Below, one piece after another: positions 1 to 64,000 of a stretch of DNA of 64,000 nt. Made by a program: the position numbers and the translations under genes. The DNA is from Perna viridis. Taxonomy: Eukaryota. Numbering within the stretch: the stretch's first letter is position 1; every line of letters starts with the position of its first letter. Where the stretch lies: assembly GCA_037379345.1 (NCBI GenBank), contig CM074511.1, positions 25,775,171-25,839,170 on the forward strand, written 5' to 3'. The notes beneath the pieces are model-generated. The model did not search any database, had not been told where the DNA came from, and saw only the letters and a program-made list of their open reading frames with translations.

Positions 1-1312
1 ACTGAAGGAAAACAGAACACCTCCATCATCAGACTTGTTGGCAATTTTAGTCAAAAATTCAAAGGTAATGTTAGGACCTACAGTTGTGTATAAGTCAACC
101 TCTCCATATATTATAGATGAAGCAAAGTTCAAGCTGTATCCACCAACATTCTGTGTTTTGTAATAGATAAATGGGTAGTAGATGAACTCATCACAAGGTA
201 CGACAACAAATCTTGACCATTCAAAAGAATATGGCAGAGACATGTTTTTGTTTGGTGAGATGCCGCTGATTTGCAATGTGTATGCCTGGTATGTTGATTG
301 TGGAGTCTGTGTTGGTCCTGTGTATACACATACATTTGGAGAGAAAACTTCTTTGTACAGTAATGATTCGATTTTAAATGTTGAGTTGCTGACTCCTGAA
401 CCTCCGAGTATTCCACTTGTGGTGCTGACATACTGATGACTCAATATAACTTCCATAACAAGGTATTGCCCTTGCAGCCTTACACCAACTTGAGCTTGGT
501 CTTCAATCTTTATCTTCAATTCATCGATGTCAATCCTTTCTAAACTGAAACCCTTGAAGTACAATGGCTCATCAACTGTGGTTTCTTGGTCTTCAATGTA
601 AACAATAGGTTTACTTGTTTTGAGTCTTGGAGTCTTGAATGTGATGGTTGAAAATCCTGCTGAAGTATCCCCAAGTCTCACCGATAAAAATGTGATGCAG
701 GTATGGTTCTGATGACACGCTACTAGTTTTCCCTGAATGGCAATGACATCACTTATGGTAAGCAATGAATACACCGCTGGTTCTCTGACGATAAAGCTCA
801 AACCATCCAAATTTGTCATGTGACCTAATTGACTTGCCAGGGCAATGGACTGATTACCAGCGATGGTGTTTTCTGCTACAGCACAGTCAGGTCCGATCCA
901 GCCATCAGTACAGACAGAACAATCATCTGCACCTTTTCTGTTGAGTGGACAGTCACATGATCCTGTTTGATCACATGTTCCATATCCTGAGCATGGAGAG
1001 GCGGCTCCCCCGGGACATTCTGTGTCACATGTCGTATTCCAATATCCTTTGTTACAAACACATTCAGTGCCTCCATTTTTGGTTCCAAAATAGCAATGTG
1101 GATCACAGTGGTCCCCAAACACTGAGTTAAACGCAGCATCATTTGTCATTTCAGTACATAGTGACAGTCCTGGCCAGATGCTTAATTCAAGGATATATTG
1201 GCAATAGTCTGCATACTCCAAGATGGTATCTTCCAAGTCTTCAGGATCTTGCGCTTGTTCACATTCATACTTGTATTTCTGATTCAAACCACTTCCTGCT
1301 GGTGTACAGGTG
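1..1312 (-). CDS. Exon 42 (runs off the window): C8-like, EGF, VWD6, start of LamG6
   Basis: Acceptor tttcag; 437 stop-free codons read by hand to position 1 (TCTPAGSG...CPGGAASPCSGYGTC...GHMTNLDG...ITFEFLTK); missed by the ORF track because it has no stop. Confidence 0.9.
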
Positions 1313-4300
1313 CTGAAAATATAAGTAGTACAAATTTTAATCTTGTACAAATCCATCCATGCTAAACCCGACAGGGTAGTCAAGGACGTTAAAAAAACCC
1401 TTAGTACAGATTTTACAGGTTATGTACTTAATGTAAACATATGTCAGTCTTATTTGTTGGTTTGTAAGGTTGTTTAGAACTTTGTTTTGATTGCCATGTT
1501 TTCCATCTATAAATATTAAGAGAAAACAATGTAAAGGATCGAATTCTCTTAATTGGTTTTAAACATGTTTTGCCTATTACATTATATTGCTTTTCAATAA
1601 AAAAAATCCTTATCATTATTCTAGTACTCTCTACGTGGGAATTTTGACCTTGCTCCTAATATTATGTTGTCTCATAAAAATCAGTGTATACCGAAATGTT
1701 TTGTTCTTGATTACATAAATACAAATTCGAAAATGTTAATGCAGGTTCAATATCAAATGGTATACAAAATGTACAAAAAAAATCTAAATTATCAATCACT
1801 CATATCATGCAAACGATCAGTTAAATGGATGAGCTATCAATGCTAATGATACACAGATTAATACCAAATTATTTTCATGAGAAGTTTGTAATTTTAGCTG
1901 ACAAATACCGTAACATATAAATTTTTGGGGACATATTCGGGGTATTAATTTTCGCGATTTAAAAAAAATAATTAGCGTTGTATAGTGTTAAAGATTAATG
2001 TTGCAGATACAATTTTTCGCAGTTTTCTGTCCACCGCGAAAAAAGCAAAATTTAGTACGTTTATTGAACAAATTAAATCAACAGCTTTAACGAATGTAAC
2101 AAAGGGGCATCAATATTATGATAATTTTAGATACCTTGCAAAATTGCTCGAGCTGAAGACTTGTTCACAGAATGATGCAGTACTGATGGGTACATAAATG
2201 GTAGCCCTCTTCCTACGTTTTCCGATCTGTGATGAAACGAGTAGATCCGACGGTGGGCTGACATCCACTGGAGACGCAACAAAGGGAATAGGAGCATCTG
2301 ATAGCCTTACAACTCCTCCATTAAATGGACTAACTGGATTCCTTAAAACAATACCACTATTCTCTGCTGTCCATGTACCATCTACAATCATAAACATTTA
2401 AAATTTTATCAAATACATCACTTTTTATTAATATTACTACAACATTAAAAATATATGATAAATTTCAGAACTGAACTTTAACTTGATGTTAGATTAATAT
2501 GACTATTACAACATATCATCAAGATCTTAGCATTCACTAGAGTCAAAAAACCAAAGAAAAGAACATAAAATATAATTATTGGTTAAGAACTTAAAATAAA
2601 TAACTTAATTCTTCAAAGGCAAAGAATTAAGTATATTTAGAGGAAGATAAATCTGCATTTTGAAAGAGAAATCACAAGAAAACCAGTAATAAAAAAGGAC
2701 CTAATCCTGGGGTAACTACTAGACAACGAAAACTGATGTACACAACAAAAATGAACATGAGCTGAAATATCCGTTTTGTTTGTTTTGATACTCATGTTAA
2801 GTAGCACTCCAGCTAAGAATCATGCAAAATGTGATTCATGGGTAAAAAGCCTATATATTTTTATTTTTGATATTTTGTTAGAATTTCCGTATACGTAGTA
2901 AACAGAAATTCACATTCAGTTTTTCATACATCCCGTGTTCTTAGGAGATACAAAATTATATAGAATGCACTGTAGATTTCAAAATTAAGGGAGATAAATG
3001 ACACTCAAATACAATAGAATCTACTGTATGTTCAATGTCGATTATCTCCTAAGAGTAGGCAGATTTGAATGAATAATTACATATTTCATAGTATAGACCC
3101 ATAAAACAACTTAATTACAAAAATAAAAATGTGTAGCCTTTTTTTAGGGTGCATCGCATTTTTCAGATTTTGCATGATTCTTACAAAGACAGCTACTTAA
3201 GTTCAAATGAAATACCTAATTCCTCATTGAAGGTCCAGAGAGAGGACAACCCTTCATCATCAAGAGTGTAGGTTCTATTCCAATGGTTTTTTATCTCCAT
3301 TAAACCGAGGTACCTAAACAAAATATTACATAATTTCAGTAAGGAAAGTTTGTTTCATTGACAAGCATTTAAAAGTTATCAGATTACAAAACTTCCAAGT
3401 TAAAATATAAATTCTATAACAATAAATAAAAATGAATATAAAGTAATATGCTTATTTGGTATGATTAATTCCTTAACACCTTTATATTTTAAAAGCGGCA
3501 TATATAATACGTACCTTATTGATGTCATGTGTCCCTAATTTATTTGATAAGCAATATTAACCATATATAGAGCTCACCTGTTCCAAATTCTGAGTTCATC
3601 GATACATCCTTCAAATCCTTCATTCAATGGTTGATCTCCAGACCCATCTGGTGGTGGCTGCCATTTGCCTAACGCCAATCGTCCTTTACCACTGAATGGA
3701 TGCGTACCATCAAGCTCTACCAGCTCTCGCCTGTACGTTCCAGAGTTATTAAAGACATAAACATCAAGATAGGTGCCTCCATCATAGATCAAACCTACTT
3801 GACTCCACTTATCGTTTTCCAGAATTAGACCGAGGTTGAAGGTTAACTCTCCATAGGTTATGACAAGCTTTCCATTCATGTTCTTCACGGCAAATGTCTT
3901 CACACTAGTATATGACAATATGGTACCAAGACAACTGTCTTCATGGCAAGTCTTGACGAAAAACTCTATTGAAACATAATCGCTGTTGAAAATTTGTACT
4001 TGTTCAGTGATCATAGATGCATCATCATTGCAAACAGCATTACCCGGTCCTATCCCTGCTACAGATGTTTCATCTACCCCAGATTCTTCCAAAATAGAAC
4101 TTCCAGGGGGCAGAGTGTTAGGATTGAATATATTTGTCACAGTGTCGGAGGCTTCAGTTGTAGTAGCAAATGTTTTTAAACCTGTCGAATCGATGCTACT
4201 ATCATTCAAATAATTCATTGTTGTAGTTGGTGTCATTATTGTAGTTGGTGCCATTGTTGTACTGGTGGTTGTTAGATCCATTGAACAAGGCATTGTAGGA

Positions 4301-7300
4301 GTATAAGAAGAGCAGTCTTTACATCCTCCACATATTCCTCGGATAGGAGGAGAACTGCAACAAAAATCAGTTCCAATTTTAACTCTTACGACTGCTATAA
4401 ACTTATCAAAGCGCACGTGTCGCCTAATTCGAACAACAAATCCTAATTCGTTCATGATGTATCTTGTAACTCTCTCCGATGGTCTGTGGAGTTTAATTTT
4501 GCATCCACCTTCAACCTCTATTCTCTTACGTCTTTCTAGAGTAACTTGGACCTCTTTGCCATCAACCCAGATGGTGTCATTATGAGAGAGGTAGGTAACA
4601 GTTGTCTTGTGTATCTTGATAGACACAGCATCCATGCATACACTCTGTCTTTTTCGCCATTTACAAGATACTTGTCTTACCTTCAAAGAAGAATATGAAC
4701 ATGTCACAAGGCAGGCATTTTAACACAAAAAACGTAATTTCATCTTAGTTGTTAAGTGTCAGTTCCTGTAAGAATCAGGCAGTCAGTGAAACATGGTATG
4801 AAAAATCCCATCATTTTTTAATTTGACTATTTGCACCATCAGAATCAAGAAAACAGACAAGATTTTCCATATCATGTTGGGCCATTGACTTACAATTTCA
4901 TTTAAATGCACTGAAAATGAACATTTCAACAGCAGATAACTCTGTCCAATACCTAATTTTTCTAAAATTCTACTGAAAAGCCAATGATGCAGAGATCAAA
5001 TAATGGTCTTTTCTAATAGAGGAAGTATCCTTGAGTGATATTACATTGTCAGATTGGCGGGGCTTTGACATGCATGTTTCTGATTTTTTCCATTTTGCCT
5101 CATTCTTACAAACACTTACACTTAAATGTTATAAATGAAAGTATACTTAACAGGGAAAGAGCCTTTTCTAAAGTGTGATTTAGGTACAATTTATTCGTGA
5201 AAAAGTATTAAAACTATTTTTTGATGTTATTGTCCATGATAGAATTATACAAAAATTTAAAACTTAAGATTTTTAAAAGTTTGTTCTATAATTATTTGCA
5301 TAGTTGAATAACCAAAAGTAAAATATTATATTGCTTTGCAATCTAAATAAGTCCTACCTACCTCTACTTTGAGGTTATTAAGCTCAGTCAGTAAGTAATT
5401 TCCTGGTTCTGCATAGCTAAATCTGTGTCCAGTAAAGTTGCCATAATTCCCATGTTTTCTTGCAAAGCATCCCATTGGTGCATTTGAAGGAAGTTCTGGT
5501 TCTGCTACATTACAATCAGTGCCAATATATCCAGTTGTACATGTTCCACAATTGTCATCTCCATTCCAGTTCTCTAGACATGAACATTTACCAGTATCCC
5601 TCTGACAAGTGCCATGACCGTTGCATGGATTAGATGCTCCACCTGGACAAACCTGGTCGCATTTATCTCCCCAGTAACCACTATAACATTGACAATATGA
5701 TGATTCTAGAATGAATTTTCCAAAAATACATTTAGCAGTGCAGTCTTGTCCTTTCCACACTGGGAATGTTCTGGTTTCGAAGTCATTACAAAGCGACTGA
5801 TATGGTGGTGAGATGTCTTTCTCCACTTCACACATTGATCCAAATGCAATAGTGCTATCCATACTAAAGTCCATTGTTCCTGTGACTGAAATGTCTTCAA
5901 TGCACGCCATGATGTAAAATGATGAACTGACAGCCAGATCGTTGCACTTGCTAGAAATCGCAGAGCTGTTTAGCAGACTCTTGCATTTACTGTTTATTTC
6001 GGGTTCTGGGATACCAATGTTGACATCAATCTTTGGAGTGTTAGTTCTTGTATCAGGAAGATCAGTTGGTATCCATGTGCATCCCTTGTCGGATATTGTC
6101 AGTTTGTAGTTGTTAACTATGTCAGTTGATATTTTGCCGTTACCAACTTCTAAGTTCCAACCAGCTGCTAAGCCTGTTGTTATCTGTAAAATACTGGTTT
6201 TCCAATGGATAAATATTTGTGTTGGAATACAAGGTCTGTTCCATACAAGTACACGATCAATGACACCGATAAATATTCCAGGTGGAATGTCTCCTCCGCC
6301 TACAATTGGCGGCTGCCACTCTCCAACAACAAGAGTTCCTCTCGGTGGAAAAGCACCAATACCAAGATAAACTGATGTGAACTCAGTGATATCATTGCCA
6401 TAAATGTAGTGGAAAGTTATCCAACCAGATAAGCTGTTGTAAACCAGTGTTATTTGCGTCCATTGATTAAGTCGAACTTGAATGCCAGTTGGTACAACAT
6501 ATGATCCTAGAGACACCAAAAACCTTCCGTTTACTATGCAGACAGCAGTAGTGCTTCTCCAGCTGTATGACAAGACTGTGCCACCATCTCCCTTGCCATC
6601 TAGACTAGTAATTTTCAATCTAGTTTCAATTGTAGTTGATTCTCCGAGAAAGCCTTGCTCCCACGGAACTGTCTGAATCCATCCTGTATTGATAGCAACT
6701 CCTGTTGAAGGATTGAAGGTTGTTGCAATCTCGTTAAATATGCTCGATGTATATGTCTTGTGCCATATACTAGCATACTGCAGTATTGATGTTCCTGAAA
6801 TAACATGACTGGCGCAGACACTAGCCAGACCTTCATATCGGATTAAGCATGGATAATCGTTGGAACTGCAAAAATGTGACTTTATAATACACCCACCCAC
6901 AAGTCCTTCTGAGGCAGAACAATAAGCTGTGGTTATAGATAGCCTGATGTTGATGTAATCCTCCTGTACGTATACAATTAACTCAAATCCTGTTTTGTAT
7001 ATTTTGTACACCGAACTGTCTAATGGTCCCATCTGGAAGCTACTTCCAAGGTTGGCCACTGTTTCCAAGGATGTTACCTGACCATCTATTTCTACATGGC
7101 CACCATTGATAGTACTGACTGTAACAATCTTTGAATCTATCTTTAAAGCTACTTCCTTGGCACATGTTTTGAAATATCGACAAGCTCCTGTTAGAATTTG
7201 AAGATTTATATTGCCCATTTGGTAAAATGTATGAATACCATGTTCTGGAAATCTAAAGCTTGCCCCATCTATGGTGGTTATATGCCCATTGCCAGAAAAG

Positions 7301-10300
7301 CCACAGAAATAGTTGGAAATACCTGGTAAAACTGGTTGAACTGTAACTGAACATTCTTCTCCATACCATCCAGGAGCACATGATGTGCAATTCGGAGCCG
7401 CCCAGTTCATTTGACATTTACAATCACCAGTAAACTGGTCACATTCTCCATGCCCGTTGCACATATTGTGAGTACCACCATGACATCTCTTGTTACAGGA
7501 AGGTCCCCAGTATCCTGTTTCACATGTACAAGAGTTTGATCCAATAGATTTATGAAAATCACATCTCTGTGAACAATCATTACCAACCCATCCAGGATAG
7601 ACAAGGGAGGCGAAATCATTACAGTAGTTTTTTCCTGGCCAGGCTGCTGTCCATTTAGATTTTACAAAAAGATCTGCCAGGTTTATGACAATAGTCAGAG
7701 ACATGTCAATTTTACCAGAGCTAGCAATATCACTTGTACACGCAGCAAAGTAGAAGTTCAATGTTCCACAACTTGGTCCTGTAGTTTTTCCAAGAACAGA
7801 TTGGAAAATTAATGTTCTACATTTGGTATCCGCCTCTTGTTGTTTAGATAAGTCAGTATAGGTATGGAAATATGGCACTGTTGGTGAATTAATCTGAAGA
7901 CTTGACACTCGCCATTTTATTTTCTGTCTTAGAACTCCATAATCAACTACTTCAATGTGGTGTTTACCTACCACATCATAGATAAGTGATGATCCATAGT
8001 CATCAAACTTCCAATAGATTGCAAGAGAAGTAGTGGTCGTTTCAACTCGCTTCATCTGGTATTTGAGAACGTCATTGTACGACAAAGCTTTCTGCCACAC
8101 TCGGACTTCGTCAATATCTCCAGTATAATATTTGTGGTATGCTTCATTATCGGATGGAAGAGGGGGCTGCGGTGGTTGACCAAAACCAAAGTAACCATAG
8201 GCCACGAACATGTCCTGATGATTTATGGTAAATGATATGAAGTTAAAGCTTCCAGTTTCTTTGAACAAGTAGAAAACCATTTGTGATGATACGTGGAGCC
8301 ATACAAGAGTTACATGATGCCACTTCTCAAGCGTTGCATTAATCCCTGTGTTATAAATGTTTTGACCGATTTTCAGTTTCAATGTGTTTTCTAAGTAAAC
8401 AATGAAGGACAGTTTTGTATTGTAAGACATTATCACGCCTGTATTATCACCAGGTCTGAAGAAAAACTCAACAGAGAAGTCGTTTCCACTTCGGATAATG
8501 CCTGGAAGAAAATCGGTAGTTAAGACTGAGTCTTGAAAGTAAATGCAAAAGCCTGCTGTAGAGACTTGTCTCATTTCCATCAACTCATTGTTAGTGAACA
8601 TCAATGTAAACAAACTGTCAGGTTCGGTGACAACCCAAGTATTTGAGTATGTGTCTGTGCTGGTTACAGATGGGTCACATGGGCCACAGAGGTAATCCTG
8701 TGTCTTACAGAATGGTGTTTCAGTTAGGACAATTATATTCAGTTGTTGCTGAAGTGATCTGACTGATATTGTTAGGTGGTTGCTAGACTTGGTTGTTATT
8801 TCGAATTCTGATGTGGTTGGATGATACACAACTATGTCTGTCAGATGCCTTTCTAATTCTCCATCAAATGTGAATGACTGTCCGTCAATCCAAATTAAGG
8901 TGTCTTGATTTGAATGATATCGTGCTCTGATAACGACAGTATTTGACTTGTACTTGATAGATACAGCTGCAATGCAAATCGAATCATCATAGCAGTAAGT
9001 ATTTCTGATTTGAACTTCTGGGTATATGCTTGTGTCTGATGATTTGAAGATGTAAAACTCCCCTGTCTGTAAGAAGTTAAACTGTAACTCATTAAATGTC
9101 CGCAAATGACTGTTCCCAAATAGTGCACATGTGTAATTCTGTAAATTTGGGGTACCAGTTGGTGGGATTACATCTGGTATAATGACATCACAGTCATTTC
9201 CTGTCCATGGCTCAAGACATGTCGCACAGTCAGTTGTATTCGAGTATGACGGATAACAATAACATTCCCCAGTGGCTTTCACACAAAGTCCATTATTATT
9301 GCAAGGTGAAATTGTACCACCTGTACAAACGCCACTACAGTCATCGCCCCAGTAACCATGGTTACACTCACAAACCAAATCGTTGTTGATATGTCCATGT
9401 TTACATAAATGTGAACACAGCAGATTAAAGAATGGATTGGTACTGTCGGTACATAGTGATGGTCTAGGTGATATCGGTGGGTTGGCTATTTTTTCACAAT
9501 ATTCTATATATGAGTACACACTAAAAATATATGCTTTCTCACTTGATGATGCAATAATATCTACAACGCACGACTCATAATGGTACTGCAAGACTGCATC
9601 GCCAAGTTGTCCACAGACAGATGACAGAGCAGAGTCAAGCAAGTATTCTTTACATATTTTTTTAGCAGTTGTTGTCAAGGTGTCGTTTGGTTTTGCTTTT
9701 GGTGATTCTCCATCGGTAACTACATCTGACTGCCACCAATATACATCATCGGATGGTAGAATAAGCTGATATTCTCCAATCACATCTCGAGCAACAAAGC
9801 CATGACCTTTGGTGAATATCCATAATGATGTCAAGTCTGTAAATTTCTTCGACAATAATCTTTTAGATGTAAACAGTATCTCATAAACATCTAGGGCAAC
9901 TTTCCATGTTTCAATTTCAGCTATTTTACCATTGAAATGCTTGAATGATATAGGAGCATTGTCCTTCCAGTCACCAATTTTCAGAAAGCCACTGTTCTTG
10001 AGTGCTGTAGTTTGAACTGTCAACTGGTGCCACCATTGCATGCCAGATGATGTAAAAATGTAGATCTTCAAAGTTCTAGTGGCATGAACAAATGACAGAG
10101 AAATTTGGTACCAGATATCAACTTCAGCTGCATAACCAGTATCTATCTTTTCATCACCCCAAAGTACATGTACCGTGCCATTTAAGTAAATGGATACTGA
10201 GGTTCCCTTGTAATATGCCATTATTAACCCTTCGTCTGATGTGGCAGCAAATTTGACTTGTATAGTTGCATCCCCAGATGATCCAAACAGATTTTCAAGC

Positions 10301-13300
10301 TGTGATGTATATGCTCCAGTCCCGTTGAATGCAAGGACATAGGTTTCTCCATTGACACTTTGTGGTTCTTCGATGCCACCAAACACATACTTAAAGCCAG
10401 ACCCGACACTTGAATCAATCCTCCAATAGTCTGCATAGCGTGTGTTGATGATCTCCTTTGTGATGTCAGTCATTGCTACTGTAGATCCTGCTCCTATGGC
10501 AAAGTCATTGTTCTTGTTGCTATCACAAATACCACAGAGACCAGACATACCTGAAGTACATTGTGTTAGTGTTGCATATACTTCAAGAACTGAACTGTGA
10601 TAGACGATTGTAATAACATTAGATCCATATTCTAAGTTGACTGACGTTTCCCCATTTTGGACTACCTTGACAGTTGATGTCAAACTGTGGTTGCTATCCA
10701 GAGTTATTTCTTGGTTGTTGTGAAGCATAAGTACACCACTTTGTCCTGGTACTGCTGATACTATTGTAAAGTTTTCACCCTGAGTATGGATCCAAATTTG
10801 ATTCACACATGATGCTCCATCTTGACCACATGGAATCTGTCTTATGTAGACAGCGACTGTAGTATCTTTGACAAAGACGAACTCTCCATTGGCTGTAAAA
10901 TCGAACGTTTGACCATCAAACAAAGTATAATGGCCGTAGCCAAAGGCTGAACATACTTTAGCTGCAATACCTGATGATGGAATATTTGCTTGACTGACTG
11001 AGCAATCTTTTCCATACCATCCTGTTGCACAATTTTCACAATTACTACCAGTAAAATTTGGTAGACATTCACATGTACCATTAGAGTGGCAGGTTCCTCC
11101 ACCACATGGCAAACCAGCAGAGTATGGACAAATATTTTGACATGAAGTACCCCAAAATCCATCATGACAGTCACAGATTGTGTTCCAATCACCAGAGACA
11201 CAGGATGTAGAGCAGGAATTTCCAGTCCACCTTGGAAACTGTCTAGTTTGGAAAGAATCACACCATGTCCTGGCTGGCCATGTAATAAGTGATCTATCGG
11301 TTGAGCAGTGGTCTGATAATGTGATGATCGGTTCCATCGTCCAATCTTTGTCTGTCATGACATGGCCGTTGAAAACACACTGCTTGTACAAATAAAATTG
11401 AACTTGCGAACCATAACTTGAGCAAGAGTTATTGTATGCTGCAGACATAATTGTTGACAGGCATATGTCCTTTATGTCATTGTTCTTATCACTTATACTT
11501 CTGAAGATGTTGTAAATCTGCTTGTCTAGGGATGTCAAGGTGTAGTCTACCAAGTTCCATTTTGGATGCAGCCAAGGTGTTCCTACCATTGTAATTTTCA
11601 AGCCACCAATAGAGTCAACTAGTTGTCGACCATATCCTAGATTGAAGTTCCAATGGTTTACTAAACCTGTGTATGAATTTGTCAAATGAATGAAGGCATA
11701 AGTCCTTATTTGGTTTAATGTCAGCTGTTTCTTCCAGATTCTGAAGTCATCAAAAGTCCCAATAAAACCCCAATTCACTCCATCTCTTTCACTTAGTGGA
11801 TAATTCCACTGACCAATCATAAATGTTCCTCCAGGTATAAATGGATTGGGGTCTGAAGCTGGAAAAACATGGACATCAGTGTTGATTTGTAAACTTTCCT
11901 GAATAAGATAAAGGTTGATAATTCTAGTGTCTAGTCTCCATACAAAGGCAAAGTGGTACCATGTGTCTTTTTCAACTGTTAAAGATGCAAATGATATTTT
12001 CTTGTCCTGGTAATAGAGTGTCATTTTGCTGTCACAGATCACAGTTGTAAAAACAAGGTTGTCTTTTTTATATGACCAGATTGTATAGCATCCTGGGCTT
12101 ACAACTGATGATTTGAACTTTAGTTCTACTGTGGTGACAAATTCAGTGAATGTTGATATCGGTTCTGTGAGGCAATTTGAACCATTAGTAAAGAGACCAA
12201 AACCTCCACTGTTTTCGATAGATACTAGTCCATGAAATATTGAGTTTGACTCTAAAACAAGCCAGGACTGACCAAAGATATCATGAATAGAGTCTGTGTT
12301 CAGTGTTACAGTACTATTTAGAACTACACCCGTCTCTGTCTTGAAATCATCTTCATGGTTCAGATTACAACTGCTGAGTAAACCTGTTGTAGTACCACAG
12401 AAAGTTGAAACGGATCCAATATACACATCGAGGTGGTTCTCAAACAGATAGATATCCACTGTCAGATCACTTCCTACTATTTGGTAATGGTAACTGGAGA
12501 CTTGTTTACATGTGACTCCAGAAACAGTGAATCCTGACCCAATTACAATCTTGTTTCCATCATACCAGGTAGAGACCACTTCATCTAACACAGATATCAC
12601 TAGCTTGTGACTGTCAATCTGTATACCAACAGCTGCAGTTCCAACACTGGCGTAGTATTGTGACATGAGAACCTGAAGTATGTGGATTTTGATCTGAATT
12701 CCAGATAGCAGCTGGCCTGATACCAGCAAGTGTTCTCCAGGATAGTGATAGTTGTACGCAGCACCATCAAAAGTAATGAAGTGACCACTGTGGTAGCATT
12801 TTCCTTGGAACTTGTCTCCAGCTTTATTGTCATTGTTTACATGAACCACTGAGCAATCTTTTCCGAACCACCCCGCCTTACATTGCTCACAATTAGTTAT
12901 TACTTCTGGACCAGCATAACAGGAGCAGGTACCAGCAGCAGGATCACAGATTCCATTGCCATAGCAAGCATTGTTAGCCCCACCTGGACATGTGTTCTGG
13001 CATTCTGATCCCCAGTATCCTTCCTTGCACTTACAGTAACCAGTCTGGTCATTCAAAACAGGCTGAAAATAAAATTGATCTTTCTCATCATACTGTATAT
13101 GGGAATTTAAGTAGAGAATAACATACTTGCAATTTTTTTCCATTCAAATAAGTTTTGGTACTAACAGCATATGACCTTCAGCCCCCCCAAAAAACCTGTT
13201 TTGTTTTATAAAATTGTTCTGTTTTGTTTTGCATTATAAATCTCTTCTTGTTCAAAATCCTCTAAGTAAACCTACTTAATATTACTGGCATGCAGGGGCG

Positions 13301-16300
13301 TATTCAGAAACTTTGAAAAGGAGGGATGACATCTGGGGTTCCTCAGAAAAAGAAGGGTGCTAAGACATTATTTGCCATTTTTTGCCAATTTTACACATGA
13401 AAATGACAAATTTTCAAATAAAAATGGGGTGCATCCCTCCTCGGGATCTGCTATTGGGCATGTGTCTGTTAATTGTGGCCGTTTTGTAGGACCAATTTAT
13501 ACCTTTCTAGTAAGCACATTTTGTTTAGTTCCAAATTTTTCTATGAATAGTGATTTTTCAATTGCGTTTTAGCGTTTAGTGGGTAATTTTGAAAAATTAG
13601 GCAATTTTAAGGTGAAAGGTAAATGAAAAATTTTAGCGTTTCTTATTCTGGCGGATGCATAGTGGTATACTAGGTAACTAAGCTCAGAGTATGCAAATAT
13701 TGGCGCCCAGTGAAAATTACTCCCTATACAGTATTTGTAGACAAGCCTGTCAAAACTAAACCTGGAATGAACAATTATCTGTCTAAAACATACAACTACT
13801 GAAGTCCCTTCATATCAAATTCGATGCATTTTGAACTTGTGTAACCTGAACACCTGCCTAAGCTAAACAAATCTTTCAGTACAGAAAGGGTTTTATTTCA
13901 ACAGGTTTGACTGTTCAGACAACACACCTTAAATTACATACCACAATAGGAACAGAGGGACACTTCATGGCAGGTGAAAGAGTAGCTGATGCTGATATTA
14001 TGGTGTTTGCATATGAGGAAGAGACAACCCATCTCACTATGGCAGTTCCTGACTCAGACCTACAAAATATAGAAAATGATTTATCATAATGATCTATAGA
14101 CATACTTATCTTTCTTGTACCTATTGAAACACACACACAAAAAAAACATAAATAATTGTTCAAAGGGAACGCTTCACACTGCCATTTATTTTCTCATGGC
14201 AAACTCGTAATTTCTCTTATCATCAAATCGAGAGTTTGTTTACAAAACAGTAAAATCCATATTTGAAAAAAGAAAAAAAAAAACATCTGTGAATGTGCAA
14301 TTTATACCATGAATAATAAGATAATTAATTGGAAAGAGTGAATAACCAAAATATAATCACGAATGCCGAAGAATGCCTAGATTTAACGAGTGTGCAGAAC
14401 AAGTTCCGTGCAAGAGTTAATTGTTAATGTGTTCTTGGCACGAGATCATATTTTGGTAATTCATGATAACCAATTGATTATCCTATTTAATATATAGATT
14501 TCCTCCATTATTTATTGTTATTTTCAACACAAATTTAAAATTTTGTGAACGACGGATTGATATTCGTGTTGTGACGTTTTGGCAGGAGAAAGCACGAGAG
14601 TGAAATTATAGAATTTATTTCACAGTGTGAATTATAAAAAAAATTACACTGGAAACAATCTGTAAATCACTGCTATCTATATAATGAATTTACTTATCTA
14701 ATTCAATTTAATGTATAAACGAATGTTGCATTAGAATAAGTAATATTCAATGCAGGTTTCAGTTTATTTATTGGTTACAAATGTATTCTTACATGAAAAA
14801 AATTATTTAAAATAAGTTATGACATTGTCAATGTACTTTTGAAGTCCACTGAAATAAACATAATGACTCAGCAAAAACAGAGTAAATCTTGACTACTTAC
14901 TTGGCTGAGAGAGCATATCCTGTCCATCCTGAAGTGAACTTGGTGGGAGGGTATACTGAAGAACTAGACTGTGACACATAGTTCTCATAGGATGATGTAA
15001 GGTAAACATTGTGATCATTGGTGTTGTTGTACCCAAACCAAGCAGTATAGTTTCCATCAGATTCCTCAGTATAGCAGCGGAAAACTGGTTTAATGGGCTC
15101 TGTTTCACCAGTTCCGTCATTCTTGTCAGCATATTCACCTTGTCCGTTAGTACAGGGGATGGTACAATGTCCAGGTCCAACAAAGTCTACAATCAAATGA
15201 TTTATTTTTTATCACCTAAGAAAATAAACATAAATTAACTAAAAAAAAAAAACTGAAAATGTCACAGCAAAGATTTCTGCAGGTAGTGGTCAAGTTTGAA
15301 CTAATTCAACCTCAATGAACAAATGATCTTTTTCATTAATTTTCTCCTTAGCAATGTCAAGCATATCATAATAAAACATCTACTTATGGATCAATAAACA
15401 ATGACAACATTTTGGAGATTGTATATTTCTCATTACAGATTTCAATAGTGAAAGAAAATGGTGTTGACAAAAAAAGCAGGATTTTATTAAAAGAAAACAA
15501 TGTTGAAAAAAAGGGTTTTATTACTACATTGGCAAATGTAAAAACTTACCTGGTGTACAGACAGTACAAGAAGGAAGATCCCACCCTGACACACACTCAT
15601 CGCAGGCACTACCAGTCCAGTGTCCATTTATATCATCATCATGGCACTGACATACATCTCCACCTGTAATCAAAGTTAATTTGGTCATTCAAAAATTTCA
15701 CTAACATATATATTTTTTTTAAATTTTGTATTCATTTGGAAAGATTCAATGCCTTCTTCTACCTATATTTACATCAAAACTGTCTATAATTTTAATATGG
15801 TGTAAGTTTACTTATAAATAATATTGAAATGACAATAAGTAACTTTTCATTGTTTCCAAGACCATATAGAAAACTGATTATCATACCTAATTCTGTTGGA
15901 TCTCCATGTATACAAAGCACACTACAAGTAGTATTATATCCAATGTAACCTGTTTCACATCTTTCACAACTAGTTCCCTCAAAGTGTGGTAGACAGTTAT
16001 CACAGGCCATTCCACCAAATCCATGATCACAAAGACAGGCTGGGGCACTAGCTCCAGTGGCAAGGAGACACTGGCCATTTCCACTACATTTTGGAGTACC
16101 CGGGCAAATGAAATCTGAGCAGTCGTCACCATCAAATCCTCCATTACATACACATACTGAAGCATTGCCCTTCCTTACACACAGCCCATACGTACTACAG
16201 TCTGGTTCTCCTGCAAAAAAAAAATATGATTAACAGTGACTTTTCTTTGGTGGACAAGTTAACTAAGTTCGATAATGTTATTTGTAGGTGCACTAAAATT

Positions 16301-19300
16301 GCTAACCAATTCACATCAAAACCTTAATTCTTACCAAATGAATTTCTGACAGAAGCACAATTGCAGACAACTAAATATTATTGTGAGACTTCCCACTTCA
16401 GAATGTGTTACTTAAACAACTTTCTAGCAAAGTTAATATGTTAATCAATTAAAACTCTAATATGTATTCCTATAGAACAATAATATAATTAAAATATAAA
16501 CAACACTCAGATCACATTCATATTTTTTTGAAATCATTAAATCCTACCTGGACAGTCTAGAAGTTCACAGTTATCTCCCTTGAAGCCTGGTTCACAGATA
16601 CATGTCTCATTTGTACATTGTCCTTGGTTGGAACACAGAGTTTGACAGCCAGAATCGGAGTAACATGGATCACACAGGCAGTTGGAGGAGAAAGGAGGAT
16701 ACTCTATACCATGGACACAGTCATAGTTACATGAGGGTCCCATAGAGTCAGTACAGTTAACACATGTGGGGTTACCATTCAGTAAGATACATTCTCCTGA
16801 AAAAAGTTAAAAAATGGCTGAGAATGGCTTATTATTTTACTAGATTAAAAAGTACACTACTACGCATAAACTAAATGATTCTTTAAAAAAATTAAGTGCA
16901 GTTCACAATGTTGTGGGTGGGAATCAATTTTCATGTTATATAAGTATTAAAATATAGAGGTCACACAGTATGCTATATGATGCTTTCATTCGAGTATCTT
17001 AAGGAAGATTTGGTTTCAAATTTTATTCATAGTTCATTAAACTGACCCAAAAACAAAACAAAAATTTTTACCAAAGAACTATAGTGCCTTTTTAGTGTTC
17101 ATTTCTAGCATATTTTTCTCTCTTTTTAAAGCATTGAAAACTAATTCTATCATGTTTACATTTTATCATTATAGGATTAAACAGCTATTTTGGGTTGTTC
17201 ATGCATGTATGAATGGATCTCAGAGTTTCCAATCTCAATGAACAGCCGAAGGCAGTTCATGTCATGTTTGGGAGTGGAGAGATCCATTCATACATGCATG
17301 AACAACCAAAAATAGATGTTTAATCCTTATAATTCTATCCCAACATTTGGGATTTTTTTTTTTGGAAATGTGTTAAATCAGTAAATGTACTTATTAAATC
17401 TAGTTCAGGGACATTAATTTTAAGGTGAATTTACTGGTACAAGCAGTTAGATTTTAAGTTTCTTTCCCGAAGCTAAAAATTACTCTCTGTAAACAAACTT
17501 GACTGGTAAAATCAATGTGGATGTAATAAACTATTCTTACAGCTATGTTATGCTGTGTATATAGTTCATTGCAAAACTCTTTCGAACTACATGGCCGCCA
17601 TATTGGTTTCACGTTGAAAGGCGTTCATGCATCTATGAATGATCTGGCCAAGTTCATGCAAGTATGAACTTTCTGGCAAAGACATTCTCGACCCATCAAA
17701 AATGTCTATAAGCATGATGAATCTCATGATTAGAATTAATTTAAATCGGAGCTAAATGTTGAATGTACAAATCCCTCAGTTCATTTATTTCCCTTTTGAG
17801 ACTTCAAACAGTAATCATATGCACATCTACATACTGGTATGATGCACAACCTTCCTATGACAAATTCATTCATTTTAAAATAATTTGACCAATGAACAAA
17901 AGATAATTGTAGTAAAGGGCCCCTCTTACAAGTCATGGTATAATTGACAGTTATCTGCTGAATTAGTATATTTTTACCTTTGTTACTACAGTCAGGTTCT
18001 CCAGGACAGTCCGGTAGTTCACATCCATCACCCTGCCAGCCATAGAAACAGTCACATTTCTGATCAGCAAGAATGCAGGTTCCCTGTCCACTACAACTTC
18101 CTTTCTCTGGATGGTCTGGGTCACCAGGACAACCTCTCTCACTACAATCATCTCCTGAAACAATGAAAGAAAATTAAAAAATCAAAATATTGACTTCAGT
18201 CACTGTGTAAAAATCATGATCTTTTCCTAATCTGACTATACTTGCGAAAAAAAAAAATAAAAGGTAACATTATGTGCAGGTTGTAATTTTTCGTGATTTA
18301 ATTTTGGCAATATTTGCATTAAATCATCCATTTTTAGAACTTAATCATAACATTTTGTATTCACAAAAAAACAAACAAAAAAAACCAAAAAACAAACAAA
18401 AAACAAAACAAAACACTAAAACCTCTCATTTTGCTTATACTGTACCATCCTAATGCTGCAATGGATTGTTTCAGTTAGTTCAATCATGAATTATTTAAGG
18501 GTTTGTAAATACTCTGAAAGACCCATATTTTGCTGGCCATGTAATGTGATTTTTATTGCTGTTCTCTCGAACCACAAAATAAAAAAAGACTAAAACAAAT
18601 CTTTATCACATTTCTACATTCAATGACTTTGACAAATTTAATGAAGATGACTTACCCCACCATGCTACATCACAAACACATGTATTGTTATCACAACTTC
18701 CATGTCCACCACACAGAGAGTCACATCCAGTTCCTGAATAACATGAATCACACTGACAGGTAAAGTCTGGCTGTGGAGTACCAAACACACAAGGGAGTTC
18801 ACAGGAATACCCCGTCCAGTTACCATTACATTCACATGTTGGGTAGACTGTGGCAGCACTGCAGTTTCCCCGATTGTTACAGTCTGGATCACCAGGACAG
18901 TCAGGAATGCTACAGTCATCACCAAACCATCCTGGGTTGCAGAAACATTCTTTGGTCACAACATTACAAGATCCATGTCCAGTACAAAGGGATCCAACTC
19001 CAAGGCATAGATGGTCTTCACATCTATCTCCCCAGTGACCTGGTTCACAAATACATGTGTTGTTGTCACATGTGCCAAAGCCACTACAGATGATATCACA
19101 GGAGTCACCTGAAGCACATGTGCTGTCACAGACACAGATTCCACTATCCATAGGCTCCTGGATGCCATTACAAACTTCATTACAGGATTCTCCCATCCAA
19201 CCCTTCTCACAGCTGGTACATCTTGGTCTTGCTAGCGATACATTGCAGTATCCCCTGAAGTTACAATTATCAAGACAGTCAGATTGCTCACATCCATCAC

Positions 19301-22300
19301 CCTTCCAACCTTCATAGCAGATACATTTACCCTGAGCACACTGACCATTGCCACTGCAATCAGTTCCATACCCAGGACATCCAGGTTGTTCACAGTAGTC
19401 ACCCCGACCTCCATTGAATCCACAGTCACAGACATCACTAGTACAGTTGCCAGTTCCAGAACATTCTAGTTGACAAGTGTAGTCATTGTAGCAAGCATCA
19501 CATTCACAAGTTCCATTGTTTACTGAGCCATGTTCACAGAAATACTGACACATATAGCCAAAATATGAAGAGTGACACCTACAAGTTGGTTCATCATCCT
19601 CCACCAGACAACTTCCATGACCATTACAGTCTGATGGACATTTAGGAACATGACAACCATTTCCTTCCCATCCTTCTTGACAGATGCACTGTCCTTTGGC
19701 AGCAATACAACTACCATGACCTGAACAATCTTCATTGTAACCAGGGCAACCACTTTTCTCACACCAGTCACCACGGTAACCATTGAAACCACAGTCACAA
19801 GTGTTGTTTTGGCAAGTACCATGACTGTTGCAGAGGGCATCACATTCTACACCACTGTAGCAAGGGTCACACATACAGTTCCAGTTACCATCAAGACTTC
19901 TCATGCCAATGCCATGAATACATCTGTATTCACAGGAATCACCAATGTAGGGGTACTGACAATCCACACATCTGGGATTTCCTCCTTCAGGTCCAATAGC
20001 ACATGTAGCATTGACACCATTGCAGTCTGGAGTTCCAGGGCAGTCAGGGATGTCACATGCTATACCTGTCCAGTAGAGGTCACACTCACAAGTTTCTGTT
20101 GCAAGATTACAAGTTCCATGACCAGCACACCTCTCTGGCCATCCTGGACAGCTGGGTTCATCACATCTCTCGCCCTCATATGTTCCATAATAGTTACAAT
20201 CACACTTCCCATCAGCATTACATAATCCATGACCATTACATTCAAGATGACAGCTTATTCCTGTGAAGCATGGAGGATCACAGATACAGAATCCATCAAC
20301 ATTAGTGCCATTCATACAGGCAATCTGACAATATTCTCCTGACCAGTCATCATTACAGTCACATTTGCCACCATCAGTACAATTACCATGGTCAGGGCCT
20401 GGAAAAATGTTAAACAATAAATCTCTGAGTAATGGCTAAGCGTTAAAAACAGTACATCCCTGTCCCTTTTTCCTTTGATGCAGGGGTATAAAAAGTATGA
20501 TAGAAAAAAGGACAGATATGGTGAAATGCAGCAAATACACATGCATATAACCTAAGTACAAAATAGTAAATACTTTCTGAGATCACCAAAAGGCCTTCAA
20601 CAAGTATAAACACACCTTTAAGTAAGCCCTGAAGGACACTGAGAACAAAATAAATAAAATCCATGGTGACAGAACAATGACAAATTCTTCAAAATCAGAA
20701 GTACATGACACTTTTTCCTTTTTATAGTTGATTTACATGGAACTAAAATTCTCATTTGTGTTGTAAATTTCTTGAACCAGTTTATATAGTAAACTCTGAA
20801 CTGATTTCATGCAGGTTAAATCTGATAACTGTTGAGGTCTATATCTTATTGTTCATGTAACAATAAACAGGTTTTAGGTTTCTTTTTAATTTATTTTCAC
20901 ATTGAGATAATTGAATCATTTGTGAGCAGCCTTTTCCAAAGCAAGACTGATGATATATTTGAACCACAGGCTTACTGTCATATAACAATAAGTAGTTTAA
21001 AAAATTCTAGTTAGGTTACAAATTACATAAGTATGAACTTATGACAACATATACTGCTGGAAAATGGCTAAGTTTAAAAATCAAAATTAAATGTTAGTGA
21101 GATTTGTCCATAATAAGAAGGGCACATCTTCAATTTAATTATACAAGAATTGTGCAAAGTTTAAATAATATTGGTTTAATACTTCTTGAGTAAAAGACAA
21201 CACTAAGTAGGTACCCCCGCTTTCAATCATGATATAAAGAAAATAAACAAAGTCCTGGGTAAACAGGAATTTGTCAAATTTTTCCCAAAATGAATCCCAC
21301 CATATGGCATACCTACAGGGAGAATGTGTTGAAATTTCAAGCTGCTGTGATGAGTAGTTACTGGAAAAATTGTGACAAAAAAAAATGTTACCCATGGAAA
21401 GAGACAATGGTAAAACAGCATACCACCTCTCCTTTGGAGCAGGTATATTAAAAGGAGTTTTCCTCTCTTATTCATACACTAAACAACAGTAACACAGCCA
21501 ACTGAACATTTGCCATCAGCATATTTCATATCCAAACTCAACTCAACTCACCACTACATTCAGGAGTACCAGGACAACTTGGGGTTCCACAATCATCTCC
21601 TTTCCATCCAGGTTCACAAGTACACAATCCCAGGGCAGAGTTACAGCTACCATGTCCATTACATGCCCCATCTTCTCCAGGACATCCTGATTCTTGACAT
21701 TTATCTCCCACCCAGCTGTTTCCTGTAAATAGAAAGAGAAAATATTGGCTATGTTACAACCTGGAGAGAAGTGTTCATTTCACTTGTCTGAAGTGGGCCA
21801 ATTTCAGGTAATTAACATCTTTTGTAAGAATTGATCATTCGAAGAAACAAGATAAGAATAAAACCTTTTACTTATTTTTTTCACTTTCTGCTCTCTAAGT
21901 AATAAAAAATTAAAAAAAAAAGATAAAATTTGCCTATTGGTAAATAATCAATGCAGGGGGAATAACTCTGTCCAAAACACATTTTTCTAATAGTCTATCT
22001 TAAAGTTGTCCTGACTTTATGTAAATTTCAAACAGTGGTCTGTTTAAACTGGGAGGACTGCACTGAGTTGAAAAAAAATAATATATACAAGTGCACTCTA
22101 TATGTAAAAATATTATTTTTATTAAAATTTTACTACATTTAATAACAATTTTACTTTAATACTCACCAGGCTCTGTGGTGAAGCAGTCACAAGTTTCGTT
22201 GACACAAAGTCCATGGTCAGAACACTCCAGTTCACATCCTGCTCCAGTGAAACATGGATTACAGTGACAGAAATCATTGGCAGAGTTTACGTAACCATGG

Positions 22301-25300
22301 ACACAAGGCTTGCTACAATCCTCGCTGTACCATCCCTATCATTAATAAAATTTTAAATGCAATTCTTGAGAACAAATATGTCGGCAAAGGGGTATAAGTG
22401 AAAAAACCAGTAAAGAGGTTCCAAGTCAACCACCAGATGATGCTACAAAATGCAATTCTTGAGAACAGATATAATGACAAAGGGGTATTAGTGAAAAAAA
22501 CCAGTTAAGAGGTTCCAAGTCAACCATCATATGATGCCATATTAAGCCAATATCCAACATGTTACACTAATGTATTACAAGTATTTTTAATATTCTTGCT
22601 TATCATCATTTTAAGGGGAATCAAAGATGATTAATAGGATAATTTATTGGAAAAAGTGAATAACTAAAATATTAACATGAGTGACAAAGAATGCCTAGAT
22701 TTAACAAGTGTGCAGAACTTGTTTCGTGCACAAGTTCAATCCTCAAGCATTCTTGGCAAGAGTGATAATATTTCAGTTATTCACGACAACCAATTGATTA
22801 TCCTATTTATTAAATATATTTTCTTCATAATTTATTGATATTTTCAATATGAATTTTACATTCTACCATTGGCCTATTGATATCAAAGTTGTGACATTTT
22901 TTCGGGAGAAAGTGCGAGAGTGAAATTACTGAATTTATTTCACACTGTGAATTATTGAAATTTATTATACAGATAGGAGTGTTTAATCAAATGTTCCCAG
23001 TGAAAAAATTTCGCTAATTCACACTGTGAAATAAATTCGGTAATTTCACTCTCAGACTTCCTCTTGCCAAAACTTTGAAATCAATCCACCGTTCACAAAA
23101 TTTGAAATTTATGTTGAAAACAGCAACAAATAATCGGGAAATCTAAAAAATAAATAAGAAAATCAAGAACAAGTTCCACACACTCGTTAAATCTATGTGT
23201 TCTTCGGCATTCATGATCATATTATAGTTATTCACTCATGCCAAGAATGCAGTAAGATCTAACTTGTGCGCGGAACAAGTTCTGCACACTTGTTAAATCT
23301 ATGCAATCTTCGGCACTCGTGATCATATTTTGGTTATTCACTCCTTCCAATTAATTATCTTATTATTATTACACTAGGAACATTCCGTAAAACACTGCTA
23401 TCTATATAGTGATATTTTAGATAGGATTGTTTAAGTGATCATTTTCAGCTTCTACACTTGTTACTTCAAGCTCTATTCTTCACTTGGTTTTTCTTCTTGA
23501 TTTTATTGTTCCCATCTGTCCAAAAATGACTAAAATCTAGTCAAATTATATTATATGTTGTTCATTATTGTGTTTAGTACCAAGTAATTTTCCAATAAAG
23601 TGGATACTGTTTATTAACTTCTATTATTAAACCCTATTAATTATCAATGCCTTCCCCATCTAGCAATTGATGCATACTTACAGGTTTACAGTCACATACT
23701 GGTATGTCTCTCCCTGTACCATTACAGATACCATTACCCACACATCCACCAGGGCAGTCTGGTATGTCACAGGCATCTCCTGTCCAACCTGCAAAAACAC
23801 ATCAAATCAAATTTGTGGTTTATCAAGCCTTTGAAAACCACGAAAAAATTATATCCCACCAACAATGACACTTTCACACTATGTGTTTTAGAATGTGATG
23901 AATATTTCACTTAAATTAGATATTTTCAGTAGCTTAGTACAATCTTACCTGGTATACATGTACATTGTTGTAGAGCAGTATTGCAGGTTCCATGTTGAGA
24001 GCAATCCTCTGTATCTCCTGGGCAACTCTGGACCTCACATTTAGATCCTCGCCAGGCTACATCACAAACACATGCATCATTAACACACTTCCCATGTCCA
24101 TTACACTGTGCATTACAGCCAAGACCATTGTAACATGGGTGACATTGGCACTGTCCACTGTTAGGAGGTACCTGTGTACCATTCACACAAAGGTCATCAC
24201 AAGCAGGTCCCATCCATCCAGGGATACAGTCCAGACAGATTGGGGGATCATGGGTAGAATTACAGGTTCCCCTGTTGTTGCAGTTCGGTTCACCAGGACA
24301 GTCAGGGATTTCACATCCTGAACCAGTCCATCCAGGGAAGCAGTCACAGTTGTGAGTGACAGAGTTACAGATTCCATGTTTGCTGCAGCTTTCCCCGATA
24401 CCAGGACAACCAGGAGTGTCACATAGGTCTCCCCACCAGTTGACGTCACATTTACATTTCCCTCCAACAATTTTACCATGGTCAGAACATTCCGAGTCAC
24501 AGTTGATTCCAGCCCAGCCAGGATGACATGTACAGTTGTTGACACCTGGGATGGTATCGCCATTAACACATGGTTCTTCACAGGCATGTCCATACCAGTC
24601 AGAATTACACCTTTAAAAATATAGTGTATGTATTAAATAAAGCTTGGTTTATAGACACTCATCAGCAATATAAGAAGAAAAAATAGATAGGTCAGTATGC
24701 TTGTTTTTGAGATATAAGCATTTAAAATAGATTTCTCTATGTTTTTAGTACTGATTTTGTCTTAGTAGGTTTGATCTATTAAAAACACTGAAGAACAAGG
24801 ATTTCATAAAAACTTCCCAAATAACATTTCAAGGGATGTTTAATAAAATTATGAAAAGAAAAGTGGGGGTTGCTAGGCAAAAAATATTAATGCTATACAA
24901 TGGATAAAACCAGAGGAGTCCAAAAATGACCAGCAAAAATCCTTAATATCAATATACATTTCTACAATGAATAATCACACACTTGTTCTACAAACTGTTC
25001 ATATGACCAAATGATTAACGTAATTCATTTTTGAATTGAATAAAATGGAGCAGAATTTCAAAGACTAAAGCCACAATTTCAAACATGCAGTAATTTTAAT
25101 TTTACATTTAATTTTGCAATAAACTTACACTGCTGTTTACAACTTAAATAAAATAATTTTCTTCAAAATACTTCAAAGAGTGATCATTAAAAATATTACC
25201 TGCAGACAGGTGGGTCTTCACCATCATCACACATACCATGATCATTACAGTCTGGGGTTCCAGCACAATCAGGATACTCACATCCAATCCCGGTCCACCC

Positions 25301-28300
25301 AGGTCTACATGTACATGTATGAGTAGCACTCTCACAACCACCTAGAAAAAGAACAAAGGTACTTAAAAAAGACTACCCATCGTAGTTCTATAATCTGGGT
25401 ATAGGCTACAGAATAATACATTAATTAAATTTGACCACTTGAAAAAAAAAAAAAAAACCTTCGTCACTAACTGTAGACTTTCCTAATTTTGCTTTGATCA
25501 TTTACCTATTAAGTACAGCCCTACCTTAAAACTAGGCAGAAGCATGTAATTAGTGATTCAGGCATTTCTTAATATGATGAATAACCCCCATGCCTGGTTT
25601 TTAGACAGAACCATACTTAAAATGTTATTGAAATTGTAATAATCAACAATTTTTTGCATGATTTAGAACTCTAACAAATAGGCTTCTGGAACAGGGTTAT
25701 GTTGCTACAAGATTGAAATCATCACTACATAAGTTTTATGGTCGTCATCATGAACTTGTGGATCGTTATAGTGTATCCATCTGCACCATGAAAACTGATT
25801 TATTCAATGGATCATAGTTTTCCTTTCCTCGTTTGTCTACCCTGGACTTTTTATGAGCAACTCGGTGGGTGTTTCTAGAAAAGCAGAGGACGCTTACCCT
25901 ACCAGTGCACCTGGTCCATGCTCCCATGAAGTCCGAGTTGCTCATTTACTTTTGTTACTTTGTATGTATGATTTTAGTTACTTTATGTTCTTTGTTGTAT
26001 ATGTCTGTTTTCCATGTCTGGTCTTTGTCCCTGAATTACATTCTTTTGAATACCACTATAACCTTGGTTTCCTTGATTACTCTCTTACTCATTAAATCTT
26101 AGAACTATCATTAAATTCCAATATTATTGAGGAATAACAGTTTATTTATTTTTTTAATATTCTCAATGCTCATATTGCACTTGAAAATAATCCTGTACCA
26201 CTTGATATAGGTGATCTCCTCATTGACAAAAAAGTAATTACAGTCATTCATAAATAAAATAGATTTCCATATCAATAAAATTGATGGTGACCTTTTGTCC
26301 TAATTTTTTTTCAGGATGTATTTTTCGGTCTTATTTTTATTTAGTACTAAACATTATTATTGAAATCATATTATACCTCTGTCAGAACAGTCTAGATTGA
26401 AGAGACCTGGACAACCTGGTATATCACATAGATCTCCCTTCCATCCTGTTACATAGTCGCATTTACATTTTCCACTTTCAATTTTACCATGCTCAGAACA
26501 TTCAGAGTTACAGCCAAGTCCAGCAAAACCTGGATCACATTCACAGAGTCCAGAGTTGATAGGTGTCTCTGTTCCATTAACACAAGGGTCGTTACAGGCA
26601 GGTCCCATCCAATTACCTGTACAGTTTTGACAAAGTGGTGGGTCAAAGTTCCATTCATCACAAACCCCTAAAGTAAAGAAATATATCTATCGATTATTGT
26701 ATAAATTTAAATATGAAAAAACGAAGTAAAAATGTGTAGCCAAAATTTCTGGTATGAGGGCCAATAAGAACGAGCGAATGATTTAATGTTACAGATTTTT
26801 AGATTTTCACACAAACATTTCAACTATTAGCAAGTAGATTTTTTTGTTTTTAACCCTTTTAATGCCACATTTTTTCCACCGGTTAGCGATGTATTCGTTT
26901 TGAATTCTTCATATATATTTTATCCATTGCAAACAATACTAATGCTACAAACCTCTATCATGACAGTTTGGTTCACCAGGACAGTCAGCAACATGGCATG
27001 CCACACCCATCCAACCAGCAAAGCACTCGCACGTCATTTCTTCACTGTTACAATCACCATGGCCACTACACTCAATGTCGGTTGTAGGGTGACGAGGACA
27101 TCCTGGCACTTCACAGTAAGTACCACTCCATCCCACCAAAGGATCACAGAAACACTTGTAGGCACTGTCACAAACACCATTTCCTGAACATTGAATGTTA
27201 CATCCATCTCCATGGTAACAAGTCGTATTACATACACATTGTGTATTGTTTGCATTTGGGGCTCCATGAATACATGGGTCATTACATGCTGGTCCATACC
27301 AGCCAACATCACAGTTCATGCATTTTGGTGGAGAATATGCTGGATCGCAGTAACCTTGGTCATGACAGTTGGGTTCTCCTGGACAATCTGGGTCACCACA
27401 TCCAGTCAGTTCATCTTAAATAACAATAATCAACTTTTTAGTGATGTTTGAAGACTTTCAAACATGTTCAAAATGAAATAAACAAAATTAGAGATTTCAT
27501 TTTCTTTCAAGTTTTTAATGCCAATTACATTATATTTTTTGTACAATTGCTTACTTTGTCTTTTCAACAATCCTTTTTCAATCAAGTATCATTTTGTAGA
27601 CATAAATCATGCTTTAAAATCTCTTCTTTAATTATTCTTTACCTGCATCATGTATCAATTCATTTTCCCATTGGTAGCAACAACCACAAAAAATCCCTTG
27701 GGTAAAATAACAATATCTTTTGATATAATTTGATATGCTTTCTAACTTTAGGATTTACCTGCCCATCCAGGTTCACAGTAACATTTCCCACTACCAGCCA
27801 TACAGATACCATGGCCTGAACACTCATCAGATGTTTTAGATGGGCATCCAGGACGGGTACATTTATCTTCCTGCCAATTATCTGTACAGGTGCATGTCCC
27901 AAGGGAGTTACAATTACCATGATCATTACATTCGGATTCACAGAACCTTCCAAGATGGCAGTCATCACATTGACATTCACCTCCTACACATTGACCTTGA
28001 CCATTGCATGTCTTTGAACAGTCATCTCCATGGTAACAGGGGTCACAAATACAGGTGCCTATAGATGTACAAGTCCCATGTCCGGAACAGGTTGTGTTGG
28101 CATGACATTGGCTGTCACATCTATGACCGACATAGTTACTATCACACTGACATGTGCCCCAGTGAGAACATGTGCCATGGCCAGAACAGGTTGTAGTTGG
28201 ATCACAATAATATTGACAATCACTGCCAACAAAACCAGAATTACATGTGCATGATCCTGATAAGAAAGTTCCACGACCATTGCAAAGGTTGGCACTAGCT

Positions 28301-31300
28301 TCACATAATGTACCGCTACTTCCATCTGTTGCTGGACTTATTCCATTTCCTCCAGATACAGACCGTTGGAATTTCAGAACCTTATGTGTATAGTTACCAG
28401 TGAAAGTCCTAATCCTACCCCCACCACCACCAGCGCTGTAATGACTACCACAACAGCCACCTAAATAACAAGAACATGCACATTCTGTTCCAGCACCATC
28501 ACCTCCATCTGCATTTAAAATTCCCCATCCTTCAATAATTTCACTGTCCATCCACACAGAACCACCACTTCCTGCTCCTCCTGCTCCAGACCCTATACCT
28601 TTCATGTGAACCTGACCTTCCAAAAACATAGCATTTGAAGATACAACTCTGAGTGCTGAACCTCCTGAGCCTGCATTACCATGACTACAACTACCTCCAC
28701 CACTCCCAGCAGTCCATGGAAGACATTTGTCATCATAAGTTGAGGAACTTCCAGTACAATAAGAGCCACTGCTGCATGAATTGTATCCATTTCCACCATG
28801 GCCTCCATGAGCAGCTCCACCCCCTGCATCATTACTGCATGTATTACCTGCACCTGGTCCAGTTGCCTTTTCATACCCTTTTCCATCTCCAGTTATTATT
28901 CCAGCTTTTTCAACATCCATAATCCAGCTAACCAGAGACCCTGAATATGTAACCTCCACTGTACTGCTGTGCTGAACATGGAAATATTGAGTAAAAACAT
29001 CAAGTCCTTCACTGGTAGTGTAATCATCATCAATCAGCTGAATTTTTCCTTGATTCAGCACTGTCATGGTAGACAGATGGTATTTGCCGGGCAAAGGTGT
29101 GCCGATGTTGCCCATTGCAGAACCAGAATAATATAAGGCTGTTGTTCCTCTTGTGTACAAATGCTCCAGACCATACACATCTCCTTTAATGGTCATCACT
29201 TGTTCAACATAGCTAGTAGGTGGGAAAATGACCTTTGACCCTTCTACTGTGTAAATGTTAGATCCTAGCCCATCACGAAGGCGATTATCGGCAATGTATA
29301 ATGTGATACCATTACTAATGTAGAGCAGACCATTGGCTTCATGAATGTGGTCATAGTATATTGGAGTCTGTAAATACAAAAACTAAACATCATCAAGTTA
29401 TGAAATGGAAAATATGTTGTAAAACTAGCACGTAATTAAATGATATTAATACGTCATGGCTAGCTGAACTAGAAAAAATGAAAAAAGCCCACTTTTATAT
29501 ACCCCCTCAACACCCCAGTTACATTATGGTAAAAATATATTAAAACAAAGCTGTGAAATGTTGATTCAATCTGAAATTAAATTCAACAATATGGCATATT
29601 TAAGTTTCTGTCAAAATATCAAGTGACTGTGATCACTACTTATAGAAAAAATTGTAAAGAAAAAGTTGTGGAGGGACAAAAGATAATTAGACAATTAGAT
29701 GGACAGATAACAGTAATCACTAGATACATTTTGTCTAACCTACCACAAAACTAAACGTTACCTATCAAGAATAACTTGTTTTTGTTTTTACCTGTGTTGG
29801 AGCTGCACATGCCCTGTTGTTCAGGTGTATATTGTCAAGGTATACATTGTCTATATTTGTTCTGAATGAACATGTGTTGATGCTGCCTCTGTTCAGGTTG
29901 TCTATCCATAGCTCTCGCCATTCATCATCTCCTACGGTTGATTGAACATATACAGTGCCAGGACCACCAGGGTATGAGCCTCCCCCACCCGTCGCTATGA
30001 CGTTTCCATTGAATAACATGTATTCTGATAGGTAGATTGATATTCTGCCTCCTGATCCTGCACCGTTCGCTGAAAAGTCAAATATCGTACATTTCAGCAT
30101 AATATAGTTGAAACTTAAAATGAGGGTCTGCCACAAGTAATGATAACTTAGATGACCTTCTCCCCCAAAACTTATTTATGATGTTATGCTAAGGATAACT
30201 TCACTCAATATATTCAATAAAATCTTTTTGTAGTGAAATAATGGGATGGTTAAAAAATTAATCAAAGTTGAATTCTATTGATTTTTTTTTAATACAGATC
30301 ACTATATAACTAACCATCTAATTCTACTCTCCAGTTTTCAAACCTCTTTTATTTACATATTGGTTCTATAATCCTGAAAGGGGCATACTTTATATTTACA
30401 ATATTTGGATATTTGATAAAAAGTTTATTCTAAGGTGAACTTGTTTATAACTAGCAATAACAAAGACATTAGTATTTACAGTACTTCATTTAGTTAATAA
30501 AATATCATAACATCAAATAATTTTTTTTTTTTTGGAAACAGTGAATATATTGACAAAAAAAGTAAAAACATTTGATCTCCTCCTTACATGAATGGCTTAT
30601 GCCTCCATTAGCTGATGCTGTTCCATAACCTTTAAGATTTCCCAAGGTCATCATAATACTACCACCACTACCAGAACCACCATGGTAGGATGTCCCACTC
30701 AATCCTGTAGTTTTTATTGTACCATCAAGGCGTAATTCCTGTAATGTACAAATATATATCTTACAAAATACTATTTGGTCTCAGTCTTGTATTCTTTGCC
30801 CCATAGGCTTCTATAGTATACCTTAAATTTTCATGATTTTTAAAAAAATAGAGAAGGAGTTTCAATCTAACTCTTGACTATTTTTTCCAATTAAGGAAAT
30901 GTCAAAAATAATTTTTAGGTCCATTTTAGAAAAAAAAGGGACAAACTTTGGTACACCAGGACAGGTCAAACTAAAAATAGACTTTTTTCTACTTTCACTT
31001 TTATTTTGAGTTCATAAAGTAGACCCCTTTTCTGAAGCATTATTTTTCATGAAAATACTGTTTCTTCTCAAAAACATTTTTTTTGTGTCATAGATTGATA
31101 TTTACCCTGTACTTGTGATGACAAATGATAGTCATTTGGCAAGAAACAAAAACAGGAAAAGGCAAAAAAGAGGCACGCTATATTTTTTAGCTGCATGTTT
31201 TGACGTACACCCGCTCAGGAATATGTAATACAAGACTGATACCATTTAAGTTAGTAGACCTAGGGTAAGGGACACAACTCTTACAAATCATTGGAACGTT

Positions 31301-34300
31301 TGTATTTACCATTTTATACCAATCTAATGTAAGCATCAAAGTAGCCCGGACTGGTTTCATTCTGCTTCAAAAGGGAAACTTGAAAGGCTTTGATGAAATT
31401 GTATATGATACAAACATTATAACTGATTTGAAGAGTTATGTCCCTTATGCCAGGTATACCTTCTTAATTATCAAAATAACAAGGGTTAAGGAGGTAGACC
31501 TAGGGTAAGGGAAACAACTCATAAAAATCACTGGAACGTTTGTATTCAGCATTTTACATCAATCTTATGTAAGCATCTAATTAACTTGGATTCATTTTAT
31601 TCTGCTTCAAATGAAAGCTTGAGAGGCTTAGGTGAAATTGTGTATGATGCAAACATATCACTGATTTCATGAGTTATGTCCCTTATCCTAGGTCTACCTC
31701 CTTAAAATAAAATTAAAATTAGAACACGTTAGTAAAAATGAATATAATATGGTCATTTCAAAACCAGATAAATGTTGGTGTTATCTTATCATTTACAAGG
31801 TAGGTAATAATTTTTAGCATAGTTCTCAGTAATATACTGAATAAAAGCATTTGTTTCTACATCTTGCTTCAGTGATTTTTTTTTAATCTTAATTGATAAT
31901 TCATCAAAAAACAGCTTGGAGAAATGCAATGGCCAAACCATAAACCATAATCACCTCTGCAACGTTGATTGTAACATGACTGCCACCAGAGCCACCATAC
32001 GATCCCCCACCTCCACTGCCTGGTTCTGTAGCCGACATAACACTGCCGTACTGACTTCCTGCTGTAGCACTGTCATGCCCATGGCCCCCTGTATGGTCAA
32101 CAAAAACTGACAGTAGGTCAAGTGTTTCCCAAATATGCATGTTACAATTCAACTAAAACGTTATGCTGGTCATTTCCATGTGGACAACTTTTTTCCATTA
32201 TGCTATGTGTAACTTCACCAATTTTTGTTGTCCTGTTGCATTATATTCTATGTTTTGTCCCTTTGTTTGACTCATATTAATTCTGATATTTCTAGCCACA
32301 ATAGTTCTAAGTCATCTCATTAAGTAGGGTATAATTGAATTTATTTAGATCAGTCATGTGATCAGTTGCAGTATATATTTTTTTGCATGGCTTTGCAGTA
32401 TCTGTAGATTTTAAATCTGTCTTAGTGAAACATATTATATAGTAAGCTTCCTTAGAATGATTTTTTTTCTACAGAAATGTATTGAATTAATATTTCATTT
32501 TTATATCAAAAGAAATAAATACAAATTGATTTCATTTACCTTATCCAAAATACAATCCCCAATTTATGCAGTAAGTTAACATGGGAGAGCAACTAAAATT
32601 GCTAAAAAGCTATGCCTCATCTATATGAAGCCACACACCAAATTTAAAATCAATCAATTTGGAACCAAGATTTTTGTGATGAAAAATTTCTCTATCATTC
32701 CATACAGTGAAAAATGGCTAAGACCCAGGAAACAGGATGTTGATATTGGTGAGCAACATATGCCCCATCTATATGAAGCCACACTCCAAATGTGAAACCA
32801 ATCCATCCATTGGGATCCGAGATAATTGAGATGAAAATTTTACGGGACAGACAGAATGAAGGACAGACGAGGTAATTCCAATATACCACCTACTTGTTAA
32901 ATAGGGTTATAACATGCCTTAAACAGACATTATATGTAGTCCCATCATACAATAAAAAATATATTGTGAACCTTTGTAAACCAAATACCTGTCTTGACTA
33001 AACAAATCCATCAGTTCAAAAGGGTTGGTTTCGACAAGTTTTTATTGGATCAAAATAATTAGAACATACCTGCACTGCCATGTCCTGCTCCTGAAGCCCA
33101 GTCTGTTGAGTCACTACCTGTTCCTTGACCTTGACCTTTAGGATATCCATGTCCATCTCCTTGTACAGTTCCACCGTATTCAACAGTCATCCTAGTTGAA
33201 TTCAACTTGACCTTTAAACTGTTAGTTTCCACAGTGCCACCATTTTTCACAGTAAATTTTCCTCCTGTTATGGTAGGGAAGAGAGGATCCATGGTAACCG
33301 TGATTAGACCTTTGTTATTAACAGTAATAGTTCCTATGGTTACAACCCCTGGAGTATAAGGATGTACTGATTTGTCTGTATACCACATGACCAATGATCT
33401 CAATTCACCTGTGTGAGCATGCTCAGAGAGAATAAGTTCTGCATTTCTCTCTATATAGATATTTTCTACTCCAACAAGTCTACCACTAAGAATGAACTTT
33501 TCAGTGGTAAGAATAAATTCAGTTGGTAATACAAGTTCTCCACCCACATCAACATGGAGACCACATGGAGCATCAAGGTAGGTGTGGGTTGATTCAACAA
33601 AGTTAACAATGACTTGTTGTCTGGACTGCACTCTGACCATTCCCTTTTTGTTCCCAGTAAGCTCATGAATCAAAACTGTCACATTATCTACACCATGTGG
33701 ATGGTAGAAATGAATATATGAGTAGCCCTCTACTTGAACTTCATTGAATTCATAATAAATACTATTGTTTTCCATCACCATGGCTGGATTTATGGTGTTC
33801 AATGCTCCATTGTCCACAAGTAGTTTAGAATGTTCTGGTTCAATCATTGTCCTGTTGAGTCTGGGGTTGTATTTCAGTTCTCTGTACTGTGGTCCTCTCT
33901 GTGACTCATACTTGTAGATAGTACCTGGACCTCCAACTGATGACCCTGTACCACCATGTGATAGATACCTGCCTCCATACAAATTGAAAAATCCAACGTG
34001 TAATGCAATACGGCCTCCACTACCTCCACCTCCTGAGCCAAAACCTTTCCCACCATTTACATTGATAGTTCCATGACCAGAAATGTTGTATGCTGTGATG
34101 AATATGCTCCCTCCACTACCGCCACCAGCAGAAGAGCTGGTAGCACTTGAACCCCCTGAACTGATCTCACCATCAATGTGGATATTTCTACCAACCATCA
34201 TTTTGAGGAAACCTCCACCTGATCCACTGTTAGATCCAGCTCCTCCACTGCCAAGGTCCATAGGTGAAAACACAGATCCATATGGGTGAGAGTCATCAGA

Positions 34301-37300
34301 CCCTCCTCCAACACCTCCATAACTACCGCCAGCATAGCCACTACCTACTCCTGGCCCTGTACTTGGGCCATGGCCTCTACCATCAAGGTTCAATTCTCCC
34401 TCTGGTTCAATGTCAAAGGCCCCTAGATCCATGTAACCATGATTCATAAGTACTGTTCCTTGGTATTTTACCTCCATAAAGGATGCTGTAATAGTGAAAT
34501 CTGTCAAAATTTTTCTGAACTCTAAAGTTCCAAGTTTCTTGATGTTGATGGTTGGTAGTGAGAAATTGCCTTCCTCTGAGACCAAAACATATGTTCCATT
34601 ATCAAGTAGTGCAGTTTGAGAGGTTGATGATACACTGACAACAGTGCCATCCTCAATGTAGAAATGGTGGACCCCTGTCATCAATCCATCTATTGTCGTA
34701 TTGATGCCCTGCATGTGAACTTCTGTTGGGAACACAATTTCACTTCCATAGTCAATAATGTAGCTCACTGGTGCCTCAGTGACATTTCTGATAGATTCAA
34801 CATATTCAACAATCACTTTTTGGTGACTTCTTAGATGCAGCTGTCCTGTACGATCACCAATAAACCTATGGATAATGATTTGAACAGGTTTATTAGGATG
34901 GTAAATTATTACTCTTGCAAATCCTGCTATTTCAACCTCATCAAATTCATAGTCAGTTGTTTCATTTACCATAATTACTGTTGGGACAGAGACCAAGTTA
35001 CCATCATTGTCAATGTGAAGATAACGGTGATCAACTTGAAGGTAGGTATTATTTGTACCTTTCATGTACTTCAGTATTCTGTACTCTAAAGGTCTGAAGT
35101 TGTTTTCGACAAAAGTAGTTCCAGCTGCTCCACCATGTGTCAGTTCTGCTGCACTGCCACCATCACCACCATGGTTGGTGAACTTTCCTCCATAGCTGTA
35201 CCTGTATCTACAGTGAACACCAATTCTGCCTCCTGAACCCCCTCCACCTGTTGAACCAGAACCATCTCCTCCTCTAACATTGATTTCCCCATGTCCTGTA
35301 AAGTTTGTGGTAAACATGTTGATACTTCCACCACTACCACCACCACTGTTGCCAGATTGCCCATTATTGCCTTGTAGAGCAAGTAAACCATTCAGTTCCA
35401 TCCTTTGACTGATATTCCATAGAAGCAGCCCACCTCCATTGCCACCTACTCCACTCCCATTACCTCCACCACTGCCAAATATTGCAGGGTCATACACTGA
35501 ATTGTAAGGTTCTGTTGGTAAGGATGGATTGGACCCTCCACCATAACCACCATGGCTAGCACCATAACCTTGGCTACTTATAGTTCTCCCTGCACCTAAT
35601 CCTTCCTCTGGCTTATGTCCATGACCGTTCAGATGTAAAATTCCCTGACTCTCAATCCAAGCATAAGATGAATCTATGATGGCATCATTCATATACAGGT
35701 TGGCACCATACTTTACCCTAGTTTCACTGTTCCAAATGTGCATAGCTTTGGTGATTTTCAAAAAGCCAATAGTTCCTCCATTCTTAACTGTAAATGTGTC
35801 CCAAGCAAAGTTTCCTTCCTCTTTCACATTGTAGTATGTGCCATTTTCAACCAGTGCAGTGTATGCAGTTGAGTGGAATTCAATGTCTGTGGCATCTTCA
35901 ACAAATAAATTGGCCACACCAGTTATCAAACCAGCAAATGTACTATCTGCTCCATGCAAGTGGGTTTCTGCAGGCAAGTAAATCTCACCACCAGCTCTCA
36001 AATCAAAACCACAAGGTGCTTCAGTTTTGTTGAATATAGCCTCTGTGATTTCAACAACCACATGTTGATCATTCTGAATTATTAGTACTCCAGTCTTGTC
36101 ACCGATGAATCTTAGAATATCCACATCAACTCTGGTAGCATTGCTAGGATGGTAAATTTTAAGTCTAGTACTTCCTGTGAGCTCTGTTTCATTAAACACA
36201 TAGTTGTATTTGTAATTCTCCATAATCAATGTTTCTGCTGGACTATACTTCCCACGGTTGTCAGTATGCAAGTATTTATGATCAACATCAAAATAGGTCA
36301 TGTTGTAAACTGAATTATATTTTTTCTTTCTGTAAGAAAGTGGTCGAGTATTCTCCTGTATGAATGTTGTTCCTGAAGCACCTACTTTAGCAGACTCGAA
36401 TGTCCCACCACCATTTCCACCATAGTTATGGTATGTTCCTCCAAATGAATATCTCCATTCACAGTGAACACCAACTCTACCCCCAGAACCACCATAGCCA
36501 TCACCAACACCATTACCACCAGCAACGTAGATGTCCCCATGTCCTGACATGTTAAGGGCAGTTATCAACAAACTACCTCCACTACCCCCACCAGCATGGC
36601 TTGACTGACCATCACCACCATTCAAAGTCAAGATTCCATTCAGTTCAAGAAGATCTCCAATTTCCCACACCAAGAATCCCCCTCCAGTCCCACCTGTACC
36701 CCCACCATTACCTCCACCACTGCCTGTGTACTCCATTGTGGGATAGGCTGTGCCATTTCCAGGTTTAAAGACAGAATTGTAGGGAACTCCACCAAAATCT
36801 GGGGATGGCCCACCACCCCAACCCCCATGACCTGCTCCACAACCTTTCCCTGAAACTGTCCAACCAGCACCACGACCGCTTTCAGCTGGATTACCAACAG
36901 CATCAAGGTTGAACTCTCCTTCAGCTTCCACACTACCATAGCTAGACCTAATAAGGGCAAGGTTCATCAAAAGAAGCCCTTCATACTTGACATAGAATTT
37001 TGCAACTGTTATTGACAATGGATTAGCAATTTGTCTAAAGTTAGCTCTTGAATTTCTCATCACTTTCAAAATGGCCCACTCAAAATTTCCTTCTGTAGTC
37101 ATTCTGTATCTTGTACCATTGGTAAGGAGAGCAGTATGGCCAGTAGAGAAGAATAAAACATCTGCACCTCCACGGATCAACAACTCTTCAATGCCTGTGA
37201 TCAGACCGGCAAACCAATTTCTTCGACCAACCAGGTTTACAATTTCTGGGAACTGAACTTCAGACTTGGCATCAATTTTGAAACTGACAGGAGCATAAGT

Positions 37301-40300
37301 TTCATTTGAAACAGATTCGACTACTTCAACATAAAGGATTTGTTTCTGCCTTACATGTATCAATCCAGTCAAGTCACCCTGCATTTCATGGACAATAACT
37401 TCAACACCTTCACCAGACGGTGGGTAGTCAAAGATTAGATTAGCATGGCCTCGAAGATCCATTTCATCAAAAGCATAATTAGTGGTAGCCCCTTCATTAA
37501 CACTTGAATACAGCCAAGGTTCTCCATGATTAACATAAAGATGTTTGTCAGTATGGTTGTTGTCAATCAAAATTCTACGATGATTACCAACCCTAATGGT
37601 CTCATTCAGTACTTTGTCATATTTGATATCCTCATAGTCTGGTCCCCTGTTTGTTTCTTCAATATACACAGTACCAGCAGCACCTGACTCCATTCCTCCT
37701 GATCCATGACCACCATAAGCATTCAAAAGGCCAGCAAATCTTCTGTCAAAGTGAATGAGAATGCCAATTCTACCTCCACTACCTCCTCCTCCCTTTCCTG
37801 TGCTTGATCCATTTCCTCCACTACAATCAACATGACCATATCCAGTGAAGTTTAGAGTCTCAATAACAATAGCACCACCGCTGCCACCACCAGCATTCAG
37901 ACCTTGCCCATTCTCTCCCTGCATGGTTACCTCACCATCAATCCACAGATGAGTTCCGACCCTCCATACAAGATAACCTCCACCTCTGCCTCCTCTCCCT
38001 TTACCATTACCACCACCACTTCCTTCATGTTTAGGTACATAGACAGAATCATAGGGAATGCCACCAGTGTTTGGTTTGGGAGCTCCACCATGTCCACCAT
38101 GGGCTGCTCCATAACCCAATGATCCCTCTGTTGTTCCGTTTCCAGGTCCTGTTTCAGATCCATATCCCATGTAGTCTAGGTACAGAAAACCTTCACTTTC
38201 TACTACACCCTCTGCTGAGAAGATGGTACCATCAGTCATATAAACTCTGCCCTGGAACATAATATGGAACTTGATCAGCTGCAACACTAAATTTGCCTCT
38301 GTTTCTGTAAACCTAGCAACAGATCCTCTCTGGACTGTGAATATAGTCAGGCTGATGTTGCCTGGTTTTGTCATGTGTATGTATGATCCATTTTCTCTCA
38401 GTGCTGTTTGAGAAGTAGAATAAAATTCTACATCAGCACCCTCAGCAATGGTAAGATTTTGTACATTTGTCATTAGACCATGGAGTTCACTTCTGGTTCC
38501 TAGCATAATGACTGTGGATGGTAGGACAATTTCTGTTCCTTTCTCAACTTTATAGCTTACTGGAGCTACTGTATACCCTGTTGTAGATTCTTTGTATTCT
38601 ACATGAATGACTTGTCCTTCCAATATATGCATCAGCCCAGTCCTATCTCCACTGAATTTATGTACCACAAGTTCTGATGATGATCCATATATCTGTAGCA
38701 CAGCATGGTTGTTAGCCTCTAACTCATCAAACTCAAAGTCATGACTTCCATCATCAGTCATTATAATGGTTGGAGCTTTGTGATTTCTGTTGTCATTGTC
38801 AATGTACAACTTGACAAAACCATCTTTGTAAACTAGGCCTTCTGTTGTATTAACAAGTTCCTTTGCATTTAGACCTTGACTGTTGGAGTCGGTAAAATAG
38901 ATAGTTCCTGCTGCACCATTTTTGTCATCATCAGTTCTTCCTGAACCACCATGGCCACCATAAGTCTCATATTTTCCAGTATACTCTCTGAACCATGAAA
39001 CGTGAGCAGCTATCCTGCCTCCACCTCCACCATGTCCAAGGTTGTGCCCATAGCCACCTTCTGTGGTTGCTAGACCATGTCCAGAGAAGTTTACAGCCAC
39101 AATGTGAATGCTCCCACCGCTGCCACCACCACTGTTGTCATTTGTGGCATTGTTACCCAGACTCATCAGAATTCCATCCAGGTGAAGGTATCTAGCTACA
39201 TCTATGTCAATAACACCTCCTCCTTGGCCTCCTGAGTTACCACCTCCTTTACTGCCAGGATGTACAGGTTTCTTGTAGGATCCATAGCAACTGCCTGTAT
39301 AAACAGAAAAGCAAAATTTTGCAAGTACCTTAAATGAAGAAGCATAAAACAAGAGAGTATGTAATTTAAAAAAATCTTTAGGTTTTCAAATCTTTCAAAT
39401 CGTCTAAAGTAATCAATTCAAACAGACTTTGTTTATCAAAGCTAAATTATGAAAATATTTTACCATGTTCATTTTCCTCTATACTACAAACCAATTTGTT
39501 TTGACAGATACCTTTTTGTACTTGTTGAATATTGTCCAAGTTTATAGGCCCCTAAAGTTCATAAAAAAAAACTAGATTTGTGCTTACACCAGTAGTCATA
39601 AATAAGCTCAATCCTCTACAATTATTTTGTTTCCTCCTTTCCTTTTACATACTTGTAGAATAGTTAGTTTGAACATGACCACCACCATATCCACCATGGC
39701 TGCCTCCAACTCCTGCTCCACTACTGTCCACCACTCCATCCCCTGGTGATGCCCATACAACACTCCTTCCTGTTGTATTCAGTTTAGCCTCCCCTTCCAT
39801 GTGTAATTTACCAGCTGCTATAGTGATGTTATCAGCAGTGATGTGGGAATCATACCTCATCATTAAATCAGAGACCTCTAGATCCAGGACTGTCTCATGG
39901 ATGATTTCTGCCTTGGCTTCCATTGATAGATGACCAAATCCAAGGGTACCTAAAAGCAATATCCATATTTAACACCTAAAAAGCTATTACTGAAGTTCAT
40001 GACAATCATTTTGTCACCTGATATATAATCCTGGTAAAATCTTTTAACGACACATAGCACAAATCATTTCTATCACAGGAATGGCTTTAAAAATATGAAG
40101 CATGTTAGATTTAAAAAATAGAATTTTTTTAATGCATTAGAAACATTGTAGACTTTCACAAAAGCTGAGAATAACAATAATACTTTTGAAGCCTCTATTG
40201 TAAGCTAGAAATGATTCCTCTCTGAAATACTTAAATCAATGAATTGTACCTCCAGGCAAGGTAACATACTGGCTTCCCATCCATCGACTGTTTGTAGCTG

Positions 40301-43300
40301 TCTCAGCTATATAAACAACCCTAGACTCATCCAGAGTCAGATTCATTACACCAGCAATGTGCCCATCCAGATCAAGAACCGGTATCTCATTTCCAATTAG
40401 TCTGAAGTCAGCTGATGCCCACAATTCACCTCCATACCTCACTATAAAGTTACATGGTGGGGAAGATCTCAAAACACCAAATTTATCAAACTCTACATAG
40501 AATTTCTGAAGATTCTGGATGTGGAGGTATCCAGACTTGTCTCCAAGGACAAGTCCAAGGTTTATCATATCTATAGTATCTCCTCCATCAGCTATTTCTA
40601 ACATGACCTGTTGGAACACAAATTACAAAGTTAGAAATGAAGTATTTTTGATACCGCTATTCAAGTACACAATTCTTATACAAATGGTCCTATACTAACA
40701 GCCTCAAATTTATAACATCTCCTTGTAAATGGTAATCTGTACCTTTTTTCTTTCATCTTGTTGCCAGATATTTAAAAATATCCATCAAAACATTGGGAGT
40801 GATCATGATATCACCAGGCCTTTGAATGAAAATGAAGTCACAAATCAATAGTTTGTGGTTGCACTACTTGATTTTTTGCTTTAAAATTTAAATAAAAGAT
40901 TACCTATAAACAGAATAATACTAAATTTCAATTTTGAAATTTTTGAAAAGTCCCAAATGATATTGTCGTTAACAAAATTGAAAGTAACTATAATTCTATA
41001 TTTACATGCATGACTTTAAGCCTAACACTTCACTTAATGTCTGTTCAGTGTTGATTTCTTATCAATTGTATAATTCAAAATTGGTAATTCTATTTTAAAT
41101 GACACAATTCGTTCTAATATAGCTCTTGAAGTAACTATTTTCTAAGGCCATACGAATAAATCTGCTGATGATCAAATAATTTTGTTTTATTAACTCTACC
41201 TTATTGTTAAGCATCAGATGGTCAAAATTAAGATCAGCATCATTATCAATATCATCACCATTGGCAACTATCCTTGGATTTCTTTCATTCACAATCACAG
41301 GTTTTGGAGGGAACAAGTCCTTCCCGTCAAGGTATAGTCTACTCTGGTATGTAAAGAGGCCTGTTTTGTCCTCAACAAACACAGTCCCAGGACCACCCCT
41401 GTCTCCAGAAGTGGAGCCCTTTTCTCCATAAGCTAGTAATTGACCTCCATATTCATTGTCAAGTGAACTGTGAACAGCAATTCTACCTCCTGCTCCTCCT
41501 CCTGATGTATCATGTCCTTTACCACCAATAGCTGATAGTTTACCATGTCCTCTGAATGAACCTTAAAAAAAATATGTTACTGCTACATCAGTCTACCTTG
41601 TATATATTAAATTGCTTTAAATAAGTTTTGTTTTCTTTCATGTCAGTTTTGTATAACTATGAAAGCATACATTTCAAAAAAACAAAAAATATACATGATT
41701 ACTTTTATCCTATGAATCTTTTTTACCACTAAAACTTTTTCATAAAGACACAATTTCAATGATTATAATTGTTTTTAGCTGCATGATTTTTTTAAACACG
41801 CTTAGATATCATTTCAAGGTATGTAAACTTTAAGCACATTCTGAAATTCTTGTTTTACCAGCAAGTTATGATCTGTATAAAAATTCTCAGTTATTACAAG
41901 AGTTTCATTCAGCATTGGTTAAGCAATGTAACTTAACTTATCAAAGCCAAATTTTTTTTTTACCATTTCCAGATGACTTCAATGACATTTATTTCAACCA
42001 TCATATAAATGCTTGCCAAATATAAAATAATACAAATAAGACAATATATCATTGCAATTACAGCAAAAATAATGTAGGCAGAAATTTCAATACCTGTAAT
42101 AATCCAGATGGAGCCACCACTACCACCACCAGCACCATTACTGGCATCTCCTCCATCAGCTTCAATTTTACCATCTGTAATCATTACAGCTCCCACTGTA
42201 ATGTAGGCCTTGCCACCACCTCTACCTCCTGGATCACCACTAGTACTACTTCCTCCCTGACTTCCTGTCTCATTTGGTTTATACAATGATCCATAGGCGG
42301 CTCCACCATTACTTGATTGTCCTGGGGCTGTGAATGCAACCCATTTTTAATTTTCAAATTATTCACAATCAAATTTAGATAAAAATCCTCTATATCAAAA
42401 GGCAATTCAATATTGCTATTGTATCTCACAACTCCGAGGATAATGTAATCCATACTGAGGGTATTCTTTAAATACACTTTTTCCTTCTTTATTTCATTCT
42501 TTAAATCCATCTGCACCATGAAAACTGATTTATTCAACGGGACATAGTTTTCCTTTCCTCGTTTGTCTACCCTGGACTTGACTTTTTATGAACAACTCGG
42601 CAGGTGTTTCTAGAAAAAGCAGCAGGTGCTTACCCTACCTGTGCACCTAGTCCATGCTCCCAGTTTTTAGTGGAGTCCGAATTGCTCATTTGCTTTTGTT
42701 ACTTTGTATGTATGATTATAGTTACTTTATGTTCTTTGTTGTGTATATCTGTTTTCCATGTCTGGTCTTTGTCCCTGGATTACATTCTTTTGATTACTGC
42801 TATAACTCGGTTCCCTTGATTACTCTTTTAAAGCACTGATTTTATCCGTTAATTTTTTGCCTGCCAAATAAGCTACAAAAAGTTCTCACAAAAATAAGTT
42901 GGATTACAGAATAAACACCAAGTTAACATAGTTTTTTTTTTTCTGGTGGAGTTTGTGCTGCTTGTGTTTGAGTGTTTTTTAATTTGGTTGTCTGCAATTA
43001 TGTGTTTTCTAACTTTTTTCCCTAGGATTTCTCCTATTTAATGCCACCTTTTCACTGACACTTGGATATTTTTCTAACCTACACATAAAACAATGTTAAG
43101 CACACAAGATAACCAACTTAACAGTAGACAATGTATCATTAATGGTACTTACAACCTCCACCAATAGTGGCATGTCCAGCTCCCGCAGCATTTACCAAAG
43201 GTGTCCCTGGACCACCCAGTGGTGCTGTGGCTATACACTGGAAGCTGGCTAATGGCTCAAGGTAGAAATCTGTTGCTTGTATCATAAATGTATCAGCTTT

Positions 43301-46300
43301 GAACAAAGCACTGTACTTTATGTCCTAAAATTGAAGACAATAAAACTTAAATAAATCTGTCATTTTATGTGCTTAATATTGAAACTTAAAAACAAATAAT
43401 ATTCCAAAGAAAGATTTTTTTATATAACTTTAAAAAGACAAGTAACTGATCTAGGAATTTAAGTACCATTCTGTGTATGAATCAGGCAATGAGTGGTACA
43501 TCATTTTTCTCAATTTGGTCTTTTTTTGCCGCAAACATATTCAAATACATCTAGAAAATGACTGAAAAGCTGTTTATCCTGATGCATTGGTGACATAGAT
43601 ATTTTTTGACTGCTTAAATAAGGAAGAAGTTCAGGAAAATTTTCCTGCCAGTTTTCTTTATTGCATTTCAACTAAATTTGACCTATCAATATCTTAAAAA
43701 AAGCATTCTTTACAATCATTTGACAGTAATTTCTTGAAGTTATGAGGTATAAGTACTTGGATAATGCAATAAAATCTCTGTGTATTTTTTCTTCATGTGC
43801 CACATTTTGTACACAAATTGCCAGATTGTTGGAGAAGTACTTAAAAAATAAGTCAAGTAATTAGGTTTCATTTTCTTTATTTCCTAGTTCTTACTATTTT
43901 GTTCCAATCTGGTACCTGAATGTCACTAAATAAAGTAGAAAATCTGTAAGCAGAGCTCACTTGGTGATACCCCCTCTCCCTTCCCTAGAGACCATATAGA
44001 AAATCCCTTGAGTAATAAAATAAAAATTGGGACAAAAAATAGGTGCACAATGGCATCATGTGATAAAAAATGTGTAAAAGTTTCATCAATTTCTACTAAG
44101 GAGCTTGAGAGGAGGTGAGGGATTAGAACAGGGGACAGATGAATAGGGTGGGGACAGCATGATCACTATATACCTCACACTTCGCAAGCAAGGGATATAA
44201 TAACATTTATAAGGAATGAATTAAGTTTCAGACCTTTCAACTTATGAACCTTTATTCACACTAAGAGACAGAACTAAAAACATATGTACACTTGTACTAT
44301 AGAAAAAAACTTACCAGAAATCCAACAGTGAGCTTAAGCTCCATTGGAGATGGTAGTTCCATCACAGCCTCTGCCCCTTCTTCTAAGCTGGCAAATCTAA
44401 ACCATCCAGCAATACCCTGTTTGTACACACCACTGTCCAGAAAACTGGTCCTAGCCATCTGTCCTATATTGATCTTCCTTCCTGGGACAATTCTCAAATG
44501 CCTGACACCAACAATCTCACCATACCATCTGAAAGCTATTTCACCTTGACCCAGAATATAGACAAGTGGTGACAAATAGACTACAGAACCTTCATCTATC
44601 CACAGATTAATTGGTGTTTTCATCAGACTCCTATACTCCTCTAAGTAGGCAACATGATTTTTCCTTCCATGGTATCTGGCACTCTTATCACCTTCCACTT
44701 TGATGACAGTAAGTGTTCTGTTAATTCCATCTTCTTTAAGCTGTAGGGTGACATTTTTGAAAAGGTGTAATTCATCAAAGTAATAATCTGTTTTACCTTG
44801 CTCATCAAGAACTACATAGTGGTCCCATGTTCTCTTGTTATTGTCAAGGTGAAGTTGTTCATAGCTCCGTCCATTCCTAGTATCCTTGATGTAAACAGTG
44901 GCTGGTCCACCATCTGAGAGATATCCATTTCTTCCAGAGCCTCCAAGGTTGTCATAGCTACCATGAAAGTAAATTTCCGTCTCAAGATGGATGCTTATTC
45001 TACCTCCAGCTCCACCAGAGCCACCATTCCCTCCATTGACACTGACAACACCATGCCCCTCCAGATTGTAAGATTCTGTATAGATACTACCTCCACTTCC
45101 ACCACCAGCCAAAGTTCCACCATCAGATCCATCTGATGATAATTCACCATCAACCAACAAATGTTTGGTCACCTTCAGGTCAATTACACCACCTCCTTTA
45201 CCTCCTGGAGAATTCAAACTACTACCACCACAACTTCCTCTAAGATCTGGCATATACATACTTCCATAATAACCACCTCCTTCTCTAATTGAGGTCTTGT
45301 CAGCCTGGTTGTACAAAGCTCCACCTTTACTGGCATGACCACCACCTGTTGAAACATCAGATGTACTTACACTGAGTCCAGACCCATTTGCTTCATCAAG
45401 GGTATCCAATGGTCTATAATTAGCAGATGTAGTAACCTTTGACCCTGCTTCAATGTTGAAGGTTGTTATGTTGAGGTAAATGCTTTCTGCAGAAATTGTA
45501 GCTTTATAGCGGCAATCAACTCTACCAATGTTGCTGAGCATTGGCTTATCTGGTGCATACAGTATAGTTGAAAATGCTCTTAGGTCAACTGTGCCAAAAG
45601 TTGTTGTACCATCATCATTTTTGTATAAGTATGTCCTTCCCTTTTCAGTGTATGTTCCACTCCCTAGCATAGCAGTATGTCCATTTTGTCCCATATAAAG
45701 AAGTGTCTCAAATCCGAGGATTAAATCAGCAACACCAGTGAACCTGCCATAGGTCTGAACAGACCGAGACTCTGTGTATCCTGTCATTGATACACCTTTA
45801 CCATAGATGTAGGATATTGCAGGTAGGATAATTTCACCACCGTCATCAATGATGAAGTTGACTCCAGATGTTAGAGCTTGTCTTATTCCTTGCTCATATT
45901 CAACAATAAACTGGTGTTTGTTGTGTAGATGAAGCAGTCCACTCCTATCTCCATATAAATTTCTGATATCCATGAAAATGTCAATGCCTTTGTCTCTAAC
46001 TTGAAGAGATGCTTTTCTCATTATGTGAACCTCATCAAAATAAAATTCAGTTTGGGTAGCTTCATCTATAGTTGAATATTTTTCTACAGGTCTATCAAAA
46101 TTGTCAAGCATAAGTCTCCTGTAGGCAACACCTTTTCTGATGTCCTCTAAGTAAACTGTTCCTCCACCTGCACAGAGGAGATCAGAGCCAGCAGCACCTC
46201 CATAAACAAGATATTCACCCTCATACTCTATTACTTTGCTAGAGTTAACAGAAATACGGCCTGCTGAACCTGCTCCATAGGTTACACTTCCATCACCTCC

Positions 46301-49300
46301 AACAGTTGAAAAGACACCATATCCTTCAATGAAATATGTCTCAATCCAGATACTCCCACCGCTGCCACCACCAAGATTAGAACTGCTTCCATTTACAGAT
46401 ATTTCACCATCATTTATCACCGACAATGCTACTTTCAGATATACTTTGCCTCCACCTTTACCACCTGATGGGTTTGGTCTGCTTCCTGCATCAACTGGTT
46501 TGTACAATGAACCATAGGAGTCACCAGCAACTGACCGTGAACCTCCACCTACCCCTCCATGACCAGCACCTCCTTTGTCACCAATGGCTTTACCATTTTC
46601 AATATCTATTTTTTCTGATCCAGATCGGTCAGTACTGGCTGCAGACAATTTCGCTTCAAGTTCAACATTAAGGTGAGAACAAGCAATGTTGAAGTAGTCT
46701 GCAGTGATACTTGACTTGAATTTTGCATTGAGTGTTCCAACTAACATTTCAGCACCTGTGTTATCATCATAGTCTAAAGAGCTTCCTGGGTCAAGCTGAA
46801 GGAGAGCAAAAGATACTCTGGCTTGTGATGAGAGCTCAGTTGCTTTCATTGGAATAATCCAGGCATTTGATCCAAATCTCATATGTCTTCCTGTGCCAAG
46901 TATAAGGTTCAGTGCTCCTCTCATAATTCCATCCAAGTCAAGAGCAGTTGTTCCTTTTCCCAAAATTGTTGTTGTTTCTGAGAGGATAAATTCCCCACCA
47001 TTATGGAGCTCAAGATTAATTTCAAGTTTAGAGATTAAAACATCTACAGAGAATCGTTCAAGTGTTCCAGTTTGATTCTGTCTCATTCTAATTAAACCAG
47101 TTCCATCTCCATTAACACTCTTCACATTTAGATATCGATTCTTTCCATCATCAATCACTTGTAACTTGGCATAGCTCTCAATGTTTAGAAGGTCAAAAAG
47201 TATATCAGTTTCATTTTCATTTAATGTCAGATAATGCACTGTCTGTTCATTCTCATTATCTACAGTGAGAGTTTCATATTCATTTTTTCCACTGCCTGTC
47301 TTTGTATAAATTGAACCAGGGCCACCTCGGCCATTAGTTGCTGGTGATGCACCACCTTTAGCTCTGTATGTTCCTACACCAGTAAATAGATCTTCCTCAG
47401 CATAGACTGCTATCCTTCCACCGCTACCTCCTCCAGCTAAGGAACTACTTGTGTCACCTCCATTGCTTTCCATCTGTCCAAACCCTTTCAACAGATCAGT
47501 GCAGGATACATAAACACTCCCACCACTGCCACCACCACCACCACTGGTAGATGAGGCTCCATTGGCCCTAAGTATTCCATCAAGAGTAAAAGTTCCTGTC
47601 TGTACAGAGATATAGCCTCCACCTTGACCTCCATTTCCTCCTTTAGATCCTCGTAGAACAGAATTATATATTGAACCATAAGGCATTGAGGTTGTGTCCA
47701 TGTTATGGTTATTACCAACACCTCCCTCACTGGCGAAGGAACCACCATTGTTATAGGCACCATGAGCAGAAGATGGAGCTTCACTCTCTAATGCTTTGCC
47801 CACTACATTCAATTCTGCTCCTCTTTCCATGGTAAAAGTGGCTATTTTCAGATCTACAAAATCTGAATAAAGGACAATGTATCTCTTTATATCCATGGTA
47901 ACCACTATCAGCTGGAGCCCAACTGAGGGAGAAAAAGTTGAACCATACTTCAGACCGACATATCCAAGAGAGTAAACTCCTGCTTGTGAAGCACTTGTGT
48001 CATATACTCCACCAGAATACTTGGCAGTCATTGATGTTGGTTCCAGGATAACTGTACCCCCGTTTTCCACAATAAGATTATTGAAGGTGACCTTACCCTT
48101 AAGGTTGACTGTACAGCCACTAACTGTCATGTTGAGGGGTACATGTAGTGTAGCATCCTCACCTAAGTCAATATTGATATTAGTAATGAAGTGTCTCTGT
48201 TCACCCTCAAACACCTCGGCTTTCAGGATCTGATTGTGCTGCATGTATATCCAAGCTGTATCATCCCCATCTACTTCATCTATACGCAGAGTTGTGTCAC
48301 TGCCTTCTACATCTGATTGGGAATAACCTGAAAAGAAAGATAAAAACTTTTTTGACTATTTGAAGAAAAAAGACTTTTGCAGTACCAGTAGGTTTTTTTT
48401 TCAAGACACACGGCCAATTTGAGAAAAAATATTGATTGTAATTGTTGTAACTATCGGTACAAAAACAATGAAATTCCACTGTAAGTTCTATACATCTTGA
48501 GCAAGGTTTCTTTTTCTTTCACCTTGTAGGAGATTACCACATAATAAACTTGAGACTAAATAAATATCTCTTTTGCATTCTAGGCTTCAGCTATGTACCC
48601 TTAAACATGCAGTTCAGATACATTCTTGAGGAGGTCCAACTATTACCTGAAAACTAACCAAAGAATTAAAAAAAAATAGGATACCTTTGAGTGACAGCAG
48701 ATTATAGTAGAAATCATCAGCTGTAGTTCCTGAGATACGTGCATGGGTCTGTTTCTGTATTGGAGATTCTGTATTACCAATGATCCATAATCTGTTCATC
48801 TGACTGATACCAGGGCCATCTTGTATGTATATTGTACCAGGTCCTGCTTTAACAGTGTTAAGGTTGTCATCATTCCCACCCCCATAGGCGGTAATGGTAC
48901 CAGAAAATGCATAGCTAAAATTAAAAATAACAAGAATTCTAAAAGAGGAACACTGTCAATGATTTTTTTTTAAACTGACATTTATACAAACAGGTAAATT
49001 CAGTAAGGAATTTCAAAATGAATTCTATTTAGAAAAATTCAATCAAAGAAACCCCCACTCCCACCCCAGATATCATATGATCAAAGTATTTAAAAATTCA
49101 TCAAACAGGAAGTTCAAGTTGCACAAGTCTTAAATGATATCCCCCTCTATAGCACACCTGTAATAAGCATCTGTCCAAATATCAAGTAGCTGTGATAAGA
49201 AGTTGCAGAGAAAGATAACAAAATATGTGGACAAACAAATGGTCTCTTTAAAAGCAGGAGGTATAATAAATGATCAAGATGAAATGAATGGTAAAACAAT

Positions 49301-52300
49301 ATGCTAACATTGATTTAATATGTATACATTAAAATGAAAAGTATTTCTACGACAAAATTAAAATTTTGGGGCCGGTTTCATAAAACATCTCAAACTGAGA
49401 TTTTCCTCAAATCCTTCCTCAACTAAAATTTCGACCAATCAAATTGCTTGAAATTGAAAATTTGAGGAAAACTGAAGAATTTTAGGAAAATCTCAATTTG
49501 AGATTGTTTTATGAATCCGGGTGCAGATCAATTAATATTGTTACATTGGGAAAAAAGGGCAGAATCATTTCAAAGAAGATAAAAACACTGTAAGAAAAAA
49601 TTAGACACGTTCAAACAAATTATTGTAATTCATATAAAATACCTTTCTTTAAGGGTAAGTTTCATTCTCCCACCAGATCCACCTCCTCCTTGACCTGATC
49701 CTTTGCCACCATTGACAGATAGGCTTCCATCTCCAATTAAACCTCTACAATTCAAGAATATGGTCCCACCACTGCCACCACCAGCCCCACTTCCAGATCC
49801 ATCAGACCCATCAACCTTTATTGCACCTATAATGATCCTTTATTTCTTTAATAACCATAACTAATAACAATATTTAAGTAATAACTTCTCAAATAGATTT
49901 TAAAACATTGTAATTCAAGATCTAACACATGTCCATCATTTTGTGTAATATACAGTTCCATAGACACAAAGTCACGATATGTTGGAATTACATATTTGAA
50001 CCCTTGCTATGAAAAGACAACTTGTCTTGCATACTAAACTAAGATGCTTCAGTCTAATTAAAATAAGCCTGCTAATTTAAACTAGTTTGGCTGTAAAAAT
50101 AGAGTAAAAAAAATTATGGTCTACTGATAATTTTAATAAGACAGTGGCTACTTAAATTTTCTGTAAATATATCATAATAACCTTGAAGTTGCACATATTT
50201 TCGTATTTGGCATACCCCCACTCATACAGGAACTTGATATCAAAGAGCAACAAAATTACTCACTATGTATGCCACATCTATATTAAGCCGCACATTGAAT
50301 TTGAAGTCAATCCAATTATTGGGAACCAAGATATTTGTAACCGAAGCCAAAGTCCTCATTAGAGATTCAATGTAATTTATTCAATGCCCAAGAGTTTAAA
50401 ATGGCCTACCAATCCATATAGTGAAAGAGAAATCTAGGGGACCAAGGATCTAGAGGAAATCAAAAGAACGTAATCCAAGGACAAAGACCAGACATGGAAA
50501 AAAAACACACACAACAAAGAACATAAAATAACCAAAATAATACATTCAAAGTAACAAACACCCAAAAGCACCCAAACAGACTAAATCATTCCAATATATC
50601 ACCCACCTTTTGAGTGGGGGTATAATATTATCATTTTTTTTCATACAAGAGTAACTTTTTACTAGAGTGTCTTTACCATAGTTCGTAAGGTCATAGAAAG
50701 TTTCAATCTTCAGATAACCACCTCCAGCTCCACCAACTCCTGATATAGAGTTACCTCCCCCACTTCCTTCTTCTCCAGGTATTCTGGTCAGATTGTAGAT
50801 GGAGCCACCAGAGTTTGATTCTGATGGAGATCCACCGAGACTTGCATATCCTGCTCCTGTTGCAAGGTCATGACTACTTATCTGTAAAAATCAAAAGCTT
50901 TCTTCAATTGCCATTATTTTTTTTTACACCAAAGATGTATAAAATACTATCACATTAATGATCAGATATAATTTCAGAAACTGAATTGAATTATTGACTT
51001 GGTCTATGATTTGATCTGGAACATTGCTAAATGAGATAATCAAACCAGCATCTCAGGGGAGATAATTTGTTAAATGCACTATCAGGTAGAGAAAACTGAA
51101 AGGGCTAGCAAATATGACCAAAAAGGTATTTGGACTAAATAACTATGGTATGGACTGTACATAAATAATGGTACACACCGTAAACATATTAATTTTCGTG
51201 GTTGCTAATTTTCACGGACATATTTGCAGATATCAATTTTCGTGGCTTCAAAAAAATGATTAGCGTTATATAGTGTTAAAAATCAATTTCGCATGTACTG
51301 TTTTTCCAGGTTCTCTGTTTACCGTGAAAATAGTGAAATTAGTATGTTTACAGTAACAGACCAATACCTGAAACTCATTCCTGTAAAATATGAAATAAAA
51401 CCACTTTATATACACAAGGGATTGACCAGATCAACTTTACTTTTTCATCAGCATGACCACCACTAATTAGATTTATAATAGGACCAGGCTGAAGCATGAT
51501 CTAATTACTCCATAGAAGTATGAGACCCCTATTATTTATACAATGGACTTACCTGAGCACCTTTACCAGGTCCATTCTCAGCAGCATGACCACCACCAGA
51601 TAGATCTATAGTAGAACCAGGTTGTAGTGTTATCTCATTACTCTGTAGTAGTATCCTCTCTCCTTTCAGGGTTGACCCATAGTGCAGTTCCAATATTGTC
51701 AGCTGTAAGACCTTCCCAGTGGTCTCAAATGTCACAGTGGCATAGTCCTTGATTGTGAAACTGGCAAATCTGTATGCTCCTGCCTCCTGGGCAGTAAACA
51801 CTCCATTGTTGTAGGTAGCTGTCCTGGTGACAGAGGAAAATGTGGCCTCCTGTCCTGATGAAACTATCAGGGAGTTAATGTTTGTCAGAGTTCCTGTAAA
51901 GCACATTATAGAAAGAATAGAGTTCATCTCTTGGTATGCAAGGGTAAAGTAAACATGACTTTAGAATAATAAAACTATAACACATACATAAAACCTTAAG
52001 ATAGGGGAAATGATGCTTTTTTGAGACCATGACTAATTCTGACTCATTACGTCACATTTTATCAACAACAAAAAATACTCATAGACATTCACCCATCTAT
52101 ATGGCCAAATAATGGAATTGTTGTCCCTACTACTCTGATCCCATGCACAACACTACAGAGTGTGTTTTATCTAATGTATATCTGTCATCATTTTCTATTA
52201 TGTTGTGTTGACACTAAATCTTAGTTTTCTTTATTTCTCAAGTTCATTTTCATATATAATATATCTTTAAGGAGGTAGACCTAAAGTAAGGGACACAACC

Positions 52301-55300
52301 CTTACAAAGCATTGGAACGTTTGTATTCAGCATTTTACATCAATGTCATGTAAGCATCAAAGCAACTTAGATTTGATTTCATTCTGTGTCAAATGAAAGC
52401 TTGGTAGGCTTTGGTAAAATTGAATATGATACATACATATCACTGACTTCATGGGTTATGTCCCTTACCCTAGGTCTACCTTCTCAAAAGGTGTCAAAAT
52501 AATGATAACTAGGAGGTTAAAAGTAAACAAGATATTGGAGTGTTTAATAACTTTTATATGCATGCTTTGAATAATATGTTTCTTCTATTGTAAAGCATTT
52601 CATATTTTTGCATTCTTATTTTTGGCATTTAAGGATATCAATCAAATTTTACTTATGTTTGTTATCAAGATTAACACTATACACTCAAAATGTATTCCAT
52701 AACAAAAGAATTTATTTGTGGACATTTATTTTTGTGACTATTTGTTAGCACAACAAATTGCTCTGACACCAAAATAATTTAGTTTCAATATCATAAAGAG
52801 ATAAAACCTCACCTTTGAACTCATAAGCATAACAAATTGTTCTGACACGAAAATAATTTAGTTTCAATATCATAAAGAGATAAAGCCTCACCTTTGAACT
52901 CATTATTAGCACCTAGTAACTCAACTGTCTTTGGTAACCTTGCCTCCCCATGTTCATCAATGTGTAAACTGCAGGTTAGTTTGCTGTATGAGCTCTCAAC
53001 ATCAGCACTGAATATCACATTATCCTGTACATTAAGGAGGGAATTTGCACCACATACCAAGGTGGATGCTATCACATGAAGACCCGCTGTTGTAACTTTT
53101 ATTGTTGTCTTGTCTCCAACCTCCATCTCATCAAGTTCAACTAGAGGGGTACCAGGTGTATCAAAATAAGTAGCGGCGACAGTACTTCCTGTGACCATTG
53201 AGTTGGAAGTAAAAAGTTTACGGAACTGGATATTGCCGTAAGGATATTGGAGGTATGCTGTACCAGAACCACCAGCTTGAGCTGTGTCTGAGTTACCTCC
53301 CTTTAGTTTGTAGTCACCAGTATAGTTATAATCACCAGTACACATGAGGTAAATCCTACCACCACCTCCACCACCACCACCAGCGATAGCATTCCCACCA
53401 ACAACAGAAACTGATCCTGCTCCTAACATGTCTACAATTTCAATAGAAACAGACCCACCACTCCCTCCTCCACCACCATTCATACCACTGTTACCATGGG
53501 AACTAATCACTCCATCCAAGGTCAGTTGTTTTGTGACCTTCAATTTTACCATGCCACCTCCAGGTCCGCCTACACCTGATAAAGACTTGTTACCACCAGT
53601 GGATCCAAAGGCATCAGCAGTGAATAGACTTCCTGTGTATTGTTTGACAGTTGTCCCACCAGAGCTGGAAGTGCCTCCAGAACCACCATGACTTCCTCCA
53701 GAGCCATCTTGACCAGCCCCAGTCCCAAGGTTACCATTGCTTCCATCAACACTTAACAAGCCATCATATGCAACCTGCATTGTTGGAACTTGGATGAATA
53801 AGTGTCTTGCACTAATTTCTCCTCCATACTTGATATTCAATTCATCCAGTACATCTAACGTATATTTACTAGTTGAGTCCTGAGACACTTCAAGCTTTCC
53901 ACCAGTTGTTATTTCCAATTGAGTTAGCGAGAATGTTCCAACATCAGAGGGTTGTGTTGTTGTTAGACCACTGCGAGCACTGTAACTTAAGTAAGCCTTA
54001 GAATTCACTCCCACAACAAGATTTCTCAGTGCGATCACATTTCCTTGTACATCTAGGTTATATTCATCATCATCTGTGTCATCCTCCAGTAATAATTGAG
54101 CAGGTAGGGTGGCATATCCTCCACCTTCAACAACTAGTTTACATGGCAGAGAAAAGGCATACTGTGTTCCATAGCTAGTGGCAATGACAAAGTACTGCCC
54201 TGACTGAATTGTCAGTAAACCCGTTTTATCTCCTTCCACTAGCTCTATCTCTACATTTGGAGAACCACTGGTGTCAAAGATAAGCTTAGACTTTCCTGTT
54301 ATTTCAAGTTCTGACACTTTTATGACACCATTAACAATTGTCCGAGAATCTGTAACTAGGCCATCATTGTAAATAACCAATGCAGATTTTGATGCACCAC
54401 CTGTGATTTGGTACAACTTATAAACAGTCCCAGCAGCCCCACTGCTTTTCCCACCTCTTCCGCCTTTTGCTTCAAGGCCACCATAAAATGAGGTCACCAC
54501 CTTGACATCTAGAGCAAGACAACCTCCACCTCCACCTCCCTTGTTGGTACTACTTCCTCCATTTACAGAAATAATTCCATGACCTTCAAGACTGTCACCT
54601 GTGACCTTAATACTGCCTCCACTGCCTGCACCAGTTGAGAAGCTACTCTCACCATCAGCTGATATGACACCATCGATGGATAATGTTGTAGCCTTAATTG
54701 ATATTACACCACCACCACGAACTGTTGAACACCCACTGCCAACATCTGTTGGTGAAGTTGTTGAACCATATGTAGTGCCTTGATTGTCTCCCCCTTCTCC
54801 ACCATGGCTGGCTCCTTTCTCTGCATCACCTGCTCCCAAACCTAAAATAATCAACACAGTGGAAAGTTTCAATGGTGCCATACTCTTGTTAATAATTTCT
54901 GCATAAACAACATACTACACTACTGAACAATTTACACAAACAGATAAATTCAATCAATTCTTAAAATCCCAATTTTTTTTAGAACTTATGTTATTTTTTT
55001 AAGGCCTTGCTAATCTAATTATTTCAATGAAATCTGCAATACCATAACCCATCATAACAATATACTGTTACCATACCTGTTAACCCTCCCACAGTAAGGG
55101 GAATTCCCACATTATCAATGAAAAAAATTAGAATCTCCCACATAAAAATGTTAGATTTGTGGGAGGTTTTTGGCAAAACTTACCAAGTTTTCTGTGGAAA
55201 TTACGAAGTAATTGAATTTTGACATAAACAATATATGTTTATGCAAAAATCCCCCACATGAGTCTGTATCAATGGGGGAGTCTCCCACATGGACTGTTCC

Positions 55301-58300
55301 AAAGGTTAACAGGTATGCTGTTACTAAAAAATATTGCCTTACTTACCTGTTAATGACCCACTACCAGAAACAGACAATACAGCATCATCCTCAATAATAA
55401 CATCAGTGGCTTCAAGGTTTATAGTCTTAGTGGCTGATCTAATATCTAATGTTGATTTGACCTTCATGTGGAACAAAGTCAAGGTCAAACTTAAAGGGTC
55501 ATCATACACTACTAATGTGGAATTATATCCAAGTGTAAGTGATTGAGCATTACTGTATATAGCTCCTGGTTTCAAATCTAATGTTGAATATTCATGTAGA
55601 GTCAGAGAGTTGACTTGTAGGTTTCCAGTATTTTGGACTGTCACAGTTCCATGGTCCCAGATTCTGAATGTATTCGCTATTAAAGACCCTGCAAGATTTA
55701 GAGTTGGATTATTTCCTGTGAAGTCAAAATCAGTGTTAACCTGAAGTGTTGATCCAGCTTTAATGTCAAAGTTACACTGACAACCATGATTAAGGTCATC
55801 AAATGAGGATATTGACAGTTTAGAATTGTCAGACAATGTGACAGTTCCTGATCCATCTGACATCAGTTTACTGACAGCTAGGTCTGTTGTAAGTGACAAA
55901 GAAGTTCCATTGGTCAGCTGGACTTCATTCAGTGAGCTTGGAAGTGAAAGTCCATCCATCAAGTCTATAGTACCAGCCTGGTTCAGCAACAGTGTGGTAT
56001 ATGCTGACCCAGAAACTGTCTTAGAAACATACACAGTGCCTGAAAATTGAATTGCAAATATTAACGACTATGCATTTAGAGTTTATAACCTTCAACTCCA
56101 TAATTAAACTTGCTTAAACTGTCAAGTTACCCCCACAAGAATTTCAATAGATGAACTTCAAACTATTTAAAACTTGTTTCAAAATGCTTGTGATAAGCAC
56201 AGTTAATTTGGAGTAAACTTAGATTAACAAACAATCTAAAGTATTTCTTAAGAACTTACAGGCTTAAGTGAGTTTTAAACATAGTTCAGTTGTATAAAGA
56301 AAACATTCAATCACATGATTTCAGTTTTTCAAAAATGTTCATTCATGCTGTCAAAGAATGAAAATTTATTCTCAAAATAAGAAAATAAAACAAACTTATG
56401 GATCAATTATTCATCATTCCAGAGTTGATAATATTAACTAACCAGGTGATGCACCATTGCCAGATGCTGACATTAATCCACCATAGCGGTAAGCCTCTGA
56501 CACAGTCACAGATATCCTTCCACCTCCACCTCCCCCTGACCCACCATTGGCTGACAATGTACCAGTACCGGTCATATCCTTAGTGGTAACTAGTATGCTC
56601 CCACCGCTGCCACCAGAGGTTGATGAATCAAATCCACTCACGTCAATATCACCATTCAATGTGAACTTATTGATAACTACAAGTTCAATTTGGCCTCCAC
56701 CAGTTCCTAAAAATGATGATGCACCATAACCATTACTTCCATAAGCCTTTGGAGAGACAATATTTCCATAAATTTTTCCTACTGGATTAGCAATATTCTT
56801 GCCTGCACCACCATGACTCGCACCAGATGAACTAACACTAGGCTCGCCTGGACCTCCAGAAACATAACCTTTACCCTTTCCATCTATGACCCCACCATAC
56901 TTAATTTCGAGGTTGGTGACTGTGATTTTGGTGAAATTTTTACCTTCTGGGTCTCCTGTTAGGATAAGCTTACCACCAGCTTCTATGACAATGCTGTTAT
57001 ATGAGTAGGCCTTGGCAGCCAGTTCACATTGTGTATCTCTGTAGATGAGGAGATCTGTTGTGCTATCACAAGTTGCATTCAACAGTGGACTAATCTCACT
57101 GGTGTGTAAAGCAACCACATCAATTGGATTAGAATTGATAGTGTAGCCAGCTGACACATTTAAATGTTCTAACTGTAAAGTTGTAGACTGATCAGACCTC
57201 ATGCATTTGGATGTGTGTTCAAACTTCCCATTGTAATCTATCACTAATGATTTCCACACCAGTCGACTATGGGTGTTAGTACCAGCATAATAGCTGTTTG
57301 TCTGGGCTGGATTTCCTATTTGTACGATACCAGAATCTCTAACAAATACATTGTTTGTCTTCAACATCAACGTACCACAAATCTCCAGAATGTGACCTCT
57401 TTCAACAATGACATTTTCAGGTAGCTCTAATTTACCATAATTACTAATGTGAATGGATGATTTAATTGAAAGCTCTGATACGGCTGATGGATATTTGGTT
57501 GAAACGTAGACTTCATTAAATTTGTCTACGGTGAAGTTTGACTGTGTTGTACCAGTTATGTCCCCTACTGTAACACTGAGAGCAGCGCCAATATCTGGTC
57601 TGGTAGTAAAGGCAACATTATCGTCAGTCTGGATGTCAATTTGGTCAATTTCAACAGAAAATTCTGTAGATGGTACAGGAATTCTACTAACAGCATCAGT
57701 TGGTACGTCATTGTTGTTAATTATAACCTATTAATGGATAAATGCTGTTTTATATTTTTGGTCATAAAACATTTGGCAACTTTTCATGTTTAAAAATCCA
57801 TTTAAGTATTACATGTACAAAAATAAATTGCTGTTTTAAAAGTTTGTCTTTTGAAATATTTGTGTGGTAGCTTAATATTTTCATAATACAGACATTTCTA
57901 AATATTTGTTTGCATATAACAAAGTAAAACATTTAAAAAAAAAAAATGTCTTCATAAAGCTACTGTCAACCATGATAATCCTGAAGTTCACAAAAACTCA
58001 TTTTCAAGGAAATTTAATCAAAAACCTCTCAATCTCATTTATTAGTGGTAGATTTCTTTTTTGTCACAAATAACAATTAACAAAATGTTGAAATCATTGT
58101 AACCTTTTATTTTTGCCAAAATTGAAATTTTAAAATACATTAATTCAAACTTGCATTTTGGTCTTTAATTGTAAAATTGTAATGATAAATGCATTTAAAT
58201 ATATTGATTTCTAAAATTTCTGTAAACTTTATACATGTATATCACTGAAGACTAACCTTTCTATCTGGTGAAAGGGAGTTAATATCCTTGGCAAGGTAGA

Positions 58301-61300
58301 TAACTCCAGCTGCACCATGTTGCCCATTGCCATTGCCATGACCTCCATAGGCCATGAGGTTACCTTTAATGTTGCCATTGGTGTATTCAAGGGAGATAAT
58401 TCCACCACCCCCGCCTCCACCATCAATACCATTACCGCCATTAACACTTATTTTCCCTATAATTATATAATACTAATGATGAAATAATTTAATTGTCATG
58501 TGAAAATATTAAATATATAATGAGCAACTAAAGCCTGAGAAATACCAAGCTCTATGAAGTTCCCAAAATACTGTCTCTTTTTCCAACTATTTCTTGATTT
58601 TTTTTTTCTGAACCCCTCCATTTTGAAAGTGTAATTTGACTAGTGCAATTTGAAACAAGGAAATAGGAGATTTTCCATATGTTGGTATAACTGAGTTATG
58701 ATTTCATTGAAATACACTAAAATGAACATTTCATAGGGCAGATAACTCTGTCAAATATCTCATTTTTCTATAAACATTCTGATGAAATATTTCTGAGCAA
58801 ATCCAGTGATACAGAGATTAAACAATGGTCTTTTCAAATAAACAAAGCATCTTTGAGTGAAATTATATTGTAAGATAGGTGGTGTTTTGACAGGCATGTT
58901 TCAGAATTTCCATTTTGCCTGATTCTTACAAAAACTTACACATAAACCGACCAATATGATACCCCTTCTTTCAAGATTTTTTACCTGTAACATCAATACT
59001 TGTTGCTGCTGAGATCCATACTCCACCACCAGAACCTCCTCCACTGGCTGATGTAGCACTCTCACCACTGAAAAAAAAACAGTATTGTTAAAAGAGACAT
59101 GACACAAAATTTTTTTTTTCAATTCTTGGTTTATTGGATTTATTACACCAAATATATATCATAAAAACGTCCCTTGTAGTCACATACGTCATATAAATAA
59201 TTAATTAAAGATAAATTGATTCAAAATCGACGATGAACCAAGCCATACAAATTTTAATTAGCCATGTGGTCACATGACCATGCTACATCATTGGTTCTCA
59301 ATTCATAGATCGAGTAGTTGAAATGCGTGGGGCTCCTGCACTTTTTACATGATTTCAACAACTGAGAGGGAAAATATTGAAAGTTTATATACTTACAGTT
59401 GTATCAATTTAAACCACTTCGAGAAGAAAATGATAAACAATGACAGAAATATTTAACTACTTCATGTATGAAGACTATGTGAATTGTTTTATTTCAAAAT
59501 TTGTAAGACAAAAGAAATGCAATTATTTTTCAATTATCCAAGTTATACACCTGTGTTGACACCTGTGTCACGAGGTGCCAAACCATGTTAAGATAAAAGA
59601 AGCCGCCTACACTTTCTCTTTGCCATAATTAAGCCTACCGGGCTTGCTAATTGTTATAACCTAGCATCAAAGAAAGAACGATACACAGAGTGTCATTATT
59701 TTAGTTGTACCCTCCTGTTCAAGTCCTAAAATAGTGTGCAAAGTAGTTGCATTTTCGCCAGGCGGGAATGTATGCCTAAAAAAATGAAAAGCTGAAGGAA
59801 AACAAGAAGAACTTTAGCCTTCTTACTTTTTACACATGAATATTACAATCATACACAGATCATTAGACCACTCTGCATCATATATGCAAGCTATTTTCAA
59901 AGATTTATTAATTTTTTCGGGCATGTGTATATATTTTCGATGCACCCAAATGGAGATTGAGAACCAATGACATAGCACTTCCATGTATGGTAAGTGAGTG
60001 TTATTAACTTCCGGATTTCATTTATGCATATTAATTAGATCGTCATGATAACACAAATAAATCATTCTAACTTTACTTAGCCCTAACCTGATGAAAAAAC
60101 GTTTGTTACACTCCTATCTAAACATACTCTAGTTTTTATAAATATAAATGTTTAAAAAATGATATTTTTGCATCACGTCTCCTTTAAGAGACACAAATAT
60201 CACATTTTCTGTCCTTTTCAGCCATGAAAAATTTTCTCCAATCTTGATTATCTGAAACTCTCCACATACTATGAGTAAAAAGTGAGATACTGCATTACAA
60301 AAAAATTCCACATTGAATCAATCAAGTCATATTCTACAATTCTACATTTTCCTAAAGTCCACTAATTCAAAGAGAAACAATGTCCAACTTCATAAAACTT
60401 AATTTGAAGTTATCCCTAAGTCTTTCTTCCACTCAATTTTCAACCAATCAGCGTGCTTATTTATTGAAATTAGAGAAAAAAACTCAAGGATTTGAGGACT
60501 ATATCAATTTAAGTTTCTTTCATGATACCTGAACATTGAAAGGAATGATGAAGTCAGAAACCTAACACTAAATATATATCCTACTTACTCTGCTGTTATG
60601 TCCCCTTTATGAACAACATTGGCAGCTTGGATATGGAGTAATCCTCCTCCTTTAGTGTTATCTCCACCAGATCCCATGTACATAGGTTTCTGGTAGGAAT
60701 CGTAAGCAGCTCCACCAGAGTAATCACTTATACCCCCTCCTTCACCAGCATGGCTAGCTCCAGCATGGTTCGTACCTGCTCCTTTAATTTAGATTTTTAA
60801 AATTACAACATGAAGATGCACATATTATAGTGCTAGGTATACCCAACTTGTACAGCCATCCCACAAAACAGGAAGTCGATACATGTATTGGAAAGACCAA
60901 ATTTGCTCACAACTTATGCACCATCTATATCAAATTTGAAATAATGTATGCCCAATAGTGCAACAATTTTTCTGAATCAATAATGGCTGGCTCAGAAAAT
61001 GATTTAAAAGTTCCCTAAGAAATCAACCAAATTTTGCACCAATTGAAAGAGTTATCTCCCTTTTCACTTTTTATGAGCAACTCGGCGGGTGTTTTCTAGA
61101 AAAGCAAAGAAGCTTACCCTACCGGTGCACCTGGTCCATGCTTCCAGTTTTTAGTGGAGTCCGAGTTGCTCATTTACTTTTGTTACTTTGTATGTATGAT
61201 TTTAGTTACTTTATGTTCTTTGTTGTGAATGTCTGTTTTCCATGTCTGGTCTTTGTCCCTGGATTACATTCTTTTGATTACCGCTATAACCTTGGTTCCC

Positions 61301-63520
61301 TTGATTACTCTTTCAATGAATTTCAATGCTTTCTATGTTATTTATTTCTCTTTAACCATTGCAGTTAATCAAAAATCAACATTCAACTTTGAGAAAGGAT
61401 GCATTTGGGATATGAAATAAATGAGACAAAATTTTTTGCCTAGTTTTTGCATGGACGCCTTCTTAATTCTTATACATTATGCAGTACTAAGCACATACAA
61501 TTTATTCATGAAGAATTCAAAATAAGTGTGCAGATGAAATAAATTAGAAATTAATTTTAATCCTTAAGTAATATTTTTCTTACCATCTCCACCATTGATG
61601 TCAGATCTAGCATTAAGATTCACTATGCCACCTTCTTCAGATTCAAACTTGGATGAAACTTCCATTGATAGTTTTGCTGCTGAAATTTCACAAGATGCTC
61701 CTAAAAATAGCTCAGACAATGCAAAGTTATACTGGACATCATCAAACAGTATCAATTTACTTCCTTGTTGTAGTTTCAAACTGGAAAGCTGGAATGCAGC
61801 TGCTGTTCCATGTGATTTGCCAGTCTCTTTAATGTCTGTTGTTGTTCTTATCATAGTTAGATACTGTAGGCCACCTAGTTTACCATGGACCAAGTTGTTG
61901 GTGCCATACCATTTCACCTCTGACGGGAGAGTCAAGGTTCCGTCAGTGTAGACCTTAGCATGAGCTGGGAAATACAGTGATACTTGCCGAATGGTTATTA
62001 TTTGATGAATACCAACATGAATGGTTCCAATCTTATCAATGTTGGTAACAAAGTCACTGTCCCCAGAGAAACTCTGAACTGTCAGAGTATGGATTTCAGA
62101 AGTGCTGGTACTAGGTTCCAATGCTAAATGTGCTCCATTTCGCAAGTGAAGCTCACTGACTTCCAGAGTGTTTGAGGAGTCTAAGGGTACCCATGTTCTA
62201 CTGCTATCACTTCTGGAGATTGTGTCAGAATCCATATTGTCAATCAATTCCTACAATTTTTTTTAATTTACCTATTACCTAATAGTGACTTTTTCTCAAA
62301 AATGTACAAGTGATACTGTGTTTGCAAGCAAAACACAAAAGTCGCCAAAACTGGCAAATGGTCAGGTTTAGTCAAAATCTGATGCTGCCACTGAATTTAA
62401 AATGTAATGTTTATCTTATAAATCAGTTTTCATTGAAATCCAACTATGTTGATATTTTGCCAATTTTGGTGGCCATTTAAAAAAAAAATAGCAGCTTTCT
62501 GACAAAATGTGAAAGTGCCATTGAATTTAGAATGTCATGTTTACTCTAGATATCAATTTTCATTGAAATCAAACGATGTTGAAATTTTGCCAATTTTGGC
62601 AGCCTTTCTAAAAAAACTTTTTTATGCCTTTGATGTCAGCAAGCTAAGATATTTTCATATAATTAATGAGTTCCACTAATTTTATAGAATTTTTTTGTCA
62701 TTTTTCTGGGTTTTGTTTTCGTGGCCATTTTGAAATTCCGTAAGTTGTTTGCACATCCCCTGAGCATGCTTGATTTTTGAGCCAAGTTTGGTATGCATCC
62801 AATAAACAGTATCTGAGTATTTGTCTGGACATCTCTACATTCAGAAGAAGAGAAAAGCAAAAACAAATAAGTCGCAAAACTTCGTTTTGGCAACTTAATA
62901 ATAGACTAATTTCAAAATCAGGAATTTTTTATGTCATTTTCTAGTATTGAGTTACTATAACACACAAATCTTTCATTTCCTGGAGACCAAAACAATGTCT
63001 TTTTCTCTGACACTGATATGGTTATGGATTTAAAACATATCTGTACTTCAAATGGACAAAATTAGACTAACAAATATCTGGTAAGAAATGAAAAATAAAG
63101 TCCTCCCACCCGCCCCATATTTTTTGTAAAGGATGAATGAGAATCTACCATTTAGGTTTACTTAGCCTAACATAACAACTCTTATACTTCAGTCTAGCTG
63201 TGAAATTGTAGCTCTTGATTTTTTTTTTTTTATTTTGTGATCTAACGTTTCAAAAATACCAAAAAAAATAGTTAGAGCTACTTTTCGCAGCTAACTTCAG
63301 TCATGTGTATTCCATTAAGAGATACTCACAGCAACAGAATGGACCTCATTGTTGTTTACAATGAGTTTAGTTTTGGACCCTGTATCAACATAGATGGTTC
63401 CTGCTCCACCATAACCAGCTGATGACGGACCACCATGAGCTTGGAATTGACCTGTGAACTCTGATGATGTGTAGTACACAGATAGACGACCACCAGCTCC
63501 ACCTCCTGAACTACTGCTGC
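1..63520 (-). CDS. Giant multi-exon gene, partial at both ends: extracellular protein >11,800 aa with 17 Gly-rich modules, an EGF-like array and >=6 EGF-VWD-LamG-C8-like units
   Basis: 42 exons with canonical AG/GT boundaries; intron phases and exon lengths are consistent at every junction; coding total 35,531 nt; conserved motifs read straight across junctions (e.g. ASP-G|GTVYV, WNR|YLG). All long ORFs in the track belong to this frame. Confidence 0.9.
2135..2381 (-). CDS. Exon 41: contains KRRKR, start of a C8-like domain
   Basis: ORF 2116-2397; acceptor ttgtag, donor GTATCT; phase 1 to 2. Confidence 0.85.
2801..3196. mobile_element. TTAA-flanked MITE with imperfect TIR
   Basis: TTAA|GTAGC-N8-TAAGAATCATGCAAAAT at both ends in inverted orientation. 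Confidence 0.65.
3216..3313 (-). CDS. Exon 40 (YLGLMEIKNHW...LSSLWTFNEE)
   Basis: Acceptor gtttag, donor GTATTT; phase 2 to 1; matches the LamG C-terminal motif of the other units. Confidence 0.85.
3578..4680 (-). CDS. Exon 39: basic VWD, Thr-rich linker, LamG/pentraxin-like domain
   Basis: ORF 3574-4707; acceptor ttgaag, donor GTGAGC; phase 0 to 2; FEGCIDELRIWN. Confidence 0.9.
4860..5127 (+). repeat. Dispersed repeat, second copy at about 58670-58946
   Basis: Shared CAGATAACTCTGTC..AATGGTCTTTTC..CCATTTTGCCT.ATTCTTACAAA. Confidence 0.65.
5362..13062 (-). CDS. Exon 38: 7.7-kb exon with four EGF-VWD-LamG-C8-like units and the start of a fifth
   Basis: ORF 5326-13143; acceptor tttcag, donor GTAGGT; phase 0 to 0; VWD starts GHFITFDG, GHYTLFDG, SHLRTFNE, GHITTIDG; LamG-like motifs FIGTFDDFRIW, YTGDIDEVRVW. 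Confidence 0.95.
13942..14059 (-). CDS. Exon 37 (SESGTAIVRWVVSS...KCPSVPIV)
   Basis: Acceptor ttgtag, donor GTATGT; phase 2 to 0, exactly bridging exons 36 and 38. Confidence 0.8.
14312..14683 (+). mobile_element. Dispersed element with a ~180-bp fold-back at its left end
   Basis: Homologous to 22631-23408; arms AATAAGATAATTAATTGG / CCAATTGATTATCCTATT. Confidence 0.7.
14901..15186 (-). CDS. Exon 36: start of an unassigned domain (PVFRCYTEESDGNYTAWFGYNN)
   Basis: ORF 14897-15196; acceptor ttgtag, donor GTAAGT; phase 1 to 2. Confidence 0.85.
15550..15663 (-). CDS. Exon 35: EGF/laminin-EGF-like
   Basis: Acceptor ttacag, donor GTAAGT; phase 1 to 1; CQCHDDDINGHWTGSACDEC. Confidence 0.87.
15887..16210 (-). 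CDS. Exon 34: EGF-like
   Basis: Acceptor ttgcag, donor GTATGA; phase 1 to 1. Confidence 0.87.
16548..16796 (-). CDS. Exon 33: EGF-like
   Basis: Acceptor tttcag, donor GTAGGA; phase 1 to 1. Confidence 0.87.
17168..17333. repeat. Fold-back repeat with ~54-bp arms and a central ATGAACAGCCGAAGGCAGTTCAT hairpin
   Basis: Arms 17168-17221 and 17279-17333 are near-perfect reverse complements. Confidence 0.8.
17978..18154 (-). CDS. Exon 32: EGF-like
   Basis: Acceptor tttcag, donor GTAAAA; phase 1 to 1. Confidence 0.87.
18656..20398 (-). CDS. Exon 31: long EGF-like array
   Basis: ORF 18606-20417; acceptor ttccag, donor GTAAGT; phase 1 to 1. Confidence 0.93.
21552..21722 (-). CDS. Exon 30: EGF-like
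   Basis: Acceptor ttacag, donor GTGAGT; phase 1 to 1. Confidence 0.87.
22167..22335 (-). CDS. Exon 29: EGF-like
   Basis: Acceptor tgatag, donor GTGAGT; phase 0 to 1; GWYSEDCSKPCVHG. Confidence 0.85.
22355..22539. repeat. ~93-bp tandem duplication next to the exon 29 acceptor
   Basis: AAATGCAATTCTTGAGAACA...AGAGGTTCCAAGTCAACCA..ATGATGC occurs twice. Confidence 0.85.
22631..23408. mobile_element. Same family: forward copy interrupted by an inverted copy (about 22966-23365)
   Basis: The forward copy breaks after GTGAATTATTGAAATT and resumes at TTACACTAGGAAC...CTATCTATATA; the intervening DNA is the reverse complement of a whole element. Confidence 0.7.
23682..23788 (-). CDS. Exon 28: EGF-like
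   Basis: Acceptor ttgcag, donor GTAAGT; phase 1 to 0; GWTGDACDIPDCPGGC. Confidence 0.87.
23949..24610 (-). CDS. Exon 27: EGF-like repeats
   Basis: Acceptor ttaaag, donor GTAAGA; phase 2 to 1. Confidence 0.88.
25200..25341 (-). CDS. Exon 26: EGF-like repeats
   Basis: Acceptor ttctag, donor GTAATA; phase 1 to 2; GCESATHTCTCRPGWTGIGC. Confidence 0.87.
25671..26083 (+). mobile_element. 5'-truncated retroelement 3' end, longest copy (probably Penelope-like)
   Basis: 25671-25817 encodes LTNRLLEQGYVATRLKSSLHKFYGRHHELVDRYSVSICTMKTDLFNGS*, which resembles the C-terminal tail of mollusc RT ORFs (recalled); the 3' part is shared with three other copies. Confidence 0.7.
26377..26667 (-). CDS. Exon 25: EGF-like repeats
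   Basis: Acceptor ctttag, donor GTATAA; phase 1 to 1. Confidence 0.87.
26953..27414 (-). CDS. Exon 24: EGF-like repeats
   Basis: Acceptor tttaag, donor GTTTGT; phase 1 to 1. Confidence 0.87.
27759..29367 (-). CDS. Exon 23: last (Cys-decorated) Gly-rich module fused to the first EGF-like repeats
   Basis: ORF 27748-29379; acceptor ttacag, donor GTAAAT; phase 0 to 1. Confidence 0.93.
29792..30069 (-). CDS. Exon 22 (GAGSGGRISI...GPGTVYVQ)
   Basis: Acceptor tttcag, donor GTAAAA; phase 1 to 0. Confidence 0.87.
30588..30738 (-). CDS. Exon 21 (ELRLDGTIKTTG...GSGGSIMM)
   Basis: Acceptor ttacag, donor GTAAGG; phase 0 to 1. Confidence 0.85.
31250..31463. mobile_element. Second, more diverged tandem copy of the TTAA MITE
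   Basis: TTAA-flanked, same internal sequence. Confidence 0.8.
31490..31701. mobile_element. MITE with TTAA TSD and GG..CC ends (Kolobok-like)
   Basis: TTAA|GGAGGTAGACCTAGGGTAAGGG ... CCCTTATCCTAGGTCTACCTCC|TTAA. Confidence 0.85.
31955..32088 (-). CDS. Exon 20 (GGHGHDSATAGSQYGS...)
   Basis: Acceptor catacag, donor GTGATT; phase 1 to 0. Confidence 0.8.
33070..39294 (-). CDS. Exon 19: 6.2-kb exon with five Gly-rich modules
   Basis: ORF 33059-39352; acceptor tatacag, donor GTATGT; phase 1 to 1. Confidence 0.95.
39653..39949 (-). CDS. Exon 18
   Basis: ORF 39645-39959; acceptor ttttag, donor GTATGT; phase 1 to 1. Confidence 0.85.
40250..40607 (-). CDS. Exon 17
   Basis: ORF 40236-40619; acceptor caacag, donor GTACAA; phase 0 to 1. 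Confidence 0.83.
41200..41561 (-). CDS. Exon 16 (GSFRGHG...GAGGRIAV...GPGTVFVE)
   Basis: Acceptor ttttaag, donor GTAGAG; phase 1 to 0. Confidence 0.85.
42094..42327 (-). CDS. Exon 15 (YGSLYKPNETGS...GGGSGGSIWI)
   Basis: Acceptor tcacag, donor GTATTG; phase 1 to 1. Confidence 0.85.
42505..42826 (+). mobile_element. Retroelement 3' fragment, copy 2
   Basis: High identity to 25775-26083; same 3' end CCCTTGATTACTCT. Confidence 0.75.
43153..43324 (-). CDS. Exon 14 (DIKYSALFKAD...GAGHATIGGG)
   Basis: Acceptor ttttag, donor GTAAGT; phase 0 to 1. Confidence 0.85.
44315..48327 (-). CDS. Exon 13: 4.0-kb exon with three Gly-rich modules
   Basis: ORF 44297-48244 extended to acceptor ctttcttttcag; donor GTAAGT; phase 1 to 0. 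Confidence 0.93.
48685..48914 (-). CDS. Exon 12 (YAFSGTITAYGG...GPGTIYIQ)
   Basis: Acceptor ttttag, donor GTATCC; phase 2 to 1. Confidence 0.82.
49368..49524. mobile_element. Fold-back MITE (PIF/Harbinger-like ends)
   Basis: GGGGCCGGTTTCATAAAACATCTCAAACTGAGATTTTCC ... GGAAAATCTCAATTTGAGATTGTTTTATGAATCCGG. Confidence 0.6.
49643..49826 (-). CDS. Exon 11 (GAIKVDG...GGGSGGTIF...GGGSGGRMKL)
   Basis: Acceptor ttatag, donor GTATTT; phase 1 to 2. Confidence 0.85.
50426..50558 (-). mobile_element. Degenerate inverted copy 4 of the same retroelement tail
   Basis: Reverse complement matches TTTCCATGTCTGGTCTTTGTCC..GGATTAC.TTCTTTTGATT. Confidence 0.6.
50677..50881 (-). CDS. Exon 10 (ISSHDLATGAGYASLGG...GGAGGGYLKI)
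   Basis: Acceptor ttacag, donor GTAAAG; phase 0 to 1. Confidence 0.85.
51178..51353. mobile_element. TA-type MITE; related copy at about 1905-2062
   Basis: CCGTAAACATA...TATGTTTACAG|TA; shared core ATTAGCGTT.TATAGTGTTAAA. Confidence 0.6.
51553..51893 (-). CDS. Exon 9
   Basis: ORF 51532-51927; acceptor ttacag, donor GTAAGT; phase 1 to 0. Confidence 0.88.
52271..52483. mobile_element. Third copy of the TTAA MITE
   Basis: TTAA|GGAGGTAGACCTAAAGTAAGGG ... CCCTTACCCTAGGTCTACCTTC. Confidence 0.8.
52746..52903. repeat. 79-bp tandem duplication covering the exon 8 donor site
   Basis: Two copies of AGCA.AACAAATTG.TCTGACAC.AAAATAATTTAGTTTCAATATCATAAAGAGATAAA.CCTCACCTTTGAACTCAT. Confidence 0.9.
52892..54841 (-). 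CDS. Exon 8: two Gly-rich blocks
   Basis: ORF 52821-54881; acceptor ttttag, donor GTGAGG; phase 1 to 1. Confidence 0.9.
55072..55317. mobile_element. MITE with perfect 14-bp TIR and 7-bp TSD (P-superfamily-like)
   Basis: CTGTTAC|CATACCTGTTAACC ... GGTTAACAGGTATG|CTGTTAC. Confidence 0.85.
55347..56039 (-). CDS. Exon 7: spacer region
   Basis: ORF 55339-56034; acceptor tttcag, donor GTAAGT; phase 1 to 1. Confidence 0.9.
56443..57727 (-). CDS. Exon 6: one Gly-rich module
   Basis: Extends ORF 56438-57370 upstream to acceptor taatag; donor GTTAGT; phase 0 to 1. Confidence 0.9.
58257..58456 (-). CDS. Exon 5 (GKISVNGG...GAAGVIYL)
   Basis: Acceptor ttatag, donor GTTAGT; phase 1 to 0. Confidence 0.85.
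58985..59067 (-). CDS. Exon 4 (DGESATSASGGGSGGGVWISA)
   Basis: Acceptor ttttcag, donor GTAA; phase 2 to 1. Confidence 0.85.
60589..60781 (-). CDS. Exon 3 (GAGTNHAGASHAG...YDSYQKPMYMGSGG)
   Basis: Acceptor ttaaag, donor GTAAGT; phase 1 to 2. Confidence 0.85.
61066..61311 (+). mobile_element. Retroelement 3' fragment, copy 3
   Basis: Same 3' end, shorter 5' extent. Confidence 0.75.
61584..62250 (-). CDS. Exon 2: beta-rich spacer of a Gly-rich module
   Basis: ORF 61564-62247; acceptor ttgtag, donor GTAAGA; phase 0 to 1. Confidence 0.9.
62330..62899 (+). mobile_element. Helentron/HINE-like non-autonomous element
   Basis: Internal ~130-bp tandem repeats (62422, 62552), terminal palindrome GTCGCAAAACTTCGTTTTGGCAAC followed by TTAAT, and a matching AAGTCGCCAAAAC near the left end. 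Confidence 0.5.
63330..63520 (-). CDS. Exon 1 of window: end of Gly-rich module 1 (SSSGGGAGGRLSVYY...GAGTIYVD)
   Basis: Acceptor ttctag, donor GTGAGT; phase 1 to 0; absent from the ORF track. Confidence 0.85.
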
Positions 63521-63683
63521 CTAGAATTACAGATCAATTAGATTCAATTTAAAAGATTGAATTTTTTTAATTCCATCAAAAATTTACTTTAAATAAAAAT
63601 ACTATTTATCAGTGGCCAGTAAATTATTGTAGTAATTGGATTATTATTGTGCAGATATTGTATTATTTTCAGGTATTCAATTA

Positions 63684-63887
63684 CTGTGAAAGTATTATTG
63701 TTCATGGGGTACCAATTTTGTGGTTGTCGTGGGTGGGCTAAACCACTAATTTGGTTCCGAACGAAAAGGAGAATCCCTCTGATGTGTATACTGAAAACCT
63801 CAAAACCACAAATTCAAGAATTCAATAACTATTATTTCTTCCCTAAACCATGAAAATTGGTATCCACGAATTAAAGTACTTTCCCAG
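63684..63887. mobile_element. TA-flanked MITE (Tc1/mariner-pogo-like)
   Basis: TA|CTGTGAAAGTA..GGTACCAATTTT ... AAAATTGGTATCC..TACTTTCCCAG|TA. Confidence 0.7.
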
Positions 63888-64000
63888 TAATAAAATTCAA
63901 ATTACCATAATTTTTCGCAGTTACTTCACATTTTTTAAAACAAAAATTCAATTTGATCCATCCAAAGCAAAATGAACAAATAAAAAAAAAATCCCCAGAA

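Follow-up and report, generated by a model that had tools for sequence, protein, structure and literature searches.

Several groups of extracellular proteins are built from parts like those described here. Von Willebrand factor (VWF) and the gel-forming mucins (MUC2, MUC5AC, MUC5B, FCGBP) carry D assemblies, and the gel-forming mucins have in addition a PTS region and a C-terminal cystine knot. In tenascins, compact EGF repeats are followed by FN3 domains and a fibrinogen globe; teneurins share the EGF type and are type II membrane proteins with NHL, YD shell and toxin domains. The bacterial and fungal adhesins SRRP, Awp1/3, tapirin, pertactin, Ag43 and EtpA/HMW1 are elongated surface rods with a right-handed parallel beta-helix. 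Archaea and bacteria also possess giant beta strand repeat surface proteins, and PKHD1 (fibrocystin), CEMIP and TMEM2 are animal surface proteins that contain a beta-helix. Dumpy of Drosophila, at more than 20,000 residues, is an apical-matrix protein whose stalk is rich in EGF repeats and whose C-terminus is anchored in the membrane.

A chain of beta-helix modules, a stalk of tenascin-type EGF repeats and D assemblies with an inserted pentraxin are not known together in one protein. We analyzed a locus of Perna viridis in which all three are found in succession. The window, by which we mean the whole 64,000-nucleotide stretch that was analyzed, appears to cover the middle 64 kb of one minus-strand gene encoding a type I transmembrane glycoprotein of approximately 21,500 residues, a reading to which we assign a probability of roughly 0.6. 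Our search of the literature found no description of the protein family or of its architecture, and the sequence-only reading, made from the bare letters, had likewise known of no characterized protein with this combination.

Gene model and integrity of the locus

All of the long open frames in the window lie on the minus strand. Exons were joined with our own heuristic exon-chaining program, run in two passes, and the resulting models should be read with the knowledge that this type of program always yields some chain. Within the window, chaining yielded 40 exons (11,760 aa) in the first pass and 45 exons (11,860 aa) in the second, values that bracket the 42 exons and more than 11,800 aa which the sequence-only reading had joined in frame. 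The single stop in the first-pass chain came from a wrongly chosen donor at 41964; use of the donor after 42094 with the acceptor at 41561 removed the stop and restored the repeat consensus. The second-pass chain has 0 stops over 21,563 aa and thus stays open for more than 64 kb of coding length, and it recovered 7 of the 7 junctions supported by RNA. The two passes disagree in a few small exons, such as 59361-59349, which is only 13 nt long. The joined model was used for stop counts, lengths and module spacing, and searches for families, folds and database relatives were conducted exon by exon.

In our best model, the upstream part of which is predicted, the whole gene would comprise approximately 112 exons over approximately 159 kb, from 25,767,287 to 25,926,285 of the contig, and encode 21,563 residues, or approximately 2.3 MDa before glycosylation. 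The earlier estimate was therefore right in calling the protein giant and too low by about half: the model is about twice the >11,800 aa first proposed.

A second copy of the locus, approximately 98% identical and inverted, occupies 25.552-25.721 Mb of this chromosome, approximately 46 kb from the first at 25.767-25.926 Mb; it is a haplotig or else the product of a recent inverted duplication. A misplaced haplotig could produce such a pattern, and the locus might on that account be an artefact, either a misassembly or a decaying pseudogene. We regard this as very improbable, given the >64 kb of coding sequence uninterrupted by a stop and the splicing found in RNA from four studies (below). Comparison of the copies at three short locus pairs revealed no indel across 8.2 kb of predicted exons, among them exons of the beta-helix region, versus 16 in 2.9 kb of predicted intron; the exons are less diverged between the copies than the introns, and orthologous exons are present in many species at 53-86% identity. 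The gene would be real even if one of the copies were a haplotig.

The EGF stalk and its links to the flanking regions

The transition from the first to the second part of the protein is contained within one exon (27759..29367, minus strand), in a single open frame at 27751-29382 that runs from the last Gly core into the first EGF repeats. Residues 356-543 of this frame are assigned by Pfam to EGF_TEN and EGF_Teneurin. The exon is number 23 of the first pass, the one in which the sequence-only reading had seen Gly-rich modules fused to EGF repeats. From there the EGF stalk (15550..28317, minus strand) extends over approximately 13 exons and 1,724 aa, with 290 Cys and approximately 48 EGF repeats of the tenascin/teneurin type. 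Pfam matches in the stalk are to EGF_TEN (7e-53), EGF_Teneurin, EGF_2 and EGF_Tenascin. The compact EGF type is thus the one found in tenascins and teneurins; unlike tenascins, no scanned exon contains fn3 or Fibrinogen_C, and unlike teneurins, none contains the NHL, YD-shell or toxin domains and the protein is of type I.

Between the stalk and the VWD region lies a Cys-poor junction domain of approximately 135 aa (13942..15186, minus strand), encoded by exons 15186-14901 and 14059-13942, for which a Pfam search gave no match. The introns on its downstream side (13063..13941) and within it (14060..14900), both on the minus strand and both GT..AG, are each spliced out in one contig per run in four runs from four studies. 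These runs were only guessed to be RNA, and the spliced contigs favor that assignment. In all, the GT..AG spliced contigs support seven junctions: 13062|13942, 14059|14901, 15186|15550, 15663|15887, 16210|16548, 16796|17978 and 18154|18656; RNA contigs thereby cover the stalk's five 3'-most junctions. Single contigs of 11,088 and 14,892 nt connect the EGF stalk with the VWD exon, and the joins 14901/14059 and 13942/13062 are in frame. The sequence-only reading had staked its single protein on these two linking junctions, and both were recovered along with the five others. When the VWD exon and the upstream 1,281-aa exon were used to look for spliced, RNA-derived proteins in a protein collection, none was found; the 99-100% matches to these two exons are genomic single-exon open frames.

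The beta-helix modules

Upstream of the stalk, the window (28318..63520, minus strand) encodes 16 complete Gly-core modules and one partial module, spaced approximately 370-425 aa apart over approximately 23-28 exons, among them the giant exons 39294-33070, 48327-44315, 54841-52892 and 57727-56443, each an open frame. Each module consists of a Gly core of approximately 175 residues (GGGSGGSI ... GGGGSGGRI) and a spacer part of approximately 230 residues. Our first estimate of the module period, 520 aa, was wrong, and the profile gives approximately 400-425 aa. On the joined model the Gly-core profile produced 33 hits representing 31 modules, regularly spaced at approximately 370-470 aa; the series begins in the signal-peptide exon and reaches the fusion exon, a stretch of approximately 90 predicted exons. 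Genome-wide, Gly cores are confined to this locus and its mirror copy.

No Pfam family describes the Gly-rich module, with the exception of one weak match to G8, seen in exon 57727-56443 only (25.8 bits, cut-off 22.9, E 1.1e-5), in which no single stretch passes. NCBIfam likewise has no family for the mollusc modules, and its NF047640 (gliding_AgmC_N) was unmatched by two mollusc exons at E <= 0.01. Solved structures in the PDB, searched with a single module sequence or a profile, contained no sequence relative.

We folded a 531-aa segment covering approximately 1.3 modules (36596..38188, minus strand) with AlphaFold2, and the model is a right-handed parallel beta-helix with a mean pLDDT of 90.2 and a pTM of 0.86. 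Foldseek returned nothing significant for this segment, and the beta-helix fold became visible only in the full VIA-align search, whose top-ranking hits were without exception adhesins or lyases of the beta-helix type: SRRP (5nxk, Z 12.5), Awp1 (Z 11.0) and TMEM2 (Z 8.7) as well as tapirin, EtpA, HMW1 and pertactin. In the Protein Atlas, the module fell with unnamed mollusc clusters and with a G8 cluster at 0.90.

The module can be compared with two groups of described proteins. With the bacterial and fungal adhesin rods it shares the fold (Z 10-12.5); it differs in having no detectable sequence relation to the solved ones among them, in being repeated approximately 31 times in tandem and in lacking autotransporter or two-partner secretion parts. 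With PKHD1, CEMIP and TMEM2 it has in common a beta-helix on an animal surface protein, and the Z score against the TMEM2 ectodomain lies in the common-fold range only; the G8 match is weak and confined to one exon, Pfam shows no IPT/TIG or PbH1, and the module count and the remaining architecture are unrelated.

D assemblies with a pentraxin/LamG insert

The 3' part of the window (1..13062, minus strand) holds, by Pfam, unit alignment and fold, the first approximately 5.5 of approximately 9 repeating units of approximately 630 aa each. Chaining assigned them to exons 13062-5362, 4605 or 4680 to 3578, and one that begins at 1312 and runs out of the window; the small exons 3313-3216 and 2381-2135 appear in the second-pass model only. 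The order within a unit is EGF, VWD, a pentraxin/LamG insert, a helical C8-like module and an EGF/TIL-like module.

Exon 13062-5362 matches Pfam VWD (PF00094) at E 1.2e-37 in 4 stretches, together with Laminin_G_3. Four of the units score above the VWD cut-off, a fifth scores weakly, and the units of the last exon are unrecognized; over their whole length the units, including those of the last exon, are 21-26% identical among themselves. The C8 profile (PF08742) gave no match at E <= 1 in any unit. PF26129, a family outside the Pfam copy used here, is listed in the precomputed annotation of orthologues.

The AlphaFold2 model of one 701-aa unit (9244..11346, minus strand; pLDDT 79.1) is a D assembly in which a LamG/pentraxin domain sits between the VWD and the helical module. 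Foldseek matched it to MUC2 (1e-14), and VIA-align to D2 of MUC5B (Z 25.6), D2 of VWF (Z 24.9) and D3 of MUC5AC (Z 22.8; 276/331 residues). The alignment runs over model residues 124-701, leaving out the insert, and takes in the VWD sandwich, the helical Cys module and the TIL/EGF-like module, whereas the insert itself (334-547) matches the LG domain of PAPP-A, PTX3 and CRP at Z 17-20. The Protein Atlas placed the unit with generic LamG clusters at approximately 0.8. Most of the domains named by the sequence-only reading are hence borne out by Pfam (the EGF types, VWD and Laminin_G_3); C8 is missed by Pfam and recovered by fold.

The units thus superpose on whole D assemblies of VWF and the mucins, with 270-300 residues aligned at Z 20-25.6. 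What sets this protein apart from them is the pentraxin/LamG insert in every unit, the membrane anchor, and the EGF and beta-helix arrays in front. GDPH autocleavage was considered and rejected, the motif being present in no VWD. Pfam searches of all scanned exons found no SEA, GPS, PTS, cystine-knot or TIL domain; the C-terminus, where a gel-forming mucin would have its knot, is instead a transmembrane helix and tail.

The ends of the protein

The sequence-only reading saw neither terminus in the window and proposed extension into the flanks, where we located the stop and a predicted start. At window coordinate -7884, 7.9 kb below the window, the last exon comes to its end; it encodes one transmembrane helix, a Ser/Pro-rich cytoplasmic tail of approximately 470 residues and the stop. 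Because the last exon has this single helix followed by a cytoplasmic tail, we regard the protein as a type I membrane protein. The predicted start, MRRLLALLLLLFVGLRYTEA, lies at +151115, 87 kb above the window, and is the sole signal-peptide-like start in 150 kb. Complementary halves of F5_F8_type_C (discoidin) occur in two successive predicted upstream exons, covering profile positions 17-77 and then 85-124.

The earlier idea of a secreted matrix, adhesive or mucus scaffold fares well as to a giant extracellular architecture and poorly as to simple secretion, given the helix, the tail of 470 residues and the lack of a mucin PTS region or cystine knot. Proteolysis might still shed the ectodomain to form such a scaffold, with the transmembrane form as a precursor only: secreted mucins, VWF and FCGBP multimerise through their D assemblies, and many giant membrane mucins are shed. 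We judge this unlikely, in that no VWD has the GDPH motif, the scanned exons contain none of the SEA, GPS, PTS or cystine-knot domains, and the long cytoplasmic tail is retained.

The model of a single gene must also be weighed against one of two or more adjacent genes, for example a secreted beta-helix protein upstream and a membrane protein with beta-helix, EGF and D-assembly parts starting near or in the window. The approximately 67 upstream junctions are predictions of the exon-chaining program, the comparison with RNA covering the EGF-to-VWD part, and a same-strand retroelement (RT and RNase H) inside the gene, at +68,790 to +70,979, could mark a break. Against this, the spacing of the modules is regular across the retroelement site, with cores at model residues 6064, 6548 and 6969, and a second internal start was sought and rejected: between +134,000 and +13,000 no other signal-peptide-like ATG was found. 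Furthermore, a stop-free chain exists, and the parts in the window are joined by a single exon or by RNA. Annotated relatives, which are all much shorter, would seem to favor separate genes, yet a gene of such size would be expected to yield short annotations. We consider a division into adjacent genes quite unlikely, and retain the single gene, in which the in-frame chain supports the order first proposed, from Gly-rich modules through EGF repeats to the VWD/LamG region.

Relatives in other organisms

Relatives are present in molluscs, echinoderms, hemichordates, cnidarians and choanoflagellates, all as unnamed fragments; orthologues include PTSG_13036 of Salpingoeca rosetta and a gene of Nematostella. 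The longest among the best 150 has 6,192 aa, and labels are hypothetical or "Tenascin-X", the latter carried in UniRef by a sea-cucumber relative. The order of Gly part followed by EGF is also found in a Ptychodera protein (P0007) and in a Tara metagenome scaffold (L021). In Nucella lapillus, the Gly part is annotated as ACOMHN_056872 and the VWD part as ACOMHN_056886, and these two models come from contigs of equal length (788,033 bases), probably one and the same. The sequence-only reading had anticipated that pipelines would split the protein, and both the database fragments and the separate Nucella lapillus models bear this out. A possible further lead is orthology to vertebrate VWDE (von Willebrand factor D and EGF domain-containing protein), a name that is used in oyster papers.

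A phmmer search with the Gly core gave 3,513 hits, which include proteins of Verrucomicrobiota and Planctomycetota and an archaeal protein (P0022) that matches at E 1.5e-88 with 42% identity over 11 stretches. This archaeal protein matches NF047640 (gliding_AgmC_N) at 1.1e-52, below the curated cut-off. The giant beta strand repeat surface proteins of archaea and bacteria accordingly have the same core of approximately 175 residues by sequence; the spacer of approximately 230 residues in the animal module is not common to them, and the partner domains differ.

Proposed architecture and significance

From the N-terminus, we propose a signal peptide followed by a first Gly core, a discoidin domain and approximately 30 more beta-helix modules of approximately 400-425 residues each, then approximately 48 tenascin-type EGF repeats, a small domain and approximately 9 VWF/mucin-type D assemblies, each with its pentraxin/LamG insert, and finally one transmembrane helix and the Ser/Pro-rich cytoplasmic tail. 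The D assemblies would form a base beside the membrane and may bind ligands or link neighboring molecules, as in VWF and mucins; the EGF array would serve as a stalk; and the beta-helix chain would be a semi-rigid rod, some hundreds of nm long at approximately 4.8 A per coil, with the lectin-like discoidin domain near its tip. Our best guess is that the protein is a very long adhesive or apical-matrix filament of the cell surface. Dumpy offers an analogy as a cell-to-matrix tether, and we claim no homology: Dumpy has DPY modules and a ZP domain, and has neither beta-helix modules nor D assemblies.

If the full model is true, few proteins of any animal would be larger, and this one would have escaped annotation because gene-prediction pipelines cut the gene into pieces. 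Chains of beta-helix modules are how bacterial adhesins are built; here such a chain occurs in an animal protein and has no Pfam family, and the module would offer a new, well-predicted repeat family for structural study. That relatives exist both in choanoflagellates and in several phyla of animals suggests that this cell-surface structure is old and predates animals. With confidence a little short of even, we propose that the locus represents a pre-metazoan and undescribed class of surface protein: a membrane-tethered filament of approximately 2.3 MDa, with a rod of approximately 31 beta-helix modules whose Gly core recurs in giant archaeal and bacterial surface proteins, an EGF stalk and a pentraxin-bearing D-assembly base, its architecture conserved from choanoflagellates to cnidarians, molluscs, echinoderms and hemichordates. 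Such a class would bear on the evolution of the extracellular matrix and of adhesion, and would be a candidate for the long surface filaments, such as glycocalyx and apical-matrix tethers, of marine invertebrates.

A probable single giant gene

The window (G000:C1, 25,775,171-25,839,170) contains no N and has a G+C content of about 37%, and all of its long open frames (including those of 2,605, 2,108, 1,352, 697, 609 and 544 codons) lie on the minus strand. We joined them with an exon chainer of our own writing, which combines codon-usage log-odds with splice-site scores, keeps track of phase and takes introns with GT..AG ends. In its first pass it found 40 exons, coding for 11,760 amino acids, from 63520 to the start of the window, with one stop that was traced to a mis-chosen donor at 41964; a donor after 42094 with an acceptor at 41561 removed it, and the repeat consensus SIWIITGSFRGHG was thereby regained. 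For the second pass the site matrices were retrained, split codons were checked and a retroelement was masked, and the resulting chain has 45 exons and 11,860 amino acids within the window, is stop-free across the whole gene and recovers all seven RNA-supported junctions. The two models differ in a few small exons only, and the 42 exons and >11,800 amino acids proposed in the sequence-only reading fall between them. The observation of one giant in-frame protein is confirmed and extended. Database, family and fold searches were run exon by exon, and the joined protein model was analysed by local scripts.

The window sequence is present in 20 public runs from six studies, and 14 small runs contain 42-51% of its words, approximately the exon share. 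Contigs from four runs (four studies), placed on the 6 kb of 12700-18699, skip seven intervals with ends CT..AC, that is, GT..AG on the minus strand: 13062/13942, 14059/14901, 15186/15550, 15663/15887, 16210/16548, 16796/17978 and 18154/18656. Though the run records are silent on type, the missing introns and canonical ends argue for RNA. The linking junctions 14901/14059 and 13942/13062, on which the sequence-only reading had let its case depend, were thus both seen in all four studies. Single contigs of 11,088 nt (run X1) and 14,892 nt (run X9) cross the EGF-to-VWD link; judged by its length, the latter should extend into the fusion exon and the last exon, the placed region being only 6 kb. 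A 114-nt EGF-coding exon (15550-15663, minus strand), between exons 16210-15887 and 15186-14901, has RNA in all four runs, and the RNA-validated exons joined to their neighbours give 3,594 codons with zero stops. As a separate observation, the intronic stretches 13300-13499, 14300-14699 and 17300-17699 have summed contig depths of about 100-2,600 in all four runs, against 5-57 for exons; many contig ends there run loose into unrelated sequence, and the stretches are probably pieces of repeats that are abundantly transcribed.

Extent of the gene beyond the window

We analysed 30 kb of flanking DNA below the window and 90 kb above it. The exon starting at 1312 (open frame from 1419) runs to -7883, where the frame, 3,101 codons long, ends in a stop. 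This last exon encodes a single stretch of strong hydrophobicity, ILLIIIIICCIIPVIILIICCCCW (residues ~2606-2628), which we read as a transmembrane helix, followed by a Ser/Pro-rich tail of ~470 residues ending in LREDDLREV. Upstream, the same strand carries further Gly-rich open frames up to about +151,000, and the sole signal-peptide-like start of the region, MRRLLALLLLLFVGLRYTEA/ATC..., lies at +151,115, with beta-helix-like and Gly-rich sequence immediately after it. Constrained from this ATG to the stop, the chainer returned a stop-free model of 112 exons, 64,689 nt and 21,563 amino acids (2.30 MDa).

The upstream half of the gene is predicted by the chainer, and we regard it as the main uncertainty of the whole model. 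Three observations support it independently of the chainer scores. A profile of the Gly core, the ~175-residue conserved part of the repeated module, gives 33 matches, equivalent to 31 modules, spaced mostly 370-470 residues apart from residue 92 to residue 13,602 over about 90 exons. Directly after the first Gly core, two consecutive predicted exons (L019:7698-7949 and L019:6825-6992, about +141,950 to +140,825) each match one half of the discoidin profile F5_F8_type_C, the first at positions 17-77 and the next at 85-124, which suggests a lectin-like domain close to the distal tip. Finally, comparison of sampled loci between this gene and a second copy found 0 indels in 8,243 bases of predicted exon (0.7-1.4% substitutions) and 16 indels in 2,891 bases of predicted intron (1.7-3.2%). 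A weak point of the model is a same-strand retroelement frame of 730 codons (L012:4790-6979, +68,790 to +70,979), matching RVT_1 (1e-27) and RNase_H; it was treated as an insertion inside a modelled intron because the module spacing stays regular across it.

In a genome-wide search, all Gly cores fell within this locus or one mirror-image locus. The latter, sampled at L002, L003, L005 and L006, is a second copy of the whole gene at about 25,552,000-25,721,000 of the same contig (G000:C1), on the plus strand and tail to tail with the minus-strand gene. Nucleotide identity is 98.2% over 4.3 kb, the proteins are 96-99% identical, and in-frame indels change the lengths of the giant exons (2,119 and 2,108, 1,351 and 1,352, 1,278 and 1,281 codons). 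The counterpart of the 5' exon region lies at 25,550,605-25,552,308 with 96% identity, and there are additional partial copies at 25,562,835 and 25,570,248; no second copy was present of 4 kb sampled close to the centre of the spacer (C1:25,745,171-25,749,170). The mirror copy could be a haplotig, or else a duplication that arose recently in inverted orientation.

Architecture of the predicted protein

The Gly-rich module matched no Pfam or NCBIfam family, save for one weak G8 match, and no sequence relative was found in the PDB. Its core follows the consensus G.GHGG.GG...YGS...P...GSGGG...GG.GGG...L.vDG.isa.G...GGGSGGSI.i...G.G.I.a.GG.G...GGGG.GGRIA...G.y...GG.G...GT.Y, with 16 invariant positions among 14 copies, 15 of them glycines. 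AlphaFold2 modelled 531 residues, with 27 further sequences aligned, as all-beta (pLDDT 90.2, pTM 0.86). Foldseek gave no significant match to this model; VIA-align against 48,161 chains returned almost exclusively right-handed parallel beta-helices, with 44 chains at Z >= 8. The best matches were the binding region of Lactobacillus SRRP (Z 12.5, 200 residues, 3.6 A), Candida Awp1/Awp3b, tapirin, EtpA, HMW1, pertactin, VacA p55, Ag43, tailspikes, lyases of pectate and alginate, and TMEM2 (Z 8.7). The modelled fold is clearly a right-handed parallel beta-helix, from which kinship with any single matched protein does not follow.

The proposal that one exon fuses the Gly-rich modules to EGF repeats holds: the frame 27751-29382 runs uninterrupted from a Gly core (...GGGAAHGGHGG...GSGGGS...AGSGGSALRVV...GAGSGGSVWMDS...AGGGGGRIRTF...) directly into EGF repeats (CNGRGTFLSGSCTCNSGFVGSDCQYYC...), with Pfam EGF_TEN and EGF_Teneurin covering its residues 356-543. 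The EGF stalk occupies model residues 13,591-15,314, with 290 cysteines in about 48 repeats and strong Pfam matches (EGF_TEN 7e-53, EGF_Teneurin 1e-38). Between it and the first D assembly stands a Cys-poor junction domain of ~135 residues (...YTAWFGYNNTNDHNVYL..., 13942-15186, minus strand), which has no Pfam family match and both of whose exons are RNA-confirmed.

The last ~5,500 extracellular residues comprise about nine units of ~630 residues with mutual identities of 21-26%. In four units Pfam recognises VWD above cut-off, and almost every unit has Laminin_G_3, with EGF types in between; C8 and TIL gave no Pfam match, and the units have no GDPH motif. In an AlphaFold2 model of one unit (pLDDT 79.1) an EGF comes first, followed by a beta-sandwich at 130-290, a jelly roll at 336-540, a helical Cys module at 555-647 and, last, a small Cys-rich module. 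Foldseek matched it to MUC2, VWF, MUC5AC, MUC5B and FCGBP (1e-14 to 1e-10). In VIA-align, residues 124-701 superpose on complete D assemblies (MUC5B D2, Z 25.6; VWF D2, Z 24.9; MUC5AC D3, Z 22.8 for 276 aligned residues out of 331), and residues 334-547 alone match the PAPP-A LG, PTX3, CRP and ADGRG4 PTX-like domains at Z 17-20. Each unit is therefore modelled as a D assembly carrying a pentraxin/LamG insert between VWD and a C8-like module. The C8 domain of the sequence-only reading accordingly survives as a fold, in the helical Cys module, and not as a Pfam profile. The whole-assembly fold is common to these units and to the D assemblies of VWF and mucins, whereas the insert is a feature of the mussel units.

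Relatives

A phmmer search against 1.84 billion representative proteins gave 3,513 matches, 314 of them below 1e-30; among the best 150 the longest is 6,192 amino acids, and the named relatives are all labelled "hypothetical", "uncharacterized" or "Tenascin-X". They include Saccoglossus kowalevskii XP_077861759.1 (4,555 amino acids), Actinostola sp., Salpingoeca rosetta PTSG_13036 and PTSG_11389, Dreissena polymorpha DPMN_003926 and DPMN_117914, Apostichopus japonicus BSL78_01924 and BSL78_07888, and Pecten maximus LOC117331107, which carries F5_F8_type_C. In Ptychodera flava the Gly module and EGF_TEN fall within one model, and a Tara metagenome scaffold with intron-like gene structure has a 1,573-residue Gly exon followed by EGF_TEN exons on the same strand. 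Nucella lapillus ACOMHN_056872 corresponds to the Gly part and ACOMHN_056886 to the VWD part, probably on one contig (788,033 bases listed for both). From the Gly-then-EGF order we conclude that the arrangement is conserved; annotation pipelines split the gene into shorter separate models, as had been predicted. The best matches and the Atlas clusters point to a mollusc as the source organism.

The Gly core alone is also present in prokaryotes. An archaeal metagenome contig (L022:10001-24859) encodes a 4,952-residue protein with 11 copies plus DUF2341, and a match to NCBIfam gliding_AgmC_N below cut-off; its neighbours are S_layer_C, Ribosomal_S8e, eIF-1a and LSM genes, the first three of which identify the contig as archaeal. 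The core also occurs in "beta strand repeat-containing" proteins of Verrucomicrobiota and Planctomycetota. By sequence comparison, this repeat is common to animals, choanoflagellates, archaea and PVC bacteria, and is without a Pfam family.

A proposed membrane-anchored tether

The signal peptide and C-terminal transmembrane helix would give a type I topology with ~21,000 extracellular residues, carrying about one sequon per 100 residues of the model protein, and a disordered cytoplasmic tail. The giant, three-part, pipeline-split protein of the sequence-only reading stands, but the protein is not simply secreted, since the last exon encodes a transmembrane helix and tail; shedding of the ectodomain into a matrix is possible. 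The domain classes are already known, but the literature searched yielded no description of this architecture or of the Gly-core beta-helix module family.

D assemblies of VWF and mucins drive Ca/pH-dependent, disulfide-linked assembly. In the mussel protein the membrane-proximal D assemblies and pentraxin inserts could bind ligands or connect neighbouring molecules, and the EGF array would form a thin stalk. Each beta-helix module, with ~15-18 coils of 4.8 A, would contribute several nm, so that 31 modules in line would span some hundreds of nm, with the discoidin close to the distal end. Drosophila Dumpy is analogous in scale, and bacterial beta-helix adhesins in rod design. Overall, we infer that the protein may be a surface tether of great length, adhesive or belonging to the apical matrix.

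Follow-up and report, generated by a model that had tools for sequence, protein, structure and literature searches.

How does a stretch of DNA that appears to spell out one glycine-rich module after another fold once translated, and what would an animal use it for? The question arises from the window, by which we mean the whole stretch of 64,000 nucleotides of Perna viridis analysed here. An initial annotation, made from the letters alone, had seen in it seventeen tandem modules marked by a short anchor. It proposed polyglycine-II (PGII) bundles alternating with beta-solenoid spacers, an arrangement recalling the glycine-rich domain (GRD) of ALK and LTK and the phage adhesin gp38, and one held to be unusual in an animal. 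The explanation that we prefer, with a probability of about 0.65, is a giant membrane protein in which some 31 solenoid modules, each with its Gly-rich unit, make an adhesion or coat fibre.

The module array and its gene

The seventeen anchors are all there, on the minus strand and at the coordinates first reported for them: the motif, written more generally as G..G(T/S)x(Y/F), ends at approximately the lower coordinate of each module listed below. An intron splits it at ~56029, and its last occurrence, at 28309, is degenerate. Seven modules lie whole within long exons and measure 385-434 aa, in agreement with the spacing of 385-435 aa that had been claimed. Pairwise identity among these seven is 27-39%; once aligned, they display 33 invariant columns, nearly all Gly. 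A profile built from them detects all other modules, exon by exon, with E values from 1e-3 to 1e-171, which excludes chance. Gly tracts and strands of alternating hydrophobic residues come in the same order in all copies, as had also been stated. Glycine makes up ~17-19% of the residues, and an intact module carries 2-8 N-x-S/T sequons and 0-2 Cys. The array extends ~78 kb past the edge of the window, for a total of ~30-32 modules; the window holds 17 of ~31 tandem modules of ~400 residues, the first of them as a C-terminal fragment only. In the following list, exons and modules were placed by module-profile matches unless another basis is given.

63390..64000, minus strand: C-terminal end of module 1 (anchor 1), profile positions 364-410 at 63390-63521; the rest lies beyond the window
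64238-64883 (window-equivalent), minus strand: earlier exons of module 1, outside the window
58296..63389, minus strand: module 2, exons 61603-62241, 60597-60776, 59004-59069 and 58296-58457, profile matches in order
56029..58295, minus strand: module 3, 57206-57724 and 56456-56932, GTVY anchor at exon start ~56029-56037
54420..56028, minus strand: module 4, 55354-55932 and 54420-54842
53253..54419, minus strand: module 5, single intact exon, 389 aa, E 3.9e-121
48827..53252, minus strand: module 6, five exon pieces, 52881-53225, 51547-51900, 50675-50872, 49639-49827 and 48827-48946
47306..48826, minus strand: module 7, profile 70-410 at 47306-48310
46151..47305, minus strand: module 8, intact, 385 aa, E 3e-131
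44891..46150, minus strand: module 9, intact, ~420 aa, E 5e-136
41377..44890, minus strand: module 10, exons 44314-44890, 43153-43323, 42092-42327 and 41377-41559, from profile and transcript joints
38897..41376, minus strand: module 11, exons 41198-41376, 40246-40605, 39652-39945 and 38897-39293, from profile and transcript joints
37664..38896, minus strand: module 12, intact, 411 aa, E 6e-163
36362..37663, minus strand: module 13, intact, 434 aa, E 5e-166
35111..36361, minus strand: module 14 (the one modelled), intact, 417 aa
35681-36361, minus strand: beta-rich half of module 14
35111-35680, minus strand: Gly-rich half of module 14
33914..35110, minus strand: module 15, intact, 399 aa, E 2e-161
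29948..33913, minus strand: module 16, 33068-33907, 31934-32089, 30601-30741 and 29948-30070
28309..29947, minus strand: module 17, the last and most divergent, with a Cys-containing insert, profile 118-408 at 28309-29250
13200..28308, minus strand: teneurin-type EGF stalk, EGF_TEN E 1.9e-52 in ORF 18606-20417
1..13143, minus strand: EGF-VWD-LamG repeats and start of the last exon, VWD E 1.2e-37, Laminin_G_3

The gene is transcribed and spliced. In up to four studies, transcript contigs of 3-4 kb connect seven exons and skip the six introns between them, all of them GT..AG on the minus strand; coordinate arithmetic indicates that the reading frame is kept over all six joints. These joints cover modules 10-11, and it is for these two modules and their flanking exons only that the exons are seen on a single transcript. 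In RNA-type runs, the share of sampled words that was present equals the exon share only (0.34-0.41). A pseudogene or non-coding repeat is ruled out by reading frames open over up to 2,097 codons, by the exons spliced in the transcript contigs and by the 53-85% conservation of modules in other species.

Downstream, module 17 leads directly into teneurin-type EGF repeats, with EGF_TEN/EGF_Teneurin matches in the same ORF (27748-29379). To judge from strand and order, the EGF stalk, which comprises further EGF-rich ORFs (23926-24213, 26945-27319), probably belongs to the same gene as the modules. LamG_3/EGF matches follow (L014:2117-10000:-). The last exon, of 3101 codons, extends past the window start by 7883 bases, towards lower coordinates, and carries one hydrophobic 21-mer (KD 2.17), then a tail of ~480 low-complexity residues in which Pfam finds no domain. 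The order along the gene is ~31 modules, teneurin-type EGFs, VWD/LamG repeats, one transmembrane helix and the tail. The window would then code for some of the outer ectodomain of a single giant membrane protein of type I, ~20,000 residues long by our own estimate; its minus-strand gene would span ~159 kb if the candidate start is correct, with a candidate signal-peptide exon at window-equivalent ~151,200. A mirror copy, 98.7% identical, could be a genuine inverted duplication or a fold-back introduced by assembly.

The predicted fold of the module

AlphaFold2 (AF2), working from shallow alignments (19 and 24 rows), models the whole of module 14 (417 aa) with pLDDT 85.9 and pTM 0.82, as what is predicted to be one right-handed beta-solenoid. 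Its structural matches run over residues 1-417: among the 48,161 chains searched, 74 reach at least Z 8, and nearly all of these are beta-helices. They include HMW1 (2odl, Z 17.6, 266 residues aligned), EtpA (8cpk, Z 16.9), 8vba (Z 15.6), Fap2 (Z 12.9), MpAFP and PfbA (both Z 12.8). The likeness to the right-handed parallel beta-helix fold (pectate-lyase-like, TPS, autotransporter passenger) spans the whole domain. Foldseek against the PDB likewise returned beta-helices throughout, but these matches are weak, with none at E<=0.001. The first ~30 residues of each module vary in length and are weakly modelled (pLDDT 50-63), so that successive modules may be linked by joints and not lie in line. 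A complex prediction that set the Gly-rich half of module 14 beside the beta-rich half of the next module, 15, gave a score of 0.00, which is neutral on end-to-end stacking.

Within the module as we picture it, the first ~225 residues would form ordinary three-sided beta-helix rungs. The last ~180 would make up a conserved Gly-rich unit, namely two nearly all-Gly turns and three rungs of ~33 residues. Each of these rungs would pass from a (GGX)2-type tract to a long strand of alternating hydrophobics, then through a G-x-G turn to a short strand, followed by another GGxG tract. Stacked upon each other, the Gly tracts would make one face of the solenoid flat; their conformation would be extended and non-beta, probably PGII-like, PGII standing for phi ~-75 and psi ~+145 in tracts packed against one another. 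Modelled alone, the Gly-rich half of module 14 (~180 aa) reaches pLDDT 96.0 and pTM 0.90, with strands at 2-9, 85-96, 119-129 and 152-163. The (GGX)n tracts are assigned no DSSP state, and their pLDDT exceeds 95. Across 695 aligned units the tracts read GGxGGG, GGGSGGS and GGGGGGGR, with a period of three, followed by alternating hydrophobics. A half that folds alone at pLDDT 96 is not disordered; the ordered nature of the Gly tracts, proposed at the outset, is further borne out by 19 columns that are invariant between animal and bacterial units.

Could the solenoid be nothing else than what a program makes of repetitive, Gly-rich sequence, with the unit in reality folding otherwise, for instance as a compact bundle or within an oligomer? 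Solenoids are the fold that AlphaFold favours for repeats, possibly over-confidently. This leaning and the shallow alignments point that way, as do ESMFold2 complex runs in which the beta-rich half, as partner chain, stayed below pLDDT 50. Against this, the five models of the Gly-rich half concur (pLDDT 94-96), and alternating hydrophobics, G-x-G turns and an invariant Arg, all expected of a three-rung solenoid, recur in 695 units from very distant organisms. We consider such an artefact improbable, though deserving to be kept in mind.

What, then, of the PGII bundle? In its structural matches, the Gly-rich half superposes on the springtail antifreeze protein 7jjv (Z 7.6, 101/126 residues, rmsd 2.8), and nearly as well on EtpA (Z 6.8), values of 7.6 and 6.8 being in the middling range of the tool; HMW1 follows at Z 6.0. 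The rungs of these two adhesins are fitted at rmsd 1.7-1.9 (EtpA 1.7). Next come 2pne (Z 5.4, 72/81 residues) and gp38 (9v85, Z 4.4; 6f45, Z 4.3), the latter with 105 residues aligned at a level below what the tool deems meaningful. In terms of these models, springtail antifreeze bundle and beta-helix adhesins fit about equally well. Of the alternation first proposed, the non-Gly half does seem to be a beta-solenoid, but a separate Gly bundle is not what the models suggest: the Gly part would rather prolong the solenoid by additional rungs that have a Gly face beside two beta faces. The half superposes on 7jjv, 2pne and, weakly, gp38, as the PGII claim would have it, and about as well on beta-helices; the Gly face may have PGII geometry. 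A Foldseek search of viral models returned marginal rows only (E ~1e-3), from Gly-rich or collagen-like proteins of giant viruses, and is not taken as evidence.

A true kinship of the Gly-rich halves with ALK/LTK or gp38, which would make them self-contained, ligand-binding PGII honeycombs set between beta-solenoid spacers, draws on the presence of PGII bundles among those best matches and on the GGX period of the tracts. The ALK/LTK GRD is a honeycomb of ~14 PGII helices against a TNF-like beta sandwich, in a receptor tyrosine kinase with a membrane-proximal EGF-like domain, while gp38 is a three-layer PGII sandwich. The modelled half displays solenoid rungs with four long parallel strands, fitting those of EtpA and HMW1, and the tail has its low-complexity residues where a kinase would be expected. 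The ALK_LTK_GRD profile (PF12810, cut-off 24.5 bits) matches none of 7 whole modules and 24 Gly-rich halves at E<=10, and its sole match in a genome-wide scan lies on contig C2, outside this gene. When the single-module and Gly-half models were compared with the 48,161 chains, no ALK/LTK chain appeared in either top 50. PDB sequence profiles (E<=10) gave nothing for alignment A4 and a single chance match for alignment A1, to the Gly-Ser linker of an scFv; neither gp38 nor antifreeze proteins were matched in sequence. No relation between the Gly-rich unit and the ALK/LTK GRD is detectable, and the link drawn by the initial annotation is quite unlikely to hold.

A widespread, unnamed Gly-rich unit

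An array of such Gly-rich units is far from an oddity of one animal. The unit is carried by 10,592 representatives at E<=1e-3, and by 2,491 at E<=1e-30. It forms tandem arrays with periods of ~260, 300, 350 or 400-460 aa in Verrucomicrobiota, Planctomycetota, CPR bacteria, DPANN archaea, the choanoflagellate Salpingoeca rosetta and animals from cnidarian to chordate. That such an array would be unusual in an animal proved mistaken: homologous ones are frequent among bacteria and archaea, and many invertebrates and a choanoflagellate have them too. Over ~180 aa the motifs come in the order GxGAxHGGxGG, PYGS...P, GSGGG, GGxGGG-strand, GGGSGGS-strand, GGGGxGGR-strand and G..GT.Y, and the window modules have what defines this unnamed family of Gly-rich solenoid repeats of bacteria, archaea and holozoans. 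Compared with the eight repeats of one bacterial protein, they are 35-41% identical, with 19 invariant positions (18 Gly, 1 Arg). Orthologues are collinear over four modules at 53-85% identity, closer than the 27-39% of neighbouring modules, so that the modules have each retained an identity of their own. Relatives in bacteria and archaea bear dockerin, Ig or carboxypeptidase-regulatory tails. They are common in episymbionts and predators.

That the Gly tracts could simply link folded beta domains, being flexible, elastomeric or disordered, as their Gly content and lack of DSSP state might suggest, is very improbable in view of position-specific Gly, Ser and Arg invariance across animals and bacteria, fixed tract lengths and pLDDT above 95 within the tracts.

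As far as the libraries searched can tell, the family appears unannotated. Pfam has no match to the modules on the long exons, nor, even at E<=10, on 7 modules and 24 Gly-rich halves; in keeping with the initial annotation, it ties the modules to no well-characterised animal domain. NCBIfam does not match the modules either, and in more than 10,000 representatives the Gly-rich unit is without any match in Pfam, NCBIfam or PDB. None of the named beta-helix families (PbH1/Beta_helix, Haemagg_act, Pertactin, G8) exceeds its Pfam cut-off; a single G8 match falls below threshold in module 3 (ORF 56438-57370, E 4.9e-4, 20.4 bits for a cut-off of 22.9). A protein-atlas look-up gave no cluster at 0.9 or above, with G8 and DUF8003 (PF26010) as leads. 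Searching with the 190-aa half for single-unit proteins returned fragments only, and a literature search on named homologues found nothing.

A proposed fibre at the cell surface and its known counterparts

In series, ~31 modules would make a long, semi-rigid, N-glycosylated fibre, of 150-200 nm at ~6 nm per module if they are collinear, held off the cell by the teneurin-type EGF stalk and the VWD/LamG region. The modules may continue one another as a rod. Going by bacterial fibre adhesins of like fold and by the unit's relatives in bacteria and archaea, the fibre would most likely serve in adhesion or as a pericellular coat.

A bolder proposal, which we put forward tentatively and hold to be rather doubtful, is that the unit is a new and very large natural fold class, with a PGII face laid on a beta sheet, and that the Gly face is the working surface of the fibre. 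Devoid of side chains and repeated ~31 times, this face would then bind a periodic ligand, be it glycan, mineral, ice or another fibre, or else serve lateral self-association into sheets or bundles. Few families of ordered Gly-rich polyproline-II (PPII) assemblies are known: springtail antifreeze proteins, Obg, acetophenone/acetone carboxylases, phage fibre tips and ALK/LTK (bioRxiv 10.1101/2023.11.25.568672; PMC13243192). If the proposal is true, more than 10,000 representatives would far outnumber this handful of PGII-bundle families, and the PPII set would grow greatly by a confidently predicted unit that thousands of giant surface proteins carry, from those of DPANN archaea to those of chordates. 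Such assemblies are under study as building blocks for protein design, and the 180-residue unit, easily expressed, would lend itself to tests. On the animal side, this protein exceeds by far the size of most that are known from animals; with a bacterial-type fibre at its core, it would recall how teneurins arose and point to a cell-surface structure of an unstudied kind.

How does this construction compare with known systems? With the TPS and autotransporter adhesins (HMW1, EtpA, FHA, Fap2, Ag43) it would share a right-handed parallel beta-solenoid over the whole module, and these are long extracellular fibres of many rungs, as proposed here. The solenoid of Perna viridis, by contrast, is cut into ~31 discrete modules, each ending in a Gly-rich unit, and belongs to a type I membrane protein of a eukaryote, furnished with EGF, VWD and LamG domains, and not to a bacterial passenger that is secreted. 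Springtail antifreeze proteins (7jjv, 2pne/3bog), which are two-layer PPII/PGII bundles, are the best structural match of the Gly-rich half and share the GGX periodicity; they consist of PGII helices only, 6-9 of them, antiparallel and disulfide-bonded, whereas here one layer would be a parallel beta sheet, with tracts of 6-7 residues and the repeat lying within the solenoid. As in the ALK/LTK GRD and gp38, the modules are extracellular, Gly-rich, ordered and not collagen-like; unlike the former, they are not embedded in a TNF-like domain, go without a kinase and are tandemly repeated. Teneurins, too, join teneurin-type EGF arrays to a large, bacterial-type, beta-rich ectodomain in a membrane protein, but with the opposite topology; there is here neither YD shell nor toxin domain, the bacterial-type part being the Gly-rich solenoid array. 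Finally, the ice-binding adhesin MpIBP likewise projects binding regions from the cell on a very long extender of tens of tandem modules, and its beta-helical MpAFP region is among the matches of our module; in that adhesin Ig-like domains compose the extender and the beta-helix binds Ca2+, whereas the modules described here have no Ca-binding GGXGXD motif.

A transcribed and spliced array of modules

The window (G000:C1:25775171-25839170) contains no N. Its minus strand carries the gene: GC skew is negative over the whole stretch, and long open frames are found on that strand only. Protein searches took individual exons or ORFs as their units.

Longest open frames of the window
33059-39352, minus strand, 2,097 codons
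44297-48244, minus strand, 1,315 codons
52821-54881, minus strand, 686 codons
27748-29379, minus strand, 543 codons

The initial annotation had counted 17 modules from a recurrent anchor, the motif that closes each of them. A relaxed form of this anchor is found at the places proposed; an intron interrupts the copy near 56035, which falls at the beginning of an exon. Divided at the anchors, the long exons yielded seven intact modules of 385-434 residues, with a mutual identity of 27-39% and 33 invariant columns, glycine almost throughout. A profile made from these seven, run on stop-to-stop fragments of the three minus-strand frames, recovered all module pieces in the correct order (E down to 1e-171, and about 1e-3 for short exons) and counted 17 module ends, from 28309 to 63390; judged by these sequence scores, chance is ruled out as the source of the matches. 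Each module comprises a beta-rich part (about 225 residues), then a glycine-rich part (about 180 residues) with a fixed order of motifs: GxGAxHGGxGG, PYGS...P, GSGGG, GGxGGG and a strand, GGGSGGS and a strand, GGGGSGGR and a strand, and G..GT.Y. Module 17 (28309-28938, minus strand), the last one ahead of the EGF stalk, departs from this pattern: a cysteine-rich insert of about 15 residues interrupts its second glycine tract, its third rung is shortened, and its degenerate anchor passes directly into the first EGF. It may be a capping or adapter module.

The recurrence first noticed is real, and the array is larger than described. Module matches extend about 78 kb past the high end of the window, with some 15 more modules detected by the profile in 100 kb of flank, for a total of about 30-32. 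Downstream of the last module, on the same strand, come teneurin-type EGF arrays (EGF_TEN, E 1.9e-52), followed by repeats of EGF, VWD (E 1.2e-37) and Laminin_G_3. The final exon comprises further LamG/EGF, a single segment of 21 residues that is strongly hydrophobic, and a tail of about 480 low-complexity residues.

Candidate start and final exon of the gene
Window-equivalent 150,762-151,238 (counted on past the window end, in flanking DNA L011), candidate signal-peptide exon: an ORF fragment with Met, then a hydrophobic run rich in Leu and a cleavage-like site of small residues
Window 1419 to 7,883 bases below the window start, minus strand, final exon, 3,101 codons

The first detectable module is reached about 8.5 kb downstream of the candidate signal-peptide exon, which, if real, would extend the gene to about 159 kb. 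Given the domain order, and the single hydrophobic segment and tail of the final exon, the product is a type I membrane protein that carries its module array at the end far from the membrane.

Fourteen runs from four studies, whose status as RNA is a guess, contain 0.34-0.41 of the words sampled from window 39000-44900, an interval where exons make up about 37%. In four runs, single contigs of 3-4 kb skip 39294-39651, 39946-40245, 40606-41197, 41560-42091, 42328-43152 and 43324-44313, all six with CT..AC ends on the plus strand, that is, GT..AG on the minus strand. The exons left between the two long exons (171, 236, 362, 360 and 294 nt) keep the reading frame, as checked by coordinate arithmetic only, and the frames predicted from exon lengths are those of the profile matches (f0, f0, f0, f1, f2, f2, f0). 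Since the contigs skip the introns and the frames agree, modules 10 and 11 and the flanking exons are joined in a mature transcript; contigs without introns are hard to account for unless the runs are RNA. The data show conserved modules in series that are transcribed and spliced as part of a protein anchored in the membrane.

Introns are distributed very unevenly: a single 6.3-kb exon (33059-39352) encodes five modules in a row, whereas the two immediately upstream are spread over seven exons. The introns of 39294-44313 ignore module boundaries in both position and phase (1, 1, 0, 2, 2, 2). Within them, 42349-42939 and 43334-43924 show many short joints and loose ends, and contig depths that sum, in the RNA-type runs, to between thousands and more than 100,000, where flanking exons reach about 10-17; they look like intronic copies of highly expressed or very abundant, transposon-like repeats.

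The whole gene is present twice, as mirror images placed tail to tail around a centre near 25.744 Mb of the contig (G000:C1:25,571,379-25,684,385, plus strand, and 25,803,641-25,917,716, minus strand). Introns included, 20,018 nt align as one piece (window 28863-48833) at 98.72% identity, with 191 mismatches and 26 gap openings. Either more than 115 kb were duplicated in inverted orientation very recently, or the assembly has folded in a haplotype.

Predicted fold of the module and of its glycine-rich half

The modules match no Pfam family, even at E<=10, no NCBIfam model and no PDB sequence. Module 14 (35111-36361) was modelled with AlphaFold2 from an alignment of 19 modules of this gene and two related contigs; the model has strands throughout (pLDDT 85.9, pTM 0.82). 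Among 48,161 PDB representatives, 74 chains matched it at Z>=8, right-handed beta-helices almost without exception, led by bacterial fibre adhesins with alignments covering residues 1-417; Foldseek gave the same kind of match, weakly. The beta-solenoid spacers initially proposed are thus borne out at the level of prediction. The glycine-rich half (35111-35680) was modelled from 24 alignment rows, including eight repeats of a bacterial protein (pLDDT 96.0, pTM 0.90).

Structural matches
Whole module: HMW1 secretion domain, Z 17.6, 266 aligned
Whole module: EtpA, Z 16.9 and 15.6
Whole module: Fap2, Z 12.9
Whole module: MpAFP beta-helix, Z 12.8
Whole module: PfbA, Z 12.8
Glycine-rich half: 7jjv, nine-helix polyproline-II bundle antifreeze protein, Z 7.6, rmsd 2.8, 101/126 aligned
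Glycine-rich half: EtpA, Z 6.8, rmsd 1.7, 104 aligned
Glycine-rich half: HMW1, Z 6.0, rmsd 1.9, 101 aligned
Glycine-rich half: 2pne, snow-flea antifreeze protein, Z 5.4, rmsd 2.7, 72/81 aligned
Glycine-rich half: gp38 of phage PP01, Z 4.4, rmsd 3.0, 105 aligned
Glycine-rich half: gp38 of phage S16, Z 4.3, rmsd 3.3, 105 aligned

Kinship with the glycine-rich domain of ALK failed at every test at hand. The Pfam model of that domain, PF12810, matches none of the modules; in a genome-wide scan it has one match, just above cut-off (25.7 bits) and outside this gene, on another contig (C2:59335760-59335906, minus strand), which may be an exon of the animal's own ALK/LTK-type receptor gene. Neither ALK nor LTK appears among the best 50 structural matches of the whole module or of its glycine-rich half. 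Kinship with gp38 is not borne out at Z 4.3-4.4.

The glycine tracts are predicted to be ordered, as had been supposed. Four long strands (2-9, 85-96, 119-129, 152-163), each with a short strand after it, are separated by stretches of 15-68 residues without DSSP state, still at pLDDT above 95. Across 695 aligned units from the best 150 representative proteins, the tracts are GGxGGG, GGGSGGS and GGGGGGGR, with glycine at two of three positions, and each is followed by strands with alternating hydrophobics and G-x-G turns. We read the unit as a flattened three-sided solenoid, two sides of which would be beta-sheet and the third a stack of short glycine tracts, extended and non-ladder. Each rung of about 33 residues has to come back across the span of a 12-residue strand, so that its 15-17 non-beta residues should be nearly fully extended. 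This extension, the GGX period and the match to polyglycine-II (PGII) bundles make PGII geometry likely, with a probability of roughly 0.6. A PGII-like element is plausible, but the glycine part is predicted to continue the same solenoid, with no separate bundle. The initial interpretation was half right: ordered glycine tracts and solenoid spacers, without kinship to ALK and without support for kinship to gp38.

In the beta-rich part of module 3 (56438-57370, minus strand) there is a sub-threshold match to G8 (PF10162, E 4.9e-4, 20.4 bits against a cut-off of 22.9), and the nearest named cluster in the protein atlas is a bacterial G8 cluster. The module may be distantly linked to the G8/PbH1 beta-helix proteins (fibrocystin, CEMIP/TMEM2).

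Relatives and a putative surface fibre

The module profile matches 10,592 representative proteins (50% clusters) at E<=1e-3, and 2,491 at <=1e-30. Many match over the glycine-rich unit only, 5-12 times per protein, at regular periods near 260, 300, 350 or 400-460 residues, which makes this unit the conserved element and the beta-rich spacer the part of variable length.

Carriers of the unit, named as in their source records
Animals: Saccoglossus, Branchiostoma, Ptychodera, Ciona, Diadema, Dreissena (55% identity), Solemya, the anemone Actinostola (46%)
Choanoflagellate: Salpingoeca rosetta (38%)
Bacteria: Verrucomicrobiota, Planctomycetota, Lentisphaerota, Desulfobacterota, Bdellovibrio, a Pseudomonas, many CPR lineages
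Archaea: DPANN lineages

The array had been thought unusual for an animal protein; its unit, being also bacterial and archaeal, is not unique to animals. Bacterial members have bacterial neighbours (for example QueG, HSP20, Obg, L27) and C-terminal dockerin, Ig or CarboxypepD_reg domains. All are annotated as hypothetical or uncharacterised, save one named just for its carboxypeptidase-regulatory-like domain, and the literature searched holds no description of the named homologues. Orthologues are collinear over four modules at 53-85% identity, against 27-39% between neighbouring modules; the array must therefore be old, with each module conserved in its own right.

Each module is predicted to be a beta-solenoid of about 12-13 rungs, hence about 6 nm long at 4.8 Å per rung; some 31 modules, if collinear, would make a fibre of 150-200 nm, probably extracellular and glycosylated (intact modules have 2-8 sequons and 0-2 Cys each). 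For binding or self-association, the flat glycine face would be the first surface to suspect.

By analogy with bacterial fibre adhesins of the same fold, the fibre would most likely serve for adhesion or as a coat, and surface proteins bearing the unit in episymbiotic or predatory prokaryotes plausibly play the same role. Recent reviews of PGII bundles name none beyond those of antifreeze proteins, Obg, carboxylases, phage fibre tips and ALK/LTK, together with predicted ones in PE_PGRS and plant proteins. Beta-solenoid fibre proteins, as this one is predicted to be, are a known kind; what appears new is a large repeat unit, without entry in the libraries or papers searched, which may contain a PGII face.
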